A stretch of 64,000 nt of DNA, from positions 868,001 to 932,000 of the forward strand of contig NC_091471.1 in assembly GCF_036971445.1 (NCBI RefSeq), in the 5' to 3' direction. This document shows, piece after piece, positions 1 through 64,000 of this stretch. Below the pieces are notes generated by a model that did not search any database, was not told the origin of the DNA, and was given only the letters and a program-made list of their open reading frames with translations. Origin of the DNA: Narcine bancroftii. Lineage: Eukaryota. Every line of letters begins with the position of its first letter. The first letter of the stretch is position 1. The translations under genes were made by a program, and so were the position numbers.

Positions 1-820
1 GAAGATGACGTTCAATGTGAACAAATGTGAGGTTATCCATTTTGGGGGCAATAATAGGAAAGCTGAGTATTATTTAAATGGAGACAAGCTAGGGAGTGGG
101 GAGGAGCAAGAGTACTTGTTCACCGGTCACTGAAGACTAGCATGCAGGTTCAGAAAGCTGTGAAGAAGTCTAATAGCATGTTGGCTTTCATAAAGAGGGG
201 ATTGGAGTATAGGAACAGAGACGCCCTTCTTCAGTTGTACAGGGCCCTGGTGAGACCCCAGCTGGAGTATTGCGTCCAGTTCTGGTCTCCAATTTTGAGG
301 AAGGACATACTAGCTATAGAGGGTGTGCAGCGCAGATTTACAAGGTTAGTTCCAGGGATGGCGGGGTTGACATATGCTGAAAGGCTAGAAAAACTGGACT
401 TGTATCCGATGGAGTTTAGAAGGATGAGGGGGGACATGATTGAGGTCTACAAAATCATCAGGGGGATAGACAGGGTGAAGTCGGATTACTTGTTCCCAGT
501 GATGGGGGAGACGAGGACTAGAGGGCATAGTTTAAGAATACAGGGTAGGCCCTTTAGGACGGAGATGAGAAAACATTTTTTTACCCAGAGAAGTGTGAAT
601 CTGTGGAATGCTCTGCCACAGAGAGTGGTAGATGCAGATTCGCTGATTATGTTCAAAAGAGAGTTAGATAAGACTCTAGTGGGCAAATGAGTTAAGGGTA
701 ATGGGGATAAGGCTGGAAAGGGGTACTGATGGTAGTGATCATCCATGATCTGTAAAATGGCGGTGCTGGCTCGACGGGCCGAAGGGCCTACTCCAGCTCC
801 TATTGTCTATTGTCTATTGT
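1..820 (+). mobile_element. CR1-clade LINE, 3' part of ORF2 and 3' tail
   Basis: ORF 142..690 has the CR1 C-terminal motifs (LYRALVRPQLEYCVQFWSP, RRMRGDMIEVYKI, TRGHSLR, HFFTQR.VNLWNALP). It ends in a short tandem tail (CTATTGT)n at about 798-820. Confidence 0.9.
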
Positions 821-1044
821 TTACTAAAATGTGATTCATGGAACTAAACCCTGAATAACAGTGAGTCCTGGGTCATAAGAAATTCCTTGCTCTCTAATGT
901 TTCTTGTCTCTCCTCCTTTCCATCAAAACTTATCGCGCTGGTGTCTCTATGCAAAAATTTCATTCACCTTGTCAAAAAAACACGCAGATGCCGGAGGAAC
1001 TCAGCCATGTGTGTCATCCTGGAACATTGGCTGCAGAGAATGCC

Positions 1045-1080
1045 TTGCTCCCTCTCACTTCACCATCTTCTCTCCACAGG
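1045..1080 (+). promoter_or_regulatory. Splice acceptor of the ZNF-A coding exon
   Basis: CTCAC branch-point-like motif and pyrimidine tract, then CAG|G (AG at 1078-1079). The same sequence is conserved upstream of all three ZNF ORFs. Confidence 0.7.
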
Positions 1081-1257
1081 GTGAAGAAAGCAGCGCGTTT
1101 CAAAGCTGGAAGCTTCAGACAACGCCAAGTGGTGGTCTGACCCTCTGACTGGATTCCTCGGGACTTTAGTATCAGCCAGATATCTCGGTGGATTAGGAGC
1201 ACGGAGAATCCCTACACCAATTGAGTGTATGAACAGGACTTCAGCTGATTGGCTGAC

Positions 1258-2685
1258 ATGAAGGATCAGGTGACCAGTGATACGACAGATAAAATACTCC
1301 AAAGTGAAGCATGTGGTGAGGAGGGGCTTCCTGTGGACTTGCTGAAATTACATCCCTGCGCTCACCCTGGGGACCCACCGTTCCCCTGTTCCGAATGTGG
1401 GGAGGGATTCCCCAGCTCTGATGCATTGTTGCAACACCAGTGTGTCCCCACTAGGGGGAGCCCATCCCCCTGCTCTGACTGTGGGAAGAGCTTTCAAACC
1501 TCGAAAGACTTGGAGGAACAGGGGTGTGTTCCCCCTGGAGGGAGTCCATTCACCTGCCGCGTGTGTGGGAAGGGGTGTGTTTCCCATGGGGAGAGTCCGT
1601 TCACCTGCTGCATGTGTGGGAAGGGGTTTGTTCCCCCTGAAGGGAGTTCTTTCACCTGTCGTGTGTATGGGAAGGGGTGTGTTTCCCCTGGAGAGAGTCC
1701 GTTCACCTGCCATATGTATAGGAAGGAGTGTGTTTCCCCAGGGGAGAGTCCATTCACCTGTCACGTGTGTGGGAAGGAATTCACCCAGTCCTCCAGCCTC
1801 CTACAGCACCAGAGAATTCACACTGGGGAGAAACCGTTTACTTGCTCCCTGTGCGGGATTAGATGTACTTACTCCTCCCAACTGCGGGCACATGAACGGG
1901 TTCACACTGGGGAGAAATCATTCAGCTGCTCCCTGTGTGGGAAGGGGTTTTCTCACTCCTCCACCCTACAGAGGCACCAGAGAGTTCACACCGGGGAGAA
2001 ACCGTTCACCTGCTCCCTGTGTGGGAGGGGGTTCTCTCGGTCCTCCAACCTGCAGGTACATCAACGGGTTCACACTGGGGAGAAACCGTTTACCTGCTCC
2101 CTCTGTGGAAAGGGGTTCTCTCAGCCCTCTGACCTGCTGAAGCACAAGAGAGTTCACACTGGGGAGAGACCATTCACGTGTTCACTGTGTGGGAAGGGGT
2201 TCTCTCAGGCTTCTATCTTGCTGAGGCACCAGAGAATTCACACCGGGGAGAAACCATTCACTTGCTCCCTGTGTGGGAAGGGGTTCTCTCGGCCCTCCGG
2301 CCTGCAGGACCACCAACGGGTTCACACTGGGGAGAAACCATTCACCTGCCTCCTGTGTGGAAAGGGGTTCTCTCGGCACTCCAGCCTGCAGGACCATCAG
2401 CGGGTTCACACCAGAGAGAAACCATTCACCTGCTCCCTGTGTGGGAAGGGGTTTTCTCACTCCTCCAATCTGCTGCGGCACCAGAGAGTTCACACAGGGG
2501 AGAAACCATTCACCTGCTCCCTGTGTGGGAAGGGGTTTGCCCAGTCCTCCTCTCTGGAGAGCCACCGAAGAATTCACAATGGGGAGAGACCATTCACCTG
2601 CTCAGTTTGTGGGATTGGATTCATCCGGTCCACATACCTTCTCAGGCATCAGAGAGTTCACACTGGGGAGAAATTATTCACATGA
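1258..2685 (+). CDS. Tandem C2H2 zinc-finger protein ZNF-A (11 canonical fingers, N-terminal C2HC fingers, 5 x 17-aa Cys-rich repeat)
   Basis: First ATG at 1258 with an in-frame TGA upstream at 1246. Repeated CxxC-x12-H-x3-H units joined by TGEKPF linkers. The N-terminus is paralogous to ZNF-B and ZNF-C. Confidence 0.9.
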   Translation: MKDQVTSDTTDKILQSEACGEEGLPVDLLKLHPCAHPGDPPFPCSECGEGFPSSDALLQHQCVPTRGSPSPCSDCGKSFQTSKDLEEQGCVPPGGSPFTCRVCGKGCVSHGESPFTCCMCGKGFVPPEGSSFTCRVYGKGCVSPGESPFTCHMYRKECVSPGESPFTCHVCGKEFTQSSSLLQHQRIHTGEKPFTCSLCGIRCTYSSQLRAHERVHTGEKSFSCSLCGKGFSHSSTLQRHQRVHTGEKPFTCSLCGRGFSRSSNLQVHQRVHTGEKPFTCSLCGKGFSQPSDLLKHKRVHTGERPFTCSLCGKGFSQASILLRHQRIHTGEKPFTCSLCGKGFSRPSGLQDHQRVHTGEKPFTCLLCGKGFSRHSSLQDHQRVHTREKPFTCSLCGKGFSHSSNLLRHQRVHTGEKPFTCSLCGKGFAQSSSLESHRRIHNGERPFTCSVCGIGFIRSTYLLRHQRVHTGEKLFT

Positions 2686-3330
2686 TCTATGTGTGAGAAG
2701 CGGTTCTCTCGTCCCTCCGGCATACAGGTACACCAGTGGTTCACACTGGGGAGAAACTATTCACCTGCTCCCTGTGCAGGAAGTCGTTCTCTCAGTCTTC
2801 CAGTCTGCGTTAAACTAACGGGTGCATACGAGGGAGAGACCATTCACCTGCTCCATGATTGGGATGGGATTCACTCAGGCCTTGGGCCTGCAGACACATC
2901 AGCAATTTCACGGGCAGAAACCATTCACCTGCTTTCAGTGTGAGGGGGGGCTCTGTCATCCTTCCAGCCTGTGGGTACACCAGCGGGTACACACTGGGGA
3001 GAAACCGTTCAACTGCTCCCTATGCGGGAAAGGTTCTCTCAGCCCTCCAGCTTTCAAGCACACCAGCGAGTTCACACTCATTGCTCGATGTATGGGATTG
3101 GTTTCTCCAGATCCTCCAACCTGCTGAGGCACCAGAGAGTTCACCCCTGAAGTAACCTTTCACTGCTCTCTGTGTGGGAAAGGGTTCTCTCAGCAGGCAG
3201 ATCAGTGGGTTTACACCGGGGAGAATCTGTTCACCTGCTCCCTGGATCAGATTCACTCAGTCCTCCGACCTGCTGAGCCACCAGACCTCCGGTCTGAGGG
3301 GACATCAGCAAGTTGACACAGGGAGAGAGT
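2686..3330 (+). pseudogene. Decayed C2H2 fingers continuing past the ZNF-A stop
   Basis: The stop is a TGA at the first Cys position of the next finger (FT*SMCEK). Finger and linker remnants ([29 protein letters not shown]) follow in shifting frames. Confidence 0.8.
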
Positions 3331-3379
3331 ACATTCACCACGGACAGTCAGCATCTTTTCTCTCTGGTGAAATTGTCAC

Positions 3380-3600
3380 ACGTTAGAGTGTGTTTAAGGT
3401 GGGGGGGGGGAGGAAGATGTTCAGGACAAATATTTTACCCAGAGAGCAATGATCACCTGGAATGGGCTACCAGATGTAGTTGGTTCTTGACAGACCCATG
3501 AATATGGAGGGAGATGGATCATGTGCAGGCAGCAGTTTAGTTCAACTTGGGCATCCTGTTCAGTACAGACAGGTGGGCCGAAGGATCGATGTTTCAGGGG
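3380..3600 (+). mobile_element. Old CR1 3' fragment
   Basis: Contains TTTAAGGTGGGG..., TTTTACCCAGAGAG and TGGAAT, resembling the CR1 3' ends elsewhere in this window. Confidence 0.5.
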
Positions 3601-3639
3601 CCACAGGTTGAAGGATTGTTGTGTAGATGGGGATTTTTT

Positions 3640-4300
3640 TATTCTGAGTGTGGGGATCCTGCCGTCTACTGCCTTCCCCAGATGCTGCCTGACCTGCTGA
3701 GTTGCTCCAGCATTTTGTGTGCTGGTGCTGAGATGAGTGTGGTGTGACCTCTGACCTGGTGCCTGCATGGCTGGGCTTTTGTGACAAAATCATAAACCAG
3801 CCAGGAGACGTCAGCATCGGTCACTGCTGGACAAGACTTCACTGTGCAAATTCCCCTTTGGTGTTTGAAATGGATGAAGTTTGAAACTCGACGCTGCAAC
3901 CTCTGGATTTTCAGGTGATGAGGATGTGCAGATGCTGGGATCTAACACAGCCAACAAGTGCTGGAGAAACTCAGGTCACACAGCATCCATAGAGAGTAAA
4001 AGGCTGTCGACATTTCATGCCTGGATCCTTCCCCAGGAGGGCCAAAATGCAGGGAGGGGCAGGGAAAGCAGCACAGGCGAACTGGTATGGGGTCCTAGTG
4101 GATACTGGTGGGAGGGGAGATAGCAGAGGGTTTATCACTGACAGGAGAAGGCAGGGAAGGGGATGGGGAGCTGGAGGAAGGGAGACAGAGATGAGGGAAA
4201 GAGAGTTGGAAAAGTGGGTGAATGGAAATTTGAAATCTATGTTCATGCATCTGGTTGGAGACTGTGGGGATGGAATATAAGGTGTTGTCCCTCCAGTTTG
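3640..4300. mobile_element. Penelope terminal-repeat (pLTR) fragments in opposite orientations (about 3640-3725 + and 3925-4300 -)
   Basis: GATGCTGCCTGACCTGCTGAGTTGCTCCAGCATTTTGTGT and a degenerate reverse complement; the same motif ends the GIY-YIG-bearing elements at 20.6 and 56.7-58.4 kb. Confidence 0.6.
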
Positions 4301-5083
4301 GGGGTGGGATGAACGATTGGGATCCAGATTGTTGCTCCAATGGAGATGTTCCTTGCAGCTCCAGCTCTCCGAGTGTATAATCCCCAGTCGATCTGCTGCA
4401 TCAGATTTTTCATCTAAACTGCATCAGATCACCTGGGTCACTTTCCCTTTGTACTTGCTGGGCTGGCTGGCACAGACAGACCCTGATGACCTGGACCTTG
4501 ATGGACATTGAATAAAAATGGCTGTGACCAGAAGATTTTGGCCTCATTCTTGACTTCTGACCATCTTCTGGTCAATGTTATCTCCAGTCACAACAGCATG
4601 TCACTGCCTGAATGTCCTTTAAAATGCCTCGACCAGTGCCTGATTCATTGCTGTTAATGCTGTTATTTGGAGTTATTTGGTGACCTGTGGACCACTCCTA
4701 CCAGTGATTTATTTTCCTTTATTATCTACCCGGTACCTCATCTCTACCCAGATTTATGCCAATGGTTTATTCACCTGATTTCCAATGCTCTGGGCATTCA
4801 GATATAGTGCGCTCACACTCAGTGACCTGTTCCATCAAATTGCAATGTGGCCTCTTGTTTCTATTGCATTGAATTTTTTTCTGTCCTCCACTTTGACTTT
4901 CCTCTTCTACCTTTTGCTTCTGTCTCTATTTTACTTCCTTCTGACATCCTGCAGATCATGACATTCCCCTGCCATAGTTGTCTCACTGTCCCCAACATGA
5001 CTGCAAACAATCCCCCTGCGACATTGATCCCAGTCTTGCCCAGGTATCCACCATCCGGACATGGTGGTGAAACATGGAGGTGA

Positions 5084-5087
<4 letters not shown>

Positions 5088-5133
<46 letters not shown>

Positions 5134-5139
5134 AGGGGG
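5088..5139 (+). repeat. (GA)n microsatellite and G run
   Basis: Directly visible. Confidence 0.95.
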
Positions 5140-5439
5140 ACTGAGGAGCTCTGACGAGGGGTTGTGGAATGTATCGGTGTTCACGTCCTTGATCAGCCCA
5201 TTACGGAATCTACAAGGAAATGATTTTACTGGGAAGAAAGTGGAGACGAAAATTTGAGCAGGAAATCAGAAAAATTCATAACATGGTGCAGAGAAAAAGA
5301 GAGACCCGAAAGGGAGTTAAAATGAAGATTGCGAGCTTTCCGAAGAGGCACAGTTTACAGCAGCAAGGGAGGTACGATAAGCGTTCAGGAGGCTATGGAT
5401 TTACACCAGGACCACACTATTGGGAACATGGTTCCTGAA

Positions 5440-5715
5440 CTTGGGCGGACGGTTGGCATGATTGTTAGTGAGACACTAGTGCAGCACTGTTTATAAGGAG
5501 TTGTATGTTCTCCCTGTGTCTGCGTGGGTTTTTCTCGAGTGCTCCAGATCCTTCCCACCCTCCAAAAAGTGTGGGGTTGGAGTTAATTTGGCAGCACTTT
5601 GTTGACATTGCCTATTTTGTGTTCAGTCCCTGTGTGGAGGCAGCAAGTACGAATTTTGGTGTCTCTGTACTTTCCACTTCTGTGTATGACAATAAACTCT
5701 CATTGTCATCAATCA
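5440..5715 (+). mobile_element. Degenerate V-SINE (HE1-like)
   Basis: GGAGTTGTATGTTCTCCCTGTGTCTGCGTGGGTTTT...GTGCTCC...TTCCCAC..TCCAAA matches the V-SINE core as I recall it. Confidence 0.65.
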
Positions 5716-5989
5716 AGGTGTGTATGTGTGTGTGTGTGTGAAATGGGTGGGGATTGGGGACAGAGCCTGGTTGTGGGAGCAGGTGTCGGACCTGGGAAGG
5801 TTCAGTATTGGGAAGTTGCTGATGTGTTGTGAGTATTGTGTGTGTGTTGGTGGAGGTCAGGGACTGCTGGGATCCTTTTGAAGGGGACAGTGTGTTTCCA
5901 TGGGCTGGGGACAGTGTCTGAATGTGGCTGGAAGTATGAAGGACTGGAGAGGTTCTGTGGTGCCTGGGTCTGGAGAAATATTTATAATT

Positions 5990-6260
5990 AAATGTTTCCC
6001 ACCACGGCCATCCTCTCTTCAGGAGAAATAGGACCTCATGCACCACCAGATTAAAGGACAGTTTATTCCCCACCATCATCAAGTTCCTGAACAAACCCCC
6101 ACATTATGTTGCCTTTGCCCCAAATCCACTGACCCTTCCGTAACGGCATTTTGCACTCGTGCACTGTGTCTTGTTGTACAATGACTGCGATGTCTATTTG
6201 TCTGCTCGCTGAACACCCCGTCACTTCCTTCTGGGGTTAATGTGACAATAAAGTTGAACA
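5990..6260 (+). mobile_element. Rex/Babar-type LINE 3' fragment
   Basis: CACCACCAGATTAAAGGACAGTTTATTCCCCACC..CATCAAGTTCCTGAAC is similar to the 3' end of the element at 38.6 kb. It ends with AATAAAGTTGAAC. Confidence 0.5.
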
Positions 6261-6469
6261 ATTAGACCCTGGATTTAACGCTTGGGTAAACGGACAGGGA
6301 ATGTTTTGGATTGGAACCCTTTCCATGCGAAGGGATGGGGAGGGGAGACTGCCAAATCATTTTCTTTGAAAGATGTGTCCTGGAAGTTTTGCTGGCATAT
6401 TTCCCAGGGTCACAAGTAGTCTGAGTTACTGGTTCATCCCGGAATACCAGTGTTCTCCACTTTCTTCCA

Positions 6470-8520
6470 AACCATCTTTATTTTAATTTCTTAACTCGTG
6501 CAAATCCAAGCAAACAGTATAGTTCATTAGTTCATTTTCCTTCTGCACAATGTAATTTCCAGAGTCCAACATTTTCACCTCTCCCTTCCCTAATTCCCTC
6601 CCTCCCTTCTCCTGTAACTTGTACAGATACACAATGAAAGACAACATGCTACTGGACCCCAAGTATTAAATAAACAATAAAAGGTAGGGGATAAACAATG
6701 AAAATGAGAATAAAAATTAAAGCCAAAACACGTCATCTGTGCTGTTCCCTCCAGTTCACTCTCTCCTTTATATACCTAGTGGGAAAGTTTATTTTTCCCC
6801 TCATTACTCAAAGCTTTAGGCTCATAAGGTGTGGGGGGGGGGTGGGGCGTGGTGGACATAGCTCATATCCTATGTGCTTCACATATGGCTGCCACACTTC
6901 AATGAATGTGTCCTACTTCTGTATACGTAATCTCTGGGGAATGCAACCCTGCATTTCTGCAATACTAAGCTGAGAGTTGGACTTCCACATGACTGCTGTA
7001 CACTTCCTGGCTACTGACAAGGTGACCTTCACAAACTGAATTTGGTGTTTGGACAGTCTGAACTGTATTTCCCTAATATCTCCCAGAAGGTACAATTCCG
7101 ATCCAGTGGAAAATCCACTCCTGTCATTTTTTTCAGAATGTGCTCCAGGTTCCCCAGAAGGATCTCTCCTTCAGACATAGCCAGGTGGAGTGGACAAAGG
7201 TTCCAACCTCTACACCGCGTCTAAAGCGCATTTCTGAAATTTCTGGCTTTGATTTATGTAATTTTTGTGGTGTGAGGTATAACTGATGAAGGAAATTGTA
7301 CTGCTCCAGGACATATCTAGCGTTGACAATTCCTGTCATGCTATTCAGACACAGGTCTTCCCACCACTGTTCATCAATTGTTGTGCCCAAGTCTGACTCC
7401 CATATTTCCCTCAACCGGAGTAACCCCAGCTTCTGGCCCTCACTTTGGAATAAGAAACTCATTCTCCTGTTGAATTAGAATCTCCATGGTACCACAATCT
7501 GGCAGAGTCATTGTTGGTCCTAATTTGTCTCTTAAGAAAGATCTTAATTGCAGAAAGCTGAAGTACGTTCTGTTAGACAATCCAAATTTGATCCTCAAAT
7601 GTTTGAATGACATCAACTGCCTAAATTAACAATCCTCGATACACCTGGTCCCTTTCCGGCACCCGGGGTCCAGGATCTTATTTCCCAGAGTCATGGGTAT
7701 TAAATTGTTTTGGGTCAAAGGCATATTGGGAGATCACCTCACCTTCAATCCAATGCATTAATGTATTTTATTGCCATGTCTGACACACTCGTTGAACCTC
7801 TTAAGGAAGTTCTGGGGCAATGGGATAGGCAATGTTTGAAAAAGATATTGATTCCATAGCATCATCTTCATTCTTATACAGTTCACTCTGCTCACTAATG
7901 TTATGCGCAAAGCTCTCCACCTAACCAAGTCCTCCTTAATCATACGGACCAAGGGGAGATCATTTATCTTACATTCATTGCCTAAGTCTTTGTCCACTTT
8001 TATCCCCAGGTATTTAATGCCCTTCCAGCTGCCACTTAAATTGGTTTCCCTGTTGATAGGGTTTATAATCCCCTTCATCAAAGGCATCATCTTGCTTTTG
8101 TCCAGATTTACTTTATATCCTGAGACCTTCCCATAATCCTCCAGTGTGGTCCTCAGCCCAGCCAACGCCCCCCCCCCCCCCCCAGTGTCTGTCAAATCCA
8201 TTAACACACATTCAGCAATAGATTGATTTTGTGTTCCACCTGGCCCACCGCGAACTCCTTCATGGATCCTGCCTCATGGCTTCTGCCACTGGCTCAATAG
8301 CCAGTATGAACAGTGCTGAGGACAATGGGCAGCCCTGTCTACTGGATCTACTCAATGGGAACACTGGAGACATCTTCCTGTTTGTAATAATTTTGGCTTG
8401 AGGGTTATGATCCAGTGTCCTCACCCAATTTATAAATGTTTGCCCTAATCCAAATCTCTCTAGTACTTTGAACAGGAAGTCCCACTCCAATCTGTCAAAG
8501 GCCTTGTCTACATCCAGGGA
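6470..8520 (-). mobile_element. L1-clade LINE, degenerate 3' half of ORF2
   Basis: RT motifs SLDVDKAFDRLEWDFL, RQGCPLSSALFILAIEP, SGYKVNLDKS and IKYLGI, plus C-terminal FLHQLYLTP...HSTWLC, spread across broken frames. Confidence 0.85.
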
Positions 8521-9875
8521 TGTGAGCTCTGTAGAGAATGAACTGTGGACACCGTGGAGAGTGAAATGTGGACTCTGTCGAGAGTGAAATGTGGATTCTG
8601 TGGAGAGTGAACGATGGACGCTGTGGAGAGTAAACTGTGGACTCTGTGGAGAGTGAACGATGGACGCTGTGGAGAGTGAACGATGGACGCTGTGGAGAGT
8701 GAACGATGGACGCTGTGGAGAGTAAACCGTAGACTCTGGAGAGTGGACCGTGGGTTCTGAGAAGATTGAAATGTGGAGAGTGAAGAATGGACACTGAGGA
8801 GAGTGAACCATCGAGTCTGTGAAGAGTGAACCGCGGACTGTGTGGACCGTGAACTCTGTGGAGAGAGAAACATCGTGTCTGTGGAGTGTGAAATGTGAAC
8901 TCGTGGAGAGTGAACCGTGGGCTCTATGGAGTGTGAGCCGTGGGCTCTTTGGAGAGTGAAATATGGAATCTGGATGTGAAATCTGTGAAGAGTGAACCAT
9001 GTACTCTGTGGACAGTGAATCTTGGACTCTGAGGAGAGTGAAACGTTGTGTCTGTGGAGAGTGAAATGTAGATTCTGTGGAGAGCGAACTGTGAACTCTG
9101 TGGAGAGTGAACCATGGGCACTGAAGAGTGCACTGTGTGCTCCTGGAGAGTGAACCATGGGCTCTATGGAAAGTGAGCCGTAGGCTCTTTGGAGAGTGAA
9201 CTATGGAATCTGTGGATTGTGAAATGTGAACAGTGAAACGTGTACTCTGTGGAGAGTGAAATGTGGACTCTGCGGAGAGTGAACCGGGGTTGCTGTGGAG
9301 AGTGAAATGTGGACACTGGAGAGTGAAATGTGGACACTGGAGAGTGAAATATGGACACTGTGGAGAGTGAAATGTGGACACTGTGGAGAGTGAAATGTGG
9401 ACTCTGTGGAGAGTGAGCCGTATGCTCTTTTGAGAGTGAAATGTGAACTCTGTGGAGTGTGAACATTGGGGTCTGTGCAGAGTGAACTGTGAGCTCTGTA
9501 CAGAGTGAACTGTGGACACTATGGAGAGTGAACCATGGACTCTGGAGAGTGAACCATGGACTCTGGAGAGTGAACCGTGGACTCTGTGGAGAGTGAACCA
9601 TGGTGTCTGTGCAGAGTGAATCGTGTGCTCTGTGGTGAGTGAACCATGGATTCTTTGGGGAGTGAACCTTGTACTCTGTGGGGAGTGAAGCATGGGCTCT
9701 TTGGAGAGTGAACCGTGAACTCTGTGGAGAGTGAAGCATGGGCTCTGTGCAGAGTGAACCACGGACACTGTGGAGTGTGAACTTTGGAGAGTGTACCCAT
9801 GGACTCTGAGGAGAGTGAATCGTGAACTGTGGAGAGTGAACCATGGACTCTGGAGAGTAAACTGTGGACACTGCA
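8520..9875. repeat. Minisatellite with 19-21 bp unit (GTGGAGAGTGAAATGTGGACTCT-like)
   Basis: Dozens of tandem GGAGAGTGAA-anchored units; the source of the spurious HSPQS-rich ORFs. Confidence 0.92.
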
Positions 9876-9879
9876 GACT

Positions 9880-10790
9880 TTAGAAGTGGCTGAGAATTCT
9901 GGAACAAAATTATAGACAATATAAAGACCCATGAGTGGTAGGAGTAATCTTACAAACATTGAACCCCTGCTTATACTCTATTTTAGTGGGGACAGATTGT
10001 GGAAGCGACACTTTGACCAACTGCAAGCATTGACTGACACTAAGGTCCATGAATTGCCTCATGAACTAGAAGAGGTAGAACCAGACCTGCCATGGCCTGC
10101 CCTGACCATCCCACCCCTCAGAACTGGGGAGGAGGGGTCCAAGACGGTCGTGGAGCCAAGCAGTCCATTCAAGAGTCCAGTAACTGAGACATGCAGCCAG
10201 GAGGGCAACGAAGACCAGAAGTCGCCACCAAAAGTCAGTGAAGGTGGGCAGTCACTGCCGAAGGTCAGTGGAGACAGGCAGTCACCGTCAACGGTCAGCT
10301 AAGGTGGGAAGTCACCGCCAAAGATCAACAAAGGTAGACAGTCACCACCGAAGGTCTGCGAAGGTGGGCGGTCACCGCCAACCCGACTATCTACAGGTCC
10401 AGAGCAAAGACTGGCACAGCAAACCACACCAAGGTGGCCCCAAAGAGAAAGATGACCACCTGAACACTTTAAGGATGTGCCCCGATTATTATTAAATACT
10501 TTCCCTTTTAGAATAATAATTACTCATGAGATGCATTCTAATTCTCACTTGTAGTCCTGCACCCGATGTGAACTCATTTGTTCGAAGGGACCCAGTCAGC
10601 ATTTACCACATGGTGGGGGAAGAGTGTTGGGTACAAGCCTGCCCTCTGCTGGACATCACGATGCCCATGTCATGATGTCATCCTTCCATATATAACCCAA
10701 CGTGTCAGTAGCCGCATTGGTCTCATAGAAGGAAAGGATGAGAAAGCATCACGTCTCCGTCTTAATTGTTTGAGTGCAGACACAACAGCA
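9880..10790 (+). mobile_element. Gypsy LTR retrotransposon 3' remnant (integrase tail, PPT, LTR part) with internal 30-bp tandem repeat (about 10220-10380)
   Basis: GDRLWKRHFDQL resembles a Gypsy integrase C-terminal motif. A purine tract GGGGGAAAGAG at about 10615 is followed by TGTTG. Confidence 0.55.
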
Positions 10791-13010
10791 ATAGTGGAAT
10801 GTGTGAATAGAACATAAAAAAATTAAACTGTCAAAATTGACTAAAGAAACAGAGCTAAAATTGACTAAAAGTGCTACCACTAACATTATTTAAAATGCGA
10901 ATGTCACTGCAGGTTATGCCGGGGCTCTCTGCTGTTGAGATAGTCCATGGACAGCCAATTTGGACATCTTGGGGAGCAAAGCCCCACACGGCCAGTGGGG
11001 ATGAAATTATTATCATCATTAGGCCATCCCATGAAAAATATTGGCGTCATCTGACTAGAAGTGGTACATTCATAGGTACATCAAGTCCACCTAAAGGAGG
11101 GTGATCCACAGAATGTGGTAAATATCCCAACGTCGAATCTGAAAATTACATGCTTGTGAGGAAATGGGATCAGAGGAAATTGAGGAATGGCCATTCCAGG
11201 TGCTGTTAAACAACACTGACTGCAGTAAAGCTTGAAGGACACCCTCACTGGATACACCAGACTGAAGGAAACAGGCCCATCTAAAACTGAAAGAATTTTT
11301 ATTCTAACATAAGAACTTTATTGTTAGGACTTTTTGTCGCCTTGAAACGTGAGCTGAATATTGGAATCGTGACTGAAAAGAGGAATTTTGGCTGACAGGT
11401 GAATGGATTCTTAAGACTAAACAGATCACAGTCAAGTCAAAGTAAGGACACAAACTCGTGGAGGGCCGCAGAGTAACAGGGGCATCTTTTGGGATATATA
11501 ACCATCCCAAAGATGGATGTAAAGCTTCACTGTAGACAATGTTTTTGACATAGGACATATCCACGGCTGAGTACCAATTTGACGTCAGCCTGTTAATTGG
11601 GATATGTGGTCCCCCTATGGCTCATGTACAGAAGCTACACTGATGCCCTGATTGGCCAGAGGTAAGCAGGTTCAGAATGAAGAGAGGTATTTCTCGAGGC
11701 TCTTTCAGGTGGCCAAAATATCCCGATGAAAAGCCGCATATTCTACCCCTATGCGGCTGTCGGGGTACCCACCTGAAAGACCCTGACGTGCCTCCGAGGC
11801 GTAGTCGCCAACCCTCCTCCGAGACGGATAATCTGCAGATCAACGAAGTCCCCCAACGCACTTGAATACAGCCGCCTGAAAGCAGCTGCTAAGGGGCAGG
11901 TTGATGGCACAATCAGCCGATGACCCAACTCCCTGCTGCCTGACAGCCACCCTCCCCACCCCAGTAAGGCAGGGGCTGTCAGGCAGAGGGGAGGGGGCTG
12001 TCGGGCAGCGGAGTGGGGTATGTCAGGGGCAGCCGGTGCGGGCTGCTCAAAATGTGGCATCGAAATGGTGCTCTTCCCTCCCCATACAACTGGAACTGTG
12101 TGGGAAACACAGAGTGGTTCCCCTTGCATGGGGGATTATGGGTAGGGAAGACGGTCATTTGTATGCCGCCTATTTATGATGGGGAGCACCAGACACCTGC
12201 CTCCTTCAGATGTGGGGGCGCTACGTGGTTCCTCTGGAAAAATAGGCCCTGAAAGGGGAGTCCAGGCTGGGATCCACTCCCGCAGCCAACCTCAAGACAG
12301 AGGATGCACCTGAAAGTGGCTTCGGATGGAGCAGGTCTTTATGATTCTGTTCCCCTGGAACGGTGCAAGAAAGGCATCCTAAGAGCTGATTGACCGACTC
12401 AGCATTGGGGGGGCGATTGGCTAATGAAATGGTTAAAGGACTCCTAAGTGGCTGGGAAGGTAGTTTCTCAGCTGTCAGCAGAGATGGTTGCCGTCTGTAC
12501 TGTGACAATGGACCCTGATTTTATTCCGGTAGGTCATGGGGAGACCTGTAAGATTATAGGTCAAGACAACTGTATGTCAAGCTAGGACAATTATCACTGA
12601 ATGGGTGAACCTCATGCAAAAGGAGGGATACAGGGCTTACGTATAATTGGTGTGAAATGCCTGACTGCTGCACTTGTCCCTTTGCACAAAGCTTTGGCAC
12701 TGGGGGAAAAACTTTCTCTCCTGTTTTAACGCTGACCAAGTTTCCTTCACAGATCTTTTGGTTATTATAGCCATGATAAACGGGGGCGGGGGGTGGGGGT
12801 AAGATGTAGAATATTAGCTGTAGAATATCTTGTTATGGGAATTATGATGAAGAAACTATCACACAGACTTTCCAATAGACAGGAATCAATTCTCACCCCC
12901 TCTACTGAGCTATATCCTAACGCCTGCCTGATCTTTTGAACACTTGTTAGATGCGATCTAAAGGCTGCAATAAGCCTCCGGCACCACTCAGTCCCTGAAT
13001 GGCATTGTTT
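10790..13010 (+). mobile_element. Class I (gamma/epsilon-like) ERV remnant: integrase C-terminus, probable decayed env, PPT and LTR
   Basis: LPLTLFKMR...GLSAVEIVHGQP and a frameshifted PFQVLL...TAVKLEGHPHWIH are retroviral integrase C-terminal motifs. A G-rich tract at about 12782-12800 is followed by TGTAG...TTTCA. The env call is weak. Confidence 0.6.
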
Positions 13011-13019
13011 CAGAGCTGA

Positions 13020-13800
13020 AGTTTAGGCCACCATTGTCAAGTTCAAGAACCAAAGATTATGATGAAACTAGTCATTTACACGTGTAAATTGGAAACCAGA
13101 AATCAGGCAGCCAGAGGATGATGACCAATGTATACTGTGAGCAACCCTTCCAGACTTGCATTGAAATTTTTGTAGACCAGAAGGATATTCTTAATTATAA
13201 CTGGTACATGAGATTAAATGACCAACAACACAACCATTTCCCTGTCTTTAGGAAAAGGATATGCAAAATGAAAAACACAAGCTGCAAGAATACCTTCAAA
13301 GAAATTATATCCAATGTATATGCAGGAAAATGCCTTTAATACTGTGCCCTGTGTTCTATGAATGAGGTTCAAACAGTACTAGTGAGGTGCCTCTGTCTAC
13401 CCACCAGTTACCGCATTGCCGCTGGCGTGACTCAATAAAGACTGCATTTTGGACTTTGTAGTTTATTACTGTACCTTTTTGTACCCTGACTCCACTGGTG
13501 TACTTTTTTGTACCCTGACAGGAGCTTGACTTTAACAGGGAAATCCCATGGGGCCGTGGGTAACAGGCACGTGGCAGGAAGGATCCGCAGTGGCCCACAG
13601 CATTGTATCCACCCTGCGGTGTTGAGGGCCTGTCGAATTGGCCTCGGTCTTCACTCTGAAGCTTTTCCCTGCTCTGCCTTCCTACCTGCTGGCTATTGGG
13701 CAGACGCAGAGGAGGTTCATGGAGGGCAGGGGGAAGCTGGTAGTTCTGTACTTTTTTATATATATTTTTGTAAATGTGTGTGTGTCCTGTCTGGAGAAAT
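13020..13800 (+). mobile_element. Possible Tx1/L1-like LINE 3' fragment
   Basis: Short SIKTAFW-like motif and a T-rich end; heavily decayed. Confidence 0.3.
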
Positions 13801-14099
13801 GCCATTTCTTCTGGTTGTATATGTACAGACAAATGAGGAGGGAGATGGGTGGAGGGGAGGGTAGAGGAGAGTGGGAGGGGGATGGGAGGAGTGAGGGGGA
13901 GGGGGTAGAGGGGAAAGGGAGGCCAGAACAGGGGTGGGAGGGGAAGGCCAGAATAGAGGGAGAGGTCAGGTGGGTGACTTGGCATGGGCCTTTGATTTTG
14001 AGGGGCACTACTTCCCCCTGGTTGACCTTTGTCTTGTTAAAGAATATTAAATATTGTAGAGTCAACGGGGGATCCTTTTGCACAAAATATTAATATTTT

Positions 14100-14890
14100 A
14101 AAGATTAATAGATAAAATATAGATAAATAAATGCAAGTAACTGAAGCCAACCTATGTTTGATTTATTCTATGGATTTTGTTGTGGTGGTCACACACACAA
14201 ATAAAAATATATCTTTTTCTACTCTTCTCATGATGGCCACAATGTTCACCATGCATGCACATCACGTGAGAACGAGTGATTACGTCTGCCTTGCTATCAA
14301 GTGCTAGCTGAATAGAGCCTGCCTTCACTCATCATTACTTCACGCTCATATACTTGTGTTTTGCAATTAGTTTATGAATAGATTTTTGCATTGAGCCCCC
14401 ACACACACTCAAGCACAAGATCTCCTTATTAAATTTCAGGAAACTTGGCTTTGACAGCAGATAAATGCCGTACTTTGAGTCATTAGGGCCTGTGAGTAGT
14501 TTTAATGCTTGTTGATGAAAGATGCATTATCATGTTTAAAAGGAATTGTTCATTATTAGCTTTGTTCTTTAGTGTTGACTTTTGTGTTTTATACAATCTT
14601 GTTTTTATATTTTGTGAACTGTTAATGCAAAATACTTTTTATGCAAAAAATATTTTATGTTAGGTTAAATATAACAGAGCTGCAAAGTTTGTGAAAATCT
14701 TCTAGGTCAGTAATTTTGCCTTATTCTTGCAATTTAAAGTAAATTTAGCAGTTTCAAGCTATGTGCTTTCATTTTTTTCTACAAAACATCTGTTTTTGAA
14801 AATAAAAGTTGGCAATTTTTTTTGGTGGGGGGGTGGGAATGCAAGTAGTTGGCCTTGACTAGGGTGCAAAATAGCCTGGCACCAGCCCTG
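14100..14890. mobile_element. Possible hAT-type DNA transposon remnant
   Basis: AT-rich body ending in CCTGGCACCAGCCCTG, which resembles a CAGGGC-type terminal inverted repeat. The partner TIR was not found. Confidence 0.35.
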
Positions 14891-15245
14891 GCCCGCATAT
14901 GATCCACCTCCCTCCATATTCATGGGTCTGCCTAGACCAACTACACCTGGTAGCCTGTTCTCAGTGCTCACTACCCACTGGGTAAAATATTTGTCCCGAA
15001 CATCTCCCTTAACCTTCCCACTTCCCCCTTCACCTTAAACACCCACCTATTATTAACACATGATGCTTTTACCGAAAGGAGAAAAAGCTCAATGTCCATC
15101 CTGAACACTCTCTCTCCCCATGTGAACCCACTGCTGTCAACACAGATCAGAGAGCTGAGAGAACACCTTGCCCACATGGGCAGCAGGTGAACAAAGTCTT
15201 CCTTGTCTAAATTTTACAATGGTCTCGTCAAGAGGACTGTGCAAA

Positions 15246-16925
15246 TCACTTGCCGCCAGAGACCAGCCTCTCCTTGGCGTGAACCCGCTGGTGTGAACTC
15301 AGGCCGGAGGGCTGAGAGAACCCCTTCCCACACAGGGAGCAGGTGAACGGTTTCTCCCCAGTGTGAACCCGCTGATGTGTCTGCAGGCTGGAGGGCTGAG
15401 AGAACCCCTTCCCACACAGGGAGCAGATGAATGGTTTCTCCCCAGTGTGAACCCGCTGGTGTGTCTGAAGGTCAGAGGGCCGAGAGAACCCCTTCTTGCA
15501 CAGAGAGCAGGTGAACTGTTTCTCCCCGGTATGAACCCACTGGTGTGCCTGCAGGCCAGAGGGCCGTGAGAATCCCTTCCCACAAAGAGAGCAGGTGAAC
15601 AGTTTCTTCCTGGTGTGAACTCTCTGGTGCCTCAGTAAGTTAGAGGATCTAGTGAATCCAATCCCACACAGGGAGCAGATGAATGGTTTCTCCCCCGTGT
15701 GACTCCGCTGGTGTACTTTCAGATCAGAGGACTGAGTGAACCCCTTCCCGCACTGTGAGCAGGTGAACGGTTTCTCCCCAGTGTGAACCCGCTGGTGTGC
15801 CTGCAGGTTGCAGGGCCGAGAAAACCCCTTCCCACAGAGGGAGCAGATGAATGGTTTCTCCCCAGTGTGAATCCGCTGGTGTACCCGAAGGCCAGAGGAA
15901 TCAGAGAACCCCCTCCCACACAGGGAGCAGTCAAATGGTTTCTCCCTGGTGTGAACCCGCTGATGTGCTTGCAGGCCAGAGGGCCGAGAGAACCCCTTCC
16001 CACATAAGGAGCAGGTGAATGGTTTCTCCCCAGAGTGAACCCGCTGGTGTACTTGCAGGCTGGAGGACTGAGAGAAGCCCTTCCCACACAGGGAGCAGGT
16101 GAATGGTCTCTCCCCAGTGTGAACTCGCTGGTGAGCCCGAAGGCCAGAGGGATCAGAGAAACCCCTCCCGCACAGGGAGCAGGTGAACGGTTTCTCCCCG
16201 GTGTGAATTCTCTGGTGGACCCGCAGGCTGGAGGATCGAGAGAACCCCTTCCCACACACACAGCATTTAAAGCCTCTCTCCCCAGAGTGAATATTCTGGT
16301 GCTGCAGGAGGCTGGAGGACTGGGTGGACGGACTCTCCCCAGGGGGAACACAGCCCTTCCCACAGATGCGGTAGGTGAACGGACTCTCCCCAGGAGGAAC
16401 ACAGGCCTTCCCACAGACGCAGCAGGTGAACGAACTCTCCCCAGGGGGAACACACCCCTTCCCACAAACGTGGTAGGTGAACGGACTCTCCCCAGGAGGA
16501 ACACAACCTTTCCCACACACGCGACAGGTAAACGGACTCTCCCCAGGGGGAACACACCCCTTCCCACACACGTGGCAGATGAACGGACCCTCCCCAGGGG
16601 GAACACACCCCTTCCCACATACGCGGCAGGTGAACGAACTCTCCCCAGTGGGAACACACCCGTACCCCTCCAAGTCCTTGGAGGTTTGAAAGCTCTTCCC
16701 ACAGTTGGAGCAGGGGGATGGGCTCCCCCTAGTGGGGACACACTGTTGTTGCAGCAGTGCGTCAGAGCTGGCAAATCCCTCCCCACACTCAGAACAGGGG
16801 AATGGTGGGTCCCCAGGGTGAGCACAGGGATGTGATTCCAGCAAGTCCACAGGAAGCCCCTCCTCACCACACGCTTCACTTTGGAGTGTTTTATCTTCAG
16901 TATCATTGGTCACCTGACCCTCCAT
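15246..16925 (-). CDS. Tandem C2H2 zinc-finger protein ZNF-B (12 canonical fingers, C2HC-type N-terminus, about 6.5 x 17-aa Cys-rich repeat)
   Basis: Uninterrupted ORF from ATG 16925 with TGEKPF-linked fingers. The N-terminus is paralogous to ZNF-A and ZNF-C. Confidence 0.92.
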   Translation of the reverse strand: MEGQVTNDTEDKTLQSEACGEEGLPVDLLESHPCAHPGDPPFPCSECGEGFASSDALLQQQCVPTRGSPSPCSNCGKSFQTSKDLEGYGCVPTGESSFTCRVCGKGCVPPGEGPFICHVCGKGCVPPGESPFTCRVCGKGCVPPGESPFTYHVCGKGCVPPGESSFTCCVCGKACVPPGESPFTYRICGKGCVPPGESPSTQSSSLLQHQNIHSGERGFKCCVCGKGFSRSSSLRVHQRIHTGEKPFTCSLCGRGFSDPSGLRAHQRVHTGERPFTCSLCGKGFSQSSSLQVHQRVHSGEKPFTCSLCGKGFSRPSGLQAHQRVHTREKPFDCSLCGRGFSDSSGLRVHQRIHTGEKPFICSLCGKGFSRPCNLQAHQRVHTGEKPFTCSQCGKGFTQSSDLKVHQRSHTGEKPFICSLCGIGFTRSSNLLRHQRVHTRKKLFTCSLCGKGFSRPSGLQAHQWVHTGEKQFTCSLCKKGFSRPSDLQTHQRVHTGEKPFICSLCGKGFSQPSSLQTHQRVHTGEKPFTCSLCGKGFSQPSGLSSHQRVHAKERLVSGGK

Positions 16926-17116
16926 GTCAGCCAATCAGCTGAAGTCCAGTACACACACTTAACGGATGTAGGGATTCTCCGTGCGGTGATCTCTGGGATT
17001 CTAATCAACCGAGATATCTGGTTGATACTATCATCCCGAGGAATCCAGTCAGAGGGTCAGACCACAATGTGGCGTTGTCTGAAGCTTCCTGTCTGGAAAC
17101 GCGCCGCTTTCTTAAC

Positions 17117-17155
17117 CCTGTGGAGAGAAGATGGTGGAGTGAGAGGGAGCAAGGC
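17117..17155 (-). promoter_or_regulatory. Splice acceptor of the ZNF-B coding exon
   Basis: Minus strand reads CCCTCTCACTCCACCATCTTCTCTCCACAG|GG; the exon starts at 17117. Confidence 0.7.
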
Positions 17156-17319
17156 ATTCTCTACAGCCAATGTTCCAGGACAACACACCCTGAAGGCATG
17201 GCCAGAAGGATGAGAAACTGTGGAGTGCTTGAACCGTGAGGAGGATGAGACAAGTAGACACATGATGTCAGAGCCAAAACTCCCCCTCCCACAATCAATT
17301 CTCACCACCTTTCTCCTGT

Positions 17320-17510
17320 CCTACCATCTCTATTCAATTATTACCATTTGTCTGATGGTCTGTCCTCTCCCCCCTGCCTTTTCTTCCCTTCTCCCCAGCT
17401 TTTTAATCCAGGCACCTGTCTACTTTTTTACTCCTATTGGGAAGAAGGGCTCAAGCCTGAAACATTGGTTATATACCTTTACCACCTCTGGACGCTGAGA
17501 GACCTGCTGA
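17320..17510 (+). mobile_element. Penelope pLTR fragment with decayed hammerhead-like motif
   Basis: GAAGAAGGGCTCAAGCCTGAAACATTGGTTATAT...GACCTGCTGA. Confidence 0.6.
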
Positions 17511-17769
17511 CATCATGCATTTAGATGGAGACCCTGAGAAGTCCTCGGATGTTTAACCCACCCACCCACCAGCTGCCAGGACTCCAATTAGACCCCCCGT
17601 AAATGGGTTGGAGAATGAGCCAGGGAAACCCCATTTTTGCTGACACATTTCTCGTGGTCCAAGCTGAGTCACTGATTTCTCTTTTCTTTCAAACATTCCG
17701 CCAGGCCTTGCCGAGTTCACCAGAATACTCCGAGCAGGTTAAATGAAACAACATGATTGTGACTAGTTT

Positions 17770-18100
17770 AACCACCAGAGGAAAAGAAACCAGGAGACGT
17801 AACAGAGATTCTGAGAGGCAACGAGCACTTTTTCCCCAGGGTGGGAGTAGCCAAGATCAGAGGAAGACTGTACAAAGTGAAGGGAGGGAAGTTGAGGGGA
17901 AACATCAGGGGTACGTTTTTTACCCTGAGAGTGGTGGGGGCCTGGAATGTCTTGCCAGGGATTGTGGTGGAGGCTGGAACATTGGGGACATTTAAGAGAC
18001 TCTTAGACAGGCACATGGATGGAAAAAAACAAAGGGTTATGGGGCTGAGTTTCCTATCTTTACATAGGTCAGCACAACGCCGAGGTGTTGTAATGTTCTA
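17770..18100 (+). mobile_element. CR1 3' fragment
   Basis: FFTLRVVGAWNVLPGIVVEAGTLGTFKRLLDRHM. Confidence 0.8.
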
Positions 18101-18104
18101 TGAG

Positions 18105-20330
18105 GAGGAGGGAAAGAAAGAGAATGTTCCAGAACATTGGAGGAACTCAGCAGATCACGCAGCATCCATAGGAAGTAAAAGGTAAACAACGTTAGGGGCC
18201 TGAGCCCCCCCCCGGCTCACATATCAGGTAAACGCCTGAATAAAGAGGTGGGGGGAGGAACACAGGGTAAAACGTTAGAGGATCCACGTGGAGGGGGAGA
18301 AGCTGAGAAGGGATGGGGCGAGGACAGGACTGAGAAGGGGATGCTCTGACAGGAGATGGAGAGAAGGGGCTGGGGATGTAGGGAAGGAGATAGAAGAGGA
18401 GGGAAAGAGAGAGAATGTTCCAGAATGTGTTGAAAAAGATAAAGGTGGATAAATCTCCGGGACCGGACAAAATATTCCCAAGGACACTCAGGGAGGCTAG
18501 TGGACAGATAGTGGGACCATTAACAGAGATATTTAGGATGTCACTGGCCACGTGGGTAGTGCCAAAGGATTGGAGGGTGGCGCATGTGATTCCGCTGTTT
18601 AAGAAAGGGTCCAAATGTAAACCTGGAAATTATAGGCCCGTGAGTCTGACGTCTGTGGTGGGTAAGTTGATGGAAAGTGTTCTGAGGGATGGTATTTACA
18701 AATATTTGGAGGTACAGGGATTGCTAGGGAGTAATCAGCATGGTTTTGTCAGGGGTAGATCATGCTTGACAAACCTGATTGAGTTTTTCGAGGGGGTTAC
18801 AAAAAAGGTTGATGAAGGGAAAGCTGTGGATGCTGTCTATTTAGACTTTAGTAAAGCTTTTGACAAAGTTCCTCACAGGAGGTTAGGAAAAAAGGTGGAG
18901 GCATTAGGTATAAATGAGGAGGTAGTGAAATGGATTCAGCAATGGTTGGATCGAAGGTGTCAGAGAGTAGTGGTAGAAAATTGTTTGTCCAATTGGAGGC
19001 CGGTGACTAGTGGAGTTCCTCAGGGATCGGTCCTGGGTCCACTATTGTTTGTTATATATATTAACGATCTGGAAGCAGGGGTGGAGAATTGGATAAGCAA
19101 GTTTGCGGATGACACAAAGATTGGTGGTGTTGTGGACAGTGAGGAAGATTATCGTAGATTAAAAGGTGATTTAGGAAGGCTGGAGGTGTTGGCTGAGAAA
19201 TGGCTGGTGGAATTTAATACAGATAAGTGTGAGGTGTTACATTTTGGAAAGGCAAATCTAAATAGGTCATATGCATTAAATGGTCGGCTATTGAGATGTG
19301 CAGAGCAACAAAGGGATTTAGGAGTTGTGGTAAATAGTTCCCTCAAGGCTGATACTCAGGGAGATGGTGTGGTGAAGAAGGCATTTGGAATGTTGGCCTT
19401 CATAAATCGGAGTATTGAATTCAAGAGTAGGGAGGTTATGATGAAATTGTACAAGGCATTGGTGAGGCCAAATTTGGAGTACTGTGGACAGTTTTGGTCA
19501 CCAAATTATAGGAAAGATATAAACAAAATAGAGAGAGTGCAGAGAAGGTTCACGAGAATGTTGACAGGATTTCAAGGTTTGAGTTACAGGGAAAGGTTGT
19601 ACAGACTGGGGCTTTTTTCTCTCGAGCGTAGAAGATTGAGAGGGGACTTGATAGAGGTGTTTAAGATTTTAAAAGGGACAGACAGAGTCAACGTGGATAG
19701 GCTTTTTCAAATAAGAGTGGGGGAGATTCAAACTAGAGGGCATGGTTTAAGATTGAAGGGGGAAAATTATAAAGGGAACATGAGGGGAAATTTCTTTATG
19801 CAAAGGGTGGTAGGGATGTGGAATGAGCTTCCGACAGAGGTGGTCGAGGCGGGATCATTGGTTACATTTAAGGAAAGACTGGATAGTTACATGGATAGGA
19901 GAGGACTGGAGGGGTATGGACCGGGTGCTGGTCAGTGGGACAAGGAGGGTGGGGATTTGTTACGGAATGGACTAGTAGGGCCGAACTGGCCTGTTCTGTG
20001 CTGTAAGTGGTTATATGGTTATATGGTTAACGTTGGAGGAACTCAGCAGGTCACGCAGCATCCATAGGAAGTAAAAGGTAAACAACGTTAGGGCCCTGAG
20101 CCCCCCGTCACTTATCAGGTAAACCCCTGAATAAAGAGGTGGGGGGAGGAACACAGGATAGAACATTAGAGGATGTACGTGGAGGGGGAGAAGCTGAGAA
20201 GGGATGGGGCAAGGACAGGACTGAGAAGGGGATGCTCTGACAGGAGAGAGATAGCAGAGGGAAAGAGAGAATGTTCTGGAATGTTGGTTCCCTTTACTCC
20301 CTATGCAGTTTCTCCAGCACGTCTGTGCAT
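18105..20330 (-). repeat. Tandem pLTR-derived units of about 290 bp (18105-18425 and 20029-20330) split by a CR1 insertion
   Basis: GAGAATGTTCCAGAA-[C/A]..TTGGAGGAACTCAGCAG.TCACGCAGCATCCATAGGAAGTAAAAGG is repeated, and the CR1 sits at the unit junction. Confidence 0.75.
18426..20028 (+). mobile_element. Young 5'-truncated CR1 LINE with an open RT frame
   Basis: 550-aa ORF containing [31 protein letters not shown] and FADD, with an (ATGGTTAT)-type tail. Closely similar to the copy at 62.6-64 kb. Confidence 0.95.
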
Positions 20331-20619
20331 TTGCTGCAGGTTCCAGCGGCACCAGCCCGCATGCTGTTGGACGCTGCATCTGTCAATCTCCTCATAGGGT
20401 GGGGCTAACAGAAACAGGTGGAACTGATCGGCTGGTGGGCAGCATGGTCTGTGACCCCATTTCCTGTTGGGAAATTGTATATGCCTTTTAAAGTTGGGAA
20501 AATTCAGCAGGTCAAAGATAAAGATTCACAATCAAGTTCGGAACCTGGTCACCCTCTCAGCCCCCAATCACCACCACGTGTCCCATTCTCCCCATCATAC
20601 CCCCTCACACCTGCACAGC

Positions 20620-21640
20620 CGGAGGGGGAGATGCTGGAGGAACCCAGGAGGTCTGGCAGCGTGCACAGGAGGTAAAGATACATCACCAACATTTTGGACC
20701 TGACACTTTCCACAATGTGTGTCAAAAGTAGGCAGCCCCTGAATTAAAAGGCTGGGGAGAAGGGAAGAAATGGCAGGGGGAGGAGGCCAGAGCTACAGAC
20801 AAAAGTTGTTAAATAGATATGGATGGGAGGAGAGGAGAGAGGGGAGGGGGGCCTGCCTCTGTGAATGCAGAGCTGATACAAATGAGTACGAATAGGGTCA
20901 AGTGGGGCAGAGTTTGAGTAAAGGAGACATGGGATGGGTGGCTCATGGAAACTGGAGAGGTCAAAGTTAATGCCAACCAGTTGGCGGGTGCCTGGAATAA
21001 ATACAAATTTGCAGGTGATCTCAGTCTGGCAGTGCACGAGACATGAACCGACATGTCAGCAAGGGATAGGGCAGGGAATGAAATGGAGAGAGTGGCCACT
21101 GGGAGGTCAACGCAAGAGACAGAGCTCAGGTGCTCAAAAGAAGTGATCTCCCAGTCTGCACCCAACGGGAGCACAGAATGTAGTAGATCCACAAGTGAAA
21201 CGATGCTTCGGTTGTTAGGACTGTTTGGGGCCCCGAGTGGTGGTGAGGGAGGAGCTCTGCATGCAAGTGGAGTATCTCCCACAGTCACAGGTGTGGGTGT
21301 CAAGGGTGGGCGAGGGGTGGGAAGGGAGAAGTGGACAAGGGAGTCACGGAGGGAGCAGACCCTGTTGAAGGTGGAGATGGAAGGAGCAGGAAAGATGTGT
21401 CTGGTAATGGGATCACCTAGAAGGTGGCAGAAATGGTGGAGGATCATTTGTTGGATGTGACGGCTGGTGGGGTAGTAGGTGAGGACTGTGGGAATCTCGT
21501 CCTTCTTACACATGGGGGTAGAGGGGGCCAGGGTAGATGTGCGGGTAATGGAGGATATGCCGGTGAAGATCAATCGATGGGGAAGGCACATTGTTTGAAG
21601 AAGGAAGACATCTCTAAAGATCTGGTATAGAAGACCTAGC
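20620..21640 (-). mobile_element. Penelope-like element 3' part and pLTR
   Basis: VLTYYPTSRHIQQMILHHF..L..DPITRHIFP.P....F.R..SLRDSLVH, paralogous to 57670..58110. A pLTR lies at about 20620-20760. Confidence 0.75.
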
Positions 21641-21919
21641 ATTGGGAACAGACTTTAATGTGTTCTGTGGTGAGTGGCCATATCATGTGCCTGTTTCGGG
21701 AGCTCCGGAGGTTGTGCTGCTTAGATTGCGGGGCACTGTGGTGGAGGGCAAGTTTGGTTGGGGAGGTCCTCAGGTCTCCTGCCATTGCGGGGATTTTTTT
21801 CATCGTTCACTGTGTCTGTGGACCCTGGTAGCATTTGGGACGGCGGGGGTGGCAGACACATCCTCATGCAAAGTCATCTTCTTCCTCCTCCTGGCATTGG
21901 CATAGCTTTCGGGCTCCTG

Positions 21920-22220
21920 TGGATTGAGAACAGTGTGGCAGTTTCTTCACTCAAGCTACCAGACTTTTAATACCCAGAGTCTATTATATTGTAACTTGTC
22001 TCTGCTGTGCCTGTGGACTCATTTTTAAAATTAATTACTGTACTATTTGCAGTTTTATTCGCTTTATGTAGGTTGTAGTCTAAAGTAACAACAGTGCAGT
22101 CTTGTGTTGTCTTACACTGGATTTGTGTAGTCTCATGCTGTATGTCGCACCATGGTTTGGAGGGACGCTGTCTTTATTTTTTAACTGTGTACTGCATTTG
22201 CTATTTGGTTTTAAAATGAC
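21920..22220 (+). mobile_element. Rex/Babar-type LINE 3' tail fragment
   Basis: T-rich 3' UTR ending AATAAAGGCTACGAACTTGA. Confidence 0.35.
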
Positions 22221-22754
22221 AAATAAAGGCTACGAACTTGAGATGCAACGGAGACTGAGGAACTGAGAGAGAGAGGAATACAGGGGTCCACAGAACTCCA
22301 AATAACAGCATTACTGTGGGACAGGCACTGGTCGAGGCATTTTAAAGGACATTCAGGCAGCTACTTGCTGCTGCATCTGGAAATAAGGTCACACAGACGG
22401 TGCTTTGGAGGTCAAGAACAAGACCAAAATCTTCCAGTTGCAGCCATTTTTATTCACTGTCCATCAAGGTCCAAGTCAGACAGGGTCCATCCGTATTAGC
22501 CAGACCAGCAAGTACAAAGGGGAAGTGACCCAGGGGATCTGATGCAGTTTAGATGAAAAATCCGATGGAACAGATGCAGCAGGTCGACAAATGCACGGAG
22601 AGCTGGAGCTGCAAGGAACATCCCCATCGGAACAACAATCTGGACCCCAATCGTCGACCCCACCCCCAAACTGGAGGGTCAACACCTTATATTCCATCCC
22701 CACAGTCTCTTACCAGAATGCATGAACATTGACTTCCAATTTTAGTTTACAGAG

Positions 22755-23960
22755 GGACATAAGAAATAGGAACAGGAAGAGGCCCATCGAGCCTGCTCTG
22801 CCAAGCAACAAGATCATGGCTGCTCTGATAATTAGCTCATCTCCGCCTACCTGCCTTTTCCCCACATGTAGAAATCTATCCAACCTTGTCTCAAATATAT
22901 TCACTGGTCACCTCCACTGCCTCAAGGGGCAGCGATTTCCACAGGTTCACCAACCTCTGTGAAAAGAAGTTCCTCCTCGTCTCCATTTTAAATCTACTAC
23001 CCTGAATTTTGAGGTCGTGTCCCCTACTTCTGGTCTTCCCCCACCAATGGGAACAACTGACCTACCTCTATCTTAACAATGCCTTTCATCATTTTATGTT
23101 TCTTTAAGATCCCCTCTCATTCTTCTAAATTCCAGCAAATAGCATCCCAAAAGATTGGCCACCCCCTCATCCCTGGAATCAATGTGGTGAACCTCCCCTG
23201 CACCACCTCCAAAGCCAGGACATCCTTCCTCATGTAAGGAGACCAGAACTGCGCCCAGTTCTCCAGATGCGGCCTCACCAGGACCTTGTACAGTTACAGC
23301 AGAACCTCCCTGCTCCTCAACTCAATCTCTCCAGCAATACAGTCTAACATTCCATTTGTCTTCCTGACAGCCTGCAAACCAGCCTTTTGTGATTCATGCA
23401 CAAGCCCTCCCAAGTCCTGCACAGCATTTATAGGTAAATAATATTCTGATGTTCCATTCTTCCTCCCACATTGGACAACCTCACATTGTACTCCTTCTGC
23501 TAGACCCTTGCCCCCTCACTTAAACTATCTACATCTCTTTGCACAGTATTCTCCGCATGATTTGCTTTGCCACTCAATTTAGTGTCAAGAGCAAACAGAT
23601 CCACTACACTCTGGTTTAAGAATACCGTGAACAGTTGCAAGGCCAGCACAGACCTCTGCGGCACCCCGCTCACCACCAATTGCCAACTAGAGAAACACCC
23701 CTGCACCCCAACTCTCTGCTTTGCTTTAGTTAACTACCCTCTACCTCTGCTAAAACATTGCCCCCAACTCCATGCATCCTTATCTTCTGTAATAGTCTTT
23801 TATGCTGCACCTTATCGAACGCCTACCCAATAGCCAGATAAACAACGACCATCTGCTCCCCTGTATCTACCACGTTCATTATATCTGAGGATGTATCAGA
23901 TGTAAATTGTCAAACAGGACCTGCCTTTGCTGGATCCTTCCTGCATCTGCCTGATGGATC
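22755..23960 (-). mobile_element. Old CR1 LINE
   Basis: SGVPQRSVLALQLFTVFLN and other decayed CR1 motifs on the minus strand. Confidence 0.8.
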
Positions 23961-23984
23961 CACTTCACTTCAGATACCTCGATA

Positions 23985-26450
23985 TTTCACAAGATCACAA
24001 GACAAAGGAACAGAACCAGGCCACTAGGGCCATCAAGTCTGTTCCGTAAATCTACACTAAGCTACTCTACACTTGTTCCAATTTCCGGCATTTTCCCATA
24101 TCCCTTGATACCCTCACTAATGAGGTACTTGTCTATTTCTTGCTTAAATACTCCCAGTGATCTGACTTCCACTGCTGTATGCGGCAGTGAGTTTCACAGA
24201 TTCATGACCCTCTGGCTAAAGAAGTTCTTCCTAATCTCTGTTTTATATGGAAAACCTTTAATTTTCAGACTACGACCCCTTGTCCTTGATTCACCCACCA
24301 AGACAATCATCTTCCCCACATCTACCCTATCTAAACCTTTCAAAATATGAAATGCCTCTATGAGATCTCCTCTCATTCTCCTCTACTCCAATGAATACAA
24401 CCCAAGAGCTGCCAAATGCTCCTCGTACGTTAGTCCTTGCATTCTGGGAATCGTCCTAGTAAATCTCCTCTGCACCCTCTCCAACATATCACATCCTGTT
24501 TATTTCCACTGCCAAAATGTACAACTGTACATTTCTCTATGTTAAATCTCATCTTCCGTATTTTGGCCCAGTCTCCCAATCTGTCGATATCCTTCTGCAA
24601 CTTTACGGTTTCCACTACACTTCCTACTCCGCCACCTGTCTTGGTGTCATCCACAAATTTGGCCACAATGCCATTCATTCCACAATCCAAATCATTAATA
24701 TAAATTGTAAACAGTAGTAGCCCCAAGACCAACCCCTGTGGGACACCACTAGTTACAGGCAGCCATCCAGAACGAGAACCCTTAATTTCAACCCTTTGCT
24801 TCCTGCCTATCAGCCACTTTAATAACAGCCAGTTTAATAACTTCCCTGTAATTCCATGGGCCCTCATCTTATTTAGCAGCCTATATGCGGCCCCTTTATC
24901 GAAAGCCTTTTGAAAATCTTAAATAGATAACATCCACAGCCTCCCCTTTGTCTATCCTACTTGAGATTTCTTCAAAAAACTCTAATACGTTGGTCAGGCA
25001 GGATCTACCCTTTAAAAAACCATGCTGGCTTGGACCGATCCTGTCATGCATCTCTAGGTATTTCATCATCTCATCCTTGAGGATCGACTCTAATATCTTC
25101 CCAACCACCGACGTCAGACTAATTGGCCTACAGTTTCCTTTTTTCTGTCTCCCACCTTTCTTAAACAGCGGAACCACATTTGTGACCTTCCAATCCTCTG
25201 GAATCTCTCCAGAGTCTTCTGTCCCCCCTTCCCTCTGTCCCCCTTTCCTCAGTCTCGCCCATTTGCTCTGACCCCCCTTTCATCCATCTCCCCCCTTCCT
25301 ACTGTCCCCTCTTTCCTCCGGCTCGCACCCTTCCATCTGTCCCCCCTTTCCACCGTCTCCCCCCGTGTCCGCACTTTCCCCCGTCCCCCATTTCCTCCGT
25401 CTACCCCCCTCTGTCCCCCCTTACCTCTGTCTCCCCCTCCCTCTGCCCTAATTTCCTCCGTCTCATCTGCCTTCCCTTTGTTCCCCCTTATATCAATTTC
25501 TGGAAGATCATCACCAATGAAGCTACAATCTCCAAAGTCACCTCTTTCAAAACCTGTAGATGCACCTCATCCAGCCCGGGAGATTTATCAATCTTTAATC
25601 TGTTTAGTTTGCCTAGCACAATTTCTCTAGTAATCCTAACTCCTTTCCTTGAAGCCTCTGAATGTCCGGGATATTACTAATGTCTTCCACGGTGAAGACA
25701 GATGCAAAATATTGATCAAGTTCCTCTGCCATCTCTTTATAACCCATTACAATTTCCCCAGCATCATTTTCCATTGGTCCTATTTCAACGTGTTTCTCTT
25801 TTATTTCTCATATATTTGAAAAAACTCAGTATTTTTTAAAATATTGTTAGCTAATCTCCTTTCATAGCTCATCTTTTCTTTCCGAATGACCTACTTTGTC
25901 TCATTCTGTAATTGTCAAAAGGAATCCCAGTCCTCCGATTTCCCACTAATTTTAGCTTCCTTGTATCCCCTCTCCTTCACCTCTTTTGTTAGCCACAATG
26001 GCACCATCTTTCCTTGGACAAGTTTCTTTTTCCTTGGAATATATCTATCCTGCATGCCTTTTATTACTTGTAAAAATATCTTCCAGTCCTGCTCTGATCC
26101 TCCAGTTAGTTTGTTTTCCCAATTTGCTTGAGCCAGTTCCTTTCTCATACCACTGTGATTTCCTTTATTCCACTGAAAAATTGATACATCCGACAATTTT
26201 TTTTCCTTTCCAAATTTTAAATTAAATTCAACCATGTTGTGATCGCTGCTTCCTAGAGGTTCTATGACCTTAAACTTCCTAACGACTTCAGGTTCATTGC
26301 AAATGAACTCTCTCTCCTGGCTTCCAGAATTTTCCTGTCTTTCCCAATCCCCTGCCATGTTAAAATCCCCCATAATTATTTTGATATTATCCCTGTGGCA
26401 TGCCCTATGTACTTCCTGCTGTATCTCATGATCCACTTCCCAGCTACTGT
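23985..26450 (-). mobile_element. CR1 LINE (EN remnant through RT to tail) with a C/T-rich low-complexity insert at about 25215-25490
   Basis: IIMGDFN and LGSSDHNMVEF (EN); NCRPISLTS, SGVPQGLVLG and FVDD (RT); RGDLIEAFHILKG. The tail is (TCTTGTGA)n on the minus strand. Confidence 0.88.
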
Positions 26451-26459
26451 TTGGGAGCC

Positions 26460-28485
26460 TGTGGCAGCCCGCAATTGCGGAGATCGGGCCGGCACACCGT
26501 GAGCCAGCAGATGCGGACAGTGACTCCCAGGACAACGAACAGGCAGGGGTAGAAGCTGGGACAGTATCAGACCAACAGCTCTAAAGTGCTGGTCAAGCTG
26601 CCTAGCTAACTTAGCAGAAACAGGCTGGGGAAGAAGGATGTTCCCGCCCGCTGCTGTTATTCACATGAATGACTCAGTCAATCAGCAAAAATGGTGGGAA
26701 CTTGAACAGTATAAAAGCAGCCTTTCCAGCCCTAATAAAGGAGTGAGCTTAACCTGCCACATTGTATGTGTGTGTTTCTTTGTAGCCATCGGCTACAATT
26801 GGTGACCCCGACGATTTAGAAGGAATCTAAACCTAGCAATGAAGAACGAAGCAGCAGACAGCGCAGTCGGCCTGAAGCTCTTAACCTTCTGGACAGTTCA
26901 ACCCTGTGTGTGGTTCGACCTGGCAGAGGCTCAGTTCCAGTTTCGGGGCATCATAACAGTGACCACCCAGTACCACCATGTGGTGAGCACCCTGGATCCG
27001 CAGACTGAAGACAGAGTGGCCAACTTTATCCACAGGCCAACATTGGAAGGCACTTAACACTGCCTTCAAAGAGCTATTAACCGAGGCGTTTGGAGTCTCA
27101 CGGTGAGAGTGAGGAGCACGTTTGCTCCACCTGGATGGGCTTGGAGACAGATTCCAATCGACACTCATCAATGAGATGCTAGCCCTCTTGGGAGATGAGC
27201 AGCCTGGCATCATGTTCGAGTAGGCGTTACTGGAACAAATGCCTGAAGACATCCAACTGCTCCTGGCGGATGCGGATTTCATCGACCCCTGGAAAGTCGC
27301 AGCACGGGCAGACATTCTGTGGAAACAGAAACAGAAGTGCTCGGCTACTGTGGGGCTCGTAAAGAAGTCCCGCAATCAGACCACAGCAGTTCGAAGCAAG
27401 GAATAGCAGACGAGAGGCAGGAGCGAGTCCAGCGACAGATGGTGCTTCTACCTCCGGAGATGGGGCACCGAGACCCACCGATGCCACTCCCCCTTGCGAG
27501 TTCCAGGGAAACGACAAAGCCAGCCGTCGCTGATGGCCATGACAGCTGGCCATCAAGAGAGCCTCCTGTACATCTGGGTCCGTCTGACGCTTCCTGGTGG
27601 ATTCAGGAGCAGAGGTCAGCATAATACCCCCAACAGCGTTGGACACTAGGCACAGGCCAGCAGGTCCCACGTTGAGGGCTGCCAACAACAGCAGTATCCA
27701 GACCTATGGCACTCGAAGGGCCGAGCTGCAGTTCGGGGGCAGTCACTTCTCGTGGGAGTTCACACTGGCCGCAGTGGAACAACCACTCCTCGTATTGGAT
27801 TTCCTGCTAGCCCACAGCCTCCTAGTAGACCTTAAGGGTAAGTGACTCATCCACCCCAAGACCTACCAGACCATCGCACTGAGGGGCGCTATGTTACCGG
27901 CAATGCACCTGGACTCCGTCTACAGCTTGGAGGACGAGTCCTCCAAGGTGCTAGTGGGATTCCCAGCAATCCTTTCCCCTCAGTTCACAGCAGAGATGCC
28001 TCAACACGGTGCACCTCTCCACGCAAAGGCGAGACAGCTTCCCCGGAGAAGCTCTGACTGGCCAAAGAGGAGTTCCGCAAGCTCGAGGAGTTGGGTGTTG
28101 ATCGACGGTCAGACAGCCCATGGGCCTCGCCCCTGCACATGGTGTTTAAAGAAACTCGGGGCTGGAGACCATGTGGCGACTATCACCAGTTCAACGAAGC
28201 CACCACCCCGGACTGTTACCCTGTGCCCACATCTAGGATTTTACGACAAACCTGCACGGGGCAACAATATTCTCAAAAGTGGACCAAGTGTCGGTGCATC
28301 CTGACAGCTATCATCACTCCATTAGGGCTGTTTAAGTTCCTGAGGATGCCATTCGGGATCAAAAATACGGCACAGACATTCCAGCAACTGATGGACGCAG
28401 TGGGCCGAGACCTGGACGGCACTTTGGTCTACGTCAACGGTATCCTCGAAGCAAGTAGAACCCGACAGGAACACCTTCAGCAGCC
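26460..28485 (+). mobile_element. Gypsy LTR retrotransposon: 5' LTR (26460-26797), tRNA-Trp PBS, decayed gag/protease/RT, 3'-truncated
   Basis: TG...CA LTR with TATAAAA and AATAAA. TGGTGACCCCGACG at 26800 is complementary to the tRNA-Trp 3' end. Gag LKL..FW..QP.VWF..AEAQF; protease DSGAEVS; RT SPWASPLHMV, WRPCGDY, RMPFGIKN. Confidence 0.88.
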
Positions 28486-28599
28486 CAACCAGTGCCCAGT
28501 GACCATTTTCCACCATGCCCTGCCACCAGCAGGGCCTTTTGTTCCCATCATTATGTTGATTAAGCCCTTAGTGAGGGTTTCACCCCCACCCCTCACACA

Positions 28600-31500
28600 C
28601 ACACAAACAGTGACCACGGGAGGGATTCCCCAGTGAAGAGGCGAGAGCAGCTCCCTGTTCGCCTGAGGAGCCCTGCGACCAGCCCCCACACAGTGTCCAC
28701 GGGATGAAATCTCCAGTCAAGAGGCGAGAGCAGCTCCCTGCTACCCTGTGACCAGCCCCCACCAGGGCCCAGTGCCCTGACCCCACCAGGGCCCAGGCCC
28801 TGCAACCTGCCCCCACACAGTGCCCACAGGAGGAATTCCCTAGTGAAGGAGCGAGAGCGTCCCTGCTCCCGAGGGGCCGGTCCCAGCATCCAGCCCCCCA
28901 GTCCCCACCAGGTCCCAGTGTCCAGCTCCCACTGCGGCCCAGTGTCCAGCTCCCACAGCGGCCCAGTGGAGGAAATCCCCAGTGAAGAAGCCAGAGCGGC
29001 TCCCTGGTCCCCTGGGGGTCCCTGTGACCAGCCGCCACCTGGGCCCAGCGTCCAGCCCCCCAGTTCCCACCAGGGTCCAAGGAAGGAAGAGACGAGAGCT
29101 GCTCCCTGCTCCCCTGGGGGTCCCTGTGACCAGCCCCCACCAGGGCCCAGCATCCAGCCCCCAGTCCCCACCAGGGTCCAAGGGAGGAAGAGGTGAGAGC
29201 GGCTCCCTGCTCCCTAGGGGTCCCTGTGACCAGCCCCCACCCGAGTCCAGCGTGCAGCCCCCAGTCCACACCAGGGTCCAAGGGAGGAATGAGGCGAGAG
29301 ATGCTCCCCTGGGGTCCCTGCGTCCAACACCCCCCAGTCCCCACCAGGGCCAAGTGAGGAAGAGGCGAGAGCAGCTCCCTGCTCCCCTGCGGGTCCCTGT
29401 GACCAGACCCCACCCGGGCCCAGCGTCCAGCCCCACAGTCCCCACCAGGGCCCAAGGGAGGAAGTGGCGAGAGTGGCTCCCGGCTCCCCTGCGGGTCCCT
29501 GTGACCAGCCCCCACCTGGGCCCTGCGTCCAGCCCCCAGCCGCCACCAGGGCCCAAGGAGGAAGAGGCGAGAGCGGCTCCCTGCTCCCCTGCGGGTCCCT
29601 GTGACCAGCCCCCACCCGGGCCCTGCGTCCAGCCCCCCAGCCGCCACCAGGGCCCAAGGGAGGAAGAGGCGATAGTGGCTCCCCGCTCCCCTGCTGGTCC
29701 CTGTGACCATCCCCCACCCGGGCCCTGCGTCCAGCCCCCCAGCCGCCACCAGGGCCCAAGGGAGGAAGAGGCGATAGTGGCTCCCCGCTCCCCTGCTGGT
29801 CCCTGTGACCATCCCCCACCCGGGCCCTGCGTCCAGCCCCCCAGCCGCCACCAGGGCCCAAGGGAGGAAGAGGCGAGAGTGGCTCCCCGCTCCCCTGCTG
29901 GTCCCTGTGACCAGCCCCCCAGCTGCCACCAGGGCCCAAGGGAGGAAGAGGCGTAGAGCGGCACCCCGCTCCCCTGCGGGTCCCTGTGACCAGCCCCCAC
30001 CCGGGCCCTGCGTCCAGCCCCCAGCCGCCACCAGGGCCCAAGGGAGGAAGAGGCGAGAGTGGCTCCCCGCTCCCCTGCTGGTCCCTGTGACCAGCCCCCC
30101 AGCTGCCACCAGGGCCCAAGGGAGGAAGAGGCGAGAGTGGCTCCCCGCTCCCCTGCGGGTCCCTGTGACCAGCCCCATCCCCCCCAGCCGCCATCAGGGC
30201 CCAAGGGAGGAAGAAGCGAGACAGGCTCCTTGCTCCTCTGCGGGTCCCTGTGACCATCCCCCACCCTAGCCCAGCTTAAAGCCCCCCAGCCGCCACCAGG
30301 GCCCAAGGGAGGAAGAGGCGAGAGCGGCACCCCGCTCCCCTGCGGGTCCCTGTGACCAACCCCCACCCGGGCCCAGCGTCCAGCCCCCCAGCCGCCACCA
30401 GGGCCCAAGGGAGGAAGAGGCGAGAGTGGCTCCCCGCTCCCTGCTGGTCCCTGTGACCAGCCCCCCAGCTGCCACCAGGGCCCAAGGGAGGAAGAGGCGA
30501 GAGTGGCTCCCCGCTCCCCTGCGGGTCCCTGTGACCAGCCCCCATCCCCCCCAGCCGCCATCAGGGCCCAAGGGAGGAAGAAGCGAGACAGGCTCCTTGC
30601 TCCTCTGCGGGTCCCTGTGACCAGCCCCCACCCTAGCCCAGCTTAAAGCCCCCCGGCCGCCACCAGGGCCCAAGGGAGGAAGAGGCTGAGAGCGGCACCC
30701 CGCTCCCCTGCGGGTCCCTGTGACCAGCCCCCACCCAGACCCAGCGTCCAGCCCCCACCAGGGCCCAGCGTCCAGCACCACCCCGGCCGCCACCAGGGCC
30801 CAAGGGAGGAAGAGGCGAGAGTGGCTCCCCTGCGGGTCCCTGTGACCAACCCCCACCCGGGCCCAGCGTCCAGCCCCCCAGCCGCCACCAGGGCCCAAGG
30901 GAGGAAGAGGCGAGAGTGGCTCCCCGCTCCCCTGCTGGTCCCTGTGACCAGCCCCCCAGCTGCCACCAGGGCCCAAGGGAGGAAGAGGCGAGAGTGGCTC
31001 CCCGCTCCCCTGCGGGTCCCTGTGACCAGCCCCCATCCCCCCCAGCCGCCATCAGGGCCCAAGGGAGGAAGAAGCGAGACAGGCTCCTTGCTCCTCTGCG
31101 GGTCCCTGTGACCAGCCCCCACCCTAGCCCAGCTTAAAGCCCCCCAGCCGCCACCAGGCCCAAGGGAGGAAGAGGCGAGAGCGGCACCCCGCTCCCCTGC
31201 GGGTCCCTGTGACCAACCCCCACCCGGGCCCAGCGTCCAGCCCCCCAGCCGCCACCAGGGCCCAAGGGAGGAAGAGGCGAGAGTGGCTCCCCGCTCCCCT
31301 GCTGGTCCCTGTGACCAGCCCCCCAGCTGCCACCAGGGCCCAAGGGAGGAAGAGGCGAGAGTGGCTCCCCGCTCCCCTGCGGGTCCCTGTGACCAGCCCC
31401 CATCCCCCCCAGCCGCCATCAGGGCCCAAGGGAGGAAGAAGCGAGACAGGCTCCTTGCTCCTCTGCGGGTCCCTGTGACCAGCCCCCACCCTAGCCCAGC

Positions 31501-33740
31501 TTAAAGCCCCCCGGCCGCCACCAGGGCCCAAGGGAGGAAGAGGCGAGAGCGGCACCCCGCTCCCCTGCGGGTCCCTGTGACCAGCCCCCACCCAGACCCA
31601 GCGTCCAGCCCCCACCAGGGCCCAGCGTCCAGCACCACCCCGGCCGCCACCAGGGCCCAAGGGAGGAAGAGGCGAGAGTGGCTCCCCTGCGGGTCCCTGT
31701 GACCAACCCCCACCCGGGCCCAGCGTCCAGCCCCCCAGCCGCCACCAGGGCCCAAGGGAGGAAGAGGCGAGAGTGGCTCCCCGCTCCCCTGCTGGTCCCT
31801 GTGACCAGCCCCCCAGCTGCCACCAGGGCCCAAGGGAGGAAGAGGCGAGAGTGGCTCCCCGCTCCCCTGCGGGTCCCTGTGACCAGCCCCCATCCCCCCC
31901 AGCCGCCATCAGGGCCCAAGGGAGGAAGAAGCGAGACAGGCTCCTTGCTCCTCTGCGGGTCCCTGTGACCAGCCCCCACCCTAGCCCAGCTTAAAGCCCC
32001 CCAGCCGCCACCAGGGCCCAAGGGAGGAAGAGGCGAGAGCGGCACCCCGCTCCCCTGCGGGTCCCTGTGACCAACCCCCACCCGGGCCCAGCGTCCAGCC
32101 CCCCAGCCGCCACCAGGGCCCAAGGGAGGAAGAGGCGAGAGTGGCTCCCCGCTCCCCTGCTGGTCCCTGTGACCAGCCCCCCAGCTGCCACCAGGGCCCA
32201 AGGGAGGAAGAGGCGAGAGTGGCTCCCCGCTCCCCTGCGGGTCCCTGTGACCAGCCCCCATCCCCCCCAGCCGCCATCAGGGCCCAAGGGAGGAAGAAGC
32301 GAGACAGGCTCCTTGCTCCTCTGCGGGTCCCTGTGACCAGCCCCCACCCTAGCCCAGCTTAAAGCCCCCCGGCCGCCACCAGGGCCCAAGGGAGGAAGAG
32401 GCGAGAGCGGCACCCCGCTCCCCTGCGGGTCCCTGTGACCAGCCCCCACCCAGACCCAGCGTCCAGCCCCCACCAGGGCCCAGCGTCCAGCACCACCCCG
32501 GCCGCCACCAGGGCCCAAGGGAGGAAGAGGCGAGAGTGGCTCCCCTGCGGGTCCCTGTGACCAACCCCCACCCGCGCCCAGCGTCCAGCCCCCCAGCCGC
32601 CACCAGGGCCCAAGGGAGGAAGAGGCGAGAGTGGCTCCCCGCTCCCCTGCGGGTCCCTGTGACCAGCCCCCACCCGGGCCCTGCGTCCAGCCCCCCAGCT
32701 GCCACCAGGGCCCAAGGGAGGAAGAGGCGAGAGTGGCTCCCCGCTCCCCTGCGGGTCCCTGTGACCAACCCCCACCCGGGCCCAGCGTCCAGCCCCCCAG
32801 CCGCCACCAGGGCCCAAGGGAGGAAGAGGCGAGAGCGGCACCCTGCTCCCCTGCGGGTCCCTGTGACCAGCCCCCACCCAGACCCAGCGTCCAGCCCCCA
32901 CAAGGGCCCAGCGTCCAGCACCACCCCGGCCGCCACCAGGGCCCAAGGGAGGAAGAGGCGAGAGTGGCTCCCCGCTCCCCTGGGGGCCCCTGTGACCAAC
33001 CCCCACCAGGGCCCAGCGTCCAGCCCCCCCCAGCCGTCACCAGGGCCCCCAAGTGAGGAAGAGGCGAGAGCGGCTCCCTGCTCCCCTGCGGGTCCCTGTG
33101 ACCAACCCCCACCCGGGCCCTGCGTCCAGCCCCCCAGCCGCCACCAGGGCCCAAGGGAGGAAGAGGCGAGAGTGGCTCCCCGCTCCCCTGCGGGTCCCTG
33201 TGACCAGCCCCCACCCGGGCCCTGCGTCCAGCCCCCCAGCTGCCACCAGGGCCCAAGGGAGGAAGAGGCGAGAGTGGCTCCCCGCTCCCCTGCGGGTCCC
33301 TGTGACCAACCCCCACCCGGGCCCAGCGTCCAGCCCCCCAGCCGCCACCAGGGCCCAAGGGAGGAAGAGGCGAGAGCGGCACCCTGCTCCCCTGCGGGTC
33401 CCTGTGACCAGCCCCCACCCAGACCCAGCGTCCAGCCCCCACAAGGGCCCAGCGTCCAGCACCACCCCGGCCGCCACCAGGGCCCAAGGGAGGAAGAGGC
33501 GAGAGTGGCTCCCCGCTCCCCTGGGGGCCCCTGTGACCAACCCCCACCAGGGCCCAGCGTCCAGCCCCCCCCAGCCGTCACCAGGGCCCCCAAGTGAGGA
33601 AGAGGCGAGAGCGGCTCCCTGCTCCCCTGCGGGTCCCTGTGACCAGCCCCCACCCAGACCCAGCGTCCAGCCCCCCGGCTGCCACCAGGGCCCAAGTGAG
33701 GAAGAGGCGAGAGCGGCTCCCCGCTCCCCTGCCGGTCCCC
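28600..33740. repeat. GC-rich satellite (70-120 bp monomers), left arm of the inverted duplication
   Basis: Core GGGCCCAAGGGAGGAAGAGGCGAGAGTGGCTCCCCGCTCCCCTGCGGGTCCCTGTGACCAGCCCC repeated, with higher-order periodicity. Confidence 0.95.
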
Positions 33741-33924
33741 GTTGTCCTCAATGGGCCCTTTTCTCGGCCTTTCGGCCCCAGACTGGGCCGGGCCCCGATC
33801 TGGGTTCATGTGGCTCCTGCACCACCAACTCGGCCACAGATCAGCAGCTCAGCTCCCAGCAACTGCTCCCCGCCCTCATACACATTCAGGGGCTTCAATA
33901 CAGACGGAACTTCAGCAAATCACC

Positions 33925-34200
33925 AACTTACCGGCGAACCCTTCCTCACACTCACAGGCTGAAGGGATCCGACATGGCGGCGCCGACACGTGAGCACCAC
34001 GGCCCAATCAGATGAATGTTCAACCCGAGCTGCACATGCGGCAGGCGGCCAGCAGGTGGGGCTGAGACGCGCCGGTGAGGACCACGTGGCCGGGACGTCA
34101 CCTGCTCCCTGATCAGTAGGTGTTTGTTAAAAACCACGTGACAAGAATGCCTGGAAAAAGTCCCTGATCTGGTCCAGTGAGGCCATGTTGGGGTCACGGA
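33925..34200 (-). promoter_or_regulatory. CpG-rich promoter and first exon (putative ZNF-B); donor CCG|GTAAGT at 33932/33931
   Basis: Three CACGTG E-boxes, TGACGTC, CCAAT, a CTCF-like motif, GCCGCCATG and a consensus donor. Reverse complement of 41240-41520. Confidence 0.6.
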
Positions 34201-34429
34201 TCATTCCGCCATCTGCTCCGGACCTTCTCCCCAAGGGGAGCAGCGTGATGAGGACGTGGCCTGGGTGGCGGGGTCCTTGAGGAGAGAGGCTGCTCGTTGA
34301 CGTCCTCGATGGAGCGATGTCGCCGAGTTAACAACCCTCTGGAGTTTATTCTTTTCCTGAATATTTATATACTCACACAAGCTTGTACAGCCGTATCCAG
34401 TGTCCTGCCAACGATGGCAGTTCACAATA

Positions 34430-34629
34430 NNNNNNNNNNNNNNNNNNNNNNNNNNNNNNNNNNNNNNNNNNNNNNNNNNNNNNNNNNNNNNNNNNNNNNN
34501 NNNNNNNNNNNNNNNNNNNNNNNNNNNNNNNNNNNNNNNNNNNNNNNNNNNNNNNNNNNNNNNNNNNNNNNNNNNNNNNNNNNNNNNNNNNNNNNNNNNN
34601 NNNNNNNNNNNNNNNNNNNNNNNNNNNNN
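34430..34629. other. Assembly gap (200 N)
   Basis: Run of N. Confidence 1.
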
Positions 34630-35690
34630 TAGAACGCGGGACCCCCCCCAGAACGCGGGACCCCCCCAGAACGCGGGACCCCCCCTCCCCCCCCCCAGAA
34701 CGCGGGAACCCCCCCCCTCCCCCCCAGAACGCGGGAACCCCCCTCCCCCCCAGAACGCGGGACCCCCCCCTCCCCCCCAGAACGCGGGACCCCCCCCCTC
34801 CCCCCAGAACGCGGGACCCCCCCCTCCCCCCCCAGAAAGCGGGACCCCCCCAGAACGCGGGACCCCCCCAGAACGCGGGACCCCCCCAGAACGCGGGACC
34901 CCCCCCAGAACGCGGGACCCCCCCCAGAACGCGGGACCCCCCCAGAACGCGGGACCCCCCCACCGACCCCCAGAACGCGGGACCCCCCCAGAACGCGGGA
35001 CCCCCCCAGAAACGCGGGACCCCCCCAGAACGCGGGACCCCCCCAGAACGCGGGACCCCCCCAGAACGCGGGACGCCCCCAGAACGCGGGACGCCCCCAG
35101 AACGCGGGACGCCCCCAGAACGCGGGACGCCCCCAGAACGCGGGACCCCCAGAACGCGGACCCCCCAGAACGCGGGACCCCCCCAGAACGCGGGACCCCC
35201 CCAGAACGCGGGACCCCCCCCAGAACGCGGGACCCCCCCTCCCCCACAGAACGCGGGACCCCCCCTCCCCCCCAGAACACGGGACGCCCCCAGAACGCGG
35301 GACGCCCCCAGAACGCGGGACGCCCCCAGAACGCGGGACCCCCCCTCCCCCACAGAACGCGGGACCCCCCCTCCCCCACAGAACGCGGGACCCCCCCCTC
35401 CCCCACAGAACGCGGGACCCCCCCTCCCCCACAGAACGCGGGACCCCCCCCTCCCCCACAGAACGCGGGACCCCCCCTCCCCACAGAACGCGGGACCCCC
35501 CCTCCCCCACAGAACGCGGGACCCCCCCTCCCCCACAGAACGCGGGACCCCCCCTCCCCCCACAGAACGCGGGACCCCCCCCTCCCCCCCAGAACGCGGG
35601 ACGCCCCCAGAACGCGGGACGCCCCCAGAACGCGGGACGCCCCCAGAACGCGGGACGCCCCCAGAACGCGGGACCCCCCCCCCCTCCCCC
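34630..35690. repeat. Minisatellite with about 18-bp core CAGAACGCGGGACCCCCC (C-rich plus strand, G-rich minus strand)
   Basis: Directly visible tandem units with variable C runs. Confidence 0.95.
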
Positions 35691-35899
35691 ACTCACCCAC
35701 CCACCCCACCCCACCTAACCTCCCTCCCGGCCGCTCCAGACCCTCTGAGCCCGTGAAAAGTCTCACCTTAACACCTTGCAAAGCCTCACTGGACCCGGCC
35801 GGTCTCTGAGGGAACGACGCTCATGACGCGGGTCATGTCGGTGATGTCATCACGCATGACTCCGCTGACACTGGGCAGTATGTGAAGGAGCGGCAAAGT

Positions 35900-38255
35900 G
35901 GAGGAGGAGGGCGGAGGGAGCTGTCAATCAGACGAGGCGGGGAGAGGCGAGGTGTCAATCAGAGAAGGCGAGGCTGGAGAGTTGTTTATCAGAGGAGGCG
36001 GGGCGGGGTGAGCTGACAATCAGAGGAGGCGGGAGCTGTCAATCAGAGGAGGCGGGGCGGGGTGAGCTGACAATCAGAGGAGGCGGGAGCTGTCAATCAG
36101 AGGAGGCGGGGCGGGGGTGACCTGTCCATCAGTGGAGGCGGGGCGGGGAGAGCTGACAATCAGAGGAGGCGGAGCTGTCAATCAGAGAGGCGGGGCGGGG
36201 TGAGCTGACAATCAGAGGAGACGGGAGTTGACAACCAGAGGAGGCGGGGCAGGGTGAGATGTCAATCAGAGGAGGAGGGGGCGGGGTGAGATGTCCATCG
36301 GAGTAGGCGGAGCGGAGCGAGATGTCCATCAGAGGAGGCGGGGCGGGTTATCTGTCCATCAGAGGAGGCTGGGCGGGGTGAGCTGTCCATCAGAGGAGGG
36401 GGCGGGGTGAGCTGTCCATCAGAGGAGGGGGCGGGGTGAGCTGTCCATCAAAGGAGGGGGCGGGGTGAGCTGTCCATCAGAGGAGGCGGGGTGTGTGAGC
36501 TGTCCATCAGAGGGGGCGGGGGCTGAGCGAACTGTCCATCAGAGGAGGCTGGGCGGGTGAGCTGTCCATCAGAGGAGGTGGGGCGGGTAGGCTCTCCATC
36601 AGAGGTGGGGGCGGGGTGAGCTGTCCATCAGAGGAGGGGGCGGGGTGAGCAGTCCAACAGAGGGGGCGAGGCTGAGCGAGCTGTCCATCAGAGGAGGCGG
36701 GGCGGGGTGAGCTGTCCATCAGAGGAGGCGGGGCGTGTGAGCTGTCCATCAGAGGAGGCGGGGCGTGTGAGCTGTCCATCAGATGAGGCGGGGCGTGTGA
36801 GCTGTCCATCAGAGGAGGGGGCGGGGTGAGCTGACAATCAGAGGAGGCGGGAGCTGTCAATCAGAGGAGGCGGGGCGGGGTGACCTGTCCATCAGAGGAT
36901 GCGGGGCGGGGTGAGCTGACAATCAGAGGAGGCGGGAGCTGTCAATCAGAGGAGGCGGGGCGGGGTGAGCTGACAATCAGAGGAGACGGGAGTTGACAAC
37001 CAGAGGAGGCGGGGCAGGGTGAGATGTCAATCAGAGGAGGAGGGGGCGGGGTGAGATGTCCATCGGAGTAGGCGGAGCGGAGCGAGATGTCCATCAGAGG
37101 AGGCGGGGCGGGTTATCTGTCCATCAGAGGAGGCTGGGCGGGGTGAGCTGTCCATCAGAGGAGGGGGCGGGGGTGAGCTGTCCATCAGAGGAGGGGGCGG
37201 GGGTGAGCTGTCCATCAGAGGAGGGGGCGGGGTGAGCTGTCCATCAGAGGAGGCGGGGTGTGTGAGCTGTCCATCAGAGGGGGCGGGGCTGAGCGAACTG
37301 TCCATCAGAGGAGGCTGGGCGGGTGAGCTGTCCATCAGAGGAGGTGGGGCGGGTAGGCTCTCCATCAGAGGAGGGGGCGGGGTGAGCTGTCCATCAGAGG
37401 AGGGGGCGGGGTGAGCTGTCCAACAGAGGAGGCGGGGCGTGTGAGCTGTCCATCAGAGGAGGCGAGGCTGAGCGAGCTGTCCATCAGAGGAGGCGGGGCG
37501 GGGTGAGCTGTCCATCAGAGGAGGCGGGGCGTGTGAGCTGTCCATCAGAGGAGGCGGGGCGTGTGAGCTGTCATCAGAGGAGGCGGGGCGTGTGAGCTGT
37601 CCATCAGAGGAGGCGGGGCGGGAGAGCTGTCCGTCAGAGGAGGGAGCGGGTGAGCTGTCCGTCAGAGGAGGGAACGGGTGAGCTGTCCGTCAGAGAAGGC
37701 GGGGCGAGCTGTCCATCAGAGGAGGAGGGGCGGAGCGAGCTGTCCGTCAGAGGAGGGGGCGAGGTGAACTTTCCGTCAGAGGAGGCGGGCGGGTGAGCTG
37801 TCCGTCAGAGGAGGGGGCGGGTGAGCTGTCCATCAGAGGGGGCGGGGCTGAGCGAACTGTCCATCAGAGGAGGCTGGGCGGGTGAGCTGTCCATCAGAGG
37901 AGGGGGCGAGGTGAACTTTCCGTCAGAGGAGGCGGGCGGGTGAGCTGTCCGTCAGAGGAGGGGGCGGGTGAGCTGTCCATCAGAGGAGGCGGGGCGTGTG
38001 AGCTGTCCATCAGAGGAGGCGGGGCGTGTGAGCTGTCCATCAGAGGAGGCGGGGCGTGTGAGCTGTCCATCAGAGGAGGGGGCGGGGTGAGCTGTCCATC
38101 AGAGGAGGCGGGGCGTGTGAGCTGTCCATCAGAGGAGGCGGGGCGTGTGAGCTGTCCATCAGAGGAGGCGGGGCGGGCGAGCTGTCTATCAGAGGAGGGG
38201 GCGGAGTGAGCTGTCCATCAGAGGAGGCGGGGCGTGTGAGCTGTCCATCAGAGGA
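35900..38255. repeat. About 30-bp tandem array GAGCTGTC(A/C)ATCAGAGGAGGCGGGGCGGGGT containing GC-box and TALE-homeodomain-like motifs
   Basis: Directly visible, with an internal duplication of about 765 bp (marker GAGTAGGCGG at 36301 and about 37066). Confidence 0.93.
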
Positions 38256-38589
38256 GCGGCCGGCCCGGGTCAGCGAGACGTTCCCAGGTGAAATCTGCCC
38301 CCGGGGAAACGCAGTGTGAATCGTGACCGGGAAGAAGGTGGAAGAAAGCAGCGAGGAAGGGGGGACAGAGTCTGAGCGACTGTCAGGAGGGGGAGGAAGG
38401 GCCCTGGATGATGGGAACCAGCCCGGAACCTCCGTCCTGGATCGTTCCCTTTGCTACATCAGGACACGGTTGGAGCTGCCGAGTTTCTCCCGCCTTGTGT
38501 GTTTCCACTTCAACCCGGGGTCTGCACTTCCGGGTTTCACTTGGTGCAAACAAACGAACGATGCAAAGCAGGAAAGAAATCTCCAAGAA

Positions 38590-39570
38590 CAAATCAAGTT
38601 CAAAGTGAGAGTCCTTCAACGAGTCGTTGACGGGTCTGATGGTGGAGGGGGAGCAGCTGTTCCCGAACCTGCTGCTGGGAGTCCTGTGGCCCCGACCCCT
38701 CTTCCTGATGGCAGCAGCGAGAACAGAGCGTCTGCTGGGTGGGGTGGGTCTTTGATGGTCGCTGCTGCTCTCCATCCGTGTCCTCGATGGTGGGGAGGCT
38801 TTTGCCAGTGATGTATTGGGCTGTGTCCATGATGTTTTGCAGATCTTTCCGCTCAGGGCTATTGGTGCCCACCGACCAGGCTCACACTTTCCACAACCCT
38901 CTCAATCAGTTGGCCAGTTTTTGATGTCGTCCCAACCCTCCGCAAACTCTGAAGAAGGTGCAGGTGCTGACGTGCTTTCGTCACCATGACATTCGTGTGT
39001 TGGGTCCAGGAAAGGTCCTCAGAAATAGTGGCTCCCAGGAATTTAAATGTGCTCACCCTCTGATTCCCCAATGATCACTGGATCGTTCATCTCTGGTTTT
39101 CCCCTCGTGAGATCCACAATCACTTTCTTGGATTTGGTGACATTGAGTCTCTCCTGCCCGCTGACATTATCACCCCTTTAATTTGGGGGGATCGTCAGCA
39201 AATTGTCAATGGTTATTGTCACGCAGAGCGACACAATCAGAAGTGTAAAGTAAGCAGAGCAGGGGGCTAAGAACACAGCCCTGTGGTGCTCTGGTACTGA
39301 TGGAGATTGTGGAGGAGATGTTCTTCCCGACCTTCACTGATTGTGGTCTGGAGGTGAGGAAATCCAGGATCCATTACACGGTGGGGTATTGAGACCCAGG
39401 TCTTCGAGTTTGCTGATCATTCAGGGAATATTGGCGTTGAATGCCATACTGAAGTTGGTGAAGAGCATCGTGGTACACGTGTCTTTGCTGTCCATTTGTT
39501 CCAGGGCTTTGTGCAGAGCCTGTAAGATGGAATTTGCTGTACAGATGTTGCCGAGGGTAAGTAAATTGGA
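38590..39570 (-). mobile_element. Rex/Babar-type LINE 3' half, degenerate
   Basis: FKFLGATISEDLSWTQHT..TKARQHLHLL and an [11 protein letters not shown]-encoding segment on the minus strand. Confidence 0.75.
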
Positions 39571-40339
39571 ACAGAACCTCCGTCAAAAAAGCAGCTGCTT
39601 CCGCCTGACTGAGGGTGCGGACACTCCCTCCTCACCATCCCAGTTTTGTTGGGCCGGTGGAGATCATGTCCCCTCGTAGCCTGGGCCTTTTCTGGTGTTG
39701 TGCACATGCGCAAAAGTTTGCACAAGTGCAGTTGTTCTTCCTGGTCAGGAGTGGGCCAACACTGCACACCAGTGCCATCTTGTGTTGAGGACACCTTACT
39801 GGTGGACTGGCATTGCCGTTTGGGTGGAGAGTAAATCGAGTCCACAGTCTGCGTTGGTAAGGTAGGCTGAAATTCCTATGTTGTAGCTGATTTAATAGCT
39901 GGGGTTTTTTTTAGCAATTGGAGTTTTAGTTTTCCTCATTATTGCTAGGTAAATACTTCAACGATACAATATGCAATTTTTAAAATAATGTTAACACTTT
40001 TATACAGGATTTTTAAAGTTCTGCCTGGAGGGGGTGTTTTTCCACATCTTCTCCCTACACCATCCCACCACAGCCCTTCCTCCCCCCCCCCACGGAGTCT
40101 TGATACACTATCAATAATACCAAATGGCTTGAGTTGGTGGGCAACCATAAGACTTGCACCCTGCTCCTCTTCTCTCCTGATCCCAGGACTCGTACTGAGG
40201 GAGGGACTTGGCTTAACTGCCTTTTGTAGGGGATTGCAGGGGGTGAGGTCACCAAGGGAAGGCGGACCAGCCATACATACAAGCCAAGCATATATGCAGT
40301 GCCAATAACCAAGTAACACCATATTCACCCCCTTTTAAA

Positions 40340-41230
40340 AGATGCAGATGCAATATCGCTGGCTCTCCACTCAACTCTGGTTCACCTCAAAAACAACAAA
40401 CTCATAAATACGGCTTCTTCCACAGCTCAGCCCTTCAACACCATTATTCCCTCAGTACTGGTCAAGAAGCTACAAACTCTAGACCTCTGTACCCCCTCTG
40501 CAACTGGATCTTTGACTTTCTCATTGGAAGGCCATAGTCCGTACGAATTGGAAACCACGTCTCCTCCTCACTGATCATCAACACAGGTTGCACCCCAAGG
40601 ATGTGTGCTTAGCCCACTGCTCTACTCGTTATATAGCCGTGTCCGTGGCCAGCCACAATTCCAATGCTATTACAAGTTTTCTGATGACACCCACATTTGT
40701 CGGCAGAATCACAAACGGCAATGAAGAAGTGTACAGTGGGGAGAGAGATCAACTCGTTGAATGGTTTAAGGACAACAACCATATGCTCAACATCAGCAAA
40801 ACTAAGGAGGCGATTGTGGACTTCAGGAGGAAGTCAGGGGAACTCGATCCAGTCCTCATTGAGGGCTCAGTAGTGGAGGGGTGTCAAGAACTTCAAATTC
40901 CTGGGTCCAACATCTCCTGAGGATCCATCCACGTTGATGCAATCACAAAGGGGTCTCGCCAGCGGGCTATACTTTGTGAGGTGTCTGAGGCGGTTGGCGG
41001 TCACTGAAGACTCTAGTAAACATTTACAGCTGTACCATAGAGACATTCTGGCTAGTTGCATCACTGCCTGGTACGAAGGCACAACTCTCAGGACAAGAAT
41101 AAACTCCAGAGGGTTAACTCGGCGACATCGCTCCATCGAGGACGTCGACGAGCAGCTTCTCTCCTCAAGGACCCCACCACCCAGGCCACGTCCTCATCAC
41201 GCTGCTCCCCTTGGGGAGAGGTCCCGGAGC
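40340..41230 (+). mobile_element. Rex/Babar-type LINE RT fragment
   Basis: [38 protein letters not shown] and ILASCITAWY. Confidence 0.8.
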
Positions 41231-41239
41231 AGATGGCGA

Positions 41240-41520
41240 ATGATCCGTGACCCCAACATGGCCTCACTGGACCAGATCAGGGACTTTTTCCAGGCATTCT
41301 TGTCACGTGGTTTTTAACAAACACCCACTGATCAGGGAGCAGGTGACGTCCCGGCCACGTGGTCCTCACCGGCGCGTCTCAGCCCCACCTGCTGGCCGCC
41401 TGCCGCATGTGCAGCTCGGGTTTGAACATTCATCTGATTGGGCCGTGGTGCTCACGTGTCGGCGCCGCCATGTCGGATCCCTTCAGCTGCGAGTGTGAGG
41501 AAGGGTTCGCCGGTAAGATT
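41240..41520 (+). promoter_or_regulatory. CpG-rich promoter and first exon (putative ZNF-C); donor CCG|GTAAGA at 41512/41513
   Basis: GTCACGTGG at 41302, TGACGTC at 41344, CCACGTGG at 41355, CTCF-like 41381-41398, ATTGG at 41437, CACGTG at 41453, and GCCGCCATG (YY1/Kozak-like) with ATG at 41470. Confidence 0.62.
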
Positions 41521-41709
41521 GGTGTATTTGCCTGAAGTTCCGTCTGTATTGAAGCCCCTGAATGTGTATGAGGGCGGGGAGCAGTTGCTGGGAGCTGGAG
41601 CTGCTGATCTGTGGGCCGAGTTGGTGGTGCAGGAGCCACATGAACCCAGATCGGGGCCCGGCCCAGTCTGGGGCCGAAAGGCCGAGAAAAGGGCCCATTG
41701 AGGACAACG

Positions 41710-44700
41710 GGGACCGGCAGGGGAGCGGGGAGACGCTCTCGCCTCTTCCTCCCTTGGGCCTGGTGGCGGCCGGGGTGGTGCTGGACGCTGGGCCCTTGTG
41801 GGGGCTGGACGCTGGGTCTGGGTGGGGGCTGGTCACAGGGACCCGCAGGGGAGCAGGGAGCCGCTCTCTCCTCTTCCTCACTTGGGGGCCCTGGGTGACG
41901 GCTGGGGGGGGCTGGACGCTGGGCCCTGGTGGGGGTTGGTCACAGGGGCCCCCAGGGAAGCAGGGAGCCGCTCTCGCCTCTTTCTCCCTTGGGCCTGGTG
42001 ACGGCTTGGGGGGGGGGGGGGGGGCTGGACGCTGGGCACAGGTGGGGGCTGGTCACAGGGACGCCCAGGGGAGCAGGGAGCCGCTCTCTCCTCTTCCTCA
42101 CTTGGGGGCCCTGGTGACGGCTGGGGGGGGCTGGACGCTGGGCCCTGGTGGGGGTTGGTCACAGGGGCCCCCAGGGGAGCAGGGAGCCGCTCTCGCCTCT
42201 TTCTCCCTTGGGCCCTGGTGACGGCTGGGGGGGGGGGGGGGCTGGACGCTGGGCACAGGTGGGGGCTGGTCACAGGGCACGCCCAGGGGAGCAGGGAGCC
42301 GCTCTCTCCTCTTCCTCACTTGGGGGCCCTGGTGACGGCTGGGGGGGGCTGGACGCTGGGCCCTGGTGGGGGGTTGGTCACAGGGGCCCCCAGGGGAGCA
42401 GGGAGCCGCTCTCGCCTCTTCCTCACTTGGGGGCCCTGGGGGGGGGCTGGACGCTGGGTCTGGGTGGGGGCTGGTCACAGGGACCCGCAGGGGAGCGGGG
42501 AGCCACTCTCGCCTCTTCCTCCCTTGGGCCCTGGTGGCGGCCGGGGTGGTGCTGGACGCTGGGCCCTGGTGGGGGTTGGTCACAATGACCTGCAGGGGAG
42601 CGGGGTGCCGCTCTCGCCTCTTCCTCCCTTGGGCCCTTGGTGGCGGCTGGGGGGCTGGTCACAGGGACCCGCAGGGGAGCAGGGAGCCGCTCTCGCCTCT
42701 TCCTCCCTTGGGCCCTGGTGGCGGCCGGGGTGGTGCTGGACGCTGGGCCCTTGTGGGGGCTGGACGCTGGTCTGGGTGGGGGCTGGTCACAGGGACCCGC
42801 AGGGGAGCAGGGTGCCGCTCTCGCCTCTTCCTCCCTTGGGCCCTGGTGGCGGCTGGGGGGCTGGTCACAGGGACCCGCAGGGGAGCAGGGAGCCGCTCTC
42901 GCCTCTTCCTCCCTTGGGCCCTGGTGGCAGGCCGGGGTGGTGCTGGACGCTGGGCCCTTGTGGGGGCTGGACGCTGGGTCTGGGTGGGGGCTGGTCACAG
43001 GGGCCCCCAGGGGAGCAGGGAGCCGCTCTCGCCTCTTTCTCCCTTGGGCCCTGGTGACGGCTGGGGGGGGGGGGGGGGGCTGGACGCTGGGCACAGGTGG
43101 GGCTGGTCACAGGGACGCCCAGGTGAGCAGGGAGCCGCTCTCGCCTCTTCCTCCCTTGGGCCCTGGTGGCGGCTGGGGGGCTGGACGCAGGGCCCGGGTG
43201 GGGGCTGGTCACAGGGACCCGCAGGGGGAGCGGGGAGCCACTCTCGCCTCTTCCTCCCTTGGGCCCTGGTGGCAGCTGGGGGGCTGGTCACAGGGACCAG
43301 CAGGGGAGCGGGGGAGCCACTCTCGCCTCTTCCTCCCTTGGGCCCTGGTGGCGGCTGGGGGGCTGGACGCAGGGCCCGGGTGGGGATGGTCACAGGGACC
43401 AGCAGGGGAGCGGGGAGCCACTATCGCCTCTTCCTCCCTTGGGCCCTGGTGGCGGCTGGGGGGCTGGACGCAGGGCCCGGGTGGGGGATGGTCACAGGGA
43501 CCAGCAGGGGAGCGGGGAGCCACTATCGCCTCTTCCTCCCTTGGGCCCTGGTGGCGGCTGGGGGCTGGACGCAGGGCCCGGGTGGGGGCTGGTCACAGGG
43601 ACCCGCAGGGAGCGGGGGTGCCGCTCTCGCCTTTTCCTCCCTTGGGCCCTGGTGCGGCTGGGGGGCTGGACGCTGGGCCCGGGTGGGGGTTGGTCACAGG
43701 GACCCGCAGGGGAGCGGGGTGCCGCTCTCGCCTCTTCCTCCCTTGGGCCATGGTGGCGGCCGGGGTTGTGCTGGACGCTGGGCCCTGGTGGGGGTTGGTC
43801 ACAGGGACCCGCAGGGGAGCGGGGTGCCGCTCTCGCCTCTTCCTCCCTTGGGCCCTGGTGGCGGCTGGGGGGCTGGACGCTGGGCCCGGGTGGGGGTTGG
43901 TCACAGGGACCCCCGCAGGGGAGCCACTCTCGCCTCTTCCTCCTTGGGCCCTGGTGGTGGCCGGGGTGGTGCTGGACGCTGGGCCCTGGTGGGGGCTGGA
44001 CGCTGGGTCTGGGTGGGGGCTGGTCACAGGGACCCGCAGGGGAGCGGGGGTGCCGCTCTCGCCTCTTCCTCCCTTGGGTCCCTGGTGGCGGCCGGGTGGT
44101 GCTGGACGCTGGGCCCTGGTGGGGGTTGGTCACAGGGACCCGCAGGGGAGCGGGGGTGCCGCTCTCGCCTCTTCCTCCCTTGGGCCCTGGTGGCGGCTGG
44201 GGGGCTGGACGCTGGGCCCGGGTGGGGGTTGGTCACAGGGACCCGCAGGGGAGCCACTCTCGCCTCTTCCTCCCTTGGGCCCTGGTGGCGGCCGGGGTGG
44301 TGCTGGACGCTGGGCCCTGGTGGGGGCTGGACGCTGGGTCTGGGTGGGGGCTGGTCACAGGGACCCGCAGGGGAGCGGGGTGCCGCTCTCGCCTCTTCCT
44401 CCCTTGGGCCTGGTGGCGGCTGGGGGGCTTTAAGCTGGGCTAGGGTGGGGGCTGGTCACAGGGACCCGCAGAGGAGCAAGGAGCCTGTCTCGCTTCTTCC
44501 TCCCTTGGGCCCTGATGGCGGCTGGGGGGGATGGGGGCTGGTCACAAGGACCCCCAGGGGAGCGGGGAGCCACTCTCGCCTCTTCCTCCCTTGGGCCCTG
44601 GTGGCAGCTGGGGGGCTGGACGCAGGGCCCGGGTAGGGGATGGACGCAGGGCCCGGGTGGGGGCTGGACGCAGGGCCCGGGTGGGGGCTGGACGCAGGGC

Positions 44701-46930
44701 CCGGGTGGGGGCTGGACGCAGGGCCCGGGTGGGGGCTGGACGCAGGGCCCGGGGTGGGGGCTGGTCACAGGGACCCGCAGGGGAGCGGGGAGCCACTCTC
44801 GCCTCTTCCTCCCTTGGGCCCTGGTGGCGGCCGGGGTGGTGCTGGACGCTGGGCCCTGGTGGGGGCTGGACGCTGGGCCCTGGTGGGGGTTGGTCACAGG
44901 GGCCCCCAGGGGAGCAGGGAGCCGCTCTCGCCTCTTTCTCCCTTGGGCCCTGGTGACGGCTGGGGGGGGGGGGGGGGCTGGACGCAGGGCCCGGGTGGGG
45001 GCTGGTCACAGGGACCCGCAGGGGAGCAGGGAGCCGCTCTCGCCTCTTCCTCCCTTGGGCCCTGGTGGCGGCTGGGGGGCTGGACGCAGGGCCCAGGTGG
45101 GGGCTGGTCACAGGGACCCGCAGGGGAGCAGGGAGCCACTCTCGCCACTTCCTCCCTTGGGCCCTGGTGGGGACTGTGGGGCTGGACGCTGGGTCTGGGT
45201 GGGGGCTGGTCACAGGGACCCGCAGGGGAGCAGGGAGCCGCTCTCGCCTCTTCCTCACTTGGGGGCCCTGGTGACGGCTGGGGGGGGCTGGACGCTGGGC
45301 CCTGGTGGGGGTTGGTCACAGGGGCCCCCAGGGGAGCAGGGAGCCGCTCTCGCCTCTTTCTCCCTTGGGCCCTGGTGACGGCTGGGGGGGGGGGGGGGGG
45401 GGGGGGGTGGGGCTGGACGCTGGGCACAGGTGGGGGCTGGTCACAGGGACGCCCAGGGGAGCAGGGAGCCGCTCTCGCCACTTCCTCCCTTGGGCCATGG
45501 TGGGGACTGGTGGGCTAGACGCTGGGCCAGGGTGGGGGCTGGTCACAGGGACCCGCAGGGGAGCAGGGAGCCGCTCTCGCCCTTTCCTCCCTTGGGCCCT
45601 GGTGGGGACTGTGGGGCTGGACGCTGAGCCTAGGTGGGGGCTGGTCACAGGGACCCGCAGGGGAGTAGGTAGCCGCTCTCGCCTCTTCCTCCCTCTGGCC
45701 CTGGTAGCGGCTGGGGGGCTGGTCGCTGGGCGAGGGTGGGGGCTGTTCACAGGGACACCCAGGGGAGCAGGGAGCAGCTCTCACCTCTTCTTCCCTTGGG
45801 CCCTGGTGGCAGCTGGGGGGCTGGACGCTGGGCCCGTGTGGGGGCTGTTCACAGGGACCCCTAGGGGAACAGGGAGACGCTCTCGCTTTTTCCTCCTTTG
45901 GGCCCTGGTGGCGGCTGGGGTGCTGGATGCTGGGCCCTGGTGGGGGCTGTTGACAGGGATGCCTAGGGGAGCAGGGAGCCGCTCTCGCTTCTTCCTCCCT
46001 TGGGCCCTGGTGGCGGCTGGGGGGCTTTAAGCTGGGCTAGGGTGGGGGATGGTCACAGGGACCCGCAGAGGAGCAAGGAGCCTGTCTCGCTTCTTCCTCC
46101 CTTGGGCCCTGATGGCGGCTGGGGGGGATGGGGGCTGGTCACAAGGACCCCCAGGGGAGCAGGGATCCGCTCTCGCCTCTTCCTCCCTTGGGCCCTGGTG
46201 GCGGCTGGGGGGGATAGGGGCTGGTCACAAGGACCCCCAGGGAGCCGCTCTCGCCTCTTCCTCCCTTGGGCCCTCCTGGGGGCTGGGGGGCTGGACGCTG
46301 GCCCCGGGTGGGAGCTGGTCACAGGGACCCCCAGTGGAGCAGGGACACGCTCTGGCTTCTTCAGTGGGGATTTCTTCCACCGGGCCACGGTGGGGGTTGG
46401 ACACTGGTCCCTGGTGGGGACTGGTGGGCTGGATGCTGGGTCCGGCCCCTCGTGAGCAGGGACGCTCTTGCTTCTTCACTGGGGAATTTCTCCTGTGGGC
46501 AGGTTGCAGGGCCTGGGCCCTCGTGGGGTCAAGGCACTGGGCTCTGGTGGAGGCTGGACTTTGGGCTAGGGTGGGGGCTGGTCACATGGACCCCTAGGGG
46601 AGCAGGGAGATGCTCGCTTCTTCCTCCCTTGGGCCCTGGTGGGGGTTGGGGGGCTGGACACTGGTCCTGGGTGGGGGCTGTTCACAGAAACCCCCAGGGG
46701 AGCAGGGAGCCGCTCTCGCCTCTTCCTCCCTTGGGTCCTGGTTGGCTTTGGACACTGGTGGCGGCAGATCGCTAGGACATGGTGGGAGCTGGTTGCTGGG
46801 CCCCGCAGGGGAGGAGAGAGCTGCTTTCGCCTCTTCACTGGGGATTTCCTCCCCTGGTCACAGTGAGGGGGCTGGTCGCTGGTCTAGGGTGGGGGCTGTC
46901 CACTGGTGGGGGCTGGTGACAGGTCACTGC
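41710..46930. repeat. GC-rich satellite, right arm (reverse complement of the 28600-33740 family)
   Basis: Monomer GGGGCTGGTCACAGGGACCCGCAGGGGAGCGGGGAGCCACTCTCGCCTCTTCCTCCCTTGGGCCC. Confidence 0.95.
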
Positions 46931-47099
46931 ACTAGTGGAGATTGGTCACTGGTCTCAAGTCACTGGTGGGCATTGTCCACAGGTCCACAAACTGAGAAGG
47001 GAGATTTCAGAATTAGATGGAAAGTGTCAGTTTAAAATGGGGTCTGGAGGGGATATGGGGAGGCTGCATTTATGGGCCACATTCACCCTGGAAGCTGAT

Positions 47100-48755
47100 A
47101 AGATGCTCCATATCTTGTGGAGTGATGGGAGACTAATTAACGAATCCTGAGAGAATTTTTAGGAATATGTACTTATGAGGAGCAGTCCCTTTGAATGTTG
47201 CAGAAACTACAGATAAGGAACTATAAATTCTGTGATTTTGGAAACCCGTGTAACTCCTATCCAGTAATTTATCAGCTTTGGGCTGTGGTTTCTTGCTGTA
47301 ACTGACTTCTCACATTTTGCAAAGTCTTTAGAAGTTTATGCAGTTGAATTTGTTTTGGAGCAACCCAAGTCCATTTTAACATATGGCGTAGTTGGCAGTA
47401 TCCCAAGACAGGAATCATGGCTCAAATTCGGGCTGAATCACTGGCCAGGCTGGTGTTGAATAAACAGAGGGAGATAGGACACCCAGTGTAAATGTACTTT
47501 GACCTCCCACCATCAGTCCCCTGGTGATACAGTCCCTTGCCCAAGGTTGACTGGAATGCCTTGATGGGATCCACAAAAGGACCAGCAGGAAGGAATACGG
47601 GTTGCACTAGGTTATGTATTTTAATGGGACAGCAAGTTCGGGATACTCAGTCAATTGAATCTGAAAGTCTATTTGGGAATTAGGAAGTGAGCTGCATGAC
47701 TTTGTCTATTATCAGTGGGAAGGATTGGGCAGCGAGTCTGGTTGAACTCAGTTTATTGAGGAAATTGGGAATTAGACCACAAGTCAGGGGCGTCAGTCTA
47801 TTGGGGGAGGGCAATAACTGCTCAGTGAGTTCCTAATGTTCGGTGTAGTGCAGTTATTAGGTTAAAGAGGAGAAGGTACAGATCTGGAAATGAAAAAGTT
47901 TGGCGTGGCAGCCAGGAAAATACAGAGGAAAAAATGTGTGATACAGAGGACAGAGAGATAAGATTAAGGGCAGGGCTGACTAACTGGGCGAAGAAGTATG
48001 GCCCGTAGTGAGGGGGTGGGGTGGAAAACAGGCTGAGCGAGCTTGTTGACAAAGATAGTGGTTCCAAGTGGGGAATAGCTGGAAAGAAAATGCACAAGGA
48101 AGAAAGGACTGGTCCATGCTGGCAGGAAAGATCATGGTGGGTCCCAACCCCATGGCTGGCTTACTGACCTTGTTTGAGGGAAGCGCTTTTGAACAGACTG
48201 ATGATCATTGAATTGCCTGATGTCCTCGTGGTTTCGCTGCTGTATCCCTGCTCACCTGCTGCTTTCCTTGCATTGACAGTTATCTCTTGGTTCCTTCAGT
48301 TTCCCCTGTTCCTTCACGGGTGGGGGGGGGAGAGGGGGAGGGAAGGTAGAGATGGGGTGGGGGTGGGTGAAGGAAGAGGTGGAGAGAGAGAGAGAGAGAG
48401 AAAAAAAAACCTTCAACTGCTTCCCCATATGACTGACCACCCTTTATGTGGATGGCTGCTCTTTTATTCATGATACTGGTCAGTGATGCTTTGTGCTATT
48501 ATTTCTAATTCTGAAAGTGTTTTATCTGCTCAAAAAGCTGAACTTTTTGCACTCATCTGTGTGTGCATTTTAAGGGCTGGTTATTCTGTTAACATCTCTT
48601 CTGTTTACTCTTTTAAAATCTGTAAAAAGCTCCGCAGCTCCCTGTCAAACTGTCTGAGAATAGGTTTACTGCGCACACACACAATGCCCCTTTGCAAAGT
48701 CATTAAAAGCTGAATGTGTATTTGTTTTGGAGCAACCTCAGGCCCACGTTCAACA
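47100..48755 (+). mobile_element. Internally deleted class I ERV: 5' LTR end 47381, tRNA-Ser PBS, RNase H remnant, 3' LTR end 48755
   Basis: TTTGCAAAGTC...TTTGTTTTGGAGCAACC...AACA occurs at about 47317-47381 and 48691-48755. TGGCGTAGTTGGCAGTAT at 47384 is two mismatches from the tRNA-Ser PBS. SAQKAELFAL...GYSVNI is an RNase H motif. Confidence 0.7.
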
Positions 48756-49299
48756 AAATTATAGCATCACGGGCAGTGGTCGATGTGTTTTACAGGCAGC
48801 TACATGCTGTTGATCTGGCCTCCCTGCGTCTGCATGGTGTTACGTATTAGACTAGCAGCAACAGAAATTTTTATTGTTAATTATTAATAACACACATCTT
48901 GCTTTAAACGTAACTAACTTAACCCCACTATGTGCAAGTGTGTGTATGTGGCAAAATCAAAACCATTACAGTTCAGGTAAAGAGATGATTTTAAAGTTCA
49001 GTTTTGTTTTGAAACTCAGATTCTTTAAATTGTTGCTCAACAGCAATTATAGAGTAGGCGAGAGGCATCAGACTTCTCAACTCATGAGATTCTTGTAGAG
49101 TAGTTTTCAGAGAATTGTTTCTTCATACGAATGATTTTCCCCTCTTGCATGGAGATTTCAGTACTTGTTTTTCTTCCACGATGATTTCACAAACCCAGGC
49201 AAGGGTTTAATGAAGTGCCCCTGCAGAAATGGACACAGAAAGACTGCCCTCTCTCTCTTAAGGAGACAGTCAGAAATGGTCATTCTCTTTTCTCTAATG

Positions 49300-51400
49300 G
49301 AGAAATTGCAAAAATCGTTTATACTGGTTTGGCATAAAAATAAACCAAAAAAGGTGACTCAACCGTGGATAACAAGGGAAATTAGAGACAGCATTAGGTC
49401 CAAAGAGAGAGCATATCAATTGGCCAAAAAAAGTACCACAACCGAAGACTGGGAGCAGTTCAAGATGCACCAAAGGAGGACAAAGGGATTAATCAAGAGA
49501 GCAAAAATAAATTACGAAAGTAAGCTTGCGGCAAATATAAAAACCGACTGCAAAAGCTTTTATAAATATGTCGAGGAAAAGATTAGTGAAATCCAGAGTA
49601 GGTCCCTTGCAGTCGGAATCAGGGGAATATATAATGGGGAATAAGGAAATGGCAGACCAATTAAATTCTTACTTTAGTTCTGTTTTCACAAGAGAGGATA
49701 CAAATAACCTCCCAAGGATGTTGGGAAACATAGAGACTAATGCAAGGGAGGAACTGAAAGAAATCAGTATCTCTAACGACATGGTCTTGGGGAAATTGAT
49801 GGGATTGAAGGCAGATAAATCCCAAGGGCCTGATAATCTACATCCTAGGGTACTCAAGGAAGTGGCCATTCAGATAGCAGATGCTTTAAGAATTATTTTC
49901 CAGAACTCGATAGACTCAGGATCAGTACCCATGGATTGAGGGTAGCTAATGTTACCCCACTATTTAAAAAGGGGGGTAGAGAAAAAGCGGGGAATTATCA
50001 GCCGGTGAGCCTTACATCAGTAGTGGGCAAAATGATGGAATCCATTATTAAGGATGTAATAGTGGAGCATATGACTAGCAGAGAAGGGATCGGACGGAGT
50101 CCACATGGATTTACAAAAGGTAAATTGTGCTTGACAAATCTATTGGAATTCTTTGAGATGGTGACAGGTAAAATAGATGGGGGAGAGCCAGTGGATGTGG
50201 TGTACCTGGACTTCCAAAAGGCCTTCGATAAGGTCCCGCATAAACGACTGGCTTCCAAAATCAAGGCTCATGGGATTGGGGGCAAAGTATTGATGTGGAT
50301 TGAGAACTGGCTGGCAGGTAGAAGACAGAGAGTTGGGATAAATGGCTCGTTTTCTGAGTGGCAGGCGGTGACCAGTGGGGTGCCACAGGGATCTGTACTG
50401 GGACCCCAGCTGTTCACAATTTACATTAATGATCTGGATGAGGGGATTGGATGTAATATCTCCATATTTGCAGATGACACTAAGCTAGGAGGGGTTGTGT
50501 GCACGGAAGAGGGGGTCAGGAAGCTCCAGTGTGATTTGGATAAATTGAGGGACTGGGCAGATACATGGCAAATGCACTACAATGTGGATCAATGTGAGGT
50601 TATCCACTTTGGTCATACAAACCGGAGGGCAGATTACTATTTGAATGGCAATAGATTAAGAGATGGGGAAGTGCAGAGAGACCTAGGGATACTTGTACAC
50701 CAGTCTCTGAAGGCAAGCATGCAGGTACAGCAGGCGGTTAAAAAGGCAAATGGTATGTTGGCCTTCATATCAAGAGGGTATGAGTCTAGGAACAAGGATA
50801 CCTTACTGCAGCTGTACAGGGCCTTGGTGAGACCACACCTGGAGTATTGTGTGCAGTTTTGGTCACCTTATCTAAGGAAGGATGTTCTTGCAATGGGGGG
50901 AGAGCAGAGGTGATTCACCAGGCTGATACCTGGAATGGCAGAAATGACTTATGAGGGAAGATTGCGCAAATTGGGATTGTACTCGCTGGAGTTTAGAAGA
51001 TTGAGAGGGGATCTCATAGAGACATATAAAATTCTGGCAGGACTGGACAGAATGGATGCAGAAGGGATATTTCCAAGGATGGGAAAATCCAGAACCCGGG
51101 GCCATGGTTTGAGGATAATAGGCAAACCATTTAGGACTGAGATGAGGAGGAATTTCTTTACCCAGGGGGTGGTGAATCTGTGGAATTCATTGCCACAGAG
51201 GGCAGTAGAGGCAGGTTCATTAAATATATTTAAGAGGGAATTAGATCTATTTCTTCAGTATAAGGGTATTAAAGGTTACGGAGAGAAGGCGGGGACGGTG
51301 GTACCGAACTTTAAGATCAGCCATGATCTCGTTTAATGGCGGAGCAGGCTCGAAGGGTCGAATGACCTACTCCTGCTCCTATCTTCTATGTTTCAATGTT
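49300..51400 (+). mobile_element. CR1 LINE (5'-truncated, a few stops and frameshifts)
   Basis: ORFs 49568, 49936 and 50935 carry the RT motifs ([26 protein letters not shown]) and a CTATGTTT-type tail. Confidence 0.93.
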
Positions 51401-51569
51401 TTCAAAAATCACTTATTCTGTGTTCTCATTTGACCAGAAGTAACATGTTACAGTACCTTTCTGATACTGTATCTTCAATCCACTGTGACTTACAGGATGG
51501 TCAAGCACCTTCTGGTCTTAAAATGACTGTTTTCAGTAATATCTTCTCTGAAAATGTCTTTAATCATGT

Positions 51570-54500
51570 GACATGACATCATTGCTGTATTTAAAGTCCA
51601 TTTCATAGTTACTTCACATCTATATGCTACAAGCATATGGTTTCATCTCTTCCAAAAGTTTGAGTGGATCTGTCCAAATTGTCTGCTGACCAGCCACCAG
51701 AATGGTTGTGTATATAAACAGACGTTTCTGAGCAAACACTCATTTTTTTAGAATTTTCAATGGAGAACAGTCATAAGACTTTTATGACTTTTTACAGCTT
51801 TGAATTGGCAGACACCGCTATATCTCTAAGCAAATAGGCATCCAGCAGAACAACGACTAAGCAGACTTTACAGCTTCAAAATTGGTTTCTCTCAGAGTGT
51901 AATTGTGTGTCTGTGTACCCCTGTGTCAAAACCCACAAATTAACTTAACTACAAATATATATTTTATAACTAAAGATTAGTAATAACACAATTCCATCAT
52001 ATCTCTTTCCAACAAGGACCATTTTACACTTTTTAAAGGTCATATTTTTAAATTGCAATCTACCAATTATCTGGTAGATTTTATATACTAAGATTATACA
52101 ATAGAAAGATAACATTTTTTCCAACATTGCACATTCAACATCTTGAATGGCAATCACATTATCTTTGCCTTTAATATTAATTATCATTAAATCATATTTT
52201 TGCAAAATTAAACTCCAATTGAACAAGTCTATTTTTATTTTTCATTTTACTCAAAAACACTAATGGATGATGATAAGTGTAAATCATTAATTGGTTCTCT
52301 CGCCTTGCAAATGTAAACTTCAAAATGTTGCAGAACCCATAATTCTTTTTCAATAGTAGAATCATTCTTTTAGTGTTGATTTAATTTCGTAGATACGTAA
52401 GCCACTGGATGCTCAATATTATCAGTCATTTTTTTGTAATCGAGCAGTTTCTGTCGCTTCATCACTAGCATCAACTGCTAAAGAAAATGCCTTTTCAAGG
52501 TCAGGTGAGTTAAGCACCGACTTGTGACATAAAATAGCTTTTAGTTTGTCCAAAGCTCCTGACAAATAAACTTTTCACCCTTTAGAAGGTTAGTTAAAGG
52601 TATGGTGATCTCAGCAAAGTTTTTATAGAACATTCCTAAAAACTCCTCTAACAGCTTTCTTACCCATGGGTATAGAAAACGATCTGAACTTTCGTCTGGA
52701 CAGGCACCAATGTAGCATGACCAAATTCGCTTTGGCTAAATTAACAGTAAAGTTTGCTCTGAAAGTTTATTGAACAATTTCTCTAGTGCTTGTCAAGTAT
52801 CAAGTATCATTCCCTGTGACCAAATCATCATTATAAGCATCTGTATTTAAGGTGCCAGAATCAGTTATTAAAGATGCAATCGCAGTACATTTGGAGAGTT
52901 GTGGTATCATCGCACGGAGTCAGCATGGTTTTGTGAAGGGGAAATCATGTCTGATGAACCTCATTGAGTTTTTTTGAGGATGTAACCAGTAGAGTGAATA
53001 GGAGGGCATCAGTGGATGTGGTATATCTGGACTTCAGTAAGGCATTTGATAAGATTCCATGCAGAAGACGAATGTACAAACTTAAAAAGCACGGTATAGG
53101 AGGAATGGTATTATGGTGGATAGAGAATTGGTTGATGGACAGAAAGCAAAGAGTAGGTATAAATGGGTTCTTTTCAGAATGGCAGTCAGTGAGTAGTGGG
53201 GTACCGCAGGGCTCCGTGTTGGGGCCACAGTTGATTACAATATATATCAGTGACTTGTATGTGGGAATAAATAGCAATATCTCCAAATTTGCAGACGACA
53301 CAAAGTTGGGTAGCGGGGTTGGCTGTGTTGACGATGCTATGAGGGTGCGAAGTGATTTGGACAAGTTGGGCGAGTAGGCCAAGATGTGGCAGATGCAATA
53401 TAATGTGGATAAATACGAGGTTATCCACTTTGGAGGTAAGAACAGGAAAGAGGTAAGACTTTTATGGTATCTGTTTAGGAAAAGGGGAGATGCAGAGAGA
53501 CTTGGGTGTTGCTGAGCATCAGTCATTGAAAGTGGGCGTGCAGGTGCAGCAGGCGGAGAAGAAGGCACATGCTATGTTGGCGTTCATAGTGAGAGGATTT
53601 GAGTCCAGGAGTAGGGAGATCCTGCTGCAGCTGTACAGGTCCTTGGTGAGACCACACCTGGAGTACTGCATGCAGTTTTGGTCTCCTTATCTGAGGAAGG
53701 ACCTTCTTGCCATGGAGGGGGTGCAGAGAAGTTTCACTGGGGTGATACCAGGGATGGAAGGACTTGGATATGAAGAAAAGTTGGATAGACTGGGCTTGCA
53801 TTCTCTGGAATTTAGAAGATTGAGGGGGAATCTTATAGAAACATAAAATTCTGAAGGGATTAGACAGACTAGACGCAGGAAGGTTGTTTCCAATGCTGGA
53901 AAAAAACAGAACCGGGGTCACAGTTTAAGGATAAGGGGAAAGTTTTTTAGGACTGAGATGAGGAAAAATTTCTTCTCTGAGGATGGTAGATCTGTGGAAT
54001 TCTTTGCCACAGGCAGTAGTTGAGGCGTCAATATTTAAGAGAGTTGTCCCTTGTGGTGATGGGGTATGGGGAGAAGGCAGGATCCGGGTACTGATCAGCC
54101 ATGATCGTATTGAATGGCAGTGTAGACTTGAAGGGCCAAATGGCCTACTCCTGCATCTATTTTTCTATGTATGTTCTGAATCTTGAATCACAGAGTTTAT
54201 CATCCTTTGAAATGTTCCTGGAGCATTTTTCATTCCAAATGGTAAATTGTTGCATTCATATAAACCTGTCGGTGTAACAAATGTGGACATTTCTCTACCT
54301 CTCTCTGTTGAGGGAACACACCAATAACATTTTAATAAATCTATCTTCATTAGAAATTTAGCTTTTCCACACAATCATTCACCCTAGGAATAGGATAAGC
54401 ATCTTTCACATTAACCTTTCTATAATGTGCAAAATCTAATGATTCCATCTGATTTAGGTAGCAGGTGAACTCCAATCTGAGTTAGAACTTCTAATAATAT

Positions 54501-55520
54501 CATTATTTAACATATATTCAATCTTGATCTACCAGTTTGAATTTTAAAATTAACTATTTCATTTGTTCCTTTTCCTGGGGCTACAAATGAACCAACTTCC
54601 CATCCAAATTCTGAAAAGTACTTGAATTAGATAGACGAACTGAAGCAATATTTTCTTTTAAGTGACCCTCACAAGAATCAGCTTGTAAAGTTCATGATCC
54701 TTAGACCCTTCAGTTTTATCCACAACCAAAACCTCTGGTGAAAACTGCTGGCTAACATCTAAATTCTCAAAATAAAGTTTTAACATGTTGGCATGGCAAC
54801 TGTGTTTTACATCTCCTATCAGATGTTTTAACCATGTAATTGACTTCATCTACCTTGGATTATATCTCATACAGTCCTGAAAATTTTGCTCTAAGAGGTT
54901 TAGAATTTATTGGCAATAGAATTAACACTTTACCCCCGGTTTAAAAATTTTTGGTCTTTCATTTTTATCATACCAGACTTTCATTTTATCTTGAGCCACT
55001 TTCAAATTCTTCTCAGCTATCTTTATGGACTTTCTGCAAACAATCTTGAAACTTTGAAATATTATTCAACTGCACATCCTTATTAATCCATTGTTCCTTC
55101 AACAACATTAAAGATCCTCTAACTTGATGTCCAAATACCAACTCAAAAAGACCAAAACCTAATGATTCTTGTACAGACTCTCTCACTGCAAATAAAAGCA
55201 AATGGGCACCTTCATCCCAATCCTTCTGATTCTCCAGACAATAGGTTCTCATGATTTTTGGATTGATTGTAATCTCTCCAAAGCCCCTTGAGATTCTGGA
55301 TGATATGCAGATAATGTGATCTGTTCAGCTCTCAATTTATAAACTAACTGCTGAAACAATTCTGACATAAAATTACTCCCCTGATCTGACCAACTAAAGT
55401 GAAAATTTTTAAGAGCACTTGACACACTCTTTGCTTTAATATTTTTAAGTGGTATTGCTTCTGAGTCATTGAGCTCCCCACCCGCAGCACTAACATCAAT
55501 AGTCTTCATGCGATATAAGC
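51570..55520 (-). mobile_element. Gmr1-like Gypsy retrotransposon remnant (integrase upstream of RT/RNase H)
   Basis: Minus-strand order: integrase (SDQGSNF, AYHPESQGALER, DWDEG..LLLFAVRE..QESLGF) at 55.0-55.5 kb, RT (KIDLLKCYW.VP, LPFGMKNAPGTFQR) at 54.2-54.4 kb, RNase H end (WSLILQKYDL.I..IKGKDNVIA) at about 52.2 kb. Confidence 0.78.
52850..54172 (+). mobile_element. CR1 LINE nested in the RT of the Gmr1-like element
   Basis: ORFs 52964 and 53490 carry CR1 RT and C-terminal motifs; the element interrupts the Gypsy RT right after FQRMINSVI. Confidence 0.9.
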
Positions 55521-55629
55521 AGCATGTTTGTTACATTGGAGGGAGGGGGAAGTGTGATGGCTGCACATGGAGGAGGAAGGTAGGTACCACCAACTATCTT
55601 CCCCCTCCTGAGCCCTTCAAAGTATTGAT

Positions 55630-55850
55630 ATTAAAAAAGGAAAATCTAAACCCATGACCAAGAATGAAGCTGTTTGGCCAAAAATTCTTATCAGAGTGGC
55701 AAATTACCTCATTAGCCTGCACTTCTACCTTCATATCAAATCAAAGATTATAGAAGTAATTCAAAAAGGGTCCCCACAGTGTTTGAAAATTTACTTTCAA
55801 ATCAGAAATTGAACTCCAATCTTCTCTAATTTCAATATAAAGAGCAGGGT
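55630..55850 (-). mobile_element. L1-clade 3' end fragment
   Basis: FQTLWGPFLNYF resembles the terminal F...W.PF motif of L1 ORF2. Confidence 0.5.
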
Positions 55851-56285
55851 CTGGAGCAAGAGCATTCCTTTGATCTAATTGTTGCAGGTTGGCAAAACCC
55901 CAGATGCTGCCATAAGGTTGAGAAATCAAGTGCTACCCCGAAGGCATACCAAGCATCCATATAAGGCTCTAGTAAGGGCAAACAATTCATAATTGGGCTG
56001 GAGGCAGGTCTGAGATAGTGACAGGTTTCTGAAGTTGGGCATTAGTGGAAGATGGGGAGTGGGGATGAGTGGGTGGGAGCTGGGTGTGATGACATCATAA
56101 AGGGAGGTCACGTGCTTCAGTTACAGTTTGTGTCTCCTTTTGAAGGATGGTTAGATGGAACGGTTTCTGGACCACTCTGCATTGTGGGTAAAAATGCTGG
56201 CATCTTCTCTCTGTTTACCAGCTTAAAAAGTTTGCCTCTATTTTATCTGGTAGGTAAAATGCAAAATTCTGCAAACACTGGTTGA

Positions 56286-56376
56286 AGTAAAAACACGACG
56301 CTGGAAAAACTCATCAGGTGAAACAGTAAATTTCACTGTTTGACCTGCTGAAGTTTTCCAACATTGTGTTTTTACT
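56286..56376. repeat. About 90-bp imperfect palindrome made of two Penelope pLTR ends
   Basis: AGTAAAAACAC..GCTGGAAAAACTCA.CAGGT.AAACAGT, loop, ACTGTTTGACCTGCTGAAGTTTTCCAACATTGTGTTTTTACT. Confidence 0.75.
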
Positions 56377-56704
56377 CTATTTTATGTTGTCTCTTCTCCC
56401 CTTGATGTGCGTTCCGATGGTTTGGAAGCTGCATATCTTGTTGAAGTGGGAATGCAATTTATGTGCGTACAGTCGAGGCTCTTTGGACAGAGCAGTTTCT
56501 GGACAGTTAAGGATTCTGGGTATTAATGTAGTCATTGACTTCCTAAACAAAAACTACTGCTTAAAAATCTGAAATAATTCCTGCTGTCTCTTTCCTTGTC
56601 ACATTTTTACTAAAATGTCGTTCACAGAACGAGACCCCATATAACAGTAAATCCTGAGTTCATAATAAGTTCCTTGCTCTGTAAGAAGTAAATCACAAAT
56701 ATTG

Positions 56705-58372
56705 TGGTTGAAGTTAAAACACAAAATGTTGGAGAAGCTCAGCAGGTCAAACCGTGTCCTTTATGTAACAAAGGTAAAGAAACATAAGCAACGTTTCGGG
56801 CTTGAGCCTTTCATCAAGGTATGAGAAAATGCCAGCAGGCATCTGAACAAAAGAATGGGGGGGGGGGGTGGGTGGCAGAGGCAGGAGATGATGGATGGAG
56901 GGAGGAGGCAACAGCAATGAGGGGGAGGGGGATGGTAGGGCTGTGTGGGTGAAAGAAATGGAATGGGGGAGGGCAAGAAAAGGCAGCAGGTTTAATGGAA
57001 AGCAGTGAAGTCAATGTTAATGCCACGTGGTTGTTGGGGGCCCAGGAGGAAAATAAGGTGTTGTTCCTCCAATCTGTGGGTGGTTAGGGTGGGACAGTAC
57101 ATAAGGCGATGGATGGATGGATGAGCGTGGGAGGGTGACTCAGAATTGAAGTGGATGGCCACTGGGAGGTCGCTGTGGTTGCAGACAGAAGAGCTGCTGA
57201 GCAAAGTGACCTCCCCGTCTGAGACTGATCTCTTCAATGTAGAGAATGCCATAAAGGGTGCACTGGATGCAGTAAATAGGTTTTCTGGATATACAGGTAA
57301 AGTGTTAAAGTTCCAGTCCAGAATTTCCAAAATGTCTGCCTTCTTCCACAAATCTCGCTTCCCTTCCACCATTATCAATTCAGCCCTCACCCACATCTTC
57401 TCCATTTCCCTCTCATCTGCCTTGGCCCCCTCTGCCCCCAGATGCAACAACAATAGAATCCCCCTCATCCACCCATATAACAGTTTACGGCATGGAAACA
57501 GGTGTATCGGGCCTTGAAGTCCACACCGGTTCACTCAAACAACTCCGCCTATTCACCGCCCATAACCCTCCAATCCCCTCTTATCCATATATATATATAA
57601 AGCCTCCTCTTAAATGAAAGAAATAACTCTGCCTCAACTATTTCCCAACCAGCATTTGCATCCAACACATTGTCTAGGAATTTCCGGCACTTACTACCAC
57701 CACCAGACACATTTCCCTCCCCACCCCTCTCCGCCTTCTGCAGGGATCACTCCCTCCATGATTCCCTCGTGCATTCATCCCTCCCCACCCCTCACACTCC
57801 CAGCACCTTCCCCTGTGCCTGTAGGAGGTGCAATACTTGTGTCTATACCTCCTCCCTCACCACGGTCCGGGGCCCCAATCAGGCCTTTCACATGAACCAA
57901 CACTTCACTTGTACATCCAGAGGACTTACTGCATCTGGTGCTCCCTTTGTGGTGTTCTCTACATCGGAGAGACCAGTCACAGATTGGGAGATCACTTCGC
58001 TCAGCACCTCTGCTCTGTTCGCAACCACAATGACCTCCCAATGGCCAATCATTTCAATTCCGAGTCACTACCGTGCTCACACGGCTTTATGTAGTACTGT
58101 CCCACCCTGACCACCCGTAGATTGGAGGAACAACACCTTGTTTTCCCGTCTGGGCCCCCTCCAGCCACGGTATGACCACCAACTTCACTGCTTTCTTTGA
58201 AACCTGCTGCCTTTTTCCCCTCTTCCTTTCCTGCTGGTCCAGTTCTTTCACAACCTACTCTTTTGTTTAGACTCCTGCCAACATACCTTGATGAAAGGCT
58301 CAAGCCAAAATGTTGGTTATGTATCTTTGGATTGTTTGACCTGCTGACCTTCTTCAGCATTTTGTGTTTTTA
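56705..58372 (+). mobile_element. Penelope-like element with GIY-YIG endonuclease remnant and inverted 5' pLTR; small CR1 tail insert at about 57477-57640
   Basis: Plus strand: CACRRCNTC linker, YCIWCSLCGVLYIGET..RLGDHFAQH, NHFNS. 56705-57210 is an inverted copy of the 3' end (HFNSE...RLEEQHLIF.LG..QP.GINIDF). Confidence 0.82.
56780..56828 (-). ncRNA. Minimal type I hammerhead-ribozyme-like motif in a Penelope pLTR
   Basis: Minus strand reads CATACC-TTGATGA-AAGGCTCAAGCCC-GAAACGTT-GCTTATG. The core CUGANGA/GAAA has a C-to-U variant, and stem II is palindromic. Confidence 0.55.
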
Positions 58373-58562
58373 CTCCTTGCTCACATTTGTTGCCTCTTCT
58401 TTCTTCCATTGAAACAAATCACACTTGTTTTTCTGTGCTAAATTTCACCCATGTGCCTACATGTCCATGTTGATCCTTCCCACAATTCAAGACACTTGTC
58501 ATGTTGCTGCTGGCCATGCCTCCAGAGTATTGTCCTGGAACATTGGCTGCAGAGAATGCCTT

Positions 58563-58596
58563 GTTCCCTCTCACTCCACCATCTTCTCTCCACAGG
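58563..58596 (+). promoter_or_regulatory. Splice acceptor of the ZNF-C coding exon
   Basis: CCCTCTCACTCCACCATCTTCTCTCCACAG|GG; the exon starts at 58596. Confidence 0.7.
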
Positions 58597-58773
58597 GTTA
58601 GGAAAGCAGCGCGTTTCCAGGCAGGAAGCTTCAGACAACGCCACGTTGTGGTCTGACACTCTGACTGGATTCCTTGGAACCGTGGTATCAGCCAGATATC
58701 TCGGTGGATTAGGAACACGGAGAATCCCTACACCCACTGAGTGCATGAACTGGACTTCAGCTGAGAGGCTGAC

Positions 58774-60090
58774 ATGAAGGATCAGGTGACCAATGATATG
58801 GCAGATAAAACACTCCAAAGTGAAGCGTGTGGTGAGGAGGGGCTTCCTGTGGACTTATTGGAATCGCATCCCTTCGCTCACCCTGGGGACCCACCGTTCC
58901 CCTGTTCCGAGTGTGGGGAGGGATTCCCCAGCTCTGACGCACTGCTGCAACACCAGTGTGTCCCCACTAGGGGGAGCCCATCCCCCTGCTCTGACTGTGG
59001 GAAGAGCTTTCAAACCTCCAAGGACCTGGAGGGGCACGGGTGTGTTCCCCCTGGGGAGTGTCCGTTCACCTGTCACGTGTGTGGGAAGGGGTTTACCCAG
59101 TCCTCCAGCCTCCTGCAACACCAGAACATTCGCTCCAGGGAGAGAGGCTTTAAATGCTGTGTATGTGGGAAGGGGTTCTCTCAATCGTCGAACCTCCTGA
59201 CGCACCAGAGAATTCACACTGGGGAGAAACCGTTCACCTGCTCCCTGTGTGGGAAGGGGTTCTCTCACTCCTCCACCCTGCTGGCACACCAGTCAGTTCA
59301 TACCGGGAAGAAACCGTTCACCTGCTCCCTGTGTGGGAAGGGGTACTCTACGTCCTACAGCCTGCAGACACACCAGTGGGTTCACACTGGGGAGAAACCG
59401 TTCACCTGCTCACTGTGTGGGAAGGGGTTCTCTCGACCCTCCGGCCTGCAGGCACACCAGCGTGTTCACACTGGGGAGAAACCATTCACCTGCTCCTTCT
59501 GCAGGAAGGGATTCTCTCAGCCATCCGCCCTGCATGAACACCGACGGATTCATACTGGGGAGAAACCATTCAGTTGCTCCCTGTGTGGGATCAGATTCAC
59601 TCATTCCTCCAACATGCGGAGGCATCAGAGAATTCACTCTGGGAAGAAACCATTCACCTGCTCCCTGTGCGGGAAGGGGTTCTCTCGACCTTCTGACCTG
59701 CAAACACACCAGTGGTTTCACACCGGGGAGAAACTGTTTACCTGTTCCCTGTGTGGGAAGGGTTTCTCTCAGTTCTCCAGCCTGCAGGCACACCAGTGGG
59801 TTCACACTGGGGAGAAACCGTTTACCTGCTCCCTGTGTGGGAAGGGGTTCTCTCAGTCCTCTAGCTTGAGGGTACACCAGAGGGTTCACACCGGGGAGAA
59901 ACCATTCACCTGCTCTTTGTGTGGGAAGAGGTTCTCTCGGCTATCCGGCCTGCAGGCACACCAGCGGGTTCACACTGGGGAGAAACCATTCACCTGCTCC
60001 GTGTGTGGGAAGCGATTTTCTCATTCTAGCCATGTGCAGAAGCACCAGCGGGTTCACACCAGGGAGAGACCGTTCTCATCCACCAAGTGA
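58774..60090 (+). CDS. Tandem C2H2 zinc-finger protein ZNF-C (11 canonical fingers, two intact C2HC fingers, single 17-aa unit)
   Basis: 438-aa ORF with TGEKPF linkers and an in-frame TGA three codons upstream of the ATG. A decayed finger remnant follows the stop. Confidence 0.92.
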   Translation: MKDQVTNDMADKTLQSEACGEEGLPVDLLESHPFAHPGDPPFPCSECGEGFPSSDALLQHQCVPTRGSPSPCSDCGKSFQTSKDLEGHGCVPPGECPFTCHVCGKGFTQSSSLLQHQNIRSRERGFKCCVCGKGFSQSSNLLTHQRIHTGEKPFTCSLCGKGFSHSSTLLAHQSVHTGKKPFTCSLCGKGYSTSYSLQTHQWVHTGEKPFTCSLCGKGFSRPSGLQAHQRVHTGEKPFTCSFCRKGFSQPSALHEHRRIHTGEKPFSCSLCGIRFTHSSNMRRHQRIHSGKKPFTCSLCGKGFSRPSDLQTHQWFHTGEKLFTCSLCGKGFSQFSSLQAHQWVHTGEKPFTCSLCGKGFSQSSSLRVHQRVHTGEKPFTCSLCGKRFSRLSGLQAHQRVHTGEKPFTCSVCGKRFSHSSHVQKHQRVHTRERPFSSTK

Positions 60091-60399
60091 GGAAAGGGAT
60101 TCACCGATTCCTCCTCTCTGCAGGTCCACTGTTGATTTTTCACCTTCTCTCTGTGTGGGGAGGAATTCACTCAACTCTCTGGTGTGTGGCTGAGGTTTTG
60201 TGTCGAGATCTTAAACAAGACAGAAGACATCGTGCCTTTTTTCCCCTTTTAATCTCACAAACCTTGCCCCTCAAAAAATATAGATACTATAAATCTATAA
60301 GTATAAAAAGAAAAAAAAAATAGAAAGTTTTTGGAGCATAGAGAAGTATCTTGTATAAATCTTTGATCATCTATATTCTATGCATATATATTTAACAAA

Positions 60400-60740
60400 G
60401 TCCATTCCTTTGAAAATATTTGACAATTTATCATTATATATCTACCTGCTGGGTCTGTAATCACAATTATAACCTTAACTGGCAAATTTTTCTTAAGAAA
60501 AATTGCCACTCCTCTAGCCTTAGAATTAAATTAAGAAAAAACTACATGATCTACCCAGTCTCTCTTTAATTTTAAGTGTTCTTTTTCAGTTAAATGAGTC
60601 TCGTGTAAAAAAAAAAAAAAATTCTACTCCCAATTTCTTAATATAAGAAAGAATTTTCTTTCTTTTTATTTTCCCGTTAATCTCATTAATATTAAAACTC
60701 ATAACCTTAATTACTTTATTCATTTTTTTATATATAAAAT
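60400..60740 (-). mobile_element. L1-clade endonuclease N-terminal fragment
   Basis: KVMSFNINEINGKIKRKKILSYIKKL, then a frameshifted ETHLTEKEHLKLKRDWV and KARGVAIFL. Confidence 0.75.
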
Positions 60741-60847
60741 TCCTTTCCATCGCTCCTATCCAGGAAGAATCCCCACAAAGTAATTTGGTCCTGAACATTG
60801 TCATCTGCAATCCAAAAACATTGAGATTATTCAAACTAAATACAATA

Positions 60848-62556
60848 CTGTGGCAGATTATATAATATTTTATATAAACATGTCTTTAAAAGAGATAGAT
60901 TGTGGGGGTTTAGAGTAGGTCACTTCACAAATGGATGGTAACACTTCACAAAAGAGGTCTCATTTAAAATGCAAGAGTTTTGCCGAAAGTGAGATATTGA
61001 GGCACTGGTAGCTTTGCAAAGACATTGAGACTGCTTGGCTAAAGAACTTCAAAAGCTCAAAGTGGTGATAAAGATCTTTCAGAGTTTGGTTCTGGAGCCT
61101 TGAGGGTCATGTAGTTTTGCAAGCAGGGAGAGAGAAAAAAAAGAGAGAATTCAGTTTTGCAGTGGCTTTTGAGTCTGCAACAAGATGAGCTGGCAAGCTC
61201 GGTTGATATTATGAGTGAGGAAACAGGTTTGGTAGGTCTCGAAGGCAAAGATCTGGACACAGGTTTTGAAAGATCCACAGATGCATACTGTGAAGTAATG
61301 GGGGGGGGGGGGTGTATTATACTGACTGCTTCCCATGTATGGAGTTGCTTGTTATTCGCTATGGCTGTAAAGATGCTCCACCCTACTGGTAAACAGATGG
61401 AGATGCTTTCCCACTGGCCAGTTTATTGGTGACTAAGAGTCTGTTAACAAAAGCTCTGTATTAGTAGAACCCTTGTCTGGTCAATGTCTATGGCATATCA
61501 CATACAACTGAGGGAAAAGTAAATTCATGTCCTGCCACCCCTTGTCTTTGGGCGAACATGGCTCTATGCTAATCCAGGGACACTGATCAGTGCTCCCAAC
61601 CCCTATTAAATGGTACCCTTATCTCACCAGCAGCTTCTCCAGCACAGGTCCAAGTTTCTCAGCCCAGGGTGGTGCAGGAGGTCCCTCGAAGATAGCAAGA
61701 GAGCAAACAAAGGGCGCATAGCACCTTTATAGCACTGGAGAGTCCAATCCAGGTGATTGGTGGGGTGCCAATGGCTCGGTGCCAGGAAGGCTAATCTAAT
61801 TATGGCAGCCAATGCCCTGAGGTCAAGTACAGGGAGGCTGCAGGGTGTAGGGCAGGTTATTAACATGGGTGAACAGCAAGGTTTGTGCTGATAGGTGGGG
61901 TGGAACAGGAGCTTGATTGGCAGCTGGTGTGTCTCCAACTAGGTAGGGAGGAGTGCCATCGTGTGACAGCCACAACCTCTTCCAATACAGATGAAAACCC
62001 CATTATGAAAACGGGTTGTGAGTTCAAAGTTCAGCCTGTTGAAAACCCTTGAGGTCCTTACAAGAGGAAATGGCTAGCTAGAGCGCTTCTCTTGAAATGA
62101 GGGAAATGATGAACTCTGTGGTGACCTGGAGGAAGAGATTATCATTTGGAAAACCTTAATGGGGCAAGTTTCTTCGGCTAGACACAAATGACTGATAGAA
62201 GTAAATCAGTTTGTGTGTGTGTGTCCAATGAGCAATGAATCTCCCTCTGATACCAACAAGAACCTTCCTGAGCGGTAACCAATTGCCTTTAAGCACCAGA
62301 GCTTGGTGAAAACTCATAAATGTTAAATTCTGTGCACAGTATAAGAATTGCCTGATACTGGGAATTTGGAATGTGAATCAAAGAACTTTCCTGAACATAT
62401 ACACATTACATACACGTGCACTTAAAATTAGAAGGGGATTAAGTTAATCCTGTTTTTATGTTTAAAGATAATTAAAAGTAACTTTTGTTTAAGTAACCAT
62501 TTGTCTTGGTGAATTTCTATTGATGCTGGGTTTTGTGGTCCTCTGGGCTCATAACA
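60848..62556 (+). mobile_element. Probable solo LTR with an internal insertion
   Basis: Starts with TG and ends GGGCTCATAACA; non-coding. Family not verified. Confidence 0.4.
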
Positions 62557-62559
62557 GGA

Positions 62560-64000
62560 CATCAGGACAGTGTAATACTGGATCTCCTGTTAGGGAATGA
62601 GCTGGTCAGGTATCAGACATTAATGTTGGAGATCCAATTGGGTCTAGTGATCATAATTCTGTTAGTTTTAAGGTAGTTTTAGGGAGGAACAAGGAGGGGC
62701 CTAAAGTTGAGGTTCTGGATTGGAGAAGAGCAAATTTCGAAAGAATAAGAAGGGATTTGGGGAGTATTGAGTGGGACAGGATATTTTCAGGTGAGGGTGT
62801 AAATGAGAAATGGAGGATATTCAAAAAAGAAATTTTGAGGGTACAGAGTAGTTATGTCCCAGTGAGGATCAAAGGAAAGGCTGGAAGTCATAGGGAGGCT
62901 TGGTTTTTGAGGAATATTGGAAATTTGGTTAGGAGAAAAAGGGAGGTGTACAAGAGGTATAAAGAACAGAGAGCTGACAATTTGAAGGAGGACTACAAGG
63001 AGTGTAGAAGGAATCTTAAGAAAGAAATTAGAAAGGCCAAAAAAAGGCACGAAAAGGCTTTGGCAGACAGAGTAAAAATAAATCCAAAGGGTTTCTATAA
63101 GTACATTAAAAGTAAAAGATTAGTGAGGGATAAAATTGGACCCCTTGTAGATAGAGAGGGTAGGCTGAGTGAGAAGTCAGAGGAAATGGGGGAAATTTTG
63201 AATGATTTCTTTGCCTCGGTATTCACTAGGTAAAAAAATATTGAACCAGTTGAGGTAAAGAAAAATAGTGGGGATGTCATGAAGCATATAAGGATAACCA
63301 AGGAGGTAGTGATGGCTGTGTTGAAAAAGATAAAGGTGGATAAATCTCCGGGACCGGACAAAATATTCCCAAGGACATTCAGGGAGGCTAGTGGACAGAT
63401 AGTAGGGCCATTAACAGAGATATTTAGGATGTCACTGGCCACGGGGTAGTGCCAAAGGATTGGAGGGTGGCACAATGCTTCCGCTGTTTAAGAAAGGGTC
63501 TAAATGTAGACCTGGGAATTATAGGCCCGTGAGTCTGACGTCTGTGGTGGGCAAGTTGATGGAAAGTGTTCTAAGGGATGGTATTTTCAATTATTTGGAG
63601 GTACAGGGATTGCTAGGGAGTAATCAGCATGGTTTTTTTCAGGGGTAGATCATGCTTGACAAACCTGATTTAAGTTTTTTGAGGGGGTTACAAAAAAGTT
63701 TGATGAAGGGAAAGCTGTGGGTGTTGTCTATTTAGACTTTAGTAAAGCTTTTGACAAAGTTCCCCACAGGAGGTTAGGAAAAAAGGTGGAGGAATTAGGT
63801 ATAAATAAGGAGGTAGTGAAATGGATTCAGCAATGGTTGGATGGGAGATGTCGGAGAGAAGTGGTAGAAAATTGTCCAATTGGAGGCCAGTGACTAGTGG
63901 ATTTCCTCAGGGATCGGTCCTGGGTCCACTATTGTTTGTTATATATATTAACGATCTGGAAGTAGAGGTGGAGAATTGGATAAGCAAGTTTGCGGATGAT
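62560..64000 (+). mobile_element. CR1 LINE (EN end to RT), same subfamily as 18426-20028, running off the window
   Basis: GSSDHNSV (EN). 63320-64000 aligns closely to 18426-19110, with frameshifts. Confidence 0.93.

What the first reader, a model, noticed from the sequence alone, without database searches (positions are those of the whole stretch)
1522..1776. Copy-number-variable 17-aa Cys-rich half-finger repeat in the N-terminus of KRAB-less ZNF proteins
Seen: a 51-bp in-frame unit GCVPPGESPFTCRVCGK (C-x9-C-x2-C-x3 period) occurs 5 times in ZNF-A (1522-1776), 6 plus a partial in ZNF-B (16661-16326) and once in ZNF-C (59038-59088). Each unit is the last Cys of a C2HC finger, a linker and the CxxC knuckle of the next finger, with the recognition helix and His pair missing. 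GGGT microhomology at Gly-Cys and Gly-Phe suggests origin by slippage. Known: vertebrate tandem-ZNF clusters usually carry KRAB, SCAN or BTB effectors at this position; none is visible here. Inference: this could be a lineage-specific all-Cys metal-binding or interaction module, or an expandable spacer, standing in for an effector domain. Cys-to-Tyr/Phe changes in several units argue for relaxed constraint.
Basis: partly seen in the sequence, partly recalled or inferred. Interest (0 to 1): 0.75.

Follow-up and report, generated by a model that had tools for sequence, protein, structure and literature searches.

The report
Half-finger repeat in ray zinc-finger genes
In zinc-finger genes of what is likely a ray, a 51-base piece of two worn-out fingers is repeated in frame up to six times, but its cysteines change as often as its other residues, so it is likely a tolerated floppy spacer rather than a new functional domain.

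Summary
The repeat is real: 5 units in ZNF-A, 6 plus a partial in ZNF-B. ZNF-C has no repeat; its knuckles keep the 28-residue spacing, as does (but for one missing residue) the closest named relative, a Narcine (electric ray) protein. The whole N-terminus is decayed C2H2 fingers, and the unit is one finger's tail plus the next knuckle, duplicated between GGGT ends. Contigs with three or more tandem units, or net 51-base differences, occur in runs of three coded organisms, so it is not confined to this window. A 17-residue spacing was absent from 235 other zinc-finger proteins. Evidence against a metal module: Cys change as often as other residues (5/36 vs 27/168); internal units give dN/dS 0.60, not distinguishable from 1; AlphaFold2 gives no fold. 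Lacking KRAB is normal here (0 of 9 shark and ray proteins carry KRAB/SCAN/BTB), and in-frame stops block fusion of an upstream exon. Best reading: an old, tolerated, likely disordered spacer. The scan reported finger-only elasmobranch clusters before on other DNA, but not this repeat. The 88 residues before it are under purifying selection and are the better lead.

The parts
1047..1079 (+). Pyrimidine tract and CAG splice acceptor of ZNF-A coding exon (predicted)
   Evidence: Shared by A, B, C
1080..1257 (+). 5' untranslated part of the ZNF-A coding exon, 178 nt, three in-frame stops, the last four codons before the ATG
1258..2685 (+). ZNF-A reading frame, 475 aa, 11 intact C2H2 fingers, ends at a TGA in a knuckle position
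1297..1521 (+). Decayed or atypical fingers F0-F2 of ZNF-A (28-residue register; F0 is an intact C2H2 finger in Narcine)
1522..1776 (+). Five 51-bp half-finger units of ZNF-A; the last knuckle belongs to the first intact finger
2686..3244 (+). Broken finger remnants behind the ZNF-A stop (frameshifts and stops)
15246..16925 (-). ZNF-B reading frame, 559 aa, 12 intact C2H2 fingers
16323..16661 (-). Six units plus a partial in ZNF-B; the partial joins a helix whose knuckle is deleted
16926..17150 (-). ZNF-B 5' untranslated part (192 nt, exon start 17117) and acceptor
   Evidence: loose ends behind 17117/17119 in the presumed RNA run X5
33932..33981 (-). Candidate first exon for ZNF-B: Kozak ATG at 33975, donor after 33932, in a G+C-rich, CpG-retaining stretch (predicted, junction not seen)
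41464..41512 (+). Candidate first exon for ZNF-C, inverted near-copy of the one above (predicted, junction not seen)
58774..60090 (+). ZNF-C reading frame, 438 aa, 11 intact fingers, uniform 28-residue spacing: the unduplicated state
59038..59088 (+). Single-copy source segment of the unit in ZNF-C (tail of F2, linker, knuckle of F3)

Best explanation
The repeat is an in-frame 51-base minisatellite that likely arose by mis-registered duplication inside already decayed N-terminal zinc fingers of a large finger-only gene family of what is likely a ray, and it likely persists as a tolerated, predicted-disordered spacer in front of the DNA-reading fingers. Shown: the unit equals the last 9 codons of finger F2 plus the first 8 of F3; GGGT flanks the source segment; 51 is a multiple of 3, so the frame survives; the N-terminus is in finger register throughout. 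Inferred: a first duplication at the GGGT microhomology, then gain and loss of whole units by slippage or unequal crossing-over; the units then aged separately (about as diverged from each other as the genes are); selection keeps the frame open and removes some harmful changes but does not protect the cysteines; DNA binding is done by the 11-12 intact fingers downstream.
For: Ancestral state: C has 13 of 13 spacings of 28; Narcine XP_069798627.1 is 73% identical over 91% of C's first 110 residues, single copy, and its first motif is an intact C2H2 finger. Cys changed at 5 of 36 sites vs 27 of 168 other sites (Fisher p 1.0); helix-less knuckles lost 4 of 20 Cys vs 0 of 68 Cys and 0 of 68 His in the arrays (p 0.002). 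dN/dS 0.45 in the units vs 0.19 in the 31 equivalent stretches of intact fingers (Fisher p 0.04). The 8 internal units: ML omega 0.60, 2 x delta lnL 1.3 against omega 1, not significant; internal A units 0.87-0.96. AlphaFold2: residues 6-216 under pLDDT 50, intact fingers in the same model 72-83, single sequence and 4-row alignment. Pfam at E up to 10 and PDB sequence search return only C2H2-linker similarity or weak hits; no Atlas hit for the repeat. Unit number differs between relatives: joints of net -51 bases at 16607-16610 to 16667 in X1, X5 and X8, and contigs leaving the array into the next helix.
Against: All 12 units together give omega 0.41, below 1 (LRT p 0.006), and internal B units alone 0.37-0.41 (p 0.025-0.041, uncorrected). 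The arrays are old (synonymous difference 0.23-0.25 between units), have no stop or frameshift, and occur in runs of three coded organisms. The 5 Cys changes may be only 3 events (A3/A4 and B4/B6 share theirs); with 2 knuckle events in 20 vs 0 in 68 the p is about 0.05 (by hand). AlphaFold2 without zinc and with 1-4 rows is weak evidence of disorder. Only 17 codons x 12 units were tested.
Confidence: 0.7

Rival explanations
1. The repeat is a real all-Cys zinc module: successive CxxC knuckles, 13 residues apart, pair up (Cys4 sites, like zinc ribbons or DnaJ-type repeats) and form a protein-interaction surface, working in B-like members and decaying in A.
For: C-x2-C-x13-C-x2-C spacing is chemically suitable (sequence; resemblance to zinc ribbon, nuclear receptor and DnaJ motifs is recalled, from no call). 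Internal B omega about 0.4. Multi-unit contigs in three coded organisms. 17-residue spacing is rare elsewhere (0 of 2558 spacings under 60 at 12-22), which fits either a special module or a rare accident.
Against: B itself lost a knuckle Cys in 2 of 6 units, A in 2 of 4 helix-less units. Cys no better kept than other residues. No Pfam or PDB match to any Cys4 family, DnaJ included, at E up to 10. No predicted fold. C and Narcine lack it.
Confidence: 0.1
2. The repeat-bearing genes are on the way to being pseudogenes and the repeat is part of that decay.
For: A ends at a TGA in a knuckle position with broken fingers behind it; internal A units evolve neutrally; B lost the knuckle of F3; the listed multi-unit contigs in the presumed RNA run have low depth, 7-10, and could be DNA.
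Against: 0 of 68 Cys and 0 of 68 His lost in the arrays; finger framework omega 0.17; first 88 codons omega 0.35, p about 0.004; frames of 475 and 559 codons are open; acceptor conserved.
Confidence: 0.1
3. The spacer length is itself selected: unit number sets the distance between a conserved N-terminal interaction module (atypical C-x2-C-x12-H-x-C fingers F1-F2) and the DNA-reading array.
For: First 88 codons are under purifying selection and 73% identical to Narcine. C-x2-C-x12-H-x-C recurs in unrelated ZNF proteins: 35 motifs beside 4102 C2H2 fingers, 13 of them in one lungfish protein. Frame-preserving changes only.
Against: No partner known; His of F2 lost in A and B, His of F1 lost in B, first Cys of F1 lost in Narcine. 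Wide spread of unit number (1, 5, 6+) fits drift equally well. No test of selection on length was possible.
Confidence: 0.1

Closest known systems
Tandem (polydactyl) C2H2 ZNF genes with finger gain and loss by internal duplication or deletion (Nowick et al. 2011, PMC3126818, passages read)
   Same: Array of 28-residue fingers in one exon; internal duplications and deletions are a common path of divergence; non-functional fingers occur.
   Different: The duplicated unit is 17 residues, out of finger register, and lies in decayed fingers; 0 of 2558 spacings in 235 other ZNF proteins and 0 of 3786 by a looser motif were 17.
Finger-only chondrichthyan ZNF proteins (Narcine XP_069798627.1; Heterodontus and Carcharodon 'ZNF850/271/585A-like' models)
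   Same: No KRAB, SCAN or BTB (0 of 9); same linker and finger style; Narcine shares the whole N-terminus.
   Different: None of the named proteins has the repeat; the shark proteins do not share this N-terminus.
KRAB-ZNFs and cyprinid FiNZ-ZNFs (PMC10547256, PMC11603059, passages read)
   Same: Lineage-specific expanded ZNF family with a conserved N-terminal stretch.
   Different: Their effector is a non-finger domain on its own upstream exon; here the N-terminus is finger-derived, on the finger exon, behind in-frame stops.
PRDM9 finger array as a coding minisatellite (PMC3890296, search listing only)
   Same: Coding tandem repeat in a ZNF gene that changes by unit number.
   Different: PRDM9 units are whole 84-base fingers that read DNA; these 51-base units have no recognition helix and are 6-29% diverged from each other (3-15 of 51 bases).
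Xenopus FAR 'finger-associated repeat' ZNF subfamily (recalled, no text seen; search found nothing)
   Same: Recalled as short repeats N-terminal to a finger array in a lineage-specific family.
   Different: Not compared; no homology claimed.

Membership tests
Tandem C2H2 ZNF gene (host genes) | Three or more C-x2-C-x12-H-x3-H fingers with TGEKPF-type linkers | tested here: met
   11, 12 and 11 fingers; PF00096 and PF13465 far above cut-off
C2H2 finger (the unit itself) | Recognition helix and two His ligands | tested here: not met
   Unit has knuckle and linker only
KRAB / SCAN / BTB-ZNF | Effector domain in the protein | tested here: not met
   No such Pfam family at E up to 0.1 in A, B, C or their N-termini
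KRAB / SCAN / FiNZ-type architecture | Upstream coding exon spliced in frame to the finger exon | tested here: not met
   In-frame stops in the exon's 5' part in all three genes, one of them four codons before the ATG; holds for the acceptor found; a second acceptor further down is not excluded
Cys4 zinc module (zinc ribbon, DnaJ CxxCxGxG, nuclear-receptor type) | Profile or structure match | tested here: not met
   No such family in Pfam at E up to 10 or among 60 PDB sequences at E up to 10; HMMER filters drop most weak matches
Cys4 zinc module | Ligand Cys conserved better than surrounding residues | tested here: not met
   5 of 36 vs 27 of 168, p 1.0
Cys4 zinc module | Defined fold | tested here: inconclusive
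   pLDDT under 50, but no zinc and at most 4 rows
Cys4 zinc module | Stoichiometric zinc binding | not testable with these tools
   Needs protein
C2HC finger (the finger before the unit) | C-x2-C-x12-H-xn-C with all four ligands | tested here: inconclusive
   Ligand set complete only in C (H-x-C spacing); His lost in A and B; the H-x-C variant recurs in other ZNFs; no paper on it found (one search returned WRKY papers)
Coding minisatellite | Head-to-tail units of 10-100 bases in a reading frame, with unit number differing between copies | tested here: met
   variation between individuals not tested

The most novel reading that the evidence does not exclude
Electric rays built their own zinc-finger effector out of old fingers: the conserved 88-residue N-terminus of atypical H-x-C fingers recruits partners, and in some paralogues a 17-residue half-finger repeat extends it into a ladder of Cys4 zinc sites, a new fold born from a broken C2H2 finger.
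Probability: 0.1. Interest if true: 0.65.

Novelty: new variant of a known kind. Interest (0 to 1): 0.27.

Why it matters
On the best reading it matters little: it shows that finger arrays can also duplicate out of register and that decayed N-terminal fingers absorb such events. It is a small, dated example of how a repeat protein segment arises from a folded domain. The open question it touches is how the large finger-only ZNF families of sharks and rays act without KRAB; the repeat is unlikely to be the answer, but the purifying selection on the 88 residues in front of it gives a testable candidate.

Tried and rejected
No whole genome is held for the window, so paralogues could not be counted in the assembly. 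No RNA holder on record was listed; X5 is only guessed to be RNA. Homologue searches found one true relative only (Narcine) among 7994 scored candidates, 18 longer and 17 near-length candidates; proteins under 240 residues were not searched. Teleost and frog hits were read and are ordinary or short-helix fingers, not this repeat. The phmmer list (best 150 of 38801) is ranked by summed finger score, so a repeat-bearing protein could lie below it. Atlas: no hit for the repeat, only generic ZNF clusters for C's N-terminus. A DnaJ-like reading (recalled motif) found no support. Fold search was not run because both models are low-confidence in the region. Two loose-end sequences of X5 were not found in the window at up to 3 mismatches, so the upstream exon is not tied to the acceptor by data. 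An alternative frame in the 5' part of the exon is open in C and read into the Narcine model, but shows omega 1.00: rejected as a conserved coding effector. Literature searches for the repeat or for chondrichthyan ZNF N-termini found no description; subscription and older papers are not covered, and no supplements were opened.

Full report
Observation. The window holds three tandem C2H2 zinc-finger reading frames: A (1258-2685, +, 475 aa, 11 intact fingers), B (16925-15246, -, 559 aa, 12) and C (58774-60090, +, 438 aa, 11). A 51-base in-frame repeat is present as described, 5 units in A and 6 plus a partial in B. Knuckle spacing is 28, 28, then 17 four times in A and five times in B, then 28 (36 once in B); in C all 13 spacings are 28. 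C is therefore the unduplicated state, not a one-copy repeat. No further copy of this N-terminus lies in the window (blastn).

What the unit is made of. Set against the 31 equivalent stretches of intact fingers, the unit aligns codon for codon with [17 protein letters not shown]: its first Cys sits where the Arg of HQRxH is, and Pro replaces the second His. The closest named relative is Narcine bancroftii XP_069798627.1 (electric ray), 73% identical over 91% of C's first 110 residues. It has one copy, and the motif that reads S-x2-C in the window reads C-x2-C-x12-H-x3-H there. So the 'preceding 90 aa' are also fingers (F0-F2), decayed or atypical, and the source is likely a ray (inferred from this hit). 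F1 and F2 have the pattern C-x2-C-x12-H-x-C where complete (F1 in A and C, F2 in C only).

Origin. In C the source segment begins with GGGT and is followed by GGGT, which is what a microhomology-guided tandem duplication would need (mechanism inferred). B's partial unit runs straight into the helix of F3; relative to C, 27 bases between TT(C/T)ACC ends are missing, so that finger has no knuckle. Units differ by 3-15 of 51 bases; synonymous difference is 0.25 within A and 0.23 within B, like that between the genes' N-termini (0.16-0.24). The arrays are old, not freshly slipped. The unit tree does not pair A units with B units by position, so one shared expansion or two separate ones cannot be told apart.

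Spread. No assembly is held. Fourteen public runs of four coded organisms hold part of the A stretch, at most 0.40 of its words. Four of them were laid on B 16326-17400 at 80% likeness: 940, 646, 159 and 397 contigs, most under 95% alike, with 31-62 contigs at several single positions in X1, so this is a large family. Listed contigs span about 4 units plus upstream sequence in X1 (record 1) and X5 (records 8, 9), over 3 units in X8 (records 16, 17) and about 3 in X9 (records 24-26), at 83-89% identity. Joints of net -51 bases (16607-16610 to 16667) are listed in X1, X5 and X8, and 15 contigs of X1 and 4 of X8 leave the array at 16556 into the next helix. Only the best-supported rows were shown, placement within a tandem array is ambiguous, and contigs show presence only. 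Outside this family the spacing is rare: 0 of 2558 knuckle spacings under 60 were 12-22 in 235 other proteins, and 2 of 3786 by a looser motif, neither 17.

Selection. All 12 units: omega 0.45 by counting, 0.41 by ML, below 1 (p 0.006), but above the 0.19 of the equivalent canonical stretches (Fisher p 0.04). Four units touch parts of ancestral fingers (A1, B1, C1, A5); without them the 8 internal units give 0.60, with 2 x delta lnL 1.3 against omega 1 (p about 0.26, by hand). Internal A is neutral (0.87-0.96), internal B is 0.37-0.41 (p 0.025-0.041, uncorrected). Cys changed at 5 of 36 sites, other residues at 27 of 168 (p 1.0); helix-less knuckles lost 4 of 20 Cys, the arrays, taken by register, 0 of 68 Cys and 0 of 68 His (p 0.002). 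Shared changes may reduce the knuckle losses to 2 events (p about 0.05, by hand). The first 88 codons give omega 0.31-0.37 (p 0.001-0.004). The data are small, but the pattern is weak general constraint without protection of the would-be ligands.

Structure. AlphaFold2 on B 1-300 gave pLDDT under 50 for nearly all of residues 1-216 and 72-83 for the three intact fingers, from a single sequence and from a 4-row alignment. Without zinc or a deep alignment this is weak. Pfam at E up to 10 gave only the C2H2 linker model (E 0.0015-0.004) and weaker scraps; the top PDB hits were C2H2 proteins; the Atlas gave no usable hit.

Is an effector missing? A, B and C share a pyrimidine tract and CAG acceptor 178-192 bases before the ATG, with several in-frame stops between, one four codons before the ATG in all three. 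In X5, guessed to be RNA, 4 and 8 contigs have loose ends behind 17117 and 17119, the predicted exon start, and summed depth falls from 52327 to 1949 there while it rises in the other three runs; this fits splicing at that site in paralogues, from one run of uncertain kind. Candidate first exons with a Kozak ATG and a GTAAG donor lie at 33975-33932 (-) and 41470-41512 (+); no junction was seen. Whatever lies upstream cannot be fused in frame through this acceptor. Nine named chondrichthyan ZNF proteins carry no KRAB, SCAN or BTB at E up to 1e-5. PMC11603059 (passages) reports only PRDM9 in whale shark and places the KRAB-ZNF ancestor in bony fishes; PMC10547256 (passages) calls KZNFs a sarcopterygian subfamily and does not mention sharks in its main text; PMC8455134 (passages) finds KRAB enriched among families absent from cartilaginous fishes. 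Being KRAB-less is thus the norm for this lineage. Earlier scan notes describe finger-only elasmobranch clusters in other genomes and a promoter family with private minisatellites in this one (unchecked notes); a sequence look-up of B's N-terminus found no related note.

Verdict. Real, old, lineage-restricted and unusual in register, but best read as a tolerated spacer made from decayed fingers (0.7). An all-Cys module (0.1), decay of the genes (0.1) and a selected spacer length (0.1) remain. Finger gain and loss by internal duplication is well described (PMC3126818, passages); an out-of-register 17-residue version was not found in print by searches, which do not cover most subscription or older papers. 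Class: new variant of a known kind; interest 0.27.

Noticed in passing
window 1258-1521, 16925-16662, 58774-59037: The 88 codons before the repeat (decayed or H-x-C-type fingers F0-F2) are under purifying selection (omega about 0.35) and conserved to Narcine; a better effector candidate than the repeat.
   Followed up: partly
window 33650-34350 (-) and 41100-41800 (+): Inverted, 97% identical promoter-like cassettes (CCAAT box, E-box, GCCGCCATG, GTAAG donor) facing B and C, each followed by a G+C-rich 102-base minisatellite array (about 28600-33740 and 41800-46300); far more alike than the B and C coding exons, which suggests recent conversion or duplication. Several one-base differences in homopolymers may be assembly errors.
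   Followed up: partly
window 1229-1261 and 58745-58777: A 10-codon upstream ORF in A and C ends in an ATGA stop-start overlap with the main start; in C the frame is open through the whole 5' part and would join the first-exon ATG. Omega 1.00 in that frame.
   Followed up: partly
window 2683-3244: ZNF-A stops at a TGA in a knuckle position; about six broken fingers follow, so the gene has been shortened from its 3' end.
   Followed up: partly
P0004 (Narcine XP_069798627.1): Its annotated N-terminus matches the non-coding 5' part of the window genes in another frame and several knuckle Cys are lost, so the model may be a frameshifted pseudogene.
   Followed up: partly
window 8527-9877, 34631-35714, 35901-38256: Further tandem arrays (23-, 18- and 30-base units), with an assembly gap of Ns near 34430-34630.
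   Followed up: no
window 67-690, 18394-20067, 49849-50913, 62601-63999: Pieces of reverse-transcriptase-like (LINE-type) reading frames around the genes; label from motif recall, not scanned.
   Followed up: no
P0094 (lungfish), P0150 (sea urchin): Repeated, well-kept C-x2-C-x12-H-x-C fingers (13 and 7 times), apparently a conserved atypical finger class.
   Followed up: no

What the first reader, a model, noticed from the sequence alone, without database searches (positions are those of the whole stretch)
15246..60090. Head-to-head ZNF gene pair built on a large inverted duplication with mirrored promoters
Seen: about 28600-34360 is the reverse complement of about 41090-46930 (unique promoter-like segment plus satellite). 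Each arm has an outward-facing donor (33932 minus, 41512 plus), and the paralogous ZNF-exon acceptors lie at 17117 and 58596. The implied introns are 16.8 and 17.1 kb but contain entirely different TEs outside the satellite. Inference: promoter, exon 1, satellite and coding exon form the duplication unit of this family. Inner arms look more alike than the outer satellite edges, consistent with arm-to-arm gene conversion homogenising the promoters while finger arrays diverge. Caveat: a 200-N gap sits just inside the left arm, so orientation is scaffold-dependent.
Basis: partly seen in the sequence, partly recalled or inferred. Interest (0 to 1): 0.7.

Follow-up and report, generated by a model that had tools for sequence, protein, structure and literature searches.

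The report
Twin promoters of ray zinc-finger genes
Two neighbouring zinc-finger genes of what is likely an electric ray have almost letter-identical promoters and the same intronic repeat, although their coding exons differ by about a tenth and the rest of their introns is unrelated, likely because the promoter block was recently copied from one gene to the other, a known kind of event that an assembly gap here leaves unproven.

Summary
The inverted pair is real in the assembly (28600-34360 / 41088-46930), but it is not one large mirrored duplication. Only 620 bp are collinear (6 substitutions, 99%); at least three of its 11 indels are errors in the right arm. About 125 bp of that block is a high-copy LINE stub. 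The remaining 5 kb per arm is a 102-bp minisatellite whose units are shared but in different order, with an 88% outer edge. The second exons are 88-93% alike (dS 0.17), and 11.5 kb of each intron shows no orthologous match. Contigs of RNA-guessed runs (one study) cover exon 1 and leave the genome at the predicted donor; their lengths fit splicing to both second exons, but the letters were not shown. Best reading: two old paralogues of a KRAB-less C2H2-ZNF cluster whose promoter and inner minisatellite were recently copied or converted between them (0.6). A false duplication at the 200-N gap stays possible (0.2), and the orientation is untested. Another promoter-like block lies between the arms. 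The scan noted similar inverted ZNF-promoter/satellite cassettes 64 kb further on (e1-8624775, unchecked). Known kind of event; interest 0.3.

The parts
1080..2685 (+). ZNF-A coding exon 2, third paralogue (475 aa, 11 canonical fingers); its promoter lies outside the window
15246..17117 (-). ZNF-B exon 2: 5' UTR plus whole CDS 16925-15246 (559 aa, 12 canonical C2H2 fingers, no KRAB hit)
17118..17208 (-). 91-bp acceptor stretch shared with ZNF-C (83 of 89 aligned bases) and ZNF-A; B-C homology ends here
17209..28599 (-). ZNF-B intron, TE-rich part with no orthologous match in the ZNF-C intron
28600..33742 (-). Left GC-rich minisatellite, about 49 units of about 102 bp, with its own 857-bp and 541-bp higher-order repeats and an old, degenerate outer edge
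33743..33931 (-). Start of intron 1, left copy (0 substitutions, 5 one-base indels against the right copy)
33932..34234 (-). Left promoter and non-coding exon 1: CpG o/e 0.75; CCAAT, three E-boxes, CRE-like and YY1-like matches (motifs recalled); 7-codon uORF; donor after 33932
34235..34360 (-). LINE stub shared with the right arm, cut at 34360
34361..34429 (.). About 70 bp found only on the left arm, with no other match in the window; contig end
34430..34629 (.). 200-N scaffold gap
34630..35700 (.). GC-rich 18-27-bp minisatellite at the start of the right contig
35762..35900 (-). Candidate third first exon and promoter (CpG o/e 0.72, consensus donor after 35767) pointing into the gap; untested
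35901..38256 (.). 30-bp minisatellite (80 copies) built of GC-box-like and CCAAT-like words
40350..41210 (+). High-copy LINE fragment whose last about 125 bp enter the shared block (Rex1/L2-like by recalled motifs; no Pfam hit in the three frames)
41211..41512 (+). Right promoter and exon 1 (2 substitutions against the left copy; its one-base indels are largely assembly errors); donor after 41512
41513..41706 (+). Start of intron 1, right copy
41707..46930 (+). Right minisatellite, about 46 units of the same 102-bp family in a different order
46931..58506 (+). ZNF-C intron, TE-rich part
58596..60090 (+). ZNF-C exon 2: 5' UTR plus whole CDS 58774-60090 (438 aa, 11 canonical fingers, no KRAB hit)

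Best explanation
ZNF-B and ZNF-C are two-exon C2H2 zinc-finger paralogues whose 620-bp promoter/first-exon blocks are 99% identical while their second exons are 88-93% alike, likely because they duplicated long ago and the promoter plus inner minisatellite was recently copied from one onto the other by non-allelic recombination (gene conversion or a one-off replacement). Shown: the identity gradient, the shared but reshuffled minisatellite units, the lack of intron homology, and RNA-guessed contigs that leave the genome at the donor. Inferred: the old split (dS 0.17; satellite edge 12%); the 5-kb GC-rich arrays likely serve as the pairing substrate, so that exchange reaches the adjacent promoter and fades towards the outer edge; the introns likely lost homology through TE insertion, deletion and exchange of 5' cassettes among family members; the result would be two genes with one expression programme and different finger arrays. 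The head-to-head orientation is as scaffolded and was not tested.
For: Gradient: 6/612 substitutions in the block (0/189 intron start, 2/300 promoter and exon 1, 4/123 LINE stub) against 50/416 at the satellite edge and 50/552 in exon 2. Identity includes a LINE stub and intron, which selection on a promoter would not explain. Young units cross between arrays: longest left-right exact match 249 bp against 152 bp within the right array; a young left-type unit sits among old units at the right outer edge (R40). Outer flanks of the arrays are unrelated and the left LINE stub has its own breakpoint, unlike two alleles. Both bases at 33954/41490 occur as a pair of 54-nt contigs in run X8 (depths 46.9 and 73.1). 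In X1 the exon-1 contig ends 4 letters past the donor, exactly where exon 2 of B and C first differ; a k=31 simulation gives 285 aligned + 4 unaligned letters only for 'one exon 1 to both B and C' among three models. All three ORFs are intact with dN/dS 0.2-0.3 in the first 95 codons.
Against: The left copy ends 70 bp from a contig end at a 200-N gap and the right copy carries sequencing-type indels, both marks of false duplication (PMC9516828 passages). At 34118 the contigs of X1, X8 and X3 all show the right-arm base and none the left-arm base (contigs drop rare variants). The X8 contig lengths reject a clean 'left allele to B only, right allele to C only' model and fit a single locus with a heterozygous SNP as well as they fit two loci. 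The loose letters were not printed, so the exon-2 partner is inferred from lengths only, the runs are 'RNA' by a guess, and they come from one study. Complete loss of intron homology is more than dS 0.17 predicts, so the simple 'duplicate once, then convert' history is incomplete.
Confidence: 0.6

Rival explanations
1. False duplication: there is one promoter; the left contig was extended through the minisatellite into the other haplotype's (or a mis-phased) copy of the ZNF-C promoter and then broke, so the two 'arms' are alleles plus errors and ZNF-B's true promoter is missing or is the block at 35762-35900.
For: Gap next to the duplicate; 11 indels against 6 substitutions, with 3 of 3 testable indels wrong in the right arm; about 1% difference is within a haplotype range; left base at 34118 unseen in 3 of 3 covering runs; X8 contig lengths fit one heterozygous locus; gaps and erroneous k-mers mark false duplications (PMC9516828, PMC8081667 passages).
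Against: Outer array edges are 12% apart and flanks unrelated, so a chimera inside the array is needed. Unit order is not collinear even next to the promoter. The copies are inverted and 6.5 kb of other DNA apart, whereas the contig-boundary duplications described in PMC8081667 are tandem with a gap between. The left copy has its own 70-bp junction. The X1 branch point fits two second exons.
Confidence: 0.2
2. Inversion polymorphism: recombination between the two inverted arrays flips the spacer, so one promoter drives ZNF-C on one haplotype and ZNF-B on the other; the assembly joins one contig from each haplotype across the gap.
For: Inverted 5-kb arrays that exchange units are a substrate for inversion; one exon-1 sequence appears to branch into two second exons in X1; another promoter-like block at the other end of the spacer points into the gap.
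Against: The left copy should then continue into the same LINE as the right copy, but it diverges at 34360; the spacer's left end starts with a different minisatellite, not the 102-bp one.
Confidence: 0.08
3. One reading: promoter, exon 1, satellite, intron and coding exon were duplicated together as one large inverted block, and the introns were then refilled by different TEs.
For: Satellite edge (12%) and exon 2 (dS 0.17) give similar ages; a Penelope-like piece lies in the same sense near both acceptors.
Against: No intron match of 100 bp or more exceeds 73%; the Penelope-like pieces are 74% alike, no more than two copies within one intron (76%); arm identity of 99% covers only 0.6 of about 19 kb.
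Confidence: 0.08
4. Purifying selection alone keeps the promoters alike.
For: Substitutions are fewer in promoter, exon 1 and intron start (2 of about 487) than in the LINE stub (4 of about 125; Fisher p 0.018).
Against: Even the LINE stub is 97% and the intron start 100% identical, well above the selected coding region (93%); young satellite units are shared.
Confidence: 0.04

Closest known systems
Lineage-specific tandem C2H2-ZNF clusters: mammalian KRAB-ZNFs and cyprinid FiNZ-ZNFs (Wells et al. 2023, PMC10547256; passages read)
   Same: Clustered paralogues in TE-rich DNA, tandem finger arrays in one exon that diverge in number, order and contact residues; the paper also notes shared promoter architecture among zebrafish FZNF subsets.
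   Different: No KRAB or other effector-domain Pfam hit; whole CDS in exon 2 behind a non-coding exon 1; near-identical promoter plus intronic minisatellite between two members. The paper's main text has 0 occurrences of 'shark', 'chondrichth', 'cartilaginous' or 'gene conversion'; its supplements were not read.
Mammalian sex-chromosome palindromes with arm-to-arm gene conversion (PMC9122934; passages read; arm size and identity thresholds recalled)
   Same: Inverted paralogous DNA with very high identity attributed to conversion.
   Different: Here 99% identity covers 0.6 kb, the genes' coding exons lie outside the homogenised part, and the arms are mostly a non-collinear minisatellite.
False heterotype/homotype duplications in vertebrate assemblies (PMC8081667, PMC9516828; passages read)
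   Same: Gap beside the duplicate, contig end, error-type indels in one copy.
   Different: Inverted, separated by 6.5 kb of other DNA, with 12%-diverged outer edges and unrelated flanks; read depth untested.
Narcine bancroftii 'zinc finger protein 235-like' (P0001)
   Same: 73% identity over 89% of the first 100 residues of ZNF-C, E 1e-49; similarity extends into the 5' UTR part of exon 2 in another frame.
   Different: Automated name only; no genomic context available.

Membership tests
Tandem-array C2H2 (Kruppel-type) zinc-finger gene | Repeated C2H2 fingers with HTGEKP-type linkers in an open frame | tested here: met
   PF00096/PF13465 at E 1e-78 to 1e-94 for A, B and C; 11, 12 and 11 canonical fingers
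KRAB-ZNF | N-terminal KRAB domain | tested here: not met
   No KRAB family among Pfam hits at E<=0.01 for the three CDSs; exon 1 holds only a short uORF. Introns were not scanned for extra coding exons.
FiNZ-ZNF | FiNZ domain | not tested
   No FiNZ profile was used; no N-terminal Pfam hit other than zinc-finger models
Large palindrome / inverted segmental duplication | Collinear arms of many kb at about 99% identity that contain the genes (thresholds recalled) | tested here: not met
   99% over 620 bp only; arrays not collinear; 0% intron cover
Large palindrome / inverted segmental duplication | Inverted orientation on one molecule | not testable with these tools
Bidirectional (head-to-head) promoter | Two divergent starts sharing one promoter within about 1 kb (definition recalled) | tested here: not met
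   Two separate promoter copies about 7 kb apart, with a gap and unrelated DNA between
Non-allelic gene conversion tract | Local identity far above that of flanking paralogous sequence | tested here: met
   6/612 against 50/416 and 50/552; Fisher p 7e-15 and 2e-11
Non-allelic gene conversion tract | Outgroup shows paralogues within a species closer than orthologues between species, or shared polymorphism between copies | tested here: inconclusive
   No outgroup locus obtainable; both alleles at 33954 in X8 and contig lengths fit a shared allele but also one locus
False duplication | Gap between duplicates and erroneous bases in a copy | tested here: met
   Gap; 3 of 3 testable right-arm indels absent from independent contigs
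False duplication | Allele-level identity over the whole duplicate and shared flanks | tested here: not met
   Outer edge 88%, flanks unrelated, unit order different
False duplication | Haploid read depth, discordant pairs | not testable with these tools
   Only contigs were served; their depth is no copy number

The most novel reading that the evidence does not exclude
In rays, a KRAB-less zinc-finger family uses a GC-rich first-intron minisatellite as a recombination handle that swaps or overwrites whole promoter/first-exon cassettes between paralogues (at the extreme, an inversion that hands one promoter from ZNF-C to ZNF-B), so regulatory and DNA-binding halves of these genes evolve as separately shuffled modules.
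Probability: 0.15. Interest if true: 0.6.

Novelty: new member of a known kind. Interest (0 to 1): 0.3.

Why it matters
If both copies are real, this is a clean local example of promoter homogenisation between zinc-finger paralogues whose finger arrays diverge, in a cartilaginous-fish ZNF family that the papers I could search do not describe. It would make testable whether intronic minisatellites drive exchange of 5' cassettes in such clusters. The processes themselves (clustered ZNF birth and death, ectopic conversion, minisatellite turnover) are established, and a one-in-five chance of an assembly artefact remains, so the value is modest.

Tried and rejected
No listed run is on record as RNA ('no RNA holder listed'; 16 rows, best share 0.49). 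The first lay was swamped by the LINE, which hid most promoter rows; the second showed no letters for the 4-7-letter loose ends. Parts of the promoter and intron without contig cover (X7 covers only 34151-34215; no RNA-guessed cover below 33926) prove nothing alone. An exact 28-base promoter pattern found 0 matches in metagenome contigs. Look-ups of earlier findings by place and by sequence gave nothing. Five of ten paper searches returned 0 papers; they were multi-term and narrow, so they are weak evidence of absence. Rejected: (1) an open reading frame from the right exon-1 ATG to the donor, which depends on a base missing only in the assembly; (2) long ORFs inside the satellites, by-products of GC-rich repeats; (3) orthology of intronic TEs (65-74%, family level); (4) in-register orthology of fingers (nearest neighbours scatter across genes and positions; mean B-C 77%, within B 79%, within C 75%); (5) the donor match at 35767 as evidence by itself (6 matches in the window against 12.5 expected by chance). 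Pfam gave no hit for the frameshifted LINE and Penelope-like pieces, so those family labels are recalled from motifs.
Full report
Setting. The window is vertebrate DNA (52% GC, one 200-N gap at 34430-34629) with three intact C2H2 zinc-finger exons: A (1080-2685, +), B (17117-15246, -) and C (58596-60090, +). The best relative of the first 100 residues of C is a Narcine bancroftii 'ZNF235-like' protein (73%, E 1e-49; 2 hits among 14 candidates), so the animal is likely an electric ray; earlier notes on this genome say the same.

The inverted pair. Self-BLAST confirms inverted homology between 28600-34360 and 41088-46930 (99.9% cover of both). With satellites masked, one collinear block remains: 33743-34360 against 41706-41088, with 606 matches, 6 substitutions and 11 gap openings. 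By part: LINE stub 4 substitutions in 123 bases, promoter plus exon 1 2 in 300, intron start 0 in 189. The stub is the end of a very high-copy LINE that runs on to about 40350 on the right but is cut at 34360 on the left, where 70 unrelated bases lead to the gap. The promoter part has CpG o/e 0.75 and CCAAT, E-box, CRE-like and YY1-like matches (motifs recalled).

The satellite. Each arm holds about 5 kb of a roughly 102-bp, over 70% GC minisatellite (49 and 46 units), found nowhere else in the window. The left array has its own 857-bp and 541-bp higher-order repeats. Four unit types are exactly shared. After homopolymer compression 18 of 47 left units have an identical right unit and 9 of 42 the reverse, with no correlation of position (rho 0.22, p 0.53, n=11; 3 and 4 edge rows left out). 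The longest left-right exact match (249 bp) is longer than any within the right array (152 bp) but shorter than within the left (560 bp). The degenerate outer edges are homologous and 88% identical (366 of 416), beyond which the flanks are unrelated. So the arms are a patchwork of old edges and young, shared, reshuffled units, not a mirror.

The genes. The whole CDS lies in exon 2. B and C share 91 bp before the acceptor (83 of 89), the UTR (156 of 178) and the first 95 codons (265 of 285); dS is 0.17 for B-C, 0.24 for A-C and 0.29 for A-B, with dN 0.05-0.08 (about 63 synonymous sites, so rough). Fingers are not in register and differ in contact residues. No KRAB hit. Between acceptor stretch and satellite, 11.4 and 11.6 kb show no inverted match of 72% or more at E<=1e-10; a more sensitive search gives 21 HSPs, the 12 of 140 bp or more at 65-73%, several to multiple places. 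The one collinear candidate, a Penelope-like piece (label recalled), is 74% identical, no more than two copies inside one intron (76%).

Independent sequence. Sixteen runs hold part of exon C; none is on record as RNA, four are guessed RNA from one study. I laid 5 of the 16, as contigs. In X1 and X8 contigs cover exon 1 and stop aligning one base past the donor (that base matches the first base of exon 2), with 4 (X1) or 7 (X8, two contigs) unaligned letters; DNA runs have short pieces in the intron, the RNA-guessed runs none. On the left copy these contigs show no indel over 33931-34215, on the right 2-4 gaps and no substitution, so the right-arm indels at 41238, 41421 and 41487 are assembly errors, while the right-arm substitutions covered are real. 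X8 holds both bases of the 33954/41490 site as two 54-nt contigs. At 34118 all three covering runs show only the right-arm base. A k=31 simulation reproduces X1 exactly (285 aligned + 4) if one exon-1 sequence splices to both B and C, and not if it splices to C only or to A and C. For X8 it rejects 'left allele to B only, right allele to C only' and fits both 'left allele to B, right allele to B and C' and 'one heterozygous locus', each with a second acceptor. These are inferences from lengths; the letters were not shown, and the real assembler prunes graphs.

Between the arms. The right contig starts with another GC-rich minisatellite, then a CpG-rich stretch with a consensus donor after 35767 on the minus strand, then 80 copies of a 30-bp unit rich in GC-box-like and CCAAT-like words. 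The donor match alone is not above chance. If real, a third transcription unit points into the gap, so the two promoters are not simply back to back.

Mechanism. The most likely history is an old paralogue pair in a ZNF cluster (split at roughly 12-17% neutral divergence) whose promoter, exon 1 and inner array were recently copied between the genes, with the arrays as the pairing substrate (0.6). Shown: gradient, unit sharing, absence of intron homology, departure of contigs at the donor. Inferred: timing, direction, role of the array, co-regulation.

Comparison with what is known. It works like other lineage-specific ZNF clusters (PMC10547256, passages) but is not a KRAB-ZNF; it resembles palindrome arm conversion (PMC9122934, passages) but fails arm size and collinearity; it is not a bidirectional promoter; it meets two marks of false duplication (PMC8081667 and PMC9516828, passages) and fails a third. 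PMC8455134 (passages) mentions C2H2 families only in general; PMC11603059, PMC3032696 and PMC9668749 were seen as search listings only. No supplements were read; those of PMC10547256 may list chondrichthyan ZNF counts. Searches for the specific combination returned nothing. An unreviewed note on the window 64 kb further on describes two inverted ZNF-promoter cassettes and a family of about a hundred such promoters, many with tandem repeats (e1-8624775). I could not check it, and sequence look-ups did not link this promoter to it, but it suggests that the arrangement is common in this genome.

Verdict. Observation partly confirmed; interpretation partly supported; new member of a known kind; interest 0.3.

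Noticed in passing
window 35762-38300: Candidate third promoter: CpG-rich stretch with a minus-strand donor after 35767, next to an 80-copy 30-bp minisatellite with 45 GC-box-like and 61 CCAAT-like words, and an 18-27-bp minisatellite running into the gap. Could be a gene cut by the gap or an upstream promoter of ZNF-B.
   Followed up: partly
window 16323-16661 and 1520-1777: 51-bp tandem repeat inside the CDS of ZNF-B (6.6 copies) and ZNF-A (5.1 copies) encoding 17-residue truncated fingers with a CxxC pair but no histidines; ZNF-C has one unit.
   Followed up: no
window 33975-33952 (-) and 41470-41499 (+): A strong-context ATG inside the YY1-like motif of exon 1 opens a short uORF; the two alleles at 33954/41490 give 7 or 9 codons once the assembly indel is set aside.
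   Followed up: partly
window 2686-3300: ZNF-A has a stop at 2683-2685 followed by about 500 bp of decayed, frameshifted finger repeats.
   Followed up: partly
window 18133-20260 and 62601-64000: Two young copies of a CR1-type LINE (94% over 689 bp; 557-aa open frame with RVT_1), one inside the ZNF-B intron.
   Followed up: partly
window 8527-9877: 23-bp minisatellite of about 61 copies between the convergent ZNF-A and ZNF-B 3' ends, apparently inside a LINE fragment.
   Followed up: no
window 27846-28636: Reverse-transcriptase fragment (weak RVT_1 hit; Gypsy-like by recalled motifs) abutting the left satellite's outer edge through a short CA repeat.
   Followed up: no
window 56700-58374, 20631-21632 and 17308-17509: Penelope-like fragments (label recalled from a GIY-YIG-like peptide) in inverted arrangement near both acceptors; identity at family level only.
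   Followed up: partly
window 41088-46930: The right arm carries many one-base indels typical of unpolished long-read consensus, while the nearby ZNF ORFs are clean; frames read in this arm should be distrusted.
   Followed up: yes
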